Assembly (NCBI RefSeq): GCF_030144855.1 | Contig: NW_026781614.1 | Location: 1-64,000, forward strand | From: Hypanus sabinus | Lineage: Eukaryota | DNA: 64,000 nt | Reading direction: 5' to 3' | In this document: positions 1 through 64,000 of the stretch, piece by piece | Numbering within the stretch: the first letter of the stretch is position 1 | How the letters are laid out: every line of letters begins with the position of its first letter | Program-made: the position numbers and the translations under genes | Notes under the pieces: generated by a model | The model's input: only the letters and a program-made list of their open reading frames with translations | What the model was told of the DNA's origin: nothing | Database searches by the model: none

Positions 1-125
1 TTCTGTAATCATATGTTTGACAACAATTTTGCTCGCTGATCAAACTTTATTTTTCTCAACAGGAGGGAGGTGTGACAAGATGCTAAGCGTTATTCAATAT
101 GGATGTGCCCTCTAAAAAGGGAGAG

Positions 126-303
126 NNNNNNNNNNNNNNNNNNNNNNNNNNNNNNNNNNNNNNNNNNNNNNNNNNNNNNNNNNNNNNNNNNNNNNNNNNN
201 NNNNNNNNNNNNNNNNNNNNNNNNNNNNNNNNNNNNNNNNNNNNNNNNNNNNNNNNNNNNNNNNNNNNNNNNNNNNNNNNNNNNNNNNNNNNNNNNNNNN
301 NNN
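126..303. other. Assembly gap
   Basis: Run of N. Confidence 1.
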
Positions 304-845
304 TCTCCATTCTTTTAAGGAGGGGCGGGGCCATATAATGGGTAGCTGGCGTTCAGCATGTTGGGATACATACAAGGTCAGCTGGCTTTTCACACAGACA
401 CACGGACATCACGGACAGAAATAAAGAATAAGTAGACACTGGATGAGATTTCACTGCCCTCTAAAGGGTGGGTTTTGCTCGCAGTGTGGAAGGGGGTGAC
501 CAGTGGAATTCTCTCCGTGTGTTTAACCTTGGACTGGGTGATAGCTTTACCGCGGGAAGACAGTACCCTTTTGTGCGGTCACAGTCGGTAACGTTAACAG
601 GACTTCGGAGGACAACGGAAAGTTCGACGGCAACGGCTTACTTGGAAAACAAATCACCTCTCTCTCCTCAATTCTACTCAACTAAATATCACGCACTGAA
701 CTGACGTCATTCCTATACCATCGTAAGACTGTATCATTTACCACCTAGGCTTGAGGAAGTTTTGGGGGTTTTATATTTACACACTTATATCTGCAGAAAC
801 TCTGCTAACCCTGTTGGATTTATCTGTTTTTCTATTACTGTATTA
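304..845 (+). mobile_element. Partial LTR (Gypsy-type)
   Basis: Homologous to 7297-7859. Confidence 0.55.
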
Positions 846-1160
846 TATATAGAACATAAAACATAGAATAGTATACCACATTACAGCCCCTTCGGCCCAC
901 AGTGTTTTTTCCGACCCGCAAACACTGCTTCCCACATAACAACTAACACCCTCCCCCACATTAAGTTCCTCGATATACGTGTCTGGTAGTCTCTCAAACA
1001 TAACATAAGAACATAAACATAAGAGATAGAAGCAGGAGTAGGCCAATCCCAAGATATCCTTGGGGTTTTCCTTTACCCTACTCACCAAGGCATTCTCATG
1101 CCCCCTTCCTGCTCTTCTCAGCCCATTCGTAAGCTCCTTTCTTGCTACCCTATATTCCTA

Positions 1161-3055
1161 TAAGATTCCGGAGCTTCAGATACGCAGGGGTGATAACTCT
1201 CCAGCGGCCAAAAACCGACCATTTCCGAAAGATAGGACCACTCGGACACGTGGAGATCTGGAACATGGGGATCGGAATATGATGAGAGGCATTGACCGTG
1301 TGGATATTCAGAGGCTTTTTCCCAGGGCTGAATAGGCTGCCGGCAACAGTGGTCGAGGCGGATACGCTTGGGTCTTTTAAAGAGACTTTTGAAGCTTAGA
1401 AAAGCTTAGAAAAGAGGGCAATAGGTAGGCCTAGTCATTTCGAAGGTAGTGACATGTTCGGCACAACTTTGTGGGAAGAAGGCCCTGTATTGCGCTGTAG
1501 ATTGTCTATGTTCTCTATGCTTCTATGGAATACCTTGCCAGTGTAGACTGTTTTCCCGGATAACCCCTTTTCTCTTCATTGACTGTTCATGGAGTGTTCT
1601 GGTTTCCAGTAGGGTGCACATAGGATGAGAGTGTGTAAATCTACGTGCTTTTAGTAGAAATTATAAAATATACTTGTTGGTAAATACAGATTCTCTGTAT
1701 CTCATTATTCGTTGTTACAACGGATGAATCATCTCACAGTGGCGTCCATCATTAGCATTGCCCACTAACAGGATGTGCCTCTACACAGGGTCACCATCGG
1801 AAAGGACTTTCAGAAGCCTGAAAGCTCAGGCTCAACGATTCAGGAACAGCATTATTTCCCCGCTGTCACGTGTATCTCGGTTTTGTTTTCTCTATATTTA
1901 TTTATCCTGTATTTCATTGTACTGCTACCAGAGAGTTAACAATTTTGCGACGTATGTCTGTGATATTAAATCTGGTTCTGATTCTTTAAATGTACCTTTG
2001 AAACCTTTGATTCTGATTCAAATGCAGGGGGATGTGTTGGATTGAACTTACATTAGCTTCAAGCCTTTCAGAACCTCATGTACTGTGCTGTAATATTCTA
2101 TGTTCTTTGCTTCATCGAGCTCCATACTTGCTATAGTTCAGTGAATCGATTAATTATTTAAAGCTACAGCTCCTTGCTTTTCCAGAGTGTTCTTAACCGT
2201 CGGATAAAAAAGTGCAGGAGAATTTAAAAAAAACAATAGGCCATAAATTTCAGTACCGACCGCTGGATGATCTCGATAGCTTTGTTTGCAAGGGACTCGC
2301 CAAGAATTATGTATTGATGAATTGCCCTCCGTGTTCAGACTACGCTGGTCATGGGATATGAAGGGAAGTATCTGGAAGAGTCAGGACTATTAGCAATAGT
2401 CTGTATAGTCCTGTGCGTATGTCTGACTCATCTCACTGAATTTTACGAGGTAGTTACCAGGAATGGTGTGGAAGGCAAGGCAGTGAATGTCGTCGATCAG
2501 GGACTTCAGCAAGGAATGTCTCAAGGTTCCATTCGGGAGGATGCTGGAGAAGGTTCAGTCACTTTGCTTTCATGATGAACTATTAAATTGCTGTCACCAT
2601 TGTCTACTTTGGGAAACTAGAGTGTGGTAATAAAGGGTGTCTCTTTGTTTGGGGACTTGTGACGAGTGGAATGCCGCACGGATCGTTGCTGTCATCGTTG
2701 TTTGTTGTTTGTCATCTATATTAACGATCTCGATAATGATGTCGTTAACTGAATCAGCAAACTGTCGGTGACAGCACCATTACCTACATAGTTGACATCG
2801 AGGATGAGTACCAGAGCATGGTACCGGAAACGGGATCTGGAGCAATTGGAACAATGGTCTTAAGAAAACATCGGATTTAACACAGACAAGTGTTAGATGT
2901 TGCACTTTGGGAGGACCAGCCAGGGTTGGTCTGACACAATGAGAAATAGGGCACTGGGGAGTACGATAGAACAAACGAATCTGGGAATGAAGGTCCATAA
3001 TTCAATGAGTGTTGCACCACAGTTAGACAGGGTTGTAAAAAAAAACTGTTCAATA
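1161..3055 (+). repeat. Duplicated composite TE block, copy 1 (LTR + inserted CR1 3' end + Rex1-like 3' end + CR1 RT fragment)
   Basis: Collinear with 8569-10560. CR1 insert 1280-1526 is flanked by a GGAATA duplication. Confidence 0.8.
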
Positions 3056-3848
3056 CATCTCATGCTTTCTGGTCATATCCCCGAGTAAGGTAAATAGAGG
3101 GGAGCTCTGCCCTGTCTTTCTGACATGCTGACCCGCGGAGAGATCTGTCACCTGATTTGTTCCCTTTTCTAATATTCGATCCGGTCTGGGCTGTTCACGC
3201 GACTGTCTTTCTTTTTACATTGACATGAATCCTTCCAGCACATAACTGAGAGATTATGCCAGACCTTTTACCCAGGGAAGGTGCCAATGAATATTGTGGA
3301 AGTTTCAATACCATTTCAGTGCCAATACCATTACACAGGTCAAAGATCCGCTTCCCGATCGGTCCCTCACCGTTCCCGTTTGCAGATCTTGATTTTTTTT
3401 TGGGGGGGTGGTAAACAGGTCGGCGGCTATACAGAATACTCTAAATGGGGTGATCGAGCCCTTCATGTCTCTGTGTTCGCTTCCCAGTCTATTAACAAAC
3501 AAACACTCCACGTTGTCCTCCCTTTCTGCAGCTGCGATACTGTCCCTGGTTCCTCATCGCAGTCCCTTTACACTCTGTTACCCGAGCCTTTCCATTCTTC
3601 AACATCTAAAACCCGGAAAGTCCTGAAGCCATCCCTGCCCTTGTGACAGTCGAGTGTCTGTGATAGTTTGAAACATTCTTCAATCAGAGTAACAATCACG
3701 CCAGCAGCTTTGAGCGTTTGTATTGCTACCTACCTGAACCATATGAAGCAAACAATCTTTTGCCATTTCAGCAATTTCCGAATGACCAGGCATATGATTG
3801 TTTGAATTAATGACATTTTTGCTAAACCTGTTCATTGAAAAAACTGCT

Positions 3849-4786
3849 TTATTGAAAATTCCGCTTACTTACCATTAAACACGGGTGTGATCTACACAGA
3901 TAGCCATTCAATGTAAACACATACGTTATTCCATTCCTCAACTCTTCCCTGAATTTCCTCTGCGTCAGTGCATAGATACAAGTATTGGTGCACATGCTGA
4001 GTATTTCCAGCATGAACCCAAATTGCTGTAGGATGTATACCGGGGAACTCAAATATCTGTTCTCGTAAAAATAGCTTTCCACTTGCCATTTCAAGGAATG
4101 GACTAAATAGGCCATCCAAAATAATATGAAATTTGCTGATATAGAAAACAGCAAAATCATCGATTTCCTGCGGTTTTCCACTTCGGCATCTTTCTGATTG
4201 TCGCCGCTGTGTCGAAGCTTTCTGCGGACTATATTTGCCGCAATGATATGTCTTACAGTGAACCCGTTAAACAACAGGATTAATCCGATTGGCAGCAATG
4301 GTGTTAAAATGCTCTCCAGTAATTCGTATCCTCTCCACACGTCTGAAGTAGCGTATTCCTGTGTGAGGGCGCAACGCCACGGCGTGTTGTCAATGATGGC
4401 GTAAGGTTCAATGACAAAGTATAATGGGGCACATTTCCCACAGCTCACTATAACAACGGTCACGATGACCACCGTTGCTGTTCTCTCGGTGCAGTATCGG
4501 TCCCGCAGCTTTCCGCAACATATTGCGATGAAGCGATCGAAGGTAAAACTTACCGTGAACCAAACAGAACAATCGATCAATATGTCCCGAAATACAAGTG
4601 TCAGAGCGCATACAGGAGTGATGAGCAGGGATCTGTAATAATTGTGGATATAGTTGGTCTGTTCCACTAAAGCAACAACGATAACCACCATCAGATCCGC
4701 TGTTGCCATTCCAACCAGGTAACGGGTGATGCATTTGGAGAGTCCGCATTTTCCCCGAGATAGGATCGCAATCGCCGTTAAATTAA
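3849..4786 (-). CDS. Locus A exon 2: GPR139/GPR142-like rhodopsin-class GPCR (divergent paralog; 335 aa with exon 1)
   Basis: Acceptor ttcttgcag|TTAATTTA on the - strand. Open frame (V)NLTAIAILSRGKCGLSKC..MATADL..FTFDRFIAICC..PWRC..TNTCIYALTQRKFR, stop at 3849. Confidence 0.92.
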
Positions 4787-5564
4787 CTGCAAGAAATTTG
4801 AATAAAAAATAAATATCGTCAGTGACAACTCACTGAACAACCATTATAACGATGCTATGCAGAATATGGTTTAGCTGCAACTGATCAATGACCCCTCCCC
4901 CCGATTCCTGCAGGGTATGGTCTGTGGAAGTGGAAAGCGGAAATCCAGTGGGTGCGGTCTCCGTCGCTGCACTCCGGCTGGAGGACAATGACGGATGTGA
5001 GTGTCAGTGGATTGGCGACCTTCCCACGGTTTAGAGCGAGGCGTCCGAGTTCCACGACTCACGGACCAGTGAGTAGTCGATCGTTCCTGTAAACATCATT
5101 TCCATCATTAGATGTGAAGTAACAGACGGGATTATTTGTAGCGGTATCAAAGTGGCATCATGGAGATAGAAAGCACGAGTTCTCATTTACTGACTTACAG
5201 AAGAACAGACCTACGTGTCGAAAATAGACTGGGCCGACATTTAAGTAAGCTGGCATGTAGTTATATGATTGAAGTGTCTGCTCTGATAGAGACTCGGGTC
5301 TGGAAAAGCGGACAGCAGCGTCACTTCAGAAAGCCTAGCGATGCGCAATTATGAAACCGTGACGATATCACCAACTTAATTGACAGAAGAGGAAAACACT
5401 CCGATCAAAAAATGAAAAATGGCAATAAAACCGTTAGATGCCTGAATCCTCCATTCCGGAAACACGTTTCAGCCGACGGTAACATCTGCGCTCAGTAAGA
5501 GTGCGGATACCGCAGCAAAGTTTCGAAAGCACTATACATAAAGTGACCAGCTCCGGCATCTTAC

Positions 5565-5634
5565 CGGGGACACCAACCGCTACAAGTGTGGGATAGAATA
5601 TGCCCGCGATGTAGTAAATCGCCGCATATCCCAT
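5565..5634 (-). CDS. Locus A exon 1 (MGYAAIYYIAGIFYPTLVAVGVP+G)
   Basis: ATG at 5634, donor CCCG|gtaag. 70 nt + 938 nt = 1008 nt, in frame with exon 2, completes TM1. Confidence 0.9.
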
Positions 5635-5709
5635 ATTCCGTAAGAAGAAGCGTTCAGTTGTGCGGAGCGTTTCAGCTGCTCAGATGGACTGGGGATCGGT
5701 TTAGCAGAC

Positions 5710-5790
5710 AGAAATTTATTGAGTTGAGAGCAATTCCACTGAGTCAATTTGCGTGGCTGTCACGTCAGGGACATTAGTGACAACCAACAG
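5710..5790 (-). promoter_or_regulatory. Putative core promoter of locus A
   Basis: TATA-like AATAAAT ~85 bp upstream of the ATG, AP-1 TGAGTCA at 5740-5746 and CRE-like TGACGTGA. Layout resembles the upstream region of locus F. Confidence 0.4.
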
Positions 5791-6647
5791 CACAAACACT
5801 TACATTAAACTATTTTTACTGACTGTCCCCGTGACATTAATTTGGCTCCTAAAGGGATATTGCTATCTATTTACTTTAAAACAAAACATAATGTGAATTA
5901 TCCACGATATTTTCCATGATACCTGGCTTCAGGTATTTAAATATGATTTTTTTAATATCCGTGTTGTTTTTTTAAATTTCTTTCTTTTTTGTAATTTATC
6001 TTTTTTTATTGAAGTGTGTTGCTTTTAAAGTTGGCATTTATATTGAAGTCAATTTATTTTGTGACATTTGACGGAGCAGATTCGCTTCTGAAATTGAGGG
6101 AAGGAGTTTGTTCTGGCAGGTGAAATGGAGAACACTCGTTTATTAAAGGGTAATATCCGTTCATTCTTTTCTTTTGTTTGTTCCAGTCATTCCGGGCGGT
6201 GTGAGTGGTGGAATAAACAATGACAGCTGACATGTATTACAATAACACTGCACTTATATTCGTCCAAACAATTTAAAAGATCCACAACGATATTCCAGAG
6301 ACCTGTGGTCAAAAAAGGAACGAGTCCTCGGGAAATTAGCGGCGGCTCTGAACAATTTGAAGCAAAATGTCTTCCAACGTACCCATGGACCGTTTGGTAG
6401 GACCCTGACCTCTTCCAGTGAATGACTTGAACAGCCCATACCCGTGCCCTGCGATGCAGTCGATTTAACTTTAAAGATATTCTCAAACCAGCCACAATTC
6501 TACCAGCCACAATTCGCCATCCTTTCTTAGTTTGAACAAAAGTGACAAGTAAAATCAGTGACCACACCGCAGGGTTTCAGGCTGTTCTATTATTTGCCAT
6601 GAGGTTGTCTGTTTTTCTCCTCATTTGCTTTCCGGTTTATTGTCTTT

Positions 6648-7085
6648 CATACAAACATAGAAACATAGAAAACCTACAGCACAGCATAGGGCCTTCGGCC
6701 CATAAAGTTGTGCCGAACATGCCCCTACCTTAGAAATTACTAAGTTTAGACATAGCCCATATATTTCTCTAAGCTCCATGTACCTATCCAAAAGCCTCTT
6801 AAAAGACGCTATCGTGTCCGCCTCCACCATCGTCGCTGGCAGCCCATTCCACGCACTCACCACTCTCTGCGTAGAAAACGTACCCCTGACATTTCATCTG
6901 TATCTACTCCCAAGCACCATAATCTTGTATCCTCTTGTGGCATCCATTTCAGACCTGGGAAAAAGCCGCTGACTATCCACACGATCAATGCCTGACATCA
7001 CCCTGTACACCTCTATCAGGTCACCTCTCATCCTCCGTCGCTCCAAGGAGAAAACGCAGAATTCCCTCAATCTGTTTTCTTAAGT
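6648..7085 (-). mobile_element. CR1 LINE 3' fragment
   Basis: (CATAGAAA)n tail; peptide WNGLPATMVEADTIASFKRLLDRYM. Confidence 0.85.
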
Positions 7086-7296
7086 AACGGTCACTATATG
7101 TTTGTCCAGAACATCGATGTGTTCAAGCTCACCTGTCAATCACACTTCCTTCTGCTCCTGCAGTGCACCGCTCCGTGCCGATTCTGGTGATTGGAGAAAG
7201 TCTCATCACTCTGTTTCCATTGTGGAACTCGTACTGACATGCGGCCCTCGGTTGACTCTGGAAAGTGTCACCTCTGCCTTCAATTCCATTTTCAAA

Positions 7297-7859
7297 GACA
7301 CACAGACACACGGAGGACACGGAGAGATATACAGAAGAAATAGACACTGGATGAGCTTTCACTGCCCACGAGAGGGTGGGGTTTGCTCGCAGTGTGGTAA
7401 GGGTGTGACCAGTGGAATGTTATCGATGTTTTTAACCCTTGACTGGGTTGATAGCTTTTCCGGGTGAAGACTGTACCATTTTGTGTGGTCACAGTCGGGA
7501 ACGTTATCAGGACTTCGGCGGACAACTGAAAGATTGACGGCATCGGCTTACTTGGAAAACAAATCACCTCTCGCTCTCTCTCTCTCCTCAATTCTACTCA
7601 ACTTAAAATCACGAACTAAATTGACGTCATTCCTATACCATCGCAAGCCTGTATCATTTACCACCTAAGCTTGAAGAAGTTTGGGGTTTTATATTTACAA
7701 ACTTATATATGCATTAACTCTGCTAACCTGTTTGATTTATCTGGTTTTATATTTCTATAATACGTAGATACTAATAAACAGTTTTGTTTGTAGCAATACC
7801 AGACTCTAGGTGTGTTCCATTTATGCTGGCTCTTTTAACCCGTTACGGGGCACGTAACA
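7297..7859 (+). mobile_element. Partial LTR (Gypsy-type), 3' half
   Basis: AATAAA followed by terminus CCCGTTACGGGGCACGTAACA, whose reverse complement matches the terminus at 14996. Confidence 0.65.
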
Positions 7860-8568
7860 AAACCGTTCCAACCCCTACATCGCACCTCAATTCTGTAAAC
7901 CCCTTCGACCACTACAGCACTCGGCATCTCTGCAAGACTTCCATCATCCAGCCTGGTGCATTCAGATGACAGCAGACCCGAGAAAGGTACAGTCGTGTCA
8001 GATTGAATGGTTCATAAAACACTGTTGGCCTGAAGAAATTACAGTCTGATCAAGGACAGGGATGCAGGCAAACCAGCTCTCTCAGTTTCCCCCATTTTGT
8101 GGATTACGAACTTATTCTTGCACTGGAATAATTTAATCAGAGGAACTGAGTGTGGACACAGGGAGCTTTAGGTAATGATCTGCTAACCCTGAGACCATTC
8201 TCAAACAAGTCGCCATTTGTTATGTGAAGGGCGTGGACTCTGAACTGATAATTGACTCTGGGACAATCTAATCAGAGCAATAAACCGAAGACAACGCTCA
8301 GAGGAGCAGTTACTTGTTATGTAAAATGCCAGACATATCAAAGAAACAATCTGTAGTCCCGTTACCCTCTGTCTCGGTTGCCTCATGTAACTGATTTGGA
8401 CCAGTCAGGGTGTAAAGAGACGAATACACAAGGCTGGGGTGGGCAGAGCCACGTGCAATATGTTGGTTGTAGCTCTGTACAATGATCAGTAACCAGGTGA
8501 CCCAGGTAGGCCAGGTGACCTTGAGACAATCGTTTGGAGATCCAATGGTTCCATTGACGAGGAACAAT

Positions 8569-10560
8569 ATAAGATTCCTGAGCTTCAAATAGGCAGGGGT
8601 GATAACTCTCCAGCGGCCAGAGACCAACCATTGCCGAAAAGTAGGACCACACGGACACGTGGAGATCGGGAACATGAGGATCGGAAGATGATGAGAGGCA
8701 TTGATCGTGTGGAGATTCAGAGGCTTTTTCCCAGGGCTGAGATGGTTGCCACAGGAGGACACATTTTGAAGGTGCTGGGGAGTCGGTACAGCGGATGGGT
8801 AAGTTTTTTTTTACTCAGAGAGAGGTGAGTGCGTGAAATAAGCACCCGGCAACAGTAGTGGAGCCGGATTCGATTGGGTCTTTTTACGAGACGATTGAAT
8901 CGGTACATGGAGCTTAGAAAAATAGAGGGCTATAGGTAAGCCTAGTCAGTCCTAAGGTAGGGACATGTTCTGCTCAACTTTGCTGGCCGAAGGCCCTGTA
9001 TTGTGCTGTAGAGTTTCTATGTTTTCTATGTTTCTATGGAATGTCTTGCCAGCGTAGACTCTTTTCCCGGGTAATACCTTTTATCTTCGTTGACTGTTCA
9101 TGGAGTGTCTGGGTTTCCAGTAGGGTGCACACAGGAAGATAGTGTGTAAATCTACGTGCTTTTAGTAGAAATAATAAAAGATAATTGTTGCTAAATACAG
9201 ATTCTCTGTATCTCATTGATCATTGTTGCAAGGGATGATTCTTGTCTCAGTGGCGTCCATCATGAACATTGCCCACTAACAGGACGTGCCCTCTACACAG
9301 TGTTACCATCGGGAAGGAGATACAGAAGCCTGAAAGCTCAGGCTCAGCGATTCAGGAACAGTTTTTCTCCCCGCTGCCACCTGTATTATCTCAGTTTTGT
9401 TTTCTCTGTATTTATTTATCCCGTATTTCATTGTTCCGTTACCGTAAAGTTAACAATTTCATGACGTATGTCTGTATTAGTAAATCTGGTTCTGATTTTT
9501 TAAATGTACCTTTGAAACCTTTGATTCTGATTCAGGTGCGGGGGTGGGTGTGTTAGATCGAACTTACTTTAATTGAAAGCCTATCAGAACCTGGTGTACT
9601 GTGCTGTAATATTCTATGTTCCGTGCTCGATCGAGTGTAGCGTTTCTTCCTATAGTTAAGTAAGTCGACTAATTCTTTACAGCTTTGACGCCTTGCTTTT
9701 CCAGACGACTCTCAATGCGTCGGATAATAATGTGCAGGAGAACTTAAAAAAAAAAAGCCATAAAATCAGTGCCGACCGCTGGATGATCTCGATAGTTTTG
9801 CTTGGAAGGGACTCGCCAAGTATTATGTAATGATGAATTGCCCTCGGTGTTCAGACTACGCTTGTCATGGGGTATGAAGGGAATTATCTGGACAAGCAGG
9901 AACATTAGCGATAGTCAGTATGGGCCAGTGCATAGTAGGTCATGTCTAACCAATCTCACAGAGCTTTCCGAGGTAGTTACCAGGAGTGGTGTTGACGGCA
10001 AGGCAGTGGATGCCGTCTACAGGGACTTCAGCAAGGAATTTCTCAAGGTTCCGTAGGGGAGGATGCTCGAGAAGGTTGGCTTTCATGATGAACTATTAAA
10101 TTGCAGTCCCATTGGCTACGTTGGGGAAGCTAGAGTGTGGTAACGGATGGTTGTCTCTCTGACGGGGGACCTGTGATGAGTCAAGTGTCTCAGGGATCGT
10201 CGCTGTGCCCGTTGTTATTGGTAATCTATATCAACTGTCTGGATAATAATGTTGTTAACTTTAACGGTGTATAATTGGCCGATGTCAACAACATTACGGG
10301 TGTATTTGACAGCGGGGAAGAGTACAGGAGCATGAAGCAGGATTTGGACCAGCTGGAACAGTGGGCTGAAAATGGCAGATCGGATTTAACACACACAAGT
10401 GTTAGATGTTGCCCTTTGGGCGGACTAGCCAGGGTTGGTTTGACACAATGAGAAATCATGTACTGCGGAGTACGATAGGGCAAACGAATCTGGGAATGTA
10501 GGTCCATAATTCAATGAAAGTTGCGGCACAGGTAGACAGGGTCGTAAAAAAAGATTTTCT
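8569..10560 (+). repeat. Duplicated composite TE block, copy 2
   Basis: Same order of pieces and same junctions as 1161-3055. Contains LPSGRRYRS..RFRNSF (Rex1/Babar-like C-terminus). Confidence 0.8.
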
Positions 10561-11180
10561 AACATTTGCCTTCAAAGACCAAAGTACTGAGTATAGGAGT
10601 TGGGTCGTAAAATTGCTGTTGTTTAAGGCTTTATTGTGGCCTAATTTGGAATATGGTGTGCAAGAAAGATGAAATTATGATTAAAATAATTCAGAAAAAA
10701 ATTACACAGCTATTGCCGGAACGGACTGATTTTGTTTAATTGAAAGAAAGATTACATATGTCAGCACTTTATTCCCGAGCGGATAGAAGACTGAGGGGAG
10801 ATTTGATAGAGGTATACAACATTATTATGAGGCGTATAGAGAGTGTAAATGCAAGCGGGCTTTCTCCACTGATGTTGGGCGAGAATACAATTAGAGATCA
10901 TGGGTGAAGTGTGAAATGTGAAATGTTTAAGAGAAACATCAGAGGAAACGTCTTCACTCAGAGGGTCGACAGAGTGTAGACAGTGCTGCCAACACAAATG
11001 GTAATTGAGATTCTGATGCCAACGTTTAAGAGATGATTCGAGAAGTACACGGATGAGAGGGATATGGATGGTCACGGTCCCGGTGAGATCGATGGCAGTA
11101 GGCAGTTTAAGTAATTCCTCAGTGACCTGACGGACTGCAGACCCTGTTTCTGTGCTGTAGTTTCCTATGGCTGTCTGACT
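9850..11180 (+). mobile_element. Decayed CR1 LINE (RT to 3' end)
   Basis: SCLTNL..AVDAVYRDFSK and QGS motif remnants, CR1 3' UTR. Confidence 0.8.
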
Positions 11181-11799
11181 GTGTATCTGGTTTAGAATTT
11201 CAGTGTCTCACAGCACCGACCGATCTAGAAAGTCGTTGATACTGTTCGATCCCTCTGTCCTTACAACACTGAAGTAATTTGGATGGTTATTCTGTATTCC
11301 CCAATTGCCTGCGATGGGTTTGAAGGGAGACAAGTGTGAGCCTGATTATTGCTTTGCCTTCGCTGCGTTTTTAGTTTGTGTAGTTTTGTATGTTTCATTT
11401 ATTATTGATTTCAGAGGGAGACACTGATTCCACACCGGCCATGTGGATTCAGGGTTAAATGGATCGAAATATTAGCGTATCTACACCCGATACGATAAAA
11501 CCACGATTCGCAGGTAAATTGGCATTTGGATAAATTGGTGTGTACTTGAATTGGGAATTCGGATTGCCATTTGGGACGGCTGGTTCTTGGCAGACTCGCA
11601 ATAGAGTTGTGAAGTGTACCGGAGTTTTGACTCTCCATGGAACACGGCTGTCCTTTGTCTCCCAGGCAGAATTCACTCTGTCTACTACATCATCTGCCTT
11701 CTGTTAGGAAGACAATTCTGAATCAACGCAGCAAGGTTTCCCTGGATCCCTTGCCTCCTGACTTTCTGAATGAGTCTACTGTGGGGAACTGATCAAACG

Positions 11800-12600
11800 C
11801 CTGATCAAGATTGATGCACCCACATCGACTGTCCTGATTCTTCTGTTTCTTTAATATTCACTTTTTCAAATAATCCAATCTGATTCATTAAACACAGCAT
11901 GCCATGTTTTCTCTCGGTAACCAGACTACGTTTCTCCAAATACTCATAAATTCCTTCTTCAATAATCGTCTGCAGCAGTTTACCCATTACAGATGTAAGA
12001 CTCCCTGGTCTATAATTCCAAGAAGTACCCCTATTATTTTTCGTCAACAAATGAATAACATCTCCCACCCTCCAATCATCTAGTTCTACTTTCGTGGCCA
12101 GCGAAGACACACATATTCCGTCCAAAAGCTCAGCAATATCTGAGCTCGCCTTTCAAATTTACCTGGATTATATCTCTTCCGGCACCGGGAATCATGTATC
12201 ATAATGTTTTCTAAGTTTCAATCGCATCCTCTTTCTCAGCGTCGGCATGTTCGAGCATACCTGCCTTTTGACGCTGTGTTCACATTGATCAATGTATTCA
12301 GTGAGGAGCTGCACCGCCTCCGTCGACACCAAATACATTTTCCTCTTTTACCTCTGATCTGCCCATAATCTCCCCATTCTCCTCCTGTTCTTCACAGTGC
12401 AATTCGCCAAGGATTTCTCAAATCCACGTATTACTCTGTTAAGACCATTGTTAAATTCCTTCCTGTCTACACGGTGATTCGCTATAGCCTTACCTGATCC
12501 TTTCTTCTGTTCTGTAAATATCGTTCTTTCTTCCTCTTGACGTGTTGTTCCAGCTTTCTTCACTCCGGCTACTTTACACTGTCGTCCTTTCCCTGCGTCA
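11800..12600 (-). mobile_element. Decayed CR1 ORF2 fragment
   Basis: DDWRV..NYRPGSLTSVMGKLL motif. Confidence 0.75.
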
Positions 12601-12935
12601 CTGAGCCAAGCCTATACTGGACCCCGTTGGGGGGAGAGAGGATGGAGCCTGACCGCGGGCCAGAGTGTTCTCAAGTGAGGGGGGAGCCCAGTGAGGGAAG
12701 GAGTGAGGATCTGACGGGTAGACATGGGGAGTCCGAGGCAGTGGGTTCTCAAGTGAAGCGGGAGTCCAGTGAGGGGGAGGGTGGGGTTCGACAGTAGAGT
12801 CCCCCTTGGTGTCTGAGGCAGAGGGGCACGGAGATCTCAGAAAAGTAGACACCCCCCGGAGCCAGGAGAACCGAGTATGATCTGAACTGCACCTGGGTCT
12901 TGTGCCTTGCAGGAAGCACCGGGGAACTCTGGTGA

Positions 12936-14390
12936 TGTCATGAGGGCTGGACTTTTGTTAGTGGGGGGAGAATGTACTGCGTATGTAATTGAAATGGCTT
13001 CTTTGTTATGATAATTGCTTTCTCTTGCAGTTGGTTTAGGTTTAGAATTGCTGATAGTGGGGGATTGTATTCATTTGTCTTGTTGTCTGGGAGGTGGGTT
13101 TTCGCGGTTTTATTTCGGGGAGAGGGAACGAAGTCGCCGAGGAAGGTGGACGTGCGCGGCAATGCTCGGTTGACCGCTGCGGGTGGCCCCAGGTGCGAAG
13201 ACCCGGAGGTCGGAGGAGAGCCAGGGGGGGGTCGAACGGTTCGATAGCTGAGCTCCAATGATGTGCACCAAATTGACCGAACTCTGATAAGTTTTGGCAC
13301 GTTTTATTTTATTTCCTTTTCCTTCTTATATACTGTACTGTACTGCAAGTGTAGATCCAAGATGGTGGCGCGACGCAGCTTGCAGCGGCCACTCCGGAAC
13401 TGATTATCTGTTATTTATGAAGAGGGATACCGTGCGCAATTATAATCGACTGAAAACGGACGTGGAAGCACGGGGAAACATCGGGAAATTCCAGGATGAT
13501 CTTCTTCGTTGCTGCTGCTGCTGTGAGGTCCGGGACTCTGCTGGGAAGAACAGGCCCCCAGTCCTCGGGGTCGCGTTGCCGATGTCCGTCTTAATACGCT
13601 CGGCAGAGGATGGTGTTCGGAGAAGCTGTGCCGGAGGGGACGGTGGTCAGCTCGGCGTCCTTTCGACGGACTCAGGTCGCTTTCGCTGTGTGCTGCGTCT
13701 GGGAGGCTGAGTCGGGCGGCGCCGTGTAAGTCCATAGCGGGGGTATTCCTTTCTGCCGCCGGCGTGGGATGGCGAGTCTATCGGGACCCTGGGGACGTGT
13801 GGAAACTGTGGTGATTTATTTTGAACATTTTTAAATCTTGGGCTATATTTACTATGCCCATTGTCTGTTTTTTTTTAATATATCAATTATGCTATTGGTT
13901 GCGCTGTTGTAACTATACGTTGTAGTTATGTGGTTTTGTGCAGGTCTTGTAGATTTACTTTCTGGTCTTGTTTTGTCTGGTCGATTTGGGGCTCCTTTCC
14001 GGGAAACGCGCTGGACGGCAGCGCTCTATTCATACGCAGCATCCTCTCCGGACTCTGGATTGGGGATTACCAAACGTTGCGTGGATTTTATGGTGTAGTC
14101 TGTTTTGTCGTGTGGTTTTGTGATATCATTCTGGAGGAACGTTGTCTCATTTTTAACTGCATTGCATTTGTGTTTTCTGAGTGACAAAAAACTGAATCTG
14201 AATCTGAATTGCTAGTAACCATTTAGTTCTAGTAAAATCATTAAGGTATATTCTATAACGGTATCTGGTTGTGTGTGTGTCGCTGCATTAATTTTGTTTT
14301 GCACAGCAACTGCTTCTACGGGAGGCGGGGTTGTAGAGTGGCTGGAAGTTTTCCCCTACACATATCCCAGCCCGTTGAGCAAGTGTTACA
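12936..14390 (+). mobile_element. Probable LTR (TGTCA..TTACA) carrying a nested insert
   Basis: TG..CA termini, LTR-like composition. No TSD found. Confidence 0.4.
13351..14209 (+). mobile_element. Non-autonomous non-LTR element with (CTGAAT)n tail
   Basis: GC-rich 5' end (CAAGATGGTGGCG), tandem tail, TSD-like TGCAAGT/TGCTAGT. Confidence 0.6.
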
Positions 14391-17300
14391 TGATGAACAA
14401 TGTAAACGTCTTGAAGAAATAAATAATATATTCATAATTACATGCTAAACTACCGTCTCCCTTACGAATGGTTAACATTTGTCTGATAGCTCGAGCTACT
14501 TTTAAATGAGATGCTAAAAGCTCATTATTTATATCCCCAAACACATGAAATTGACGTTTCAATTTGAGCAAATTTCTTTCAATAGGATAAATTAATATCC
14601 AATTGCATTGTGATTGGAGTTCAACTCTGCTGGAATAAATCAATATTAGGAGAACTTGCATAAATCCAAGTCTTTAATTTGTTTTGAAATCTTATCTAAC
14701 TCTCTTTTTGTCTGTTTCTTAAGCTTAGCTAAATAGGAAATTATCTGACCGCATAAAAATGCTTTAAACGTTTCCCATGTAATCAATTTGTACATATCTC
14801 CCGTATTATTAAAAAAAAATCAAAAACAATAGATTTTGTCTCAATAAATTTGACAAAGTCCGAAATTTGTAATTAATTTTCTGGAAAGCGCCAAGGCAAA
14901 TTTGCAATAATAACAGCATTCAATTCAAAAGCTAAGCTTAAAGACGCATGATCCGAGAGAACGAGAGCATCAGATTCTCATCTCTGGATTTCAGATGTTA
15001 CGTACCCCGTAACTGGGTGTCCAACCAGCAGAGAAAGAAGAATCCGTTGGAATTTAGTGGTACCAAACTAAAGGTTTTTAGTAATAAAATAAGCAAAACC
15101 ATATCAATAATGCAAATATACACATAAAACATGTTTGCAGTAATAAACCTAAAAGTATAGGAATAATCCTGGTCAATAATGAACAAGCTCTATCGATGTC
15201 TAGTTAGAAATGATTTTTCATAGAAAAGCATAAAGTTCAGATCAGTTCATGAGTGCTGATGTAGTTATGGTTGTTGTATTGAAATCGTTGGACAGAGAAA
15301 GAGAGAGAGAGCGAGGGAGCTGTAACAATTAGTTACAGCAGCTAAACCTTCCTTTGCTTTCTTAATCCGTCATATCGTTGTGGCCATTCAGTAATGACCT
15401 CTCCGTCCTTCAGCTAGACCGTTATTCTGTGGTGGACTCGTCACTCTGGCATGACTGGACACGCACACAAGTCCCCACCGGCCCTGCGTTTTCACTGATA
15501 GCCTTACTGACCGACCACCTGGTCCGGTCTTCGAAGCCCCCACCTTTTTGTTGGTTCCAGCAATCGATCAGCGTCCACTGGTGTGTCTGGAGGGTGTCTC
15601 TCCAGACCTGTCTTTTATCCCTACCAACGGGGACTCAGCTATCCATCAATTCTGAATGACAATGTCCATCAAATTAGGCCATTAGGAATGTTATTGAGCA
15701 AACTATTGTCCTTGCAGCGAAACAGTAAATAATTTCAAAAAGGAGTCACAATACAGTTAATCAGCAATTTCCCCCTCTCTCCTATCTGTCGCTGATGTTC
15801 TTGCCTGTTTTTCGTCTCTCATGGTCAGCATAACAACAGTAATATTTCGTGGTTCTTAGAAGGGGGTGCTGGGAATGGTTAACGCTTCACCCCCATTGTC
15901 CATCATGTCTGCTCATCACTCATAACACGGACAAAAATCGGGGATCAGCTATAAAATATTCGATTATAGAATATTTTTTGTGAACATTTGGAAAAAAAAA
16001 GAACAATCTCTATCATTAGGAGATGAATGTCTCCAAATTTCAACCAGGCCAAAATCAATTAAAAAAGAGTTAACAAAACGGAAGCCCCTGTTTGGTTGGA
16101 CTCTTGTCAAACAAAGGATTTAAACAACAGTTGAAATCACGCCACATTAACAACATATGTTCAGTCAAATCCGGCAAGAAAGGAAAAACCTTTTTTTAAA
16201 AACAGGATCATCCACATTAGGTCCATATAGATTAACCAGGACCATTTTTCTCTCACAAATTGCTCCTTTAACAATTAAACATCTACCATTAATATCTGAC
16301 ACAATGTCTTTTGGATGAATAAAATATTAGATTTAATAAAAATAGATACTCCCTTTGTTTTATTCTGACAAGTAGCTTGAAATTGAAGGCCCGTCCACAT
16401 GTAAAAAATCTATTCTGATCGCTCGTTCTGATAGGCGTTTCTTGAGCAAAAACTATATCGGGTTGGAATTGATTAATGATTTTAAAAGTCCTCTTGTGCT
16501 TATAGGATGATTCCAACCACATACGTTCGAACATAACGTTTACCTGTTTAATTACCAGAGAAAAAGGAATATCTAACTCATAAACAAACTCATACCAGCG
16601 AGGACTAATCAAAACTGTCTGTGATAAATATAACAATATACAAAACATGTATGCTCCGAACTTCGTAATGGGAAAACATATAAAAAGGTAAACTAAAATT
16701 AATCCTACAATTAATCTTATAACTCAAAACCAGTCCCTATAGAAGGAAAAGAAGAGAAAGACGCCGCCAGCTGCCCATTTTATAATGTTAATTTTTAAAG
16801 CTTTCCATAATTCCCCCCGTTACAAAAAAACCCACACTGTCCTGAAATAGGAAAGCCCTGCAGAGCGAAATAACAGTTTATACTTAATCCTTAAAAATAA
16901 GCTGGTGAATGCAGAAGCAGTCTCCCAAAACGCTAAAACAATAAAATTAAACAAAGAGAAGAATACTACGTAATCTCTCATGAAGAAAAAAATCAGCGCC
17001 AATTTTCATTTAACTTACACGACCAATGAAAAACATTTTTTTAGAAATAAAAACAAATTTTCTATCTACTGAGTTCTCCCAACTATGCATATATAAGACA
17101 AAATCCTTAAGAACTATGAAAATTATCAAGTAATTAATGAAATAAAAGGAGGATAGCAACAAATAACCTAACCGGTTAACAATGGACCCGCTGTGTTAAT
17201 TCGCTCAGTAGACCAAACAGATTTCGGAAAAGCCATTCATCACACATCATCTTAAAGTGGACCATCGATCAAGGAACAATTTAAGAAAAACTGAAATCTT

Positions 17301-17735
17301 CAAAGCTTATTTTCATTCTCAAATAGCAATTATTCATTAGTCCTAAAACTCGGCTGCAACCGAAGTAGAGTTAAGATAGAGTCCAATGCCTCTTTGGGTT
17401 TAAAAAAAAACAAGTGGAGTCGAATCTTGGGAAATTAATTTTAAACGGGCTGGATAGTGAACTGATGGGAATAATCCCTTATCATGGGCTATCTTCATGG
17501 TTGGAACGAATTTACACCGCAAGGCCATAACATCCAGTGGATAATCTTCATAATAACGAACCTCGGAAACCTTGAATTTAAAAACTCTGTGTTTCCTTGC
17601 ATATTTCATGATTTGTTCTTCAACTTTGAAACGAATGAAACAGACCAAACTGACCTTGGCTTATTCGGATCCCGAGATTTCAAAGTCAAAATTCTACGCG
17701 CTCTTTCGATATCGGGAGGTTGAGGTAAAATATCG
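14391..17735 (-). mobile_element. Decayed L1-clade LINE (ORF1 C-terminus and ORF2 APE endonuclease), split by a solo LTR
   Basis: ORF1-like YEDYP..HYPARLKL (17400-17648). Endonuclease DIVFAQET and SDH motifs. A-rich sense strand. Confidence 0.8.
14996..15927 (-). mobile_element. Solo LTR (Gypsy-type)
   Basis: TGTTA..TAACA termini, 4-bp TSD CAGA/CGGA (one mismatch), interrupts the L1 frame. Confidence 0.8.
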
Positions 17736-17759
17736 GAAACAGAGATTGAAACAATATCA

Positions 17760-18670
17760 CTTTACCCCTCTCTTCCCTTCCCCTCACTTGCCTCGTGTGT
17801 ATACTTCTCTCTACAGTGTAGCGTTCTCTACCACTTGCTCCTCTCTTTCCTCACCCTCCCCCGTCTTTCCCCACAGCTGCAGATCCCTGTAACTCCCTCA
17901 GCCCAACCCCCCTTTCTCAAGGCACACACTCAGCCTTCATCCTCCTCTACATCCCATCCCACTACACGCCCATATTTTTCACTGCATCACTCCCTCCTTC
18001 ACTCTCCCCTAGTCTCCTACCTCTCCCCTGCTCTTCTCGGCCCCTATTTCTTCCTGGCACCATTTCTCGCTGTTCCTCTTCCCCGCAGGCTTTCTCCCTC
18101 CTCTCTCTATCCCATGCTACTGGCACTTCGTTGCTATTCTATCACTTCCCAGTTTTTTAATTCACCTCCTCTTTCCCTCACGCTCTCACACTTATCTGCT
18201 ACGTTCATTCTCTCCCATCTCGTTACCCCTCTCTTGACCCACTGCTCCCTCCCTCCCCTTATTTCCCTCTGTCACCTTTCGTCTTTCACACTTCATCACC
18301 TCTCTCTTTCGCTTACTCTCCCTCCGCATCTCTCTCCCTACATCAATCTCTCTGCCCTTATATTCCCCCCTCTACTGTTCCCCCTCTTACAACCGTACTG
18401 CCCCGCAACATCCAGCCCCTTCCTGCTCCCGAGGCTCCGAGCCTCTCTCTTTCTTTCCCAGTCTCCTCTTCCCTCTTCCTCCCAGCTCTGCTTCCCGCAC
18501 TCCCCCCCCCCTTTCTCACTCTCTGTTTCTCCCTGTCTCTCTCACTCTCTCTCTCTCTCTTCTAACGTTTCCACTCCGGACTCCCTTCGCTGCCACCTCT
18601 CGCCTGCTACACATTCTTTCTCCCCGACGCAGTCCTGCCAATCGCTCCGCAATTTTCTCTTGGTCTCTGC
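17760..18670. repeat. CT-rich low-complexity tract upstream of locus B
   Basis: Polypyrimidine strand bias. Its end sequence is shared with 31040-31660. Confidence 0.8.
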
Positions 18671-18889
18671 ACCTGTGGCGAGAGTGTTGCCGATGGGTTA
18701 TTTGGGGGATTGGCTCTGGGCGGTCGGTCCAGAGGACAGTGGTATTATTTCGGGGAAGGAGACGAGGCCGTGAAGACAGCGCACTGCCGTGTGTTAGTTT
18801 GTCGATTGATACAGTGCTGTGGGGAACGGGGGGGGGGCGAAGGTAGTGGGATTAGTTTTCGATCGAGTGTCAGTGCGTGTGTTCCGTTT

Positions 18890-19595
18890 TATACGACGAC
18901 ATGGTGGGCTCTGTCACTGTGGGCCGAGGAACCTGCTCCCGTTCTTTACCTTTCTCTGTTCCATGTTGGTCAAACAGAAGGCAGAAGTTTATTTTCTCAG
19001 AGCCAACATTTCTCTGAATGATAACGAACGTAAACATGATAAACATGGACACGTTTTCTACCCAGGACAAAATTTGCTCCACTTCACCCAAAAAAGCTGA
19101 TGATGGTTCCTCATCGGGAGTGGAAATAAGGTTACAGTGAGATGAGCTGTGATTACAATTGAGAGAGAATCGGAGTGAAGAGGGCGCTTTACTCTCGGTT
19201 TATATGCTCAAACGATGGACAAGAGTCGCACTGACACTGGGTGAAGTAACGTGAGGTGGGGAGTCGGGTCTGTTGGTGTTTGATAAACAATATGCCCTTT
19301 GCCGGAGGAATGCCACTCGCAATTTGTAACTCTTAGTAACATCACAATTTCCATTGTTTGCAGTTTCAACATTAATTCACTAACTTAACCATAATGTCGC
19401 AACCCGGTGTTGCACTTCTCTGACACAATTGGATTGTAAATAAATTAAAAGGTGTTTATTTTTAAACCAGTTGAAACATGTCCCTTGTGGAGTCGGTAAG
19501 TGTTTTTAAAACCCCAGGTATGTGCAGCCTTGACTTTGCATTCCGGGGGATCGCCTGTGGCACAGATCCTGGGGACAGATCACTCATCAGAGAAA
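18890..19595 (+). promoter_or_regulatory. Shared upstream module of locus B
   Basis: Alignable by eye with 32580-33249 and 51060-52212. TTTTTAAAA at 19503. Confidence 0.5.
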
Positions 19596-19671
19596 ATGTC
19601 TACATTGTTTGAAAGGTACCGACATGTGGACAAAATAGTGAGCGTGTCCATTGTCGTCATTGGAGTTCCTG
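19596..19671 (+). CDS. Locus B exon 1 (MSTLFERYRHVDKIVSVSIVVIGVP+G)
   Basis: AAAATG start, donor CCTG|gtgagt. Homologous to the exon 1 copies at 33250 and 52213. Confidence 0.9.
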
Positions 19672-20701
19672 GTGAGTGAGCACAACTATTCGTGTCTGGC
19701 ACTTCATTCTGTTAACCGGTGTGATCCGATTTTTGGTCATTTTACAAGTTTCCCGCTGGACATTAGTGTCAGTAATATCCGCCAGTGATATCAACAATGC
19801 CTATTCAACATTTTTATTTTTCATATTTAATGACAAACGGAACTAAACCCCTGTCTCTCCTCTAACTCACGGAATCGACCCGAACGTTGTTCTTCCATTT
19901 GATGGAATTTGGTGCAGAGTGGACAAAATGCTGCGGACATGCAGCTCTCCGGGAATGTGAGACTAGGAATGTTATACATTGTGGTGTTGACCATTTGTGA
20001 GTCATTGACCGGAATTAATATCTGGTTTTCAATGGCATCCTCTCCAGAGTTGTCGCAGTGTTGGGAGCCGGGACTCATCGCGGAAGTTGTGATTGGGAAA
20101 TTGTAATGACACCTTGTCCATGTTGTCCCAATGTTGGGAGACGGGAATCATCCGGGAAAATGTGACTGGGAACTCTTAATGGAACCTTGCCATGTTGTCC
20201 CAGTGCTGGGGACAGGCAGCTCTCCAGGAAGGAGAGACGAGAAGACTTTCAGTGGTACCGTCTCCAGAGTTGTCCCAGACTTGGGGACGGGCAGCACTCC
20301 GGGCCTTTGTGACTGGGAGGGGTTTGCATTTTGAATTTATCAGTCTCTGTGTCACTGATCAAATTGAACCCCAGGTCCTGCGTTTCACTGCTCCCTGTGG
20401 AACCTGTCACAGTCGTATTTTATTTCCTGTTTGTCAATAATTGGGCCCGATCTCGTGAACTCGAGTCCACGGATCTACTGACGGGGGTTGTCGAAATGAG
20501 CTGCGCTGGAGAAGTAATCCATTAATGGAGCCACTCGGCATCTGGTTACTATGTTTTCCCGGCTTTCACTCAGAGACCAGACGTAAACTGGGGCGCCCAT
20601 TTCCGCCCTGAAGAAAGGCCTCGGCCGGATAATTTGAGTCTATTCCAATGTGGCGATTGTTGCTGAGTTCCCCGGGAATTTGTGTGCGTTGTCTCCCTTT
20701 A

Positions 20702-21030
20702 GATACCATGAGAGCATAAGACATTGGAGCAGAAGTAGTCCATCTGTCCCATCGTGTCTGCTCCGCCGTTCAGTCAGGACTGATACTTTTTTCTCCTCCT
20801 CAACCCCAGTTCCCGTCCCTTTCTCCGTAGCCTTTGATGTCCTGTCCAATAAAGAACCTATCGATCTCTGTCTTAAATACACCCAGGGACCTGTCTTTCC
20901 CAGCTGCATGTAACAACACATTCTACATATGTACCACCATTGGCTGAAGAAAGTTCTCCGCATCTCAGTTTTGAAAGGGCGAATCTCTATCCTGAGGCTG
21001 TGCCCTCTTGTCCGAGTCTCTCCCGCCATA
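20702..21030 (-). mobile_element. Antisense CR1 3' fragment in the intron, shared with C (34195-34345) and D (39680-40005)
   Basis: (CATAAGAC)n tail; peptide ETRTRGHSLRI..FKTEMRRTFFSQ. Confidence 0.8.
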
Positions 21031-21084
21031 AATGAAATTAAGTTTAATAATGCCCGGTGTCTGTCCCCTTCTCTCTCCCTGCAG

Positions 21085-21992
21085 TGAATTTATTGGCGAT
21101 TGTGATCCTGTCCCGTGGAAAGTGCGGCCTCTCTACCTGCACCACTCGCTACCTGGTGGCCATGGCAGCGGGAGATCTGCTGACGGTAGTCATAGAGGTC
21201 CTTGGACGTCAAGTCTTAGATTATTACTTTCCGTGGAATTTTCTAAGGATTTACCCTGCATGCAGGTTTATCGAGGTACTGAGACTCACAGCCACATACT
21301 GCTCTGTCTGGTTCACCGTCACCTTCACTTTTGATCGGTTTGTCGCCATCTGCTGTCAGAAGCTGAAAACAAAATATTGCACCGGGAAAACTGCGGCTGT
21401 GGTTCTGACAATAACGGACGTGCTGTCCTTTCTGAAAAACGTTCCCCGCTACTTCCTCTGGGAACCCAGAGAGATAATCAACAACGTACCGTGGCGCTGT
21501 AGAGTGACAGCCAACACTTTCACTGATCTCGGATGGGTAGTATACGATTGGCTAGACATAGTTTTAACTCCATTCATCCCATTCGCTGTGATTCTGCTTT
21601 CCAACGCTCTGACGGTCAGGCACATTGTTGTGGCCAGTCGAGTCCGTAAGGGGCTGAGCGGTCAGAGCAAGGGGGAGAACAGCAGAGACCCGGAGATGGA
21701 GAGCCGGAGGAGGTCTGTGGTTTTACTCTTCACCCTCTCCGGCAGCTTCATTCTCCTGTGGATGACAAACGTTGTAAATTTCATGTATTATGAGATCAAA
21801 GGAATAGGATTTAAATTCAATGATTCCGAAAAAATCTTTCACATGGTCGGAGCCTTGCTGAAGAATTTCAGCTGCTGTACGAACACATTTATTTACGCGG
21901 TCACTCAGTCGAAATTCAGGGAGCAGGTGATCAGCGCGGTGAAATATCCGGTCACCTCGGTGATTCAGTTCATTACTCAGGCCGCGCACTGA
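21085..21992 (+). CDS. Locus B exon 2: GPR139-like GPCR (327 aa total)
   Basis: Acceptor ctctctccctgcag|TGAAT. Intact frame with AAGDL (TM2), DRF (TM3), ECL2 PWRC and TNTFIY (TM7); TGA at 21992. Confidence 0.93.
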
Positions 21993-22244
21993 GCGAAGTC
22001 TGGAGGCGGCAATAGTGTCTCCAGTCCGGGCCCCAGATCCTCACATTCACCGCCTGATCTCCCCTTGTGTTATTTCCCGGGGAAGTGTTTAATGAACCGG
22101 CAGTACTTGGACTTCAGGAGCAGCAGAGGATGGAAAGGTGTGCATCGTGACCGTGGTAGAGAGATACGTGGTTCTGAAGGGGAGACAGTGGCTGAGCGAG
22201 GTTGGGAAGCGAGAGTGGTTCTCTTGTGGGCTTGGAGTGATTGG

Positions 22245-22443
22245 NNNNNNNNNNNNNNNNNNNNNNNNNNNNNNNNNNNNNNNNNNNNNNNNNNNNNNNN
22301 NNNNNNNNNNNNNNNNNNNNNNNNNNNNNNNNNNNNNNNNNNNNNNNNNNNNNNNNNNNNNNNNNNNNNNNNNNNNNNNNNNNNNNNNNNNNNNNNNNNN
22401 NNNNNNNNNNNNNNNNNNNNNNNNNNNNNNNNNNNNNNNNNNN
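22245..22443. other. Assembly gap
   Basis: Run of N. Confidence 1.
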
Positions 22444-24059
22444 GCAAGTGTACAGAAACGGTTTCTGTTTATGTTTGTGTTTCCGGAATACCGGGAAGTG
22501 GGGTTTGGCAGCTGTGTTATAGAGTTTGACCAGCCTGGGTCCTTAATTTCCTTCATGAGGGACCTGTCTTGATTGTATGTTCTACGCACCTTCACTGCGG
22601 GGTTGGAGATGGGGAAGGTGGACAATTCACATGCATTTTCGTTGTTTTGCAGTCGGGACATAGTGCTCCGTGTCATTGTAGTGGTGAGTCTGAATTCTGG
22701 GATGAGTACGCAGTCAACGCAGGCTCGCAGGATTTTACGAATAAAACATATCTGTGACTTTTCAGTTCATAACAAAAGTCGGAGACCTTCACTTTGATTC
22801 CAAAGAATCCAAAGCCAGTCGCTCTAGACATTCGTCATTAGGCCAGGCACAGCCTCGTAAAGTGAACACAACAATACCATTATAGAGTTTGTGAATGACG
22901 TCGAGCATTTCCACCTACGAACAGCTTGTGTCATTTGCCTCAGTTTACATTGCCCCACAAATGTTCCGTGACAGGGGGACTTGTTGCGACAGAGGGGACA
23001 ACCATTGCTGTACAACGCTCATATTTGGGATCAGAGCACAGTTACTATCCAGTCTCATCCTGACTCGAGTCCTCCCGTCCCGGTAACAAAAGTCCCGAAT
23101 CCTTACCGCGCCTGACTAGGTTAATTACGTCCTTTCTGTGGCGGGCGACCAGAATTTCACTCGGTTCTCCAGCTGTGGTCTCACCAAACCAGAAAGGGAC
23201 AGAACGGGAACAGGCCTTTCCGATCACTGCGTGTTCTGAACCAACTGAACTGGTAATTTCATTCCGAGCTTAACCAATCTCGTCTGCCAATACTGGGTCC
23301 ACATCTCTACATGTTCCTTATATTCGTTTGGATTCTAAACTCCTCCATTGCCTCTACCTCTACCATCGCCCCTGAAATTCATTCCAGACACTCACCAGTA
23401 TGAGTGTGAAAAAAAAGATTTGCATCGCATATCTCCTTTTGGTCAGGTTTAACATGACTGTGTTTTACAAGTTTTTTTTTCCGCATTAATCGCGGGAAAG
23501 GATACAAATTGACACTAAATTGGAAATAATTAAATAAATAAATATTGAGAAAACAAGTGCCTGCGTTTGACCAATCTCCCTTCGGACAGGAATTGGCTCG
23601 AATATAACCGCTGTCGCTTTGCACATGCGCTGAAGGGGCTTTTTCCCCGCCGTTGATGAGTGTGACCGAACCTTCACTATCTTGCGAGCACACGAAACTA
23701 TGAGGAGAAACAAAACGTTTTTTAAGCTTGTATGAGCATGTGGCCACTAATGAGGTCGTGTTCCAGTCTCTTCAAGAGCTTTTAAGCGGGAGATGTCTCC
23801 AGCGTCTGGCGGGATTTACTGCACATTATTGGGATGGAGGAGATGAGTGTACTGCGGATTTCACCAATGCATTATGGGTTGTCCCCACCCACAAGCAAGA
23901 TTTCAGAAAGACAATAATTAATGTTCTTGTCAATTTAGAGCAGAGATGGTTGCTCTTGACAAACATAGACCCATCTCACGTCAGGTTTAAGTGAGTTACT
24001 CGACGGGATTCTCAGGGCGAGGCTGTAGAGTGATCGAACAGCATACAGACAAACTGACC

Positions 24060-25460
24060 CAGGGAAATTATAGACCAGTATGTTTCACATCGGTAGTAGG
24101 TAAATTATTGGAAGGAATACTAAGAGATAGGCTCTACAAGTATTTAGATAGACAGAGATTTATTAGGGAGAGTCAATACGGCTTTGTGCGTGGTAGGCCA
24201 TGTTTAATAGATCTATTAGATTTTTTTTTGATGAGGTTACAAGGAAAGTTGATGAATGGAAGGCAGAGGACGTTGTCTACATGGACTTCAGTTAGGCCTT
24301 GGACAAGGTCCCGCATGGAAGGTTATTTAGGAAGATTCAGTCGCTAGATATAAATGGAGAGGTAGTAGATTGGATTAGACAATGGCTCAATGGGAGTAAC
24401 TAGAGTGTGGTAGTGGAGGATTGCTTCTCTGAGTGGAGGCCTGCGATAGTGGTGTGCCACAGGGTTCAGTGCTGGGTCCATTGTTATTTGTCATTTATAT
24501 CAATGATCTGGATGATAATGTGGTAAATTGTATCAGGAGATTTGCTGATGATACAAAGATCGGAGGTGCAGTGGACAGTGAGGAAGGTTTTCAAAGCTTG
24601 CAGCGGGATCTGAACCAGTTGGAAAAATGGGCTGAAAATGGAAGATGGAGTTTAATACAGACAAGTGTGAGGTATTGCACTTCGGAGGGAAAAGCCAAGG
24701 GAGAACATACAAGGTAAATGGTGTGGCACTGAGGAGTGCAGTAGAACAGAGGGATCTGGGAATACAGGTACAAGATTCCCTAAAAGTGCCTTTACATGTT
24801 GATAGGGTAGTAAAGAGAGCGTTTGGTAAATTGGCCTTTATAAATCAAAGTAATGAGTATAAGAGTTGGAATGTTATGGTGAGGTTTTATAAGGCATTGG
24901 TGAGGCCGAATCTGGAATCTGTTTGCATTTTTGGTCACCGAACTACAGGAAGGATATTAATAAGATTGAAAAAGTGCAGAGAAATTTTACAAAGATGTTG
25001 CTGGGACTTGAGAAACTGAGATACAGAGAGAAGTTGAATAGATTAGGACTTTATTCCCTTGAGCGTAGAAGAATAAGGGGAGACTTGATAGAGGTATATA
25101 ACATTATGATGGGTATAGATAGAGTGAATGCAAGCAGGCTTTTTCCACTGAGGCTAGGTTAGAAAAAAATCCAGTGGACATGGGTTACGGGTGAAAGGGA
25201 AAAAGTTTAAAGGGACCATTGCGGGGTGGGCTAGGCTCCTTCACACAGAGACTGGTGGGGTTGTGTAAAGAACTGCCAGATGAATTTGTAAATGCGGGCT
25301 CATTTCTAACACTTAAGAAACACTTGGTACATGGATGAGAGGTGTATGGTGCGATATGGGTCAGGTGCAGGTCAGTGGGACTAGGCAGAAAAATGCTTCG
25401 GCACAGCTGTGAAGGTCTAAAAGGCCTGTTTCTGTGCTGTAATGTTTTATGGTTCTATGG
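24060..25460 (+). mobile_element. 5'-truncated CR1 LINE (RT domain to tail)
   Basis: [29 protein letters not shown] motifs; ttctatg tail. Confidence 0.92.
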
Positions 25461-26619
25461 TCCTTGTCCCTTCCATTCTGTGCCGACCCGCTTTCCAACC
25501 TCCTCCTCTCGGCCTGCACCGGGACATTAGCCCTCTACGCCGCTTCCCATCCGTACACCTACCGAGACAGGAACGAGACGAAGAGAGAATAGAAAAGCCG
25601 TTCGGAGAGACACATCTAGCCCACACCGTGCAGAAAGGAACAGCATCCCGATCGCCAAACCCTGCAAACCCCCTTCTCCGCACCAAACAGAACAAAAATA
25701 TCACCTCAAAACCCACTCCCCTCGGAAATTAAACGGGAAACACGTAACATAGAAATCATGAGTGTGAGAAGCAGCTTTGAGAGTTAGTGGGCCTTTTAAT
25801 GTTTTCTTCTTTTCCTCTTGATAACTGTTCGCTAAAGCTGGAATTAGTAAATATATTTACGTTATCATTATATGCGGTGTATAATCTGCTATTCCTTGCC
25901 AATGCACAACGGCATATGGGTAATATTTACACTGTCTTTGCTCAAGTCGGGATTCCGTTATTGGAAACCTCCCGGATTTCTGGTTTGCTGGGAGAGAAAT
26001 CACACCCCACTGGACCTATACTGTTTGAGAAAGGTGACAGTCATGTGACTGCCAGCAGAGCCGACTGACGGCGAAGTTTCTATACAAGTGGCAGAGAAAA
26101 GAGGATAGATGTGAGATGTCTACACTGGAGAGGTTGTAATGGGGCACCGCTCCCCCTCCTGCCACTGTCCACCCCTGCTCCCACTAACCCCGCCGCCTCC
26201 TCTCTCTGACTCCGTCTCTCATCCTACAAACCCCAATGTCTCAGTGATACTCCTCCCACCGATGTTCCTCTGGTTGGCCTTCAGGGGTGAGCGGAAAACT
26301 AAGCGGTTTCGATCAGGGGCCACAAAAGTTCACCCTCCATATCACCGGGGTGGACGAGGGGACACAGCGAAACGAAGTTCATTTTACTTACCACACTAAA
26401 CTGAAATGTAGATTAATTTTGGATATGGATAGTCTGCACAGTGATATGTACAGGTTCAGAGAGAGGGAAAAGGTATTTCGGATGTAATACAACTTTGGGA
26501 ATGAGAGATTCTCCACTTTGGAGACTTTCAAAGAAGGGGGATTAAGTTCCATATTTTCAGAGTAGTGCTGAAGCAGCAGCTGGATTACCGTATGCCTTTC
26601 TGTCCTGCTTACTTGAGGA

Positions 26620-27130
26620 AAGATCGATCATAGGACAGGCCCTTCGGCCCAAGGTGTGCTGACCATTCAACTTACCCCTCCATCAACTTAGCACTTCTCT
26701 CCAACACAGTATATATCTTTCCATTTTGCTTTCATACACACGGAGAACCAGAAGTCTCTGAAATTCCCCCAGTGTAGTTGCCTCTTCCTTACTCCCCGTT
26801 AACGCGTTCCGTGCATCCACCAGACTCTGTGCAAAAATCCAATCTGCGAGAACCGCTGAAAATGTCCCTTAATTACTTCAACAAATTTCCTCTGTTCATC
26901 ATGATTTCCGCCCTGAGGAAAATAGTTCTGTATGTTTGCACTATCGGTGCCTCTGATCACCTTGTACATCCCTGTCAATTCACCTCCCATTCTCCTTCGC
27001 TTGAAAGTGAAGAGCCCTAGGTCGCTCAAACTATCCTCACAAGACATACTCTCTAACTGAGGCAGCATCCTGGTAAATCTCCTCTGCGCCCTCTCTAAAG
27101 CTTCCTCATCCTTCCTCCGGCAAGGCGATC
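26620..27130 (-). mobile_element. CR1 3' fragment
   Basis: LGLFTFKRRRMGGEL..YKVIRG. Confidence 0.75.
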
Positions 27131-27139
27131 AGAACCCAG

Positions 27140-29485
27140 GACTATGGACGGTGTAATCGCACTGATGGGATTGTACTACAGACCCACAAATAGCCCCAGG
27201 GACTGTGAGGAGAAGACACAATGCGATTCAGGGAATACCAGTTGGTCATGAGGCGTTTCACCCACTCTACAGTAAACTGGGAGATTCTTAGTACAGGGGC
27301 TTCAGATGGGGCTCAGTAGGTTCAGTATATGCTTAACAGTTTATTGAATCAACATGTGGACTGTCCAAAGATAGAAGGGGCCGTACTGGACCTGGTGTTG
27401 GGTAATGAGCCTGGCCAGGTGACTGACCTCTCAGTCGGGGAGCAGTTCGGGAACAGTGATCACATCTCACTAACCTTCAGACTAGCTGTAGATAAGGACC
27501 GGTTTGGTCCTTGCCGGACCAGGTGACTGAACTCTCAGTCGGGGAGCAGTTCGGGAACAGTGATCACACCTCACTAACCTTCAGACTAGCTGTAGATAAG
27601 GACTGGTTTGGTCCTTGCCGGAGGGTTTTAAATTGGACAAATCAGGCAAGAAAGGTCTATTTGTGAAGACCTTTGCTCAGCCAACTCCACCTCAGACATG
27701 CGGAGAGTGCTTGACGACCTATAGCACAGAGTACAAGAATGTTGTTTTCCCCTTGTTAGGAAGGAAGGGGATGGGAAGATAAGACATGCTTGAATGTCCA
27801 GAAAGTTGATGAATGCAGTCAAGATGAAAAAGGAGAAGTAGGTAAAGCTTCCGAAGTCAGGATCAAATGAAGCCGGTGAGGAGAATAAAGACGCCTGGAA
27901 AGAAGAAAGGAAGGGAATGAAGAGAGCCAGGGGTGACCAGGAAATGTCCTTGACAAGTAGGATTCAGGAGAACCCCAAGGCTTTTCATAGGTACATCAGG
28001 AGTAAGAGGATAACTCGGGAGAGGGCGGGATCACTCAGGGATAAAGGGACATTTGCTTGTCTGCGGAAAATGTCCGTGAGGCACTTCATGAGTACTTTGC
28101 TTCAGTATTTACCAAGGCAAAGGACATGGAGGCCCGGGAGATCAGTGCTGAGTGTATAAACACGTTACGGTGTTTACAGATCAAGCAGGAGGAAGTGTTG
28201 GGCCTCCTAATGAGTCTTAAGGTGGAGCACTCCAGGGCCTCATGGGATGTACACCGGTTATTGAAGGAGGCGAGGGACGAGAGTGCTGCGGTCTTGACCG
28301 ACATGTTCGTGTCCTCTGGGCACAGGCGAGGTCCCGATGACTGGCCATTATCTCTATTTGAGAAAGGGAAAAAGTGAAATTATGGGAAAGACAGACCGGA
28401 GAGTTTCACATCAGTTGCAGGGAATTTGCTGGCGAAAATTCGTAGGGACAGTATGCAGGGGCATTTGGAAACCCATGGAGTAACTAGGGAGAGCCTGCAT
28501 GTCTTTGTGATGGATATAAATGACCCGGATGAAAATACAGATGGAACAGTTGTTAAGTTTGCGGATGATACCAAGTCTGGTGGAGTTGTGGATCGTGTAG
28601 AAGACTGGCAAAGAATACAGCGCAATATGGATCAGAGGCAGATTTGGACACAGAAATGGCAGTTGGAGTTCAACCCACATAAATGTGAGGTGTTGCACCT
28701 GGGTGGTGTAAGTACAAGGAGACTGTGTACTGTTAAAGGCACGATCCGTGTTGCGGAGTGGAGGGAACTTAAGAACCAGGTTCATAGCGCCTAGAAAGTG
28801 GCTACACATGTCGATAAAGGCTTATTCAATGGTTGTTTGTATTAGTTGGGACATTCAGTTCAAAAGTCAGGAGGCTATGTTGCAACTTTATAAAACTCTG
28901 CTCAGCCCACATCTGGAGTATTGCAAACAGTTCCGGACTGTATTCCTTCTTCCCCCATAAGAAGGATGGTCAGGCTTTGACGGGGGTGTGGAAGAGGTTT
29001 ACCAGGATGCTGTCTAGCTTAGAGTGAGTGTGTTAATGTGAGAAGCTGGATAATTGTGGGCTGTTTTCTCTGGAGCAGCGGGGACAGAGGGGAGATCAGA
29101 TAGAGGCTTATAAGATTATGAGAGGCGTAGATGGACAAGACAGGGAGTGTCTTCCACAGTACTGAAATGTCTGATACCAGAGGGTGTGCATTGGAAGTGA
29201 GAGAGTATAGGATTAAGGTTAATGTGAGAGGCAACTATCGTTACTCAGAGAGTGGCGGATACCCGGAATGCGTTGCCCGATATGGTGGTAGAGGCAAAAA
29301 TATTAGAGGCTTTCAACAGACGTTTGGGTTGTCTCATGGACATCAGGTAGACGGAAGGATATCAACATTGTGTCAGAAGAAGAGATAAGTGCTTCGTTGT
29401 ATTTGATTTGATTGTTAGCTTGTCAGCATAACATTGAGGGCCGAATGGCTTGTTCCTGTACTGTACTGTTTTATGTTCAATGTTA
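27140..29485 (+). mobile_element. Decayed CR1 ORF2 with internal deletion and a 104-bp tandem duplication (27415-27622)
   Basis: AVLDLVLGNEPGQV..SDH, ENPKAF and FADDTK motifs. Confidence 0.85.
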
Positions 29486-29974
29486 TACGCTCAGAGATGT
29501 TCAACGTTCAGAGCTCAACAGAAAACTCAAGACTGGTCTAACCACACTTTTCTGTAACATTACGTCACGGAAAATAGACTGGCGTTGGAGACAGTGGGGA
29601 GGAATTGATTGAGGAGACGACGGGGTTATACTTACGAATCTCCTGGGAGGAAACTGACTGTACTTCAGGAGAAAGGGAGGGGATCGTACGGGTGCATATC
29701 AAACAATGATAGAGAGATGGGAGAAACAGGGGCAGGTAAGTCATTACTGGGAGGTGAGACTACACTTTGGGGACATAGCCTCCAGATTTTTGAGAAATTG
29801 CTTTAGGACGGGGATGCGGAGGACGTGCTTTACTCATAAGAAATCCACTGCCCAGGGAAGTTGTAGAGGGTACGTCAATAAATTGACCCTCAGTGTCACC
29901 TTATTAAGTACATGAGTGAGAACAGGTGTGGTCCTTTGCTACTGTCACCCATCTGCTACCAGCTTCTACGTGTC

Positions 29975-30825
29975 AAAGAGGAGGGAGGAACTTAAGATGG
30001 CTCCAAACGGCGACTCCTTTTTCTTGCATCTTCGAAAACAGCTTTATTTCTATCATTGATTGGTCTTTTAATACCATTTCAGGGTGTGTGGGTATTTCTG
30101 AAGACCCTGACCTGGAGTTGCACTCTGACTTCAGTTCTCTGCGGGAATGAGAACCGCTCGCAGGGGGTCACGAACGGCCGAGTGTTGAAATCCCATGGAC
30201 GCTGGCTGGAAGACGAGAGCGCCTTCAGGGTTCCGGGATTTCCCGGCTCCGGGAACTTGCTGATTCTGGGCTCTTGCCCCTGACTGAAGCGTCGAGGGAG
30301 AACACGGAACATCGGGAGCTACGGGTTGACAGCCAGGGGATGTGTGCACGGAGAGCTGCGAACTTTTGATACCGATACCCCGAGCGCAGAGCTCGGAAAA
30401 AGCGACGCAACAGACTTTTCAAATTGTGAATCTGCCAGTTGTTTGTTATGACTCCCCTCACGCTTTGACACGGAGACACCTCTTATTAGGGAGAAAGAGA
30501 GCCTATGCTTTGTCGAATTATCGGGTGATGGACTGGTCTTCGGGATAGTGGAAGTCTGTGTCTTTATTGATGCTTTGCTGTGGGCTTGAGCGCTTGGTGG
30601 AGTGAGCTGATGCTTCCATTTACTGGTGGTGCGATGTGGTGTCGTTGCTTTTCTGCTTGTGCGTGGGAGGGGGGAGCTGGGGATGTCTGGGGACTTTGCA
30701 GTTGTAACGTGTTATCCGTTACTGATTTTTTGTGACCCTCTGTTTCCGTAGATGTTCGCGAAGAAAGAGAATTTCAGGATGTATATTGTATCCATTTCCC
30801 CGACATTAAATGCACCTTTTGAACC
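29975..30825 (+). mobile_element. Non-autonomous non-LTR-type element
   Basis: AAGATGGC 5' motif, GC-rich body, ATTAAA..TTTGAA 3' end. Same architecture as 13351-14209. Confidence 0.45.
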
Positions 30826-31039
30826 TGCCTACCGTCTGTGAGTTCAGAGATGCTCCTCCGCGCACCGCCGTTACACATTTGTTAGTTTGAGCTACTGTCA
30901 TGCGTCACAATGCCAGGAGATTATTCGCTTCAGAGATTCTCAAACCACCCCTTCTGTCAGCATCAATCATTCCACGGTCAAAATCAGTGAAATTACCATA
31001 AGACCATAAGATAAAGGAGCAGAAGTCGGCCATTCAGTC

Positions 31040-31458
31040 ACTGGCACTTACTTCCCATTTTACCCCATCCTCATTCTCCATCATCTCTTCGGTGGCCTAT
31101 CTTTTTCACCCACTCTCTCCCATCTCGTTCCCGCTCCCTTGATCCCGCTGGTTCCATTCTCCTTCTTTCCTTCTATCACCATTGCTCTCTCTTACTCCAG
31201 CATCTCTTCCTTTCGCTTTCGCTCCCTCCACCCACTCTCCTTTTCGGTTTATCACTCTCCAACCTCTCTCCCTAGAAGATCTGTCTCTGCCCCTTCATTC
31301 CCCATCTCACATTCCCCCACTCACCAACATCTCGCGATCTCACTCCCTTCACACCTCTTTCTCTCCTCTCTCCCTCCTTTCACTCTCTTCTCACTCACTC
31401 TCACTCCCTTCGCTTCTGTGTCTCCCCTCTATCACTTCTCTCTCCACTTTTTCTCCTT

Positions 31459-31531
<73 letters not shown>

Positions 31532-31660
31532 CCTCCCATGTGTCTCATTCGTTTCTCCCTTCACCCCCACTCTCTCACTTCCTGCACCCTCTTTTGTCCA
31601 CCACACCCTTCTGCCCATCACTCCGCAGTTTTCCCTTTCTCTCTCCACCTGCGGCGAAAG
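31040..31660. repeat. CT-rich tract with a (CT)n microsatellite (~31461-31528) upstream of locus C
   Basis: Direct inspection. Confidence 0.85.
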
Positions 31661-31729
31661 AGAGTTCACGATGGGTTATTTTGGGGATTGTCTCTGGAAG
31701 ATAGTGCAGAGCAATGGGACCAGTTTAAT

Positions 31730-31992
31730 GATCGATACAGTGCTGTGGAGAGCGAGGGGATAGTGGGATGTGTTTCTGACGTATATCGTGACGCCGTCAG
31801 AGCAGAGAAGTGGGAGTAGTTTAGAACTCGTACAGTGCTGTGAATAAGAGGGGGCGCTGGGATTAGTTCGGGGCTGATACAGCACCTACGGAGAAAGAGG
31901 GAGCAGTGTGATTAGTTGAGGGACTGAGAGTGCTCTGGAGAAGGAGGGGGCGGCTTGATTAGTTTAGGGACCGATAAAGTGCTGTGGAGGGC
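31730..31992 (+). repeat. Degenerate ~48-bp tandem repeat
   Basis: Recurrent GATTAGTT..GATACAGTGCTGTGGA, about 5 copies. Fewer copies at 18790-18865. Confidence 0.55.
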
Positions 31993-32579
31993 ACACATGC
32001 ACAAGTACACTCTCTTATCCGCCCCTCCAGCTCTCCATCGTGGTCTTTGACACACAGTCATTCCCTCAGACTGCTGACTTTGATGGCCATGCTTTAGGTT
32101 TACGGGTGGGTCCTGGAGGAATCCCCAAATATTCTGGCAGTGAGGGAGTCACAGAAGACACTTGACAGCTTGGTGGATATGAAGGTGTTTATTCATCGCC
32201 ACAAATAACTATTTTCTTGGACACACTCTCGGCAGAGACTCTCAAACTCAAATTACGTCACGAGTTTTTGATCGTGTTGACAATGGCTACAATAGGCGAT
32301 TCAATACAGTAACTTAAGCTACAATGTTACAATTAAAGGTGTTGTGTCTGACAAACGGATCCTTTGAAGTACAGATTTATAGTGGAACACTTTGCGATTG
32401 CTGAGATGGCTTTGAAGGTTCAATCGCTTTTGTCGGTGCCAACTAATCCACAGAGATGATCAAAAAGCTTCTGAGAACTGAGATCCCAAAAGCCCAGGAT
32501 TACTGATGTGACGGTTGACACGTGACAGTTAGGGAGTGTAGGGTGACTGATCAAGTGTTGGTTGGTGGGTTCTCTTTAA

Positions 32580-33249
32580 TATGACGTCATGTTTGGCGCA
32601 GTCAATGTGGTCTGAAGTGTCTGTTCCCATTCTTCACCTGTGTTCTATGTAGGACAAACGGAAGGCAGAAGTTTATTTTCTCAGAGCAAACATTCCTCTC
32701 AGTGGTGGTGAACGTAGACTTCTTTACGACACAGGACAAAGTTTGGTACACTTCACTCGAACAACCAGAAGATGGTTTCTCCCGTCGGGAGTGGGAGATG
32801 AGGTGACGGTGAGATGAGCTCTGATTACAATCGGTGGAGAATCGGACTGGAGAGGCAGCTTTACTCTCAGTCAATCTGCTCAGCCGATGGACAAGATTCG
32901 CACTGACACAAGGTGAGGTGGAGAGTTGGGACTATTTGTGTGTGAAATAACATTCCCTTTGCTGGAGGAATGCCACTCGTAATTTACAACCCTGCGTAAC
33001 GTCACAGTTTCCATTGTTTTCAGTATCAGAGTTAATTCACTCAGTTAATCACGATTTTGCAACCCGGGATTGCATTCGGATGACGTAATCAGTTTGGAAG
33101 TAAATCAACAGATGTTTATTTTTAGATCTATTGAAACCTGTCCCAATTGAGTCGGTAAATGTTATTAAAACCCCAGGTATGTGCAGCCTTGACATTTCAT
33201 TCCTGGAGATCTCCTGTGGCACACGGGGACAGATCACCGACCAGAGAAA
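32580..33249 (+). promoter_or_regulatory. Shared upstream module of locus C
   Basis: TGACGTCA at 32582, GTAACGTCA at 32996, TATTAAAA at 33163. Homologous to B and E. Confidence 0.5.
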
Positions 33250-33325
33250 ATGCCTGAATTGTTTGATAGATACATACGAGTGGACAAAATACTGAACGTG
33301 TTCATTGTCTTCATTGGAGTACCTG
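33250..33325 (+). CDS. Locus C exon 1 (MPELFDRYIRVDKILNVFIVFIGVP+G)
   Basis: ATG at 33250, donor CCTG|gtgagt, preceded by the shared promoter module. Confidence 0.88.
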
Positions 33326-34371
33326 GTGAGTGAGCACAGATATTCGTGTTTGGCACTTCTGTCTGTAAGCCGGTGTGAGGTTGTTTGAGTTCATTTTACA
33401 AGCTTCCCGCTGATTTTCGTGGCAGTAATATACGTTAGTGATATTGAGCTTGTCTATTCAATATTCTGAATGTTCATATTTGATGACAAACCGAACTAAA
33501 CCCCTGACTCTCCTCTAACTCACGGGATCGACTCGAACGTTGTTCTTGCATTTGATGGAATTTTGTTCAGAGTGGTCCCAATGCTGGGGACAGGCAGCTC
33601 TCCGGGAATGAGAGACTAGAAATGTTTTACATTGTGGTGTTGACTGTTTATGTTATTGACCGGAGTGATTGACACCCTCTCCAGAGCTGCCCCAGTGTTG
33701 TGAGCCGGGAATCCTCCGGGAATGTGTGACTGGGAAGATTTAATGGCACGCTGTCCATGTTGACCCAGGAGGGCGGGCAGCACTCCGCGACGGTGTGACT
33801 TGGAGGGGTTTGCATTTTGAAGCTCTCAGACTGTGTTACTGATCAGATTGAACCCTTGCTCCTGTGTTTCTCCTCTCCCTGTGGAACCTGTCACAGTCGC
33901 ATTCAATAATGAATAACCAGTTTGTCAATAATCGGGTCTGATCTCCTGCACCTGAGTCACGGATCTACTGACGTAGGTTGTCAAAATGAGCTCCGTTGTT
34001 GAAGTAATCCATTTATGGAGACAATCGGCATCTGGTTACTATGTTGTTCCGGTTTTCCCTCTGAGACCCGACCTCAAGCCGTGCCCCGTATTGCCCTGAG
34101 GAAAGGCCTCGGTCGCATACTTTGAGCGTCTGTTCAACGTGGCGACTGCTGCTGAGTTCCCCCAGCATTTTGTGTGTGTTGTCTCCCTTTGCATACCTTA
34201 AGAACATAAGACAGAGGAGCAGAATTACACCATCTGTCCCATTGTGTCTGCTCCGCCGTTCAATCATGGCTGATCCATTCTGCTTCTTCTCCTCAACCCC
34301 AGTTCCCAGTCTTCTGCCCGTGAACTTTGATGCCATGTCCAAACAATGCCAGGTGTCTGTTCTCCCTGCTG

Positions 34372-35282
34372 TGAATTTAATGGCGATTGTGATCCTGTCC
34401 CGGGGAAAGTGCGGCCTCTCCACCTGCACCACTCGCTACCTGGTGGCCATGGCAGCGGGGGATCTGCTGACCGTAGTCATAGAGGCCCTTGTGCGTCAAG
34501 TCTTAGATTACTACTTTCGATGGAATTTTCTGAAAATTACCCCTGTGTGCAGGGTTATCGAAATACTGAGGCTCACAGACACATACTATTCTGTCTGGTT
34601 CAACGTCACCTTCACTTTTGATCGGTTTGTCGCCATCTACTGTCAGAAGCTGAAAACAAAATATTGCACCGGGAAAACTGCGGCTGTGGTTCTTACAACA
34701 ACCGGCGTGCTGTCCTCTCTGAGAAGCGTTCCCCGCTACTTCCTCTGGGAACCCGGACAGATAATCGACAATGACCGGTGGTTCTGTGAACTCACGGCCA
34801 ATACTTTTACTCACCTCGGATGGGTCGTATACGATTGGCTTGACATAGTATTAAATCGGTTCATCCCTTTCGCTGTGATTCTGCTGCTCAACTCTCTGAC
34901 GGTCAGGCACATTGTTGTGGCCAGTCGTGTCCGTAAGGTGCTGAGGGCACAGAGCAAGGGGGAGAACAGCAGTGACCCGGAGATGGAGAGCCGGAGGAGG
35001 TCTGTGGTTTTACTCTTCACCCTGTCCGGCAGCTTCATCCTCCTGTGGATGACGAACGTTGTAAATTCCATGTATTATAAGATCGCAGTAATAGGATTCA
35101 TGTATATCAATGATTCTGAATGGATCTTGCACATGGTCGGAGCCTTGCTGAAGAATTTCAGCTGCTGCCCGAACACATTTATTTACGCGGTCACTCAGTC
35201 GAAATTCAGGGAGCAGGTGATCAGCGCGGTGAAATATCCGTTCACCTCGGTGATTCAGTTCATTAATCAAGCCGCGCACTGA
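34372..35282 (+). pseudogene. Locus C exon 2: GPR139-like, frame open but splice acceptor mutated (probably non-functional or skipped)
   Basis: ctccctgcTG|TGAAT instead of ..cAG|TGAAT. The intron 3' part, including the tttaat branch region seen in B and D, is deleted. Private changes at conserved sites: WFNV, AIYC, NDRW, NRFIP, CPNT. Confidence 0.65.
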
Positions 35283-37189
35283 GCGAAGTCTGGAGGCGGC
35301 CGCAGTGTCTCCTGTCCGGGCTCCAGATCCTCACATTCCCCGCCTGATCTCTCATGTGTTATTTCCGGGGGAAGTGTTCAATGGACCGGCAGTACTTGGA
35401 CTTTCGGAGCAGCAGAGGATGGAAGGGTGTGCATCGTGACCGTGCCCCAGATCCTCAGATTCATCGCCCGATCTCCCTTTTCCGGGAGGACTATGTGCTT
35501 CGAAAAGTTTAACGACGGTGTTCCCAGGTGGAGGGAGGCTGTGGGCTGTGGTATCGGACGATTGGCCGGGCTGTGGCTTTCACGCTCTACTGGAGTGACC
35601 TGCTTTGTTTCACAGCGGGGCTACATATGGAAAAGGGGATGAGGGCTCAGTTAATATATGCATGTACGATTTTTTTCAATAAAACGAGTCCGAGTCGTTT
35701 CAAGTGTTTAACAAAAGCCGCAGCACTTTGTTTCCATTATGGAGAAACCAAATACAGTCGCTTTACACTCTGTTCGCTTGATCACGCCCCACCTCGGACA
35801 GCGAACAGAATTCAACGACAGATTTTGGGAATGATGTCGAGCATTTCCGCCTACGAACAGCTTTTGTCATTTGCCCCATTTTGCATTTCCCCACAAATGT
35901 ATCGTGACCGTGGGAGCTGTAGTGGGGGAAAGGACAATCAGTGTTGATTCACGCTCGGATTTGGAATCAGAGCACAGTCACTATTTGGTCTCCTGCAGAC
36001 TTGAATCCTCCCGTCCCGGTAACAAAAGACCTGACTCCTTAACGCGCCTGTCCAGGTTATTTCCGTCCTTTCTGAGTCGGGCGACCAGAGATTCACACGT
36101 TCTCCAGCTGTGATCTCACTGTGGTTAAAGTGAAAGAGTAACGACAATATTAACCAGGATTTTGGCATGAGGAGGGGAACTGTGCTATCGGGAGCTTGGC
36201 CAGGCTGGGGTTTTATGGCCCAACTGGAGTGACATGCTCAGGGGCTGGAGTTGGGAAAGGGGAGACAATTGATCTGTATTTTCATAGTTGTGCAATCGGC
36301 ACTATGTGCACCGTGCGATTGCAGTGGCCAGGGTCCGAATTCTGGCATGAGTGCACAATGTATGCTCGTAGGATTTTGGGAATAAAACGAGTCCGAGTTA
36401 TTTTAAGTGCTTAACCAGAGTCACAGCCTTTTGCTTCCATTACCGAGAAACCAAATGTAGTCGACCTACGCTCCCTGTACTTTTCCCTCCCACTTCGGAA
36501 AGCGATCACAATTCAATGACGGAGTTCGTGAATGATGTCGAGCACTTCATCTTACGAACAGTTTGTGTCATTTTGCCCCACTTTACATTTCCCCGCAAAT
36601 ATTTCATGACACTGTGGCTTCTAGCCACAGAGGCTAAATTCATTCTTTCATAACCCTTTGATTTGGGAACGGAGCACAGTCACTATCCAGTCTCCTCCTG
36701 ACTCGAGCCTCCCTTCCCGGTAACAAAAGTCGTGAATCCTTCCTGAACCTACCTAAGTTAATTACGTCCTTTCTGAGGCGGACGACCAGAGATTCACACG
36801 GTGCTCCATCTGTGTACTGACCAAACCGGAAAGGGTCAGAACAGGAACAGGCCATTCTGCTCACTAAGTTGTTCTGAACCAATTGAACTCTTCATTTAAT
36901 GCTTAGCTGAACCAATCACGTCTGCACACAGAAGCTCGTGTTCCCTCCATTTCCCCAATATTGATGTGGATTCCAAGATCCTCTGTCCCCTCTGCTTGCA
37001 CAATCGCTACCGCAATTCACTCCAGACACCAACCACTATGAGTATGAAAAGAAATACTTGCAACGCTCTTCCCACGAAAAATTATGTGTCAGGTTTGAAA
37101 TGTCTGTGTCTTACAGGTTGATTTTTTCCCACTTCAGTCTCGGGAAAAGATACAATATGACACTGAATTAAAAACAGACAAGTAAATAG

Positions 37190-38741
37190 GAAAGTAGGAG
37201 AGTCTGAAGGGCCCATGAGAGGGCCTTGGCGGGCAGGATTCAGGAAAACCCCGTCATTCTACGGGTATGTGAAGAGCAAGAGGATAAGTCGTCAAAGAAT
37301 AAAACCTGTCAAGTGTGACAGTGGGAAAGTGTGTATAGAACCGGAGGAAATGGCAGAGATACCTAATGAATAATTTAATTCTGTATTCGCTATGGAAAAG
37401 GATCTTGGTGATTGTACTGATGACTCACAGCAGACTGAAAAGCTCCAGCATGTAGATTTTAAGAAATCGGATGTGCTGGAGCTTTTGGAAAGCATCAAGT
37501 TGGGTCAATCGCCGGGATCGGATGGGATGCACCCCAGTCTACTGTGGGAGGCGAGGGAGGAGATTGATGAGACTCTGGCGAGGATCGGCATCACCAAAGG
37601 GGAAGAGAGAGGATCCGGAGGATCGGAGAGTTGCGGATGTTGTTCTTTTATTCAAGAAAGGGAGTGGAGACAGCCCAGGAAATTATAAACTAGTGAGTTT
37701 TACCTCTGTGGTCTGTACGTTGATGGAGAAGATCCTGAGAGGAAGGTTTATGATGTATAATATGATTATGAAATCTCACCATGGCTTTGTCAAGGAGAGG
37801 TCGTGCCTTACGAGCTTGATTGAATTTTCTGAGGATGTGACTAAACACATTGATTCAGGAAGAGCAGTGGATGTAGTGTGTATGGATTTCCGTAAGGTAT
37901 TTGACAAGTTACCCCATGCAAGGATACTTAAAAGTAAAGAGGCATGTTATCCAAGGAGACATTGCTTTGTGGATCCAGAAGTGCATTGCCCGCAGAAGGC
38001 AAAGAGTGGTTGTAGCCGGTTCATATTCTGCTTGGAGGTCGATCAACAGTGGAGTGCCTCAAGAATCTGTTCTGCGACCATGACTCTTCGTGGTTTTTAT
38101 AAATGACCTGATGAGGAATGGGTTAGTAAGTTTGCTTATGACACAAAGGTTGGATGTGTTGTTGGTAGTATGGACGGCTGTCAGAGGTTACAGAAGGATT
38201 TTGATAGGATGCAGAACTGTGCTGAGGAGTGGCAGATGGAGTTCAACCCACATAAGTGTGAAGTGGTTCATTTTGGTAGGTCGACTATGATGACATAATA
38301 TAGTATTAATTGAAAGACTATTGGCAGTGTGCAGGATCAGAGGGTTATTGGGGTCCGAGTCAATCGGTTGCTCAAACAATTGCGCAGGTTGATTCTGTAG
38401 TTAAGAAGGCGTACGGTGTATTGTCCTTCATCAATCGTGGAATTGAATTTAGGAGCCGAGAGGTAATATTGCAACTATATAGAACCCTAGTCAGACCACA
38501 CTTAGAGTACTGTGCTCAGTTCTGGTCGCCTCACTACAGGAAGGATGTGGAAGCCATAGAAATGGAGCAGAGGAGATTCACAAGGGTATTGCCTGAATTC
38601 GAAAGAATACTTTTTGAGAATAGATTGAGTGAACTCAGCGTTTTCTAGGTGGAGCGACGGAGGATGAGAGGCGGCCTGATAAAGGTGTATAAGATGATGG
38701 GAGGCATGGATCGGGTGGATAGTCAGAGGCTTTCTCCCAGG
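37190..38741 (+). mobile_element. CR1 ORF2 fragment, truncated at both ends
   Basis: PGNYKLVSFTSVV, SCLTSLIEF, VRPHLEYCAQFWSP. Confidence 0.88.
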
Positions 38742-39484
38742 TCATGTGACACGTTCTGCAAAACGTCGCGACATCATTTCTCAAACCAGGCCATTAAAAA
38801 TGCTTGTAACCTTGTTCACAATTTTCATCACACGCTGATTTCTACCCAAGGGCAGACTATGGGCTAATATTAAAATCTCATTTCGATAAACTATAGGAAA
38901 AACTAGCTGGTGAACAACCTTCCATTCATCACTTGCAGGAATTGTAGGCAATCTCCACTTCCTCATTAAAACTCCTTCAACAAAATAATATCCTACTGGC
39001 TCCTTATCAACCTCACTATCCAGAAGAGCTTGTTCCTTTAATCTGATAATCCCAGGGTCTCTGCTCTGCTCTGCTATCATCTCCCTCCGAGACAGAGACA
39101 AATCTTCAGTGTCAGACTTACTCAAAGAATTGTGTTCAAACAATGGTTAAAAAGTTTCCGAAACATCCTCAAAACTCGAATCCTGAGCTGACCAGTCATG
39201 GATAACAACCGCATTCTGCACATCAAGCTTTTTTACCCACAGCTCGAGTTACAACACAGAAAGAATCTTTGTTTGAATACATCCGTCGTTCCTCAGACTT
39301 TATTGTCAAATGCACTTCAGGAAAAACTTGCCCGTCAGCCAAGTCATTTCCTAACAGTAAAGAAACATCATTCACAGGTAAGCTAGCTTGTAGTCCTACT
39401 TTACCAAGTCTTATGAAAAACACTGACCTTAAATTTACTTTATGCAAATGTACAGGCATAAGGGCACTCCCGTCACCTCGCGGT
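38742..39484 (-). mobile_element. Gypsy internal fragment (protease end directly followed by integrase zinc-binding region; Gmr1-like)
   Basis: LPVNDVSLLLGNDLA then EQSRDP..GVLMRKW..ILILAH..FCRTCH. Confidence 0.8.
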
Positions 39485-40328
39485 AGAAGTAATCCATTAT
39501 CGGAGCCACTCAGCATCTGGTTACTACGTTGTCCCGGTTTCCCCTCAGTGTTCCGAATTAAAGTAGTGCCCCGTTTGCCCTGAAGAAAGGCCTCGGTCTC
39601 GTACTTTGAGTGTGTGTTCAACGTGGCGACTGCTGCTGACTTTCCCCAGCATTTTCTGTGTGTTGTCTCCCTTTGAATAGCATAAGACCATAAGACATAG
39701 GAGCATGAGTAGTCCATCTGTCCCATCGTGTCTGCTCCGCCGTTCAATCATGGCTGATCCTTTCTTTTTCTTCTCCTCAACCCCAGTTCCCAGCCTTCTC
39801 CCGGTGACAGTTGATGCCATGTCCAATCAAGAACCTATCAATCTCTGTCTTAATCACAGCTACATGTGGCAACAAATTGTGGCTAAAGAAATCACTCTTC
39901 TGTTCTGAGGCTGTGCCCCCTTATCCTAGACTCCCCCCCCCAAGGAAAACATCCTTCCCACGTCTTCTTTTACCATTCAGAAGGCTTCAATCAGATCCCC
40001 CTCTGATCCCCGGAGACCGTCTCGGCCCCGTCAGATGCTGAGTTTCCAGAGGTCTGGGCAGTCACGGTTAAATAAGTGACGGGAACCGGGATGAGCACAG
40101 ATCGTTGTTGTTCATGGCGCTCATGTTTAACCCCGACGATTACCGGCACATCACCTTATCTCCACACTGAAGGTAGGTCGGAGGCAGTGTGACCCATGTT
40201 TGGTGTTGGATGAGCAGCCGTTCACCGGATCCAGCGCTCCTAACATCTGGCTGAAACTCGAACATGTGTACATTCCCGGAGAATGAGTTTAATAATGCCC
40301 GGTTTCTGTTCTCTTCGCTCTCCCTCAG

Positions 40329-41236
40329 TGAATTTAGCAGCGATTATGATCCTGTCCCAGGGAAAGTGCGGCCTCTCTACCTGCACCACTCGCTACCTGG
40401 TGGCCATGGCAGCGGGGGATCTACTGACCGTAGTCATAGAGATCCTTTTGCGTCAAGTCTTACGATATTATTTTCCGTGGAATTTTCTGAGGATTACCCC
40501 TGTGTGCAAGGTTATGGAGGTACTGAGGCACACAGACACATACTGTTCTGTCTGGTTCACCGTCACCTTCACTTTCGATCGGTTTGTCGCCATCTGCTGT
40601 CAGAAGCTGAAAACAAAATATTGCACCGGGAAAACTGCGGCTGTGGTTCTGTCAACGGCTGGCGTGCTGTCCTTTCTGAGAAGCTTTCCCCGCTACTTCC
40701 TCTGGGTACCCAGAGAGATAATCAACAATGTACCGTGGTTCTGTGAACTCACAGCCAATACTTACACAGACCTCGGGTGGGTAGTATACGATTGGCTCGA
40801 TATAGTTTTAAATCCGCACATCCCGTTCATTGTGATTCTGCTGCTAAACGCTCTGACGGTCAGGCACATTCTTGTGGCCAGTCGTGTCCGTAAGGGGCAG
40901 AGGGGTCAAAGCAAGGGGGAGAACAGCAGGGACCCGGAGATGGAGAGCCGAAGGAGGTCTGTGGTTTTACTCTTCACCCTCTCCGGCAGCTTCATCCTCC
41001 TGTGGATAACGAACGTTGTAAATTCCATGTATTATGAGATCAAAGGAATAGGATTCAACTTCAATGATTCTGAATGGATCTTTCACATGGTTGGAGCCTT
41101 GCTGAAGAATTTCAGCTGCTGCACGAACACATTTATTTACGCGGTGACTCAGTCGAAGTTCAGGAAGCAGGTGATCAGCGCGGTGAAATACCCGTTCACC
41201 TCGGTGTTTCAGTCGATCAATAAAGCCGCGCACTGA
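40329..41236 (+). CDS. Locus D exon 2: intact GPR139-like exon with no own exon 1
   Basis: Acceptor ctctccctcag|TGAAT, intact 908-nt frame. Upstream intron homology stops at ~39485 against a Gypsy fragment. Confidence 0.8.
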
Positions 41237-44200
41237 GCGGAGCCGACAGGTGGCAGCTATGTCACCTGTCCAGGCCCCAGATCCTCATATGAAGCGCCGA
41301 TATCCCTTGTTCTATTTCCGGGAGGTGTGTGTGTGTGTCCGTGTGTGTGTGTGTGTGTGTATGTGTGTGAATGAGAGAGAGCGGAATGTGGTTATTTTGA
41401 AAGAGTGTCGAAAAGTTTAACGACGTTGTTGCCAGGTGGAGGGAGGCTGTGGGGGTACGATTGACCGGGCTGTGGCTTTCACGCTCTACTGGAGTGACCT
41501 GCTTTGTTTCACAGCGGGGCTGCATATGGAAAAGTGGATGAGGGCTCAGTTAATATATGCTTGTACGATTTTTTCAATAAAACGAGTCCGAGTCGTTTCA
41601 ATTGTTTAACAAAAGCCGCAGCGCTTTGTTTCCATTATGGAGAAACCAAATACAGTCGCTTTACACTCTCTTCGCTTGATCAGGCCTCACCTCGGAAAGC
41701 GAACACAATTCTATGACGGATTTTGTGAATGATGTCGAGCATTTCCGCCTACGAACAGCTTTTGTCATATGCCCCACTTTACATTGCCCCACAAATGTCT
41801 CATGATAGTGGGACTTATTGCGACGGAGGGGACAATCATTGTTACTTCGCGCTCATATTTGAGATCAGAGCACAGTTACTATCCAGTCTCCTCCTGACTC
41901 GAGTCCTCCCGTCCCGGAAACAAAAGACCTGAATCCTTACCGCGCCTGTCTGGGTTAATTCCGTCCTCTCTGAGGCGGGCGACACGGTTCTCCCGCTGTG
42001 GTCTGGGTTAATTACGTCCTTTCTGAGGCGGCGACCAGAGATCCACACGGTTCTCCAGCTGTGGTCTCACCAAACCAGAAAGGGACAGAACGGGAACAGG
42101 CCGGTCTGCTCAGTGCGTTGCTCTGACCCAGTTGAAATGTTAATGTAATGCTCAGCTGAACCAGTCCCATCTGCCCGCAGAAGGTCCACATCCCTCCATT
42201 TGCACAATATGCATGTGGATTGCAATATTCACCATCGCCTCTGCCTGCGCATTCAGTCCAGGCACTCACCATTATGAGTATGGAAAAAAAAGACGTGCAA
42301 CGCATATCTCCCGAAAACTATGTTCAGGTTTAACATTACTCTGTTATTCAGGTTGTTGTTTTTTTTTCCGCGTCAGTCTCGGGGAAAGAAACAAAATGAC
42401 TCTAATCTAAAAAGAAATTTCCCTGCTGTCAGAGTGCATGAACAAACCTTCACTATTCTGCCGGCACACAAACTTATTTTAAATTAGTCTAAGTACAAGG
42501 GCACGAGGTCGCGCCTGGACTCATAAAGAGCATTAAGCGGGAAATGTTTCCAGCGCCTGGCGGGATTTATTGCACATTATTCAGAGAGAGGAGATTGGTA
42601 TACTGGCTATATGACCAATATATTCGGGTTCGCCAAACCCCACTCCCCTCGGAAATCAAAAGGGAAATAAATGGATGAAAAACACGGAACATAGAAATAT
42701 TTGTGAAACCACAAGCCACACTCCATAAACGCCATTATGTCCAATCATAACGCGGAAACATCTTCATTCGTCAACGAAAAGTGAGACATCACAGCATAAC
42801 CCGACGCTCCTGGAGCAGCGAGAGGCGTGGCAGTCTCAATTTAATTGACAAGGTTAAATAGAAGACCCCGGTAATGATCCGCCCTAGTTGAGATAACAAT
42901 TAGTCAATACAGGCGCCAGAGAAACGGAGAAGCCCAACGCTCTTCGACACGTGGCAGAGGCCAGGAACGGTAGGTGGCGCTGTGTCCACGGCAAAATCTG
43001 CCGGGATCTTATTGCAGGGCGGAGCAGGATCGTCAGGTCAGATGACCAACTCCTGCTCTGATTATTCCGTTTATTATGGAAAGGAGTAAGAGGAGAGAAA
43101 GAGGGAGGCTGGGGGCATACAGAGGGCAGAGATAGGAAGAGATACTGATATCTTCGGAGGAGATCGACACAGAGGAAAAAGAGAAAGAGAATCAGCCGAT
43201 CAGGTCCTGGGACAGCAGAGAGAACTCTGCAGATTAACGACACCAAACCGCTCAGCAGTAAACCGTACCCTCCACATCTTACCACCTCATGCAGCCCCTC
43301 CGCACAGGAAACACTGGCCACCCCAATAAGTTAACCGCCAGCATCGAAGGGAAAAGGAAAAGGACCCAACTGTACCAATGCTATTTTATTAGAGCGAGGC
43401 TTTTGCAATCGAACAGCCATGTGATGCGGGATTTCAACGAGCTGTAATGGCGGGGGAGGGGTCTTAGTGAATGAACCCTTGCGACTCTACTGACCGAATC
43501 GAATCAATGCAGTTTTATTTCAGCGACGTTTCTGCAGTCAACGAGCTGTGATAGTGGAAATGGTGTGGGGGGTGTGGGGAGGGCGGAGTACTGACAGAAC
43601 CCGTGTAATCCTATTCGCTGGAATGATGAGTCAGAGCTGATTAGGAAAGCAGTATGGCCAGTGCAGCTTAATCCTTCCCTCAAACCTCCGATGAAGGGTC
43701 GGTTTGGAAGTGGGCATTTTTCGATGCACAGTGAGATCCAGTAGATAATCCTCACGCTGATCATGAACCACCTGGGTGAGTGGGGCGTCTAATCAATAGC
43801 CCGTCGTGTATCCCTCCCCCCACCCCCGTGTTACAGCCGACTGATTATCGGAGGGGTGTGCGAGCACGGGCCGATGGTGCTGGGAGTTCAGGATCTATTT
43901 GTTGGGAGATCCGCGGAGAGGGGGCGGTAGTTGAAGCAGAGCGAGGTCGATGGGATGGTGAGATTGGGGCGGGTCCTCACTCTCTCCGGATGAGGGGAAC
44001 CTAAGGGACACCCCTCATGTAGTTTCCATCGTGCGAGCAGGGGCGGCTCTCCACAACCTGGAGGCTGTTTTGGGTGTCTCTGATATCAGTATGTGATGCA
44101 GGGAGCGGAGAAGAGTTAGTGAGTGATTGTCATTACATCGCCCCTCCACACATCCTCCACCCACTTCTGCACCACTCCCCATCTCCGTCGCCCCTCCCTT

Positions 44201-44924
44201 CACAATGACTCACTCGGACTCCCAGAACTCCTCTCTCCAGGAAGGAGATCCGCGCCTCCGTCATCCCTCCATTTGCTCTGCACTTTAGTGTGTTGGGCGC
44301 ACCTTCCCTCCCCTGAACAGCTCCCCTGTACCCTACACCGTCTCCGGCAACCAGTATCTACCCACTTTAGTGATGTCCAGTTTCTCGGTCTACGTCAACC
44401 TTCCCTCCACTAAACTCATCCCACCCTGTCACCCCTTCCTGACCAAGTGTCTATCCCACCTCCGTTAACCACTCCCTCTTCAATACCCCAACGAAACCTC
44501 GTCAGCCACTCTCGCTCCTCCACACATCCCCGAATCATTGGCCGTCTCTTTGCTCATCCCCCTCCTTCCCCTACACCCCACACCGTCTTCGCCAACTCCC
44601 CTCCCCTACACACGTCCACGTGTCCATTACTGCGTCCTTGGCCAACATCTCTCCCGTCTCCGTCAGCTCATCCTCCGCCCACACCCCTCATAAATTTGTG
44701 ACGCTCCTCTGTGCGGACATTGCCTTGATCAGGATTCATGGTGCCGAATCTTCCGACTGACGAAGATTCATCGCCTGACAGTTACAGATTGAAGGTCCTC
44801 TCCACGACAGGCTTCACGGCAGGACAGTGGGGCGCAGAGCCGAAACAGCGTGGAAGCTGCAGAGACCGGGAGCGAGAACAGGAACAATCGTGTCAAGTGT
44901 CGGCCAGGATTAGAAATCGGGCCG

Positions 44925-45390
44925 CCGTGATCCAGGCCCGGGAGCTGGGAGTGTGTTTCCGAGAGGGAGGAACGGCCCGAGGTTTGGATGGTAGAGGTCC
45001 GGGTTTCGGGACCGGCGACGAAGGGCTCAGCTCGCCGCTCGGCCAGGCTTACTGGTCCCTGGGCTGAACTCAGATTACCGTGATCCAGGCCCGGGAGCTG
45101 GGAGTGTGTTTCCGAGAGGGAGGAACGGCCCGAGGTTTGGATGGTAGAGGTCCGGGTTTCGGGACCGGTGACGAAGGGCTCAGCTCGCCGCTCCGCCAGG
45201 TTTACTGGTCCCTGGGCTGAGCTCAGATTACCGTGATCCAGGCCCGGGAGCTGGGAGTGGGTTTCCGAGAGCGAGGAACAGCCCGAGGTTTGGATGGAAG
45301 AGGTCCGGGTTTCGGGACCGGTGACGAAGGGCTCTGCTCGCCGCTCGGCCAGGTTTACTGGTCCCTGGGCTGAACTCAGATTACCGTGAT
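44925..45390 (+). repeat. 153-bp tandem repeat, 3 near-identical copies
   Basis: CCGTGATCCAGGCCCGGG at 44925, 45078 and 45231; partial copy at 45384. Confidence 0.95.
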
Positions 45391-45584
45391 CACAGCTCCG
45401 TGGCGACGGACGCTCGGGGTCTTCAGATGTTTGGTTATTCCTGCTGTTTGCCCGGATTGTGTGTTTTTCTCTTTGCTCTTTCTGTGTTCGTCCATCTTTT
45501 CACTTCTTTATTTTGTGGCTGCCTGCTGAGAGAGGAACTCAAAAATAAACGAACTTGGACTTCGACTTTGAAACACCACCGGAG

Positions 45585-48500
45585 GAGAACAACAGAGAAA
45601 AACTACAGCACACTCCAGGCCCTTCGGCCCACAAGCTGTGTCGAACACGTACTGACTTTACAAATTACCTCGGGTTACCTGCAGCACGCTATCTTTGTAA
45701 GCTCCATGTACCAAAACAAGAGTCTCTAAAAAGATCCTATCGCATCCGGGTCCACCATCACTCTGTGAGTCAAACGTTTACCCCTGACATCTCCTCTGTC
45801 CCTACTCCCCAGCACCTTAAAACTGTGCCCTCTCGTGCTAGCCATTTCAGCCCTCGGAAAGAGCCTCTGTCTATCCACACGATCGATGCCTCTCATCATC
45901 TTATACATCTCTCATCCTCCACCGCTCTAAGGAGAAAAGACCACGTTCACTCAACCTATTCCTGTAAGGGATGCCAATCCGGGCAACAACCTGGTAAACC
46001 TCCTCTTCACCTTTTCATATAGTTTTCACATCTTTCCTGGTGTGAGGTGAATAGTACTGAGCACAGTACTCCAAGTTGGGTCTGACCAGAGTCTTAAATA
46101 GCTGTAACATTACCTGTCGGCTCTTAAACTCAATCCCACCGTTGATGAAGGCCAATGCACCGTCTGCCTTCTTAACCACAGAGTCAACCTGCGCAGCAGC
46201 TTTGAGTATTCTATGGACTCTGACCCCAATATCCCGCTGATCCTCCACACTGCCAATATACTTACCATTAATGCTATTTATCATCACATTTGACCGACCA
46301 AACTGAACCATGTTACACTTATCTGGGTTGAGCACCATCTGGTAATTCTCAGACCAGTTTTACATCCTATCAATATCCCGCTGTTACCTCTGACAACCGT
46401 CCAGACTATCCATAACACCCACAACCTTTGTGTCATCAGCAAACTTGTGAATCCATCCCTCCACTTCCTCACCCAAGTAATTTATAAAACACGCAAAAGG
46501 ACTGGTACACAGAACACAGAGAGACAGTTCTCAACACAAGGTAACGGCAAACGGCCGGACCTAACCAGCGCAGGCGAGGACACAGAGACGGTTCCCAACA
46601 TAATGTAGCAACAAACGGCTGAACCTACCCATCGAATGCATGGACACAAAGAGTCAGTTCCAAACCACAAAAGTCAGTTCCTCTTCGAGACACTTCAAGG
46701 CTCCGGTCTTGCTCAGGCAGTAGGACTTGACAGCGATACAGACAAAGTTGCAGGCAAGGCTTCATAAGGAAGGGGATCGAAAGGGAACAGTCCTACAAAT
46801 GAAGCTGACCCAGGAGCTATTTATGTATCCAGCCCAAACTGAGATTCAGTTGCCTCGATTAGAGCACCAAGCAGAATGAGGGAATACCGGAAAACTCGGA
46901 ATAACGATGAGCCGGACCGTGAACCGGAATGTGGTCTTCACGGACCGGATGATGACACTGTTCCCAATTTATGCTTTCAAGCTTTGCTTGATAGGTTTAT
47001 AGTTCCGCTTACTTCAGTTAAACTCTTTCCTAATTTGTCTGTTCCTATCGCTCTCCAATGCTATGGTAAAGGAGATAGAGTTGTGATCATTATCTCCAAA
47101 ATGCTCACCCACTGAGAGATCTGACACCTGACTAGGTAAATTTTTCGATACCAGATCAAGTATAGCCTTCCCTGTTGTAGACCTATCTACATATCGTGTC
47201 AAGAAACCTTCTTGAACACACCTAACAAAATCCAGCCCATCTGATCCCCTCACTCTAGGGTCTTGCCAATCCATATTTGGGAAATTAAAATCTCCCACCA
47301 CGACAATCCTGTTACTATTACACCTTTCCAGAATCTGTCTCCCGATCTGCTCCTCGATGTTCCTGTTACTGATGGGTGGTCTATAAAAAACACCCAGTGA
47401 AGTTATAGACCCTTTCCTGTTTCTAACGTCCAGCCACAGAGATTTCGTAGACAATTCCTCCATGTCTTCCTCCTTTCCTACGGCCGTATCACTATCTCTG
47501 ATCAACAGTGCCATGCCCCACGTCCTTTGCCTCCCTTCCCGTCCTTTCTGAAAAAATCCTGAATCTAAATCTAAACTCTGAAGTCTGCAATGGACACAAC
47601 ATCATAGCTCCAAGTACTGATAGACGGCTAAAGCTCAACCACTTTGTTTCTGATGCGACTTGCATTAAAATAAGCACATCTCAGACCATCAATCTGAGCG
47701 CGTCCCTTCTCGATCAGCTGGCTATCCTCCCTCTCGCACTGTCTCAAAACTTCCTCTATCTGTGAGCCATCTGCCCCTTCCTTCAGTTTGCTCCCACCCC
47801 CATTGATCCCAGTTTAAACTCGCCTCAATAACCTTGGCAAATCTCCCTGCCAGGTTATTGGTCCCCCTGGGAATCAAATGCAACCCGTCCTTTTTGTACA
47901 GGTCACTCATGCCCCCCAAAAAGTGCCAGTGATCCAGAAATCTGAATCTCTTCCTCTTGCTCCAATCCCTCAGCCTCGCATTTATCCTCCTCCTCACTCT
48001 ATTTCTATACTCACTGTCGCGTGGCACAGGCGACTACCTTTCTGCTTCTGCTTCTCAACATCCTTCTTAACTCCTTCTTGTGTGCTTTCAGAACATCCTC
48101 CCCTTTCCTGCCTATGTCGTTGGTACCAATATGTAACACGACCTCTGGCTGTTCTCCTTCCCAGTTCAGGATATCGTAGACACGATCAGAAACTTCGCCG
48201 ACCCTGGCATCTGGGAGGCAAACTACCACCCGAGTTTCTTCCCTGAGTGCAAAGAATCGCCTGTCTGCCCCACCCCCAACCCCCGGCAACTAGAGAGTAC
48301 CCAATCACGACGGACTTTCTCTTCCTTTCCCTACCTTTCTGAGTCACATGACCACCGTTGCTACCCCCAGGTAGGCCATCCCCCCAACAGTACTCAAACA
48401 GGAGTACTTATTATCAAAGTGTACAGCCACATGGGTACTCTCTAGCCTCTGACTCCGGCCCTTCCCGCTCCAGACTGTTACCCACTTATCGGTCTAGCCA

Positions 48501-48850
48501 GGGCCCGGAGTGACTACCTGTCCATAGCTTCTTTTCATCACCTCCTCACTCTCCCTGAACAGACGAAAGTAATCGAGATGCATCTCCAGTTCCCTAACGT
48601 GGTCCCTAAGGAGCTGAGTCTCCGGGACATCTCATATCTGACACCCGGTCCAGAAAACCCGACTCATAGACATACTTCTGGTTTCTATTCCTCACAGCTA
48701 ACGTACCCGTTATCGCTGAAGACCGAATGAGTCAAAGTCCTACCACTCTGCCTCAGATCATTGTGTCGATGACCGCTCTGCGAGGGAGTGTTTCCCTTCT
48801 CTGCCTGAACCTTGCCTGCTACTGAGCTCACGGTTTTTGCTCCGGTTATA
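45585..48850 (-). mobile_element. Long CR1 LINE (ORF1 SGNH-esterase, ORF2 endonuclease, RT end), internally deleted, with an LTR-like insert at ~46495-46957
   Basis: VCLPDARV..VLHIGTNDIGRK..KDGLHL (ORF1); GVFYRPP..VGDFNFP (endonuclease); VRPNLEYC (RT end). Confidence 0.88.
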
Positions 48851-49349
48851 AACGCTGATAGGCCACGCACATATTGTTTGGACCAGTCAGAGTTGAAAGA
48901 CACAGATACACAAGGCTGGAATGGACAGTACCACGAAACAATGCTGGTTGTAGCCCTGTACAATGACCAATACGAAGGTGACCCAGGTAGGTCAGGTGAC
49001 CTTGGGATGGAGACGCACCAGTTTAGTTAATTCGGACCGCAGGAAGAGTAGGGCCGATGAGCCTCAAGACACCAGAGATCAAGCATTGTCGATAAGGGGG
49101 ACCCCACGAGGAACGCCTGACCTGCGCAGTCTCCCTTCCCGGGCAATAGCATGTTTCTTCAGAGACTGCTCTGCGATGGTCAGGAATTCGAGTCGGGGGC
49201 ACACAGGGAGATAGCTTGCGAAGCCACGTGATTTTTAATGGAGGCAATAAAGTTACTTGTGGGCAAATGCAGATTCCCTGTGCTTCACTGACCATTATTA
49301 CAAGGTAAGATTCATGAAACAACACAGGATCCGTGGAGGTCTGGAGAGG

Positions 49350-50112
49350 CAAATGTGAAAGTGTAGCTGTATGTGTGCGTGTGTGTTTTTATCTGTGTTT
49401 CTAAGTAGGTGTGCGTATCAGTGTGTTGTGCACATGCGTGTGTCTTTTTATGTTTGTAAGTATTTGTGGCTGGGTGTTTTTCTGTCTGGGAGTCAGTATG
49501 TGTGTGTGTTTCTGTGTCTGCCTTTGTGTGATTGGTTGTGTCTGTGTGTAGCTGGTAGTTTGCGGGACTGTGTGTGGACGTGCGCGTTTGTGTGTGTGTT
49601 TGTGGGACTGTGTTTGTTCTCGTTGTGTGTCTCATCCTGTCTGTGTTTTTCCTTTCAGTTTCTTTGTATGTTTCTCTGTGTGTCTGTGTTGCGCTCTGTG
49701 ACTGTGCGATGGTGTATTCCAGTGCGTGATGGTGTGCGTATCTCGGTGTATGTGTGTCTGCATGTTCATGTGTTTATGCTGGTGCCTGTTGATATACGTG
49801 TGTGCGCGTGTGCACGCTGTGTATGTGCGCGCGCATCTGAGTTTCTGTGCGCGTTTGTTAGTTTGGGCGTGCATGTGTGCATCTGCGTCTGCCTCTGTAT
49901 GTTTTATTTGCCATTGTGAGTGAGCCCGTGTGTCTCTGAGTCTCTGTGTGTGTATGTCGAACTGTCTGTGTTCGGAGAGGTGTATGTGTCTTTGTCTGGT
50001 TATCTGTGTCTATGGTGTGTGTGTATGATGAGACCATGTGTTGGTGTTCACGTCTGTGTGTGTACTTGTGTGAGCGAGTGTTTCCGTGTGTGTCGGGGTT
50101 AATTTGTATGTA
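49350..50112. repeat. Degenerate (TG)n low-complexity tract
   Basis: Direct inspection. Confidence 0.9.
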
Positions 50113-51059
50113 TGAGGGAGGGAGATACATCAACAGCCATTCCACGTCGTACAAACAAGGATCCACACACCTCACTGTCCGGTTTGGTCCATTGTCTCTG
50201 CCTCCTCCTGTCTGACTGAACTCGTGTCCGTGTACACTGACTTCATTTTACCCGCCTCGGTAGAGTGCAATCCCGTCCACATCCATGTCTCTGCACATGG
50301 CATCGATCTCTTCAACAAATTAAAATCCCTGGAAACGATTGCTTCACTGGGCATGGCTGCCCATTACCGAAAAACAGCAACCTTCTCCACCGCCCCTCCC
50401 CACTAACCAAGAAGGTTTTAAAGAGCTCCGCTTCCTTCTCGACAACAGACGCAACGGGTTCCCCACCAACTCCCGTTATTCAGTCACAGAACACGACAAT
50501 AAAGAAACAGACGCTTTTGCTCCTTTCCACCGTCCCGAGACTCAGGACTGAAACAGGACCGTAGCCCAATCAGACTCCTCTTGTGCTTATCCAAACTCTT
50601 CTTCAATTCAGCCAAACCCACATCCACCAATTCCGCCGGCATCTCGTCCCGCTGTCGCGCCGCCCTCAGAGTGACCAACTTGCCCTCAGATTCCCCTGAA
50701 ATTTTACCTTTTTTACCCTAAACATGTGACCTCCTGTTCCCGTCCTACCCAACCTCACAGGAAAAATATCCTACCTGCATTTACCCTCTCAAAAGCGCTG
50801 AGAATGGGTGATACAACACGATTTCACAAGTAACAATCGCATAACACATTTCAATAATTTTGAGACTGACACATTTGATGGTTCAGACGCTGATGTTAAT
50901 TCGCACAGATGGTCAAAAAGATTCTGAGATGAGAGACACCAGAAGCCCAAGGTTACTGTTGTGAGAGTTGACACGTGTACGGGCAGGGGTTGAAGGTTGA
51001 AGGATCAGCTGCTGGGAGATTACATCCGTTCAGTGTGGCGATATGGTTCGCCTGCTCCT

Positions 51060-52212
51060 GTGAATACCTTTCTCAATTCTCGGTACGTGTCAGAGAAATA
51101 GAAGGCAGCAAGATTTCCTTTCTCAGAGCAAGCCTTTCTCTCAATGGCGACGAACGTAGACATGTTCCACACCCATGACAAAGTCTGGTACATTTCACCC
51201 GAACACAAACAAGCTGAGGACAGCTACTGGTCATCGGAAGTGAGATCTGCGGATGGTTACTGGAAATCGGGCGTGAGATCTGAGGATGGCTACTGGCAAT
51301 CAGGAGTGAGATCTGAGGATGTTTACTGGTAGTAGGGAGTGAGATCTGAGGACGGGTAGTGGCTATCCGGAGGGAGATCTGCGGATGGTTACTGGTAATC
51401 GGGAGTGAGATCTGAGGACTGTTACTGGAAAACGGGAGTGTGGTCTGAGGACGGTTACTGGAAAACGGGAGTGTGGTCTGAGGACGGTTACTGGAAAACG
51501 GGAGTGTGGTCTGAGGACGGTTACTGGAAAACGGGAGTGTCGTCTGAGGACGGTTACTGGAAAACGGGAGTGTGGTCTGAGGACTGTTACTGGAAAACGG
51601 GAGAGTGGTCTGAGGATGGTTACTGGTTATCGGGAGTGAGATCTGAGGATGTTTACTGGTAGTAGGGAGTGAGATCTGAGGACGGGTAGTGGCTATCCCG
51701 AGGGAGATCTGCGGATGGTTACTGGTAATCGGGAGTGTGGTCTGAGGACTGTTACTGGAAAACGGTAGTGTGGTCTGAGGATGGTTACTGATAATCGAGA
51801 GTGAGATCTGAAGATAGTTTCTCCTAAATTCAGTCGGTCTCCTGAACCGATGTCCAAGATTGGCATGACATAATATTAGGTGTTGATGTGGTTCTATTGG
51901 TGCTTGGAAAGGTATACCCTTTGTTGGAAAAAATGCCACTCGCTATTTACAACACTGAGTACCGTCATAATTTCCATTGTTCGCAGTTCCATAATTCATT
52001 CACTAAATTAACTATAGTGATGCACCGCGGGGATTCCACTTGTGTGATATAATCGGATCGAAAATAACTTAAACATCTGTAATTTTAAATTTGTTAAACT
52101 CGGTCCCTGTGGAGTCGCAAAATGGTATTAAAACCCTAGGCATATGCTGCCGCAGCACCCCATTCCGGGAGATCGCCTGTGGTACACGGGCACAAATCAC
52201 CGGCCAGAGAGG
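51060..52212 (+). promoter_or_regulatory. Shared upstream module of locus E, interrupted by a minisatellite
   Basis: Homologous to B and C on both sides of the 30-bp array. TATTAAAA at 52126. Confidence 0.45.
51212..51815 (+). repeat. 30-bp minisatellite, ~20 copies
   Basis: Unit CTGAGGAYGGTTACTGGWAAWCGGGAGTGWGRT-like. Confidence 0.95.
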
Positions 52213-52288
52213 ATGCCTGCATTGTTGGATAGGTTCTTGAGTGTCTATAAAGTATCGAACGTGTTCATTGCCGTCATCGGAGTTCCCG
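52213..52288 (+). CDS. Locus E exon 1 (MPALLDRFLSVYKVSNVFIAVIGVP+G)
   Basis: ATG at 52213, donor CCCG|gtgagt, homologous to B and C exon 1. Confidence 0.88.
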
Positions 52289-53237
52289 GTGAGTGAGCGG
52301 AGCAATTTGTATTTGGTATTTATTTGTGTTGACCGGTGTGAACTTGTTTATGGGAATTTTACGAGCTTCTCACTTGGTGATCACAGTTAGATCTCCGGGA
52401 AGGATGTGACTGCTTTTTTTAATGCCACCTTTTCCAGAGTTGAGGCAGTGCTGGGGACAGGGGCCTCCCGAGGAGGGTGTGATGAGGAGAGTTTTATTGG
52501 CAACGTTTCCAGCCCTCTCCCAGTATTTTTGACAGTCAGTTCCAGTCAGTTCTACGGCAAGCGGTGACTGTGAGAGATGCTGTCGGACTTTGCCCAGTGC
52601 TGGGGATAGGCCGCTCTCTGCGAAAGCGTGACGAGAAGATTTTGAGTGAAAGCGCCTTCCGGAGTTGTCCCGGGCTTGGTCCGGGCAGCTCCCCGGAGAG
52701 ATGTGTGTGGGAGAGGTTACGTTGCGAAGCTCACTGTTTCTGAGTGACTAATCTGATTGAACAGCTAGTCCTGTGTTTCACATTTCCCCCTGGAGTCTGT
52801 CACAGTCCGACTCCCTGCCTGCTGGTCAGCAGTTGGGTCTGAGCTCACGAATATGTGTCCACGGATCTACTGTCCTGTGTCAACGAATTGAACTGCGCGT
52901 GGAACTGATCCATTGCTGGGCACTCAGCATCTGATCACTAAGTTGTTGCTACATCCCCGCTAAACCGTACGAGTGTTTCCTCCAGAAATCTGTGGGTTTG
53001 CTTGCATCTCGATCCCTTTCCGGCCCGGTTCGCTGCTGAGTTTCCAGAGGCCCGGTTAGTCACGGTTCAATTTGTCAAAATGGACGCGTCGGCGACTGGA
53101 ATCGGTATTAGTTCCGATCGTTGTTATTCCCGAGGATTACCCACACATCGTCTTGTCTCCACTCTGAAGAAGGCAGGTTAAAGGTAATGTGACCCGCGAC
53201 GTTTGTTAGACAAGCAGCCTTTTCAAGAGAATATGTT

Positions 53238-53409
53238 NNNNNNNNNNNNNNNNNNNNNNNNNNNNNNNNNNNNNNNNNNNNNNNNNNNNNNNNNNNNNNN
53301 NNNNNNNNNNNNNNNNNNNNNNNNNNNNNNNNNNNNNNNNNNNNNNNNNNNNNNNNNNNNNNNNNNNNNNNNNNNNNNNNNNNNNNNNNNNNNNNNNNNN
53401 NNNNNNNNN
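53238..53409. other. Assembly gap in the 3' end of the locus E intron
   Basis: Run of N, 8 bp upstream of exon 2. Confidence 1.
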
Positions 53410-53417
53410 CTCTGCAG

Positions 53418-54337
53418 TGAACTTAGTCGCGATTGTGATTCTCTCCCGGGGAAAGTGTGGCCTCTCTACCTGCACCACTCGTTACCTGGTGGCCATGGCA
53501 GCGGGGGATCTATTGACCATTGTAATCGAGGTTATTTTGCGTCAAATCATTTACAGGTATAATTATCATTCGTGGATTTTTCTGAACATTACCCCTGTGT
53601 GCAGGGTTGTCGAAGTACTGAGGCAGACAGCCACCTACTATTCTGTCTGGTTCACCGTGACCTTCACTTTTGATCGGTTTGTCGCCATCTGCTGTCAGAA
53701 GCTGAAAACAAAATATTGCACCGGGGAAACTGCGGCTGTGGTTCTCACGACAACCGGCGTGCTGTCCTTTCTGAGAAGAGTTCCCCGCTACTTCCTCTGG
53801 GAACCCAGACAGATAGTCAACAATGTACCATGGTTCTGTGAACTCAGGGCTAACATTTTCACTGACCTCGGGTGGGTAGTATACGATTGGCTCGATATAG
53901 TTTTAAATCCGTTCATCCCTTTCGTTGTGATTCTGCTGCTCAACGCTCTGACGGTCAGGCACATTGTTGTGGCCAGTCGTGTCCGTAAGGGGCTGAAGGG
54001 TCAGAGCAAGGGGGAGAACAACAGGGACCCGGAGATGGAAAACCGGAGGAGGTCTGTGGTTTTACTCTTCACCCTCTCCGGCAGCTTCATCCTCCTGTGG
54101 CTGACGTGGGTGTTAAATTTCATGTATTATGAGATCTCAGGGTTACGATTCAATTTCAATGATTCTGAATGGATCTTTCACCGCGTCGGAGTCTTGCTGA
54201 AGAATTTCAGCTGCTGCACGAACACATTTATTTATGCGGTCACTCAGTCGAAATTCAGGGAGCAGGTGATCAGCGCGGTGAAATATCCGATCACCTCGGT
54301 GTGTCAGTTCATTACTCCGGCCGCGCACGGAGAATAA
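53418..54337 (+). CDS. Locus E exon 2: GPR139-like GPCR (331 aa total)
   Basis: ctctgcag|TGAAC just after an N gap. Intact frame with DRF and TNTFIY; ends AAHGE*. Confidence 0.9.
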
Positions 54338-54767
54338 CGCCGACGCGACCACAGCGTCTGCAGTCCGGGTATTCCTGACATTCACCGCTTGATCTCCCAA
54401 CTGTTAATCCCGGGCGGATTGTCCGGGATCAGTGCACAGTCACTGTAAACGCGTTGGATCTTGTGAAGAACACGTTGCCGAGTCGTTTCAAGTGTTGACG
54501 AAAATCCGCAGACTTGTAATTCCATTACGAAGAAACCTTAAAACCAATCGGCTTGCACTGTCCTCATTCCGTCGGGCAGGCGCCGTCTCTCAGACTGAAC
54601 ACACAATGGCGGTGTTTGTGCATTCTGTCGAGCGGTTTCGAGTAGGAAGAGTGTGTGTCCTTGGTCACCCTTTACAGTACCTGGCAATTGCATCGTGACA
54701 GGGGGACCTGTGGTAGGGCAGAGAAGATTCAGCGTTGCATGACCCTGAGTTTTGGGATCAGTTCCGA

Positions 54768-55182
54768 GTCACTGTCCAGTCTCCTCCTGTCCCGAGCGCT
54801 CCAGTCCCGGCCACAACAGTCCTGACCGCTCACTGCGCCTTCCTACGTCAGTCACTGTCCAGTCTCCTCCTGTCCCGAGCGCTCCAGTCCCGTCCACAAC
54901 AGTCCTGACCGCTTACTGCGCCTTCCTACGTCAGTCACTGTCCAGTCTCCTCCTGTCCCGAGCGCTCCAGTCCCGTCCACAACAGTCCTGACCGCTCACT
55001 GCACCTTCCTACGTCAGTCACTGTCCAGTCTCCTCCTGTCCCGAGAGCTCCAGTCCCGGCCACAACAGTCCTGACCGCTAACTGCACCTTCCTACGTCAG
55101 TCACTGTCCAGTCTCCTCCTGTCCCGAGAGCTCCAGTCCGGGCCACAACAGTCCTGATTGCTCACTGCACCTTCCTACGTCA
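54768..55182 (+). repeat. 83-bp minisatellite, 5 copies
   Basis: GTCACTGTCCAGT at 54768, 54851, 54934, 55017 and 55100. Confidence 0.95.
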
Positions 55183-55619
55183 ATCACGTCCTTCCTGAGA
55201 AGGTCGAACGGAGATGCAGACAGTACTGCAGCTTGGTCATTCCGGTTCAGCACGGGAACAGGCCCGCTTCCTCACCGTGTTGTCCTGAACCAATGGAAGT
55301 GGAGATTTCATGCCTCACTGATTCCAATTCCATCTGCCGGCACAAGGGTCACATACCTCGATTGTCCGCCCACACATGTGGTACCAAATAGCCTCGATCA
55401 CGTCTGCAAAATTCCAGACACACATCACCGTCAGTGTGGAAAAAACATCTAGAAACACACCTCTCTTTTAAACATCCGGAGTCTGGTTCAACATGACTGT
55501 CTTCTATAATACTGATCTCTTTTTCAGTTGCAGAGCAGGGCAAAGATACAGGGTTACAGGAAAATACAAAATAAATACATTGTTTTAAAATCACTAATCA
55601 GGCAGTATTTTCTCTTTAA

Positions 55620-57600
55620 TTACATCCTCTCTGGGTTTGGATATTTCCTCCTGTGTACATCATGATAAAGTTTCCCTGGAATCTCTCAACCCTACTGATA
55701 TCTTTCTTGTGGATCTGCGACCAGAGCCCCACACGGTAGGAAATGGATGAGGCAATTAAGAGAGACTTCAGAGCTAAAGGAGGCGTGAGCAGGTTTGTGT
55801 GCAGTTATACAACTGGAACGTAACATCATGATCTATGTTCTCAGTTCTTTGACTGTATGAATGGCCGTGTGCCAAGATCTTTCCGTACGACCCTCTCTAC
55901 AGCCTTCTCTAATAATTATGGAAATGTCATCTCATATGCCTCGGTCCCACGCGCACCCCTCATTTCCCTGCCATTCACTGTGTCAGACCTCCACTGGTCG
56001 GTCTTCCCATAATGCAAAACCTCCAAAGTAAGTGTTTGTTCGGCACAGCATTGAGGGCCGAAGGGCCTGTTTTGTGCTGTACATTCTCTACGTATCTACC
56101 GCACCCTTGTCTGCATTAAATTCCACCCGCCACGCTCCAGGCCATGTTTTTTTTCAAACTGGTCCACACATGCTACAAGGTTTGATAACCGACTTCGCTG
56201 TTCGCTGCGCTCGGAATCCGGGTATATCTGCACATCCCGTAAACTATATTACCAATGAAATCGAGATCTGTAGATATCCTGACCCTCAGAACGCCTTTCA
56301 ACAATTTAACCACGACTGACGTCAGGCTCACCAGCCTCTGGCTTCCCTGCTCCTTCCTGGAGAATTTCCTGAACATCGAAACAACATTAGCCATCCTTCC
56401 AGCACCTTACCCTTGGGATCTGAACTATCTCTGCCGTCGCCCCTGCAATTTCCTCACTAGCCGCTCACAAATGCCGAGGTGACATCCTGTCAGGAACCGG
56501 CATCTATCTGCCAGGACGCCTCAAGTCAGCAAACGTCTCCTCATAGTACATAGTACACAGAACAGTATCGTTCAGGGACAGGCCCCATGGCCCACGGCGT
56601 TGTGCCGAAGCAGCAAAATTATAAATAAATAACTCAGGAATGAATTCCTCCTACACGCACAAAGTCCATAGCTGACGTTCATTATATTCATGCGCCTATT
56701 CAAAACGTCTCTTAAAAGCCTCTAATGCAGTTGCCTCTACCACCATACCGGGCACCGTACTCTCTGAATAAAAAAGCTTTAACCCTCACATCCCCTTTCA
56801 ACCTATCCCCTCTCACCTTCCCGGCATGCCCTCTGGTATCAGAGAGTTCTACCCTGGGATAGAGATCCAACTTTCTGCTGCATCTTTGCTTCCTGCAATC
56901 TTATAAACCTCTATCAGTTCTCGCTGCTCCGAAGGAAACAACAAGTTTGCCCAGCTTCCAAAGATAGCACACGACCCTCTAAACCAGGCTCCAAACCTCG
57001 TCGGCACCGTCGCCAAAGCCTCAGGGTCGTTTCTATTCTGTGGTGAGCATTCCCCATAATCTGTATCGTGCACGACCTCACTACTGTTTTCACCCATTTT
57101 GTACAGGTGTCTGTCTCCCAAGCAAAGAGAGACGCAACAAGTCTCTAACACCTTCCCCGTCTGTTTTGGCTCCATCCGTAGCTGACCACTATGATCGCTA
57201 CGATTCTCGTCCTTTGCGTTCACCTTGATCTTCATGTGACTCTCGAATCTCCGGGGTATGTCCTTTAACCAGTGTGCGCGGGAAAGCTCAAGCCTTCTCT
57301 CGCTCTAATTTCTCTCTTAATTGCTTCATGCATTTCCTATATGTCTCAAGTGACTCATTTGGTCCCAACTGGACATGCGTCCCCTTACTTCTTCTTAACC
57401 AGGGCCTTAACATCCCTCGAAGATCCGAATTCGTCAAAACCTTTGATTCTAACAGGAGCATAACGTACTGTGTACGTTCAATCTTTCACTCTTGTAAGTT
57501 TCGCGGCTGAGCATCTAAATCCAATCCACACTGGCCTGACCTCTTCTGATTTCAGTCAGGTTTTTGACAAAGTACCGCATGGAAGGGACATCCAGAAATT
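55620..57600 (-). mobile_element. Mosaic of old CR1 fragments, mostly - strand
   Basis: MANVV..RLVSLTSVVVKLL motif and CR1 tail remnants. Confidence 0.6.
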
Positions 57601-57689
57601 TTAGTCAGCCGATTGTAATTAAAAAAAAAACACTAGAAGGTAAATAAAACGCTATAAGGGTAAATATGAAATATGAAGGAAAGCTAGCC

Positions 57690-58216
57690 AACAATAACTT
57701 GGAGTACCATGCTCAGTTTTGGTCGCCTATCTACAGGAAGGATGTGGAAGCCACAGAAAGGGTGCAGAGGAGATTTACAAAGATATTCCCTGGATGGGGA
57801 GCATGCCTTATGAGAATAGGTTGAGTGAACTCGGCCTTTTCTCTTGGAGAGAAGCAGGATGAGAGGTGACCTGATAGACGTGTATAAGATGATCAGAGGA
57901 CTTTGATCGTGTGGATAGTCAGAGGCTTTTTCCCAGGACTGAAATGGCTGCCACACGAGGGCACAGGTTTAAGGTACTGGGGCGTAGGTACAGAGGAGTA
58001 TGATTGTTACGCAGAGAGAAGTGAGTGCGTGGAATGGACTGCTGGCATCGGTGGTGGAGGTGGATACGATAGGGTACTTTAAGAGGCTTTTTGGTAGGTA
58101 CATGGAGCTTACTAAAATGTGGATAAGCCTAGTAATTTCTAAGGTAGGGACGTGTTCGGCATAACTTTGCGGGTGGAGTGGCCTGTACTGTGCTGTAGGT
58201 TTTCTATATTTCTATT
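57690..58216 (+). mobile_element. CR1 3' fragment
   Basis: LEY..FWSP remnant and (TTTCTAT)n tail. Confidence 0.85.
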
Positions 58217-58261
58217 TTTTTAACAATATTGAGGAGTCTAACAAAAGGTTTTTCAGATCTA

Positions 58262-60290
58262 TGTAACGGCCTCGATAAGACACATGTTCTACGGCTAATG
58301 CTGTCGGGCATTTCATTTTGTAGTTTTGTGTAGAAAGGTGTGTTCTGCTGGAAATGTTTGGGTTTCAGTTAAATACAAGAGGACTGTGATATTCAACTTA
58401 GGAATGGTGTGTCAGCCAATCAGGTTGGTGAAAAGGGAGAAGACTCTAGAGATCGAATGGTAAGTTTCGGGAGTTTTAACGGGAGCTAGAGAGAGGGGAA
58501 ACCTCATGGGAGGATCCTCCAGAAGTTTAAGCTGTAAAGGATCCACAGTGAGTTGGCGTTTTGGATTCAGAATTGGATCCTCGTCGAGGACAATGGATAG
58601 CAGTGGATGGAATTTATTCCAGCTGAAATTCCGGAACGGGAGGTGTTTCACAGGGACCCGTAATGGGCCAGCGTGTGAAGTGCTGCAGTTTGGGAGGCCA
58701 AAAGCAAAGGGACAAGTTACTCTGGATGGAAAGCCGTTGAACAATTTTGTTGAGCCGACAGATTTTGGGGACCGAGTCCATATCTCAGTCAAAGTGGCTG
58801 AAAATGTCGAAAGGGCGGCGACAGAATGCTTATGACATGCTTGTCCGCATCATTTGAGGAACTGATTTCTGGCGTCGCGATGTTATAAGAGCATAAGATG
58901 TAGGAGCGGAATGTGACTTGTTAGCTCATCGATCTTGTTCCGCCATTTCATCGTGGCTGATCCAATTTTCCTCTCAGCCCCAATCTCCGGCCTTCTCCCC
59001 GTATCCCTTCATGTCCTGACTAGTTAAAATCAATCAGCTGCTGCCTTAAATATACATAAAGACTTGACCTGTACAGCTGTCTTAGGTAACAAATTACACA
59101 GATTCACCATTCACTGAGGCAAGAGGTTCCTCGCCGTCTCAGTTCAAGCAGGACGCCCCTCTATTCTGAGAGTGTGCGCTTTGTTCTGAGACTCTCCCTC
59201 CATTGGCAGCATCCCCTCCGTCCACTCTATATAGGCGTTTCACACCGCATTCTTCTGAATTCCAGTGAATTCAGGCCATCAAACCCTCTTCATACGACAA
59301 GTCATTCAATCCGGGAATCACTAAAGCGAACCTCCTTTGAACCCTCTCTAATTTCAGCATCTCATTTCTAACAGAATGAGTCTAAAGCTGTTCACAATGC
59401 TCCACGTGAGGCTTCACCAGTGTTTTATTCAGAGTCAACTGTAATATTTGCAGCGCCCTCCCTGAAAGAAAATTGATGACGCCGCCTCACCCCTATTTAC
59501 TGGGAGGAGCTCAAGTGGATCACGTGACCCACCTGAGACTGACTGAGAGGTGTTTAATGCTGGTGCCTGATTTATCAGTTTGTCAGTCTTGATACTCACA
59601 CTACCGGTTAGAATCAACTATCAGCGTCAGTCTTTTTGCTGTGCCAGTTTGTAAAGCGACTTACCCAGGGTAAAGCCTGTGGAAACATTCAGCTTGTTTT
59701 GTAGACTGACTTGCCTGATTCCCTCCTGAAGCCCTGGATCTTGTGAAGCAGTTTAAGTGCAGCCTTGTGTTATATTCTCTGTGAACCCGTTGCCCGTATA
59801 TTATAGTTTGCATCCGAACAGGAGAATGTGCGAAAACCAACGCTGTCACTGTCTCTGCAGTTATACTCATACCCACTTGCATCTTGACATCAGCATTATC
59901 TGATTGCCTTCATATTCAATTGACTGATATGAATGATAACGTTGTTTTTGCTTTCCTTACCACCGATTCCGCCCGCAAATTGTCTGTTAAGGCATCCTGG
60001 ACAAGGACTCCCACGTCTCCATCGTCTGAAGTTTTAGGATTTTCTCTGCCTTTAGACAATAACCAGTCCTTTCATTTCTTCTACCAAAGTGCATGGCCAC
60101 ACACTTCCCGACACTGTATTCCAACGGTCAATCCTTCGCCCATTCTCCAAATCTGACTCACCTTCTGAACCCTTTCTGATTCCTTCAACCTGCCCTCCCC
60201 TCCATTTGCCTTCATATCATCTGCAATGTTTTCAACAAAGCCATCAATTCCAGCATCCAAATCATTGACATATAACGTCCGAGCTGATGC
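58262..60290. mobile_element. Nested TE fragments (LTR-like start at 58262, CR1 pieces on both strands)
   Basis: TGTAAC start with CCAAT; CEVLQFGR; CATAAG tail at ~58890. Confidence 0.5.
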
Positions 60291-61454
60291 ACAAACGGGA
60301 AGGAGACAAAGAATTACGTATAACTTTGCTTTTCTTTAGCGTTCTCTGACTGGAGCCGCGAGGATCTGAAGCCTTAAGATCACCACCGTGACTCTGCCGA
60401 CTCAGGCGACGGTCGGGTCTGCAGCACACTTGTAGGCGGCTGCATATTAAATGTCTAGCGAGGCCGTGTCTGGAAACCGAACCCAGTCTGGTCCCCCGCT
60501 GTTGGAAAGATGCTGCTGCAGAGAAGTTTCAGAGGTTTACCAGGGCGCTGCTTGCATTAGCGGGCGTGACTCATCAGGAGAGGGTGGACAACGTGGGTTG
60601 TGTCCTATGGGTTGGCGGAGGCTGGGTGGAGAGCTGATTGAAGCTTATCAGCGTCTGAGGGGCCTAGATAAAGTAGACGGCCGGTACTGTCTCTTTCCGG
60701 TGTGGAAACTTCTGATCCCGGATGACTAAAATGATAACGGCTGATTTCAAAGTAGATGTGCGGGTGATCTTTTCTTTCACACGGGGAGCGCTTGGGTGCC
60801 GGCAATCTACAAGCTGCAATGGCGGTGGAGGCAATTATAGTAAAGGACTGCCAGATGTTCTCAGAAAGGGATATGCAGGAACAGGGCGGATATGGACACC
60901 TGCAGGCGGTAGGAATTGGTTTACTGGGGCATCTTATCACCAGTTTAATTACTGTGCTCATCTGGTCCATGTTCCTGGTTCTGAAATATCCTGTCTTCGG
61001 TACATCCAACTGGCAGCTCGTCCCATATATGTACCACCCTCTGGGTAAAAAGGTTGCCCCTCGGGTATGCTTTAGATCTTTAAATTGGGTACAGTTAAAC
61101 CTCTCACTTTTAGCATACTGTATCTCTTGTGGCTTTGTTGCTCCAATTCCAGAGAAAATACAGCGCACATGCACCAGAACTTTGTCCGTCACATTCAGGA
61201 AGGTATCACAGCCTATAAGGTTAGACAAAGCCTAACGGATTGACATTAGACTGGTCGGATGATGAGAAAGGTTATTGAAGAATCATTATGTGAAAAGTAA
61301 AGGCAAGCACAGCATCAGTAATGTTACAGTCAGTGGGAATCAGCAGAACGCTGTGTAACAAATGCAGTTACGGAACGGAGCGGGACATCTTCACGGAGTT
61401 ACTGTGGGTCAACGAAAGGACCCTCCTGGAGAGATGCTCTCCGCCGGCGAGGGG

Positions 61455-61665
61455 AGCGCTGACGTCACTCCCTCTGGGGAGGGGGTGTTCTGTTGTGGAA
61501 TGTGAATGAAGGAGCTTCATGATCCAGCTGCTTAGTCCATCAGCTGGTGAACAGGTGGCACCGGAGCGGAACATCAACCCTTGTGTGTTCATTGGCTGTA
61601 AGTAACGTCATTCATTGCACAACCCGCCGACCCGTGACGGAGAATTCGTGTTCCCTATAAATTAG
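61455..61665 (+). promoter_or_regulatory. Putative promoter of locus F
   Basis: TGACGTCA at 61460-61467, inverted CCAAT (ATTGG) at 61591, GTAACGTCA at ~61602, TATAAA at 61656-61661. Confidence 0.55.
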
Positions 61666-61734
61666 CAGGGTATCGTGGTCCGAGTCACACGCTGATGTGA
61701 ACTGCACAACAGGAGATAATTCAAGCAATCGAAC

Positions 61735-63915
61735 ATGAATCGACCGGCGATCCTACAGGTGAAAGACGTTTGTTACCCTGTTCTAGCGGTGTTTGGTTTA
61801 CCCGGTAAGTCGTATTAATACATTGTCTAACAGCTATTGGCCTTCGGCAGGACACTGTTATTTTTTATGAAGTATGATCCGAAGATGCGCCGCAATGTGT
61901 CCATTGTACAAGCTGCTCAATAGTCGCTGTATCGTTCCCTGTCCACACGGCCGGTGAGGAGACTTTCCTCTGGACACAGGAGGCCGTCTCCCCATGTCCG
62001 GTGCAAAGGGAACGGAGGGATGCCATCGCTGAAATAGCAGTAGTGTTTCGCTCAGGAGGTAATGTATTTTTCATCGTGCCTGTTGGAGAATAAAAGTGTA
62101 CTACTACAGATGAAGTGGCCATTCGGCCCGCCATGTCAACCTGAACCTCTGCGGTCCTATCTACCGGCACCTGACTAATATTCCTCTACCTCCCTCCCAC
62201 CATGGCCCTTTACAAGCTTATCTTACGTGGTACAACAGATCCCGCACCGTCCGCTCCGCGGGGAGCTGTTTCCACACTCGCAGCAACGTCAGAGTAAATA
62301 ACCTCTCTCAGATTACCCCCGAAGTATTTCAACTTCGACGCGAATCCTATGATCGTTCAAAATAGTCTCACACAACCTGAGGGGAAAAGGCTGAAATGCA
62401 TTTACCCCAATTATACCCCTAATGTATACAAAGATTTCTCATTCCCGTCAGTATCCTTATAAATATTTTGAACTCTGTCACGAATTTTGTTATAATTCCC
62501 GTAACAAGGTGAGTAGAAATTTAAACAATAATACGAATTCGGCTTCAATTACGTATTGTACACCTCCAGCTCAATAACTCCACCCCAGTGCTCAAAGTCC
62601 TGATTTGTGATGGCCGATGTGCAAATTGATCTCTGTGCCACCCGGTTTTCCCAGTGTTTTACTTTAAATGAATGACGGGTCTGTATTTACAGCTCCGTTT
62701 CTTTTATGCGGAGAACCTCACAGCCTACCATTCACCATGCAATGGTAACCTGGTTTACCCTCCTACAGGGCAGCACATTACCCAGGCTCCCAGTAAATTA
62801 CACGTGCTGTTTCTCTGCCCGTTTCCAGCCGGTGAAGATCACACTGTGAAGTACCTTTCCGTCCTGCCTCTGCTCACTCTCAGACCACCGGACTAAACAG
62901 AAATACATCCGAACATATTTCAGAAATAAGTTGTAAAATTCTCCTGTCATCCTCCTTTAATGACGTCTTTATCTGTTGTCTCTTTTTTTCTGTTGCAGCT
63001 AATTTGTTAACAATTATTATTCTTAATAATAAGAATAATATTTTTCCCGGGGAAAATGCGGTCTTTCCAAATGCATCTCTGCCTTCATGACGATGATGGC
63101 TGTGTCAGATCTATCGGTCATTCTCATCAATGTCTTTGTATTTGAGATTTTAATATTCCGCCTGTCAAGTTCATTTCTGCATTATACGGAAGTCCTTAAA
63201 GCCACGATCTACGTGCTGGCGGTCACTCTGGAACTATCACGGTGGTACACGGTGGCCTTCACCTGTGATCGATATGTTGCCATATGTTGTCAGAAGTTTA
63301 AATATTTCGTGGGGTGTCCGCCCGAAATTGGACATCTTCAACTCTCCAATGTTCGTCGCGCTCAGCAGATTCAAAACCTTTCAAAACCTGCTGTGCGCAT
63401 TTGGTTTAATACTTCTATGTAATGGGATGACTGCCAGGCATATCTTCGTGACCAGCAAATCCCGGCGTGGCTTCCGAACCCATAAGAGTAAGATTGAACG
63501 TGACCCGGAAATGGAGAACAGGAAAAAGGGCATCATATTACTGTTCTGTATATCGGGCAGCTTTATACTATTTTGGCTGCCGTCGGCAGTGACCAATTTT
63601 ATCGCCAGCCTAAACATGTATTTTGATCACGACTATTACTCTGCCCGATACATCGCTGCTCAAACCGGGACTCTGCTCACATACATGAGTTCTTCTACAA
63701 ACACGTGTATTTATGCAGCAACCCAAACCAACTTCAGGGCAGAGTTGAAAACGTTGATACTGTCTCCTTGGACGCTTATCCGGGAATTGATCAAGAGAAA
63801 TGTCAGATCACCTAAGGCTTTCTCCCATGAGCAGAACTCAGTTCCAGCTCGCACACGTCTTACAACAGGCAACATTTTGTTGAAGATCCGCGCTTTTAGT
63901 TCGAGAATAAGATAA
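61735..63915 (+). pseudogene. Locus F: GPR139-like pseudogene (exon 1 61735-61804, exon 2 62999-63915)
   Basis: Exon 1 MNRPAILQVKDVCYPVLAVFGLP+G|gtaag, acceptor tgttgcag|CTAAT. A 20-bp insertion (63025-63044) gives TGA at 63088. A second lesion at ~63305 removes about 38 codons (ICL2-TM4) and shifts frame. Confidence 0.88.
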
Positions 63916-64000
63916 AAATTATCATTTAAAACATTCCGATGCTGGTAACTGAAAGTGTCTCATTCGTATCTGATAAGAATTAGCTCGAGGTAGGAATAGA

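Follow-up and report, generated by a model that had tools for sequence, protein, structure and literature searches.

A tandem array of GPR139-like receptor loci in Hypanus sabinus belongs to a very large, apparently undescribed receptor repertoire of cartilaginous fishes

Six neighbouring two-exon class A GPCR loci, named A to F, are located within 64 kb of DNA from the stingray Hypanus sabinus (the window, i.e. the whole stretch that was analysed). This raises the question of whether the copies are orthologs of a known receptor, members of a diversified repertoire or remnants of a duplication-prone region. Related loci in intact, damaged and pseudogene states had already been noticed in an initial annotation, and the Pfam model 7tm_1 indeed matched all six of them, with E-values ranging from 2.6e-7 (F, a fragment) to 2e-23. 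At a gathering cut-off of 30.5 bits, A to E scored 67-84 bits and the F fragment 30.8 bits. All six are genuine rhodopsin-class (class A) receptor loci. Three are intact (A, B and E) and three are damaged, C at its splice acceptor, D by the loss of exon 1 and F by an insertion and a deletion. The features are as follows (a slash marks the exon boundary):

3849..4786, minus strand: gene A exon 2 with stop; spliced product of 335 aa, intact
5565..5634, minus strand: gene A exon 1, 23 codons plus 1 nt; ends in ...VGVP, donor G/GTAAGA
19596..19671, plus strand: gene B exon 1; ends in ...IGVP, donor G/GTGAGT
20805..21065, no strand: high-copy interspersed repeat in the B intron; the homologous part of the E intron holds an assembly gap
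21085..21992, plus strand: gene B exon 2 with stop; spliced product of 327 aa, intact
22245..22443, no strand: assembly gap in the B 3' flank, intergenic, 250 nt past the B stop
33250..33325, plus strand: gene C exon 1, canonical donor
34370..34371, plus strand: gene C acceptor position, TG in place of AG
34372..35282, plus strand: gene C exon 2, frame open
37471..38103, plus strand: LINE reverse-transcriptase fragment, lying where D exon 1 would be expected
40329..41236, plus strand: gene D exon 2, intact, CAG acceptor; exon 1 absent
52213..52288, plus strand: gene E exon 1
53238..53409, no strand: assembly gap in the E intron, 8 nt upstream of the acceptor
53418..54337, plus strand: gene E exon 2 with stop; spliced product of 331 aa
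61735..61804, plus strand: pseudogene F exon 1; ends in ...FGLP, donor G/GTAAGT
62999..63915, plus strand: pseudogene F exon 2, with insertion and deletion

The structural traits described earlier were recovered throughout. A phase-1 GT-AG intron follows G(V/L)P in TM1 of A, B, C, E and F (D has no exon 1, and in C the acceptor AG is changed to TG), the N-terminus is very short, the DRF motif of A to E reads DRY in F, and NPxxY is replaced by NT(F/C)IY. The proposal of at least three subfamilies also held, namely A, B to E, and F. Identities between A and the B to E group amount to 43-45%, those between F-type relatives and B to 35-38%. The subfamily of gene A is divergent; its closest relatives came from Mobula hypostoma (63%) and Rhinoraja (58%).

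Tandem segmental duplication has enlarged the array in units of approximately 3-5 kb, each consisting of promoter, exon 1, intron, exon 2 and 3' flank. Between units, exon 2 is 86-90% identical, compared to 74-81% for the flanks. Neither assembly gap interrupts coding sequence, and both lie in stretches colinear with paralogous units. The gap at 22245-22443 is flanked by blocks colinear with the C and D units, while both sides of the gap at 53238-53409 are colinear with B, the unaligned stretch measuring 468 nt versus 524 nt in B. Provided that the two sides of the latter gap are continuous, gene E is intact. Decay of the array occurred by ordinary lesions, that is splice-site loss in C, 5' truncation of D, and insertion plus deletion in F. 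The C acceptor reads CTG/TG, compared to CAG/TG in B, D and E, and exon 2 of C carries the substitutions T77N and C89Y at columns conserved in 140/140 and 136/140 sequences, respectively. Judged by its sequence, C is probably a young pseudogene. Exon 2 of D keeps all conserved columns with zero departures, its duplication unit begins within the intron at about 39479, and a search for exon 1 in 35283-40328 found none. In F, 20 nt are inserted after ...TIIIL (about 63025-63044), and a deletion at about 63302 removed 38 codons (end of ICL2, TM4 and start of ECL2) and changed the frame; it was defined against the intact relative P0121 (96% identical), codons 119-156 of which are missing in F.

Relatives of these loci are not restricted to the window. 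The family comprises 2,397 database clusters (90% identity, E<=1e-5), the best 120 of which are all elasmobranch, or about 141 clusters at 50% identity and E<=1e-30. Its members have been named automatically as 'probable GPR139', and every named cluster comes from sharks and rays; some members bear the NCBI names C5aR-, GPR15- or ACKR3-like. Instead of a few copies genome-wide, which would have spoken against an expansion, very many were thus found, and intact full-length models are numerous in every annotated elasmobranch. In the tree, B to E grouped with H. sabinus sequences (support 99) inside a batoid-only clade of 32 (97). The lineage-specific tandem expansion with birth-and-death dynamics that had been postulated is corroborated by the duplication units, the lesions and the lineage-specific clades. 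No paper describing the family was found in the literature searched. By their sequences, the proteins appear to make up a very large and apparently undescribed receptor repertoire that expanded in cartilaginous fishes, above all in sharks and rays.

The AF2 model of the protein comprises seven helices and helix 8 (pLDDT 86.4, pTM 0.83). Among 144 sequences the microswitches are kept (D2.50 in 142, R3.50 in all 144, W6.48 and Y7.53 in 143 each), while P6.50 and P7.50 are missing from the family, position 6.50 being Thr in 96/144. The cytoplasmic face is nearly invariant, with GKCGLS.C in ICL1, DRF, CC.K.K.KYC in ICL2, DPEMENRR in ICL3 and helix 8. By contrast, variability is high in the extracellular loops and at the canonical positions of the orthosteric pocket. 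Entropy was 1.88 on the extracellular versus 0.80 on the intracellular side (p=1e-21) and 2.39 at pocket positions versus 1.06 at other TM positions (p=9e-10); at the G-protein interface it was 0.48. The same variability of the outer side and the pocket was seen within the young batoid clade. The window probably holds part of a tandem array of a massively expanded old receptor lineage, whose copies form a diversified ligand-sensing repertoire with one G-protein partner. Each copy would have a ligand of its own, a small molecule or short peptide bound within the helix bundle and beneath the ECL2 hairpin, all copies would signal through the common G-protein partner, and together they would cover a diversified set of ligands.

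Three of the six copies are damaged, however, and LINE fragments and repeats are interspersed among them. It might therefore be asked whether most copies are evolutionary debris of a repeat-rich, duplication-prone region that goes on copying a gene whose function is single or modest, with gene conversion and relaxed constraint generating the pattern. Two further observations fit this explanation. In the window copies, synonymous divergence is 2.4-fold lower on the inner face, and four-fold sites vary at 11/69 positions inside versus 16/31 outside (p=4.6e-4), so part of the constancy of the inner face in the young copies is not due to protein-level selection. Moreover, RNA-labelled runs, which carry codes and no tissue label, yielded only short contigs 85-92% alike, some of them with intron sequence, and no joint of exon 1 to exon 2, so that transcripts were not demonstrated. 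On the other hand, dN/dS among B to E lies well below 1 (0.35-0.52), a run-length test gave no significant gene-conversion tracts, and the pocket-focused variability holds family-wide, where synonymous sites are saturated. Sharks and batoids have been apart for hundreds of millions of years; across both, 60 columns are at least 95% conserved. Together with the many intact models in every annotated elasmobranch, these data make the debris explanation very unlikely. Positive selection was not detected within the window, omega being below 1 everywhere (outer 0.42, inner 0.28 and pocket 0.30), pocket codons included.

GPR139 and GPR142 are mammalian orphan class A receptors activated by L-Trp and L-Phe. 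The loci had been described as GPR139-like, and GPR139 is indeed the nearest characterised receptor. Among solved structures it came out first for each of the subfamilies and also for the family profile, to which it scored 72 bits (next best 49). The reported resemblance to human GPR139 was seen again in the PDB alignment, with ILTVIILS in TM1 and NFFLY in TM7. Both share G-L/V-P-x-N-[IL]-L in TM1, a short N-terminus and the absence of P7.50 (NFFLY in GPR139, NT.IY in the family). An amphioxus 'GPR139' forms a bridge, as it matches the family profile at 137 bits and human GPR139 at 101 bits. The signature N-x-x-[IL]-Y in TM7 without P7.50 plus G-x-P-x-N in TM1 was present in the window, salamander, coelacanth, catshark, Seriola and amphioxus proteins, GPR139 having NFFLY. 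However, identity to the family is only about 20%, the family lacks P6.50, has cytoplasmic cysteine motifs of its own, and comprises hundreds of copies, whereas GPR139 is single copy. The agonist contacts of GPR139 are F3.33, H5.43, W6.48, R6.51 and N7.38 (PMC5430874). Only W6.48 is kept in the family; at positions 3.33, 5.43 and 6.51 the entropy amounts to 2.9-3.6 bits, and 114/144 sequences have Gly at 7.38. Because these contacts are not kept, the family members are probably not GPR139 orthologs, in agreement with what had been suspected. Orthology to GPR139 or GPR142 is also disfavoured by the approximately 2,400 clusters at 90% identity, the lineage-specific clades and the separate clade with a salamander sister. 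For the sensing of amino acids, which the initial annotation had envisaged, no specific support was obtained, as the residues of GPR139 for aromatic amino acids are not conserved.

The rooted tree took in the family, the salamander gene and a conserved 'probable GPR139' orthogroup, and left out bona fide GPR139 and GPR142. Support values were 100/99 for the family, 100/100 for the family plus the salamander gene and 100/98 for the orthogroup; a grouping of the salamander gene with the orthogroup was rejected by the AU test (p=0.012). The salamander sister is a single gene on a long branch, and has the ICL2 and ICL3 motifs in common with the family. The orthogroup occurs in jawed vertebrates (sharks, coelacanth, sturgeon, bichir, bowfin, teleosts, amphibians, turtles and squamates) and is possibly equivalent to the subtypes that PMC6504862 calls 'GPR210'. 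Among large groups it is the closest sister, its coelacanth member scoring 200 bits to the family profile. It lacks P7.50 as well (NMYLY), and its teleost genes have a single phase-1 intron at the corresponding place in TM1 (...GIP/SN...). By contrast, its branching mirrors that of the species, at 50-66% identity and apparently with one copy per species; it reads ERF where the family has DRF, and W6.48 is missing. Since sharks have both the orthogroup and the expanded family, the orthogroup was not the source from which the family expanded within elasmobranchs. Sequence comparisons thus suggest a distinct old gnathostome lineage, within a GPR139-like superclade without P7.50 and with a single salamander gene as sister, rather than the recent GPR139/142 offshoot that had been considered.

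With GPR139 as the nearest solved receptor, and PrRP, NTSR1, GHSR and galanin receptors among those that come next, the copies could be neuromodulatory or neuropeptide receptors of the brain that expanded together with a diversified family of endogenous ligands. Receptors for endogenous ligands are normally low-copy and conserved one-to-one. The clades of the family, unlike these, are species- or order-specific with rapid turnover, and the agonist contacts of GPR139 are lost. This possibility is even more remote than that of debris. The solved relatives following GPR139 also include the chemokine receptors CCR5, CCR1, CCR2 and CCR3, which, like the C5aR-, GPR15- and ACKR3-like names, would be compatible with an immune or leukocyte repertoire (chemoattractant-like, or sensing pathogens or peptides) diversified under host-pathogen pressure. 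Chemokine receptors scored no better than neuropeptide receptors, though, and a motif scan, a weak test, found no Ig/TCR V-like segment in the 64-kb window. An immune role is regarded as unlikely.

As to the tissue that would use the diversified repertoire, our leading guess, a tentative one, is a chemosensory function in olfactory, gustatory or solitary chemosensory cells, with one or a few copies per cell, supplementing the very small OR, TAAR and V1R sets. Known chemoreceptor families (OR, TAAR, V1R/ORA and T2R) likewise form large lineage-specific tandem repertoires that evolve by birth and death with many pseudogenes; they are similar in repertoire size, show moderate dN/dS and vary mainly at pocket-lining positions of TM3, 5, 6 and 7. 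The OR/TAAR/V1R-like behaviour proposed for the cluster is matched by this diversified ligand pocket. The family nevertheless stems from another sequence lineage, and the likeness is one of behaviour and not of homology. In OR, TAAR, V1R and T2R genes the coding region typically lacks introns, whereas that of the family is split by the TM1 intron. Neither the RNA-labelled runs, with their short contigs and without exon joint or tissue label, nor the pocket-codon omega below 1 in the window favour a chemosensory role.

Cartilaginous fishes have acute chemical senses, yet they possess very few OR, TAAR and V1R genes. According to published work, V2Rs are the only sizeable olfactory family left to them, and of the four classical families shark noses express essentially only V2Rs (PMC10116579, PMC6368271), which leaves room for an unrecognised family. 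It is conceivable that such a vertebrate chemoreceptor family persists as one gene in a salamander, was lost elsewhere, and numbers hundreds of genes in cartilaginous fishes as an 'odorant-receptor-like' set of nose, mouth or skin. As a second large repertoire, variable in its pocket and found in all annotated sharks and rays, the family is a concrete candidate to fill the olfactory gap. If the receptors were expressed in leukocytes instead, they would represent an unusual innate sensing system. In addition, the signature of the family and its relatives (the salamander ortholog and the single-copy orthogroup with the same intron) provide a framework for better names than 'probable GPR139'.

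Six rhodopsin-class receptor loci (A to F) were detected in the window by an ORF scan combined with Pfam. Annotated homologs of full length were mapped to the window and the junctions inspected, which led to two-exon models. Exon 1 (approximately 23 to 25 codons) contributes a very short N-terminus plus the outer TM1 half, and ends with G-V/L-P plus one base. Together with the splice sites (donor G|GT(G/A)AG, acceptor (C/T)AG|), this reveals a phase 1 intron located one codon before N1.50. The motifs DRF/DRY, NT.IY and G-x-P| as well as GLP|ANLLTIIIL of locus F, which had been named in the initial annotation, were all recovered. Three genes are intact, with products of 335 aa (A, minus strand), 327 aa (B) and, if the two sides of the gap in its intron are continuous, 331 aa (E). 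The frame of C is open, its acceptor reads CTG|TG versus CAG|TG in B, D and E, and it carries T77N and C89Y in columns conserved in 140 of 140 and 136 of 140 other members, respectively. D possesses a flawless exon 2 while exon 1 is missing; according to a self-comparison of the window, the start of its duplication unit (about 39479) already falls within the intron, with LINE-derived sequence upstream. Compared to an intact relative with 96% identity, F contains a 20-nt insertion after ...TIIIL and has lost 38 codons (end of ICL2, TM4 and start of ECL2) with a change of frame. That the copies are largely decaying duplicates, the third-ranked of four sub-hypotheses, is improbable. The F-type subfamily (F, 61735-63915, and its intact relatives P0121-P0123) is devoid of C3.25 and of the ECL2 cysteine of the usual TM3-ECL2 disulfide, which are kept by about 88% of the expanded family, the GPR139-like multigene family of sharks and rays to which A to F belong.

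The units containing B, C, D and E are tandem segmental duplicates:
18.9-23.5 kb, plus strand, B unit
32.5-37.2 kb, plus strand, C unit
39.5-42.4 kb, plus strand, D unit
51.9-54.5 kb, plus strand, E unit
The copies are 86-90% identical in exon 2 and 74-81% in the flanks, and pairwise dN/dS ranges from 0.35 to 0.52, with the highest values in pairs including C. Locus A shares only 43-45% identity with B-E, and F is a member of a third subfamily. The best protein matches came from H. sabinus, with 96% identity for F and 82-85% for B-E, none being identical. The receptor genes are accompanied by gaps and repeats:
126-303, a further assembly gap of 178 N, outside 3849-63915
17835-18773 and 31139-31819, low-complexity CT-rich tracts, immediately 5' of the duplication units of B and C
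20805-21065, short interspersed repeat in the B intron, whose counterpart in the E intron falls at the gap 53238-53409
22245-22443, assembly gap in the B 3' flank, bounded by sequence that is colinear with C and D
37471-38103, plus strand, LINE fragment between receptor copies, reverse transcriptase (RVT_1, slightly below the Pfam cut-off)
44925-45391, minisatellite, 153 nt x 3.1
47017-47514, minus strand, LINE fragment between receptor copies, endonuclease (Exo_endo_phos_2)
51214-51811, minisatellite, 33 nt x about 18 copies
53238-53409, assembly gap in the E intron, ending 8 nt before the acceptor
54767-55191, minisatellite, 83 nt x 5.1
The gaps in the B flank and the E intron leave the coding sequence untouched. 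Colinearity with B covers the promoter, exon 1 and early intron of E on one side of the gap and the acceptor and exon 2 on the other; in between, 468 nt do not align, versus 524 nt in B. The repeat in the B intron is probably a SINE-like element; its word depth was in the thousands in each of the four RNA-labelled runs, which stem from several organisms. The assembly plausibly broke in the E intron because a high-copy repeat is situated there as well. The 33-nt minisatellite gives rise to a spurious ORF of 288 aa on the minus strand (51073-51939), and the CT-rich tracts to long spurious Ser/Leu/Pro-rich ORFs. A motif scan for Ig/TCR V segments found none within the window.

With D as query, 2,397 clusters at 90% identity were obtained (E<=1e-5), the best 120 of which came from elasmobranchs without exception and for the most part bore the automatic name 'probable GPR139'. 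An exhaustive profile search yielded about 141 clusters at 50% identity (E<=1e-30). The C-terminal piece of F matched elasmobranch proteins only, under names wandering from V2R-like, allatostatin-A-R-like and SIFamide-R-like to C5aR-like and GPR15-like, a sign that ties to named receptors are weak. In a tree of 234 sequences, two proteins of Hypanus sabinus joined B-E (support 99) within a clade made up of batoids only (support 97), while sharks formed clades of their own. Two representatives with an accession series in UniProt that we take to be that of the elephant shark nested inside the expanded family.

Bit scores in the tail of the representative search were 228 for a salamander gene, 200 for a coelacanth gene, 191 and 131 for teleost genes and 128-137 for amphioxus 'GPR139' genes. 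Four tail proteins were used as queries in turn (from coelacanth, Engraulis and amphioxus, and the UniRef protein P0377), and for each of them GPR139 was the best solved relative, the amphioxus protein scoring 101 bits. Used as query, the coelacanth protein led to a conserved orthogroup of 'probable GPR139' genes (P0349, P0403-P0520; loci L002:3001-4186 and L003:3001-4131), which appears to be single-copy and includes sharks, coelacanth, sturgeon, bichir, bowfin, teleosts, amphibians, turtles and squamates; no birds or mammals were among the 120 matches listed for this query. P0377 falls among its frog sequences. The orthogroup, which may correspond to the 'GPR210' subtypes mentioned in PMC6504862, has ERF in place of DRY and does not possess W6.48. 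Some of its gene models are fused to TMEM183A, suggesting that the two genes are neighbours. In an IQ-TREE phylogeny rooted on amphioxus (bootstrap/SH-aLRT), the expanded family (100/99), the expanded family plus the salamander gene (100/100) and the orthogroup (100/98) were recovered as clades. An AU test rejected the union of salamander gene and orthogroup (p=0.012), a grouping that was named after the tree had been seen and that involves a long branch. The salamander protein has the ICL2 motif CC..K.K.YC and the ICL3 motif DPEM..RR of the expanded family, and two teleost orthogroup genes are interrupted once, by a phase 1 intron whose place in TM1 is precisely homologous (...GIP|SN); the amphioxus gene is intronless. 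As independent characters, the shared motifs and the intron position agree with the placement in the tree. Thus, rather than deriving recently from GPR139, the expanded family is an old gnathostome paralog, kept and multiplied by cartilaginous fishes. The sister gene of the whole expansion (P0337, P0389 and P0392 from Pleurodeles, Ambystoma and Lissotriton) is salamander-only and fast-evolving. Bony vertebrates other than salamanders seem to have lost this lineage.

Among solved receptors, the family profile matched human GPR139 best (72 bits, E 3e-19), followed by PrRP-R, CCR5, NTSR1 and GHSR with at most 49 bits, and single sequences of subfamilies A and D likewise found GPR139 at the top. 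The homolog and representative searches returned only the expanded family and nearer relatives, and true GPR139/142 are not in the tree; bit scores against the solved structure therefore provide the placement relative to GPR139 and GPR142. Foldseek against Swiss-Prot models did not discriminate, as TM values were 0.72-0.76 for GHSR, galanin receptor, sex-peptide receptor and GPR139 alike. Identity of GPR139 to the expanded family is only about 20%. Of the GPR139 residues needed for agonists including L-Trp/L-Phe, F3.33, H5.43, W6.48, R6.51 and N7.38 (PMC5430874), W6.48 alone is conserved; few positions of the family vary more than 3.33, 5.43 and 6.51, and 114 of 144 members have Gly at 7.38. 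The signature of the family comprises T7.50 (143/144), DRF (132/144) and the absence of P6.50 (Thr in 96/144). Five cytoplasmic cysteines, C13 and C18 in ICL1 and C89, C90 and C98 in ICL2 (B exon 2 numbering), are near-invariant (126-144 of 144) and may serve as lipidation or metal sites. The salamander sister keeps only the three of ICL2, and the orthogroup is largely without them.

To locate the variation, helices, the ECL2 hairpin and helix 8 were defined by an AlphaFold2 model of the B exon 2 product (pLDDT 86, pTM 0.83), and column entropy was computed over 144 family members. Mean entropy was 1.88 bits on the extracellular versus 0.80 bits on the intracellular side (p=1e-21), and 2.39 bits at 27 canonical pocket positions versus 1.06 bits at other TM positions (p=9e-10), while G-protein-contact positions showed 0.48 bits. 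The contrast is also present within the young batoid clade, and residues vary between the window copies as well, with L, D, Q, H at 3.33 and N, Y, W, N at 6.51. Among B-E, omega was below 1 in every partition (outer 0.42, inner 0.28, pocket 0.30), with no positive selection seen at the pocket of these copies. Comparison of exon 2 (B 21087-21989, C 34374-35279, D 40331-41233, E 53420-54334) revealed a synonymous divergence of 0.15 for inner-face versus 0.36 for outer codons, i.e. 2.4-fold lower in the cytoplasmic half, with 11 of 69 four-fold sites variable inside versus 16 of 31 outside (p=4.6e-4). From this it can be inferred that the constant inner face of the recent copies does not result from protein-level selection alone. 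Homogenisation across all copies or constraint at the nucleotide level is possible; a run-length permutation test detected no significant pairwise gene conversion tracts among B-E. Across the whole family, by contrast, 60 columns are at least 95% conserved although synonymous sites are saturated, which requires purifying selection.

RNA-labelled runs, which carry coded tissue labels, contained at most 11% of the sampled words. On the gap-free B locus, four of them yielded only short paralog or ortholog contigs (85-92% alike), none with a joint of exons 1 and 2 and some extending into intron sequence. Among the narrower functions, a chemosensory repertoire was ranked first and is conceivable, if tentative; a repertoire of the immune system, ranked second, is unlikely, and a role as neuropeptide receptors of the brain, ranked fourth, even more doubtful than decay of the copies. 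Literature searches gave no description of the expansion in cartilaginous fishes, and two papers on shark chemosensation do not mention it. Due to this and to the short RNA contigs without splice joint, we keep to the more general interpretation: the expanded family would quite likely constitute a diversified repertoire for ligand sensing with a common signalling partner.

Follow-up and report, generated by a model that had tools for sequence, protein, structure and literature searches.

Complementary damage in two tandem GPR139-like receptor copies of Hypanus sabinus: two decaying relics or one receptor spliced from both

Introduction

Conjoined genes arise by read-through chimeric splicing between neighbouring loci. 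When a terminal 3' splice site is defective, the poly(A) site downstream of it becomes weaker and such splicing is favoured, so that upstream exons could be routed to an exon farther downstream (PMC13501980). Chimeric splicing between neighbouring olfactory receptor loci has been confirmed by RT-PCR (PMC3566163). These studies mostly regard the partner loci as intact, and one chimera or more was called a by-product of erroneous splicing (PMC13501980, PMC3566163).

A second described system is the tandem family of chemoreceptor-like G-protein-coupled receptors (GPCRs) that evolves by gene birth and death and contains pseudogenes and copies of mosaic make-up. Mammals carry just one GPR139, together with GPR142. 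In sharks and rays the GPR139-like family has expanded enormously (2350 database hits), and relatives there carry the database name 'probable G-protein coupled receptor 139'; our literature search for this elasmobranch expansion found no paper.

Here we analysed a window of 64,000 nucleotides of Hypanus sabinus DNA (contig NW_026781614.1), in which two neighbouring copies, C and D, resemble each of these systems in part and also depart from both. Unlike the partners of conjoined genes, C and D are both defective, and a chimera, predicted here from the DNA, would be the sole full-length route. Unlike in ordinary birth-and-death clusters, the lesion of each copy complements that of the other, and on their common strand the two stand in the right order, which makes rescue of one by the other conceivable.

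Results

A tandem cluster of two-exon receptor genes

The window holds GPR139-like receptor genes of a two-exon type, clustered in tandem. According to blastn within the window, there are four exon-2 copies (B, C, D and E) and three copies of the promoter and exon 1 (B, C and E), with a copy spacing of 13–19 kb. B has its exon 1 at 19596–19671, and its product is 327 aa. Exon 2 of all four copies matched the Pfam domain 7tm_1 (PF00001; E = 1e-18 to 2e-23), and in canonical two-exon members the hydrophobic first half of helix 1 is encoded by exon 1. Among solved structures, the top match to D exon 2 was human GPR139, an orphan class A GPCR (7VUG-7VUJ; E = 2.9e-11). The match spans the entire seven-helix core, yet it is distant (46.6 bits); the neuromedin-B and ghrelin receptors followed (E = 1e-8 to 1e-7). 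Judged by this similarity, the ray cluster is class A (rhodopsin-like) and belongs to the GPR139-like clade, with a distant relationship to mammalian GPR139 that does not imply orthology. Most class A receptors carry NPxxY, whereas this family carries NTxxY.

Because the family is so large, neighbouring defective copies are to be expected. Exon-1 sharing shows no sign of being a family habit, since no two of the 117 hits with an exon-1-type N-terminus had the same one.

Copy C has a conserved 5' end and a dead acceptor

All features below lie on the plus strand unless stated otherwise. The promoter and 5' UTR of C (32900–33249) align blockwise with those of B and E and contain a TATTAAAA box ~85 nt upstream of the ATG. 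Exon 1 (33250–33325; 76 nt, 25 codons plus 1 nt) starts with ATG, encodes MPELFDRYIRVDKILNVFIVFIGVP and is followed directly by the donor GTGAGT (33326–33331). Private changes numbered 32 in the C promoter versus 27 in that of B, and 5 in exon 1 versus 7 in B, counts that lack the statistical power to demonstrate purifying selection. They revealed no extra decay, in agreement with the sequence-only reading, which had described this promoter and exon 1 as intact.

Direct inspection of the window also bore out the claim that the exon-2 acceptor of C is broken: the assembly sequence at 34369–34371 is CTG instead of the CAG of B, D and E, so that TG occupies the acceptor position 34370–34371. The C 3' splice site bears three lesions, more than the sequence-only reading had recorded: the change from CAG to CTG, an intron deletion of ~195 nt that ends ~30 nt upstream of the acceptor, and a pyrimidine tract shorter than that of the paralogs.

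Three routes by which C might work alone were considered: a cryptic acceptor, rare use of TG, and a T at 34370 that is an assembly error or polymorphism. The C intron contains a SINE-like high-copy repeat (34150–34349; depth 4-8x10^5 in the relatives' contigs), also found in the B and D introns. Inside it lies the pseudo-acceptor CTCAACCCCAG|TT, from which a cryptic exon would begin at 34303. This site is strong, with a branch-point-like CTGAT ~31 nt upstream, a pyrimidine content of 0.84 and an AG, and exon 1 joined to it stays in frame and would give 351 aa. Upstream of the dead acceptor, the frame of C continues without a stop for 103 codons, the longest open run in the C intron. Against this product stands its 23-residue insert, VPSLLPVNFDAMSKQCQVSVLPA, which falls mid-helix 1, just before the conserved Asn, and would place polar residues in the membrane span. 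As to the second route, TG is usable as an alternative 3' splice site in a few U2-type introns. As to the third, the T rests on the assembly letter, and a single-base error is an unlikely explanation because the damage to this splice site is multiple.

Contigs of relatives were aligned to a 6,000-letter stretch of the window, with ~93-97% identity in its unique parts. They differed in letter from the window at 302 positions, and 34370 was not among the 40 of these that were listed. Because of the high-copy repeat at 34150–34349, these contigs do not bridge to the C acceptor, and over exon 2 they are swamped by contigs of paralogs.

Exon 2 of C is open and altered at conserved positions

Exon 2 of C (34372–35282; 911 nt, one extra codon) is an open frame with neither a stop nor a frameshift. 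It had been said to carry several disruptive substitutions. This is apt for conserved residues, since 11 of its 19 private replacements hit conserved family positions (columns at least 80% conserved), but not for the reading frame, which is unbroken. T103N, C115Y, P188R and T292P affect positions conserved at 97-100%, and they speak against C working alone.

At 34858 (P188R), the window letter appears to be common to single-copy-depth contigs of two relatives. This noisy signal hints that the damage to C may be old, a further point against a working C. Taking the intact exon-2 frame together with these replacements and the insert, we consider it improbable that C functions by itself.

The interval between C and D has probably lost gene bodies

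C is followed by its 3' flank (flank I, 35283–36119), with AATAAA at 35678; a hexamer scan confirmed this signal, which had been raised as a possible early terminator. Next comes an orphan third 3' flank of the family (flank II, 36241–37188), with AATAAA at 36381 and 72-73% identity to the B and D flanks. Flank II had been overlooked by the sequence-only reading; the relatives' contigs contain both the junction that it forms with flank I and the one that it forms with the adjoining CR1 fragment. That fragment, a 5'-truncated CR1-like LINE in sense orientation (37190–38740), carries AATAAA at 37298 and a weak RVT_1 hit (E = 1e-6), reaches very high copy depth in the relatives' contigs and has further copies in the window. 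A probable LTR-retroelement pol fragment follows on the minus strand (38741–39479). Its 120-aa ORF resembles Integrase_H2C2 clusters at 0.93, which ranks as a lead, and a Pfam search of the element gave no hit. Of the two element names proposed for the sequence that replaces the 5' part of D, CR1 is supported and Gypsy is a lead.

The two copies had been explained by duplication of a terminal exon. A simple tandem duplication of this kind was rejected, as it leaves flank II unexplained. The orphan flank and the CR1 and LTR-element fragments between the copies point instead to deletion of gene bodies from this interval.

Copy D has a clean exon 2 and no family-type first exon of its own

Homology of D begins abruptly at 39483, adjoining the retroelement fragment, with the last ~840 nt of the intron (39483–40328). 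It ends in a canonical CAG acceptor (40326–40328), followed by an exon 2 with an intact frame (40329–41236; 908 nt), as had been read from the letters. A poly(A) signal, AATAAA, lies at 41576–41581 and is homologous to those at 35678 and 36381. A scan of the interval covered 444 AG sites, and the D acceptor has the highest pyrimidine content of them all, tied with a pseudo-acceptor at 39787 inside the intron remnant. Neither blastn nor a pattern search revealed a family-type exon 1 between C and E, and the pattern search found no exon-1-like donor at 33316–52279; a separate first exon of family type for D, which would have spoken against a joint gene, was thus absent from both searches.

D could instead be expressed alone as a single-exon gene that starts in retroelement debris or in the intron remnant. 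The remnant has in-frame ATGs at 40283 and 40295, which would yield 317 or 313 aa. The ORF 40283–41236 passes in frame through the acceptor; a 1-nt deletion in the pyrimidine tract, unlike the situation in B, brings these ATGs into frame. An annotated isoform (P0024) of a Hypanus sabinus family member likewise has an intron-derived N-terminus. On the other side, an in-frame ATG has a chance of one in three, no promoter is evident, and with the substitute N-terminus, MSLIMPGFCSLRSPS, helix 1 would lack its hydrophobic first half. Expression of D alone is, in our estimation, very improbable. Neither C nor D alone encodes a canonical 327-aa receptor.

Exon 1 of C and exon 2 of D would join into one receptor frame

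Computation in the window reproduced the proposed join in full: 33250–33325 plus 40329–41236 gives 76 + 908 = 984 nt and 327 aa without a stop, the same length as B, with matching phases across an intron of 7003 nt (33326–40328). The structural preconditions of a chimera are present: phase, length, donor, acceptor, strand, and no other exon 1. As far as the DNA goes, splicing of C exon 1 to D exon 2 could yield a single complete receptor. In this model, the transcript from C would skip the dead exon 2, pass the poly(A) sites and splice to D, giving a seven-helix receptor under selection.

Besides the exact fit and the pyrimidine-rich D acceptor, read-through after acceptor loss can be explained by the coupling of splice site and poly(A) site (PMC13501980), and the olfactory receptor chimeras offer a precedent (PMC3566163). 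The proposed intron itself holds counter-signals. It contains three undecayed AATAAA hexamers, two of them bona fide family poly(A) signals (35678 and 36381) and one in the CR1 fragment (37298), and strong pseudo-acceptors at 34303 and 39787. Such signals would compete for the C donor and transcript and fit two decaying copies. Moreover, a selection bias operates, in that a truncated copy draws attention only if its frame is intact.

In the transcriptome of one relative, which expresses spliced paralogs, no contig lay on C exon 1 or the C 3' flank. This fits decay and counts against the chimera, as weak evidence: it consists of contigs only, from an unspecified tissue, searched with a 6,000-letter stretch that excludes D exon 2. 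In the sequencing-run search, no run from the species itself and no RNA run matched, and no run contained >24% of the words.

Substitution patterns weakly favour use of D exon 2

Neither C nor D has a frame-disrupting lesion in exon 2; their lesions are the splice site of C and the missing 5' part of D. The dN/dS on the D branch was 0.48, below 1 at p = 0.03-0.045 and matching the intact paralogs. On the C branch it was ~0.6, indistinguishable both from 1 and from D (C = D, p about 0.6). Private replacements at conserved sites were 11/19 in C versus 4/13 in D (p = 0.17), and 11/19 in C versus 13/52 in the other three copies pooled (p = 0.02), with no excess in D. The comparison of C and D that the sequence-only reading had called for therefore returned a constrained D and an apparently more relaxed C, but the contrast between them is not significant alone. 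The D replacements at conserved positions include R36Q, L216Q and E305K, which we classed as charge-changing and which are in keeping with decay.

The probability that a neutral exon 2 keeps an open frame was ~0.2 if it evolved neutrally for one third of the time that has passed since C and D split, ~0.045 for two thirds and ~0.009 for the whole. By the first two values, open frames need not imply function; the last counts in favour of the chimera. Overall, the evolutionary tests weakly favour the model of the sequence-only reading.

The kinship of C and D is less clear than had been thought. Their 3' flanks, called near-identical, are 88% identical by measurement (flank I versus 41408–41983). 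Noncoding identity supports C+D (86-88% between C and D versus 75-81% to B), as does the protein tree with moderate support (93/89). The derived residues TDT, NSMYY and KYPF are indeed common to both copies, but exon-2 nucleotides do not single out this pair. Site patterns numbered 5 for C+D, 8 for B+C and 6 for C+E (= B+D), and no more than 3.6 lnL units separate the three topologies. Clear exon-2 sisterhood of C and D at the nucleotide level was rejected on these grounds; similarity in exon 2 is a mosaic along its length, and the exon-2 tree is unresolved.

Discussion

Our leading account, held tentatively at a little short of an even chance, is that C and D are two decaying relics. The dead acceptor and intron deletion of C, the abrupt start of D beside a retroelement, and the orphan flank all fit it, and the dN/dS values of C and D are inseparable. 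C and D would be tandem GPR139-like members that acquired complementary damage through gene birth and death. C would be a transcription unit that is complete but has had its terminal 3' splice site destroyed, and its exon 2 is starting to gather replacements at conserved sites. D would be a 5'-truncated copy in a stretch from which other gene bodies were deleted and into which fragments of retroelements came. Both would be young relics, with reading frames as yet unhit.

From the anatomy and substitution patterns, which were observed directly, we infer the fates of transcripts. Those from the C promoter would mostly end within C, via the cryptic acceptor at 34303 or unspliced, and would terminate at AATAAA 35678 or 36381. 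It is quite possible that part of the read-through is spliced to D exon 2, and this would be a by-product without selection.

Several observations sit less easily with two relics. D has the dN/dS of an intact paralog, and C, unlike D, has an excess of hits at conserved sites. D also retains its acceptor, pyrimidine tract and full open frame despite having no exon 1, the promoter and exon 1 of C show no extra decay compared with B, and loss of a terminal 3' splice site promotes read-through and chimeric splicing (PMC13501980). A constrained D, a 5' end of C with no extra decay and the loss of the splice site between them fit a D exon 2 that is in use via C exon 1. We nevertheless regard the working chimera as rather unlikely, and two decaying copies as slightly more likely. 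To the same limited degree, a working receptor made from two individually dead tandem paralogs may represent complementary degeneration of exons rather than of whole genes.

If the chimera is true, the locus would be a clear case from nature in which two pseudogene-like loci complement each other by splicing. It would then also caution annotators, as ORF- or homology-based pipelines would report a pair of single-exon genes or of pseudogenes and overlook the one product of full length. If the chimera is false, the locus is an ordinary birth-and-death snapshot in a very large, undescribed shark and ray GPR139-like family, and it would still serve as a natural experiment on what becomes of a donor after the death of its terminal acceptor: a cryptic site, the old poly(A) signal, or read-through.

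A tandem cluster of GPR139-like receptor genes

The window holds a tandem array of class A GPCR genes, all on the same strand. A Pfam search matched 7tm_1 to exon 2 in four of them (B, C, D, and E). The closest database proteins came from rays and sharks and carried the annotation 'probable G-protein coupled receptor 139', the top match being P0001, a family protein of Hypanus sabinus (85%); the database protein search found no protein on record identical to the window copies. Human GPR139, the nearest solved structure, was a distant match (E = 2.9e-11). Genes of this family have two coding exons: exon 1 of 76 nt, made up of 25 codons and one further base, which contributes the first half of helix 1 and is followed by a GTGAGT donor, and exon 2 of about 908 nt. 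The exons lie at 19596-19671 and 21085-21992 in B, 33250-33325 and 34372-35282 in C, and 52213-52288 and 53418-54331 in E, and D consists of exon 2 (40329-41236) without exon 1. By blastn within the window, there were four copies of exon 2 versus only three of the promoter and exon 1, and a pattern search of 33316-52279 found no exon-1-type donor.

Two further, divergent family members border the cluster on both sides, one on the minus strand (3849-5574; exon-1-like donor at about 5574 and clean TTGCAG acceptor near 4786) and one on the plus strand (61795-63915; exon-1-like donor at 61795). In copy E, a run of N (53238-53409) ends 8 nt before exon 2, leaving most of the 3' splice region unreadable, and at the position matching the poly(A) signal of the family (about 54500), AAGAAC stands in place of AATAAA.

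Lesions in copies C and D

The sequence-only reading proposed that C and D form one working gene, with C exon 1 spliced onto D exon 2. Several of its premises were borne out. The C promoter can be aligned in successive blocks with the promoters of B and E, exon 1 and its donor are present, and the exon 2 acceptor reads CTG, with T at 34370, instead of CAG. About 195 nt of the C intron is missing just upstream of this dead acceptor, and the pyrimidine tract there is shorter than in B and D. Exon 2 of C, said to be disrupted, has a frame that is still open, with one extra codon and no stop; its damage consists of private replacements at conserved columns. Upstream of the acceptor, the same frame is open for 103 codons (34062-34371), the longest open run in the C intron, with in-frame ATGs at 34266 (338-aa ORF) and 34335 (315 aa); this run may reflect chance or an alternative C product.

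D has, as proposed, a canonical CAG acceptor, an exon 2 with an intact frame, and no exon 1 copy by blastn, and it resembles the paralogs only from a sharp boundary at 39483 onward, some 840 nt upstream of the acceptor. Expression of D alone from this intron remnant could start at in-frame ATGs at 40283 (317 aa) or 40295 (313 aa), but the substitute N-terminus is without the hydrophobic half-helix that exon 1 gives, and we regard this reading as very improbable. P0024, another Hypanus sabinus family protein, is annotated as isoform X1, and its N-terminus is translated from intron sequence that continues across the acceptor, which makes it comparable in kind to the 317-aa single-exon ORF of D.

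The interval between C and D

The 3' flank of C (35283-36119; AATAAA at 35678) is followed by an older, orphan 3' flank copy with no gene attached (36241-37188; AATAAA at 36381). The orphan shares 72-73% identity with the flanks of B and D and was probably left behind when a paralogue was deleted. Next come a CR1-like element that is truncated at its 5' end and lies in sense orientation (37190-38740), with a weak RVT_1 match and very high copy depth, and a retroelement-like fragment (38741-39479). On its minus strand, this fragment has an ORF similar, at the level of a lead, to the zinc-finger regions of retroelement integrases. Of the CR1 and Gypsy sequences said to have replaced the 5' part of D, the former was thus supported and the latter is such a lead. 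The proposed origin of the pair, a clean duplication of the terminal exon in tandem, leaves the orphan flank unexplained and was ruled against. The orphan flank implies that gene bodies were deleted between C and D, so D could well be a once complete gene that later lost its 5' part.

Contigs of three related organisms cross both the junction of the two flanks and the boundary of the orphan flank with CR1 at about 93-97% identity; this portion of the arrangement is therefore older than the divergence of those organisms from the window's species. In all three, a single contig runs from 35271 directly to 35440, leaving out 168 nt at the beginning of the C 3' UTR, which is either a species indel difference or a paralogue's contig.

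Noncoding DNA places C and D closest to each other (86-88%, versus 75-81% to B). Their 3' flanks, described as near-identical, are 88% identical. The protein tree, which was moderately supported, had the form (B,((C,D),(E,P0001))). Exon-2 nucleotide site patterns numbered eight for B+C, six for C+E (= B+D), and five for C+D; the three topologies differed by <3.6 lnL, and the nearest neighbour changed among windows along exon 2. The derived residues said to be shared by C and D do exist, but with so mosaic a signal they are by themselves no evidence of a special C-D history.

Splicing and poly(A) signals

The exon phases match as claimed: joined across a 7003-nt intron, C exon 1 and D exon 2 would give 984 nt and 327 aa, the same totals as in B. 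None of the 444 AG sites from the C donor to the D exon has a better pyrimidine tract than the D acceptor, which shares the top rank. Defects in terminal 3' splice site recognition increase read-through and chimeric splicing (PMC13501980), and olfactory receptor genes are known to form chimeric transcripts across neighbouring loci (PMC3566163). The proposed C-D chimera would be mechanistically reasonable. The proposed intron contains three AATAAA motifs (35678, 36381, and 37298), including the one at 35678 raised as a caveat; those at 35678 and 36381 are the family's own poly(A) signals, with no decay seen.

A putative competitor for the C donor is a strong pseudo-acceptor at 34303 (CTCAACCCCAG, then TT), inside a SINE-like repeat and with a branch-point-like CTGAT about 31 nt upstream. 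Because of the C intron deletion, this site is 69 nt from exon 2 and in frame, and its joining to C exon 1 predicts 351 aa with 23 extra residues within helix 1. C could be rescued by itself, through this cryptic site, use of the TG, or a wrong or polymorphic base, which we consider improbable. The other AG sites nearest the dead acceptor (exon starts 34353 and 34410) are frame-shifting. The pseudo-acceptor of the repeat is also found in the B intron (20810) and the D intron remnant (39787), so normal copies must be able to skip it. The SINE-like repeat is common to the introns (C, 34150-34349; B, about 20690-20850; D, about 39640-39830); its C copy had a contig depth of 4-8x10^5 in genome sets of three related organisms and was present in their RNA.

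Reads from relatives

A search for sequencing runs that match the window turned up none from its own species and no RNA run; read evidence came from relatives' short contigs over 33150-39149. X21, a relative's run tentatively taken as RNA, contains family transcripts. One 276-nt contig matched from 34374 onward (91%) and had a further 177 nt unlike this stretch; we read these as exon 1 and 5' UTR of a paralogue, so that the homologous acceptor is used in paralogues. Depth in X21 was zero on C exon 1, the 5' part of the C intron, and the C 3' flank (one relative, contigs only, tissue unspecified), which is weak negative evidence on C transcription. At 34858 (P188R), single-copy-depth contigs in two relatives seem to carry the window's letter, a noisy signal that hints that C decay predates the split from them.

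Selection on exon 2

We fitted our own GY94 model (F3x4 frequencies, 301 codons, four copies). Background dN/dS was about 0.40. On the D branch it was 0.48, rejecting 1 under every topology (p = 0.033-0.045); on the C branch it was 0.60-0.63, with 1 not rejected (p = 0.16-0.22) and no difference from background (p ~0.33). In the C versus D comparison suggested by the sequence-only reading, equality was not rejected (p ~0.6). Private synonymous and non-synonymous substitutions numbered 8 and 22 in C, 12 and 21 in D, 20 and 20 in B, and 21 and 32 in E. Scored against 120 homologues, 11 of 19 private replacements in C fell at columns at least 80% conserved, including T103N (100%), P188R (99%), and C115Y and T292P (97%), versus 4/13 in D (altered conserved positions R36Q, L216Q, and E305K), 5/15 in B, and 4/24 in E (C versus the rest, p = 0.02; C versus D alone, p = 0.17).

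With a C-D noncoding divergence K of about 0.185 and six indel events per 1086 nt, a neutral exon 2 would stay open with P ~0.009 over the whole time since the C-D split, ~0.045 over two thirds, and ~0.2 over one third of it. Exon 2 was therefore under constraint in both C and D through much of its history; the two may nevertheless have been inactivated recently and independently. A maintained gene of C exon 1 and D exon 2 would suit the constraint on D and the matching phases, but it would have to pass intact poly(A) signals and the competing pseudo-acceptor; we consider it rather unlikely, and leave a small share to something else. The reading we favor, at somewhat short of an even chance, is that C and D are a pair of young relics, complementary to each other, left by gene birth and death in this receptor family, and that any chimera would be a by-product.
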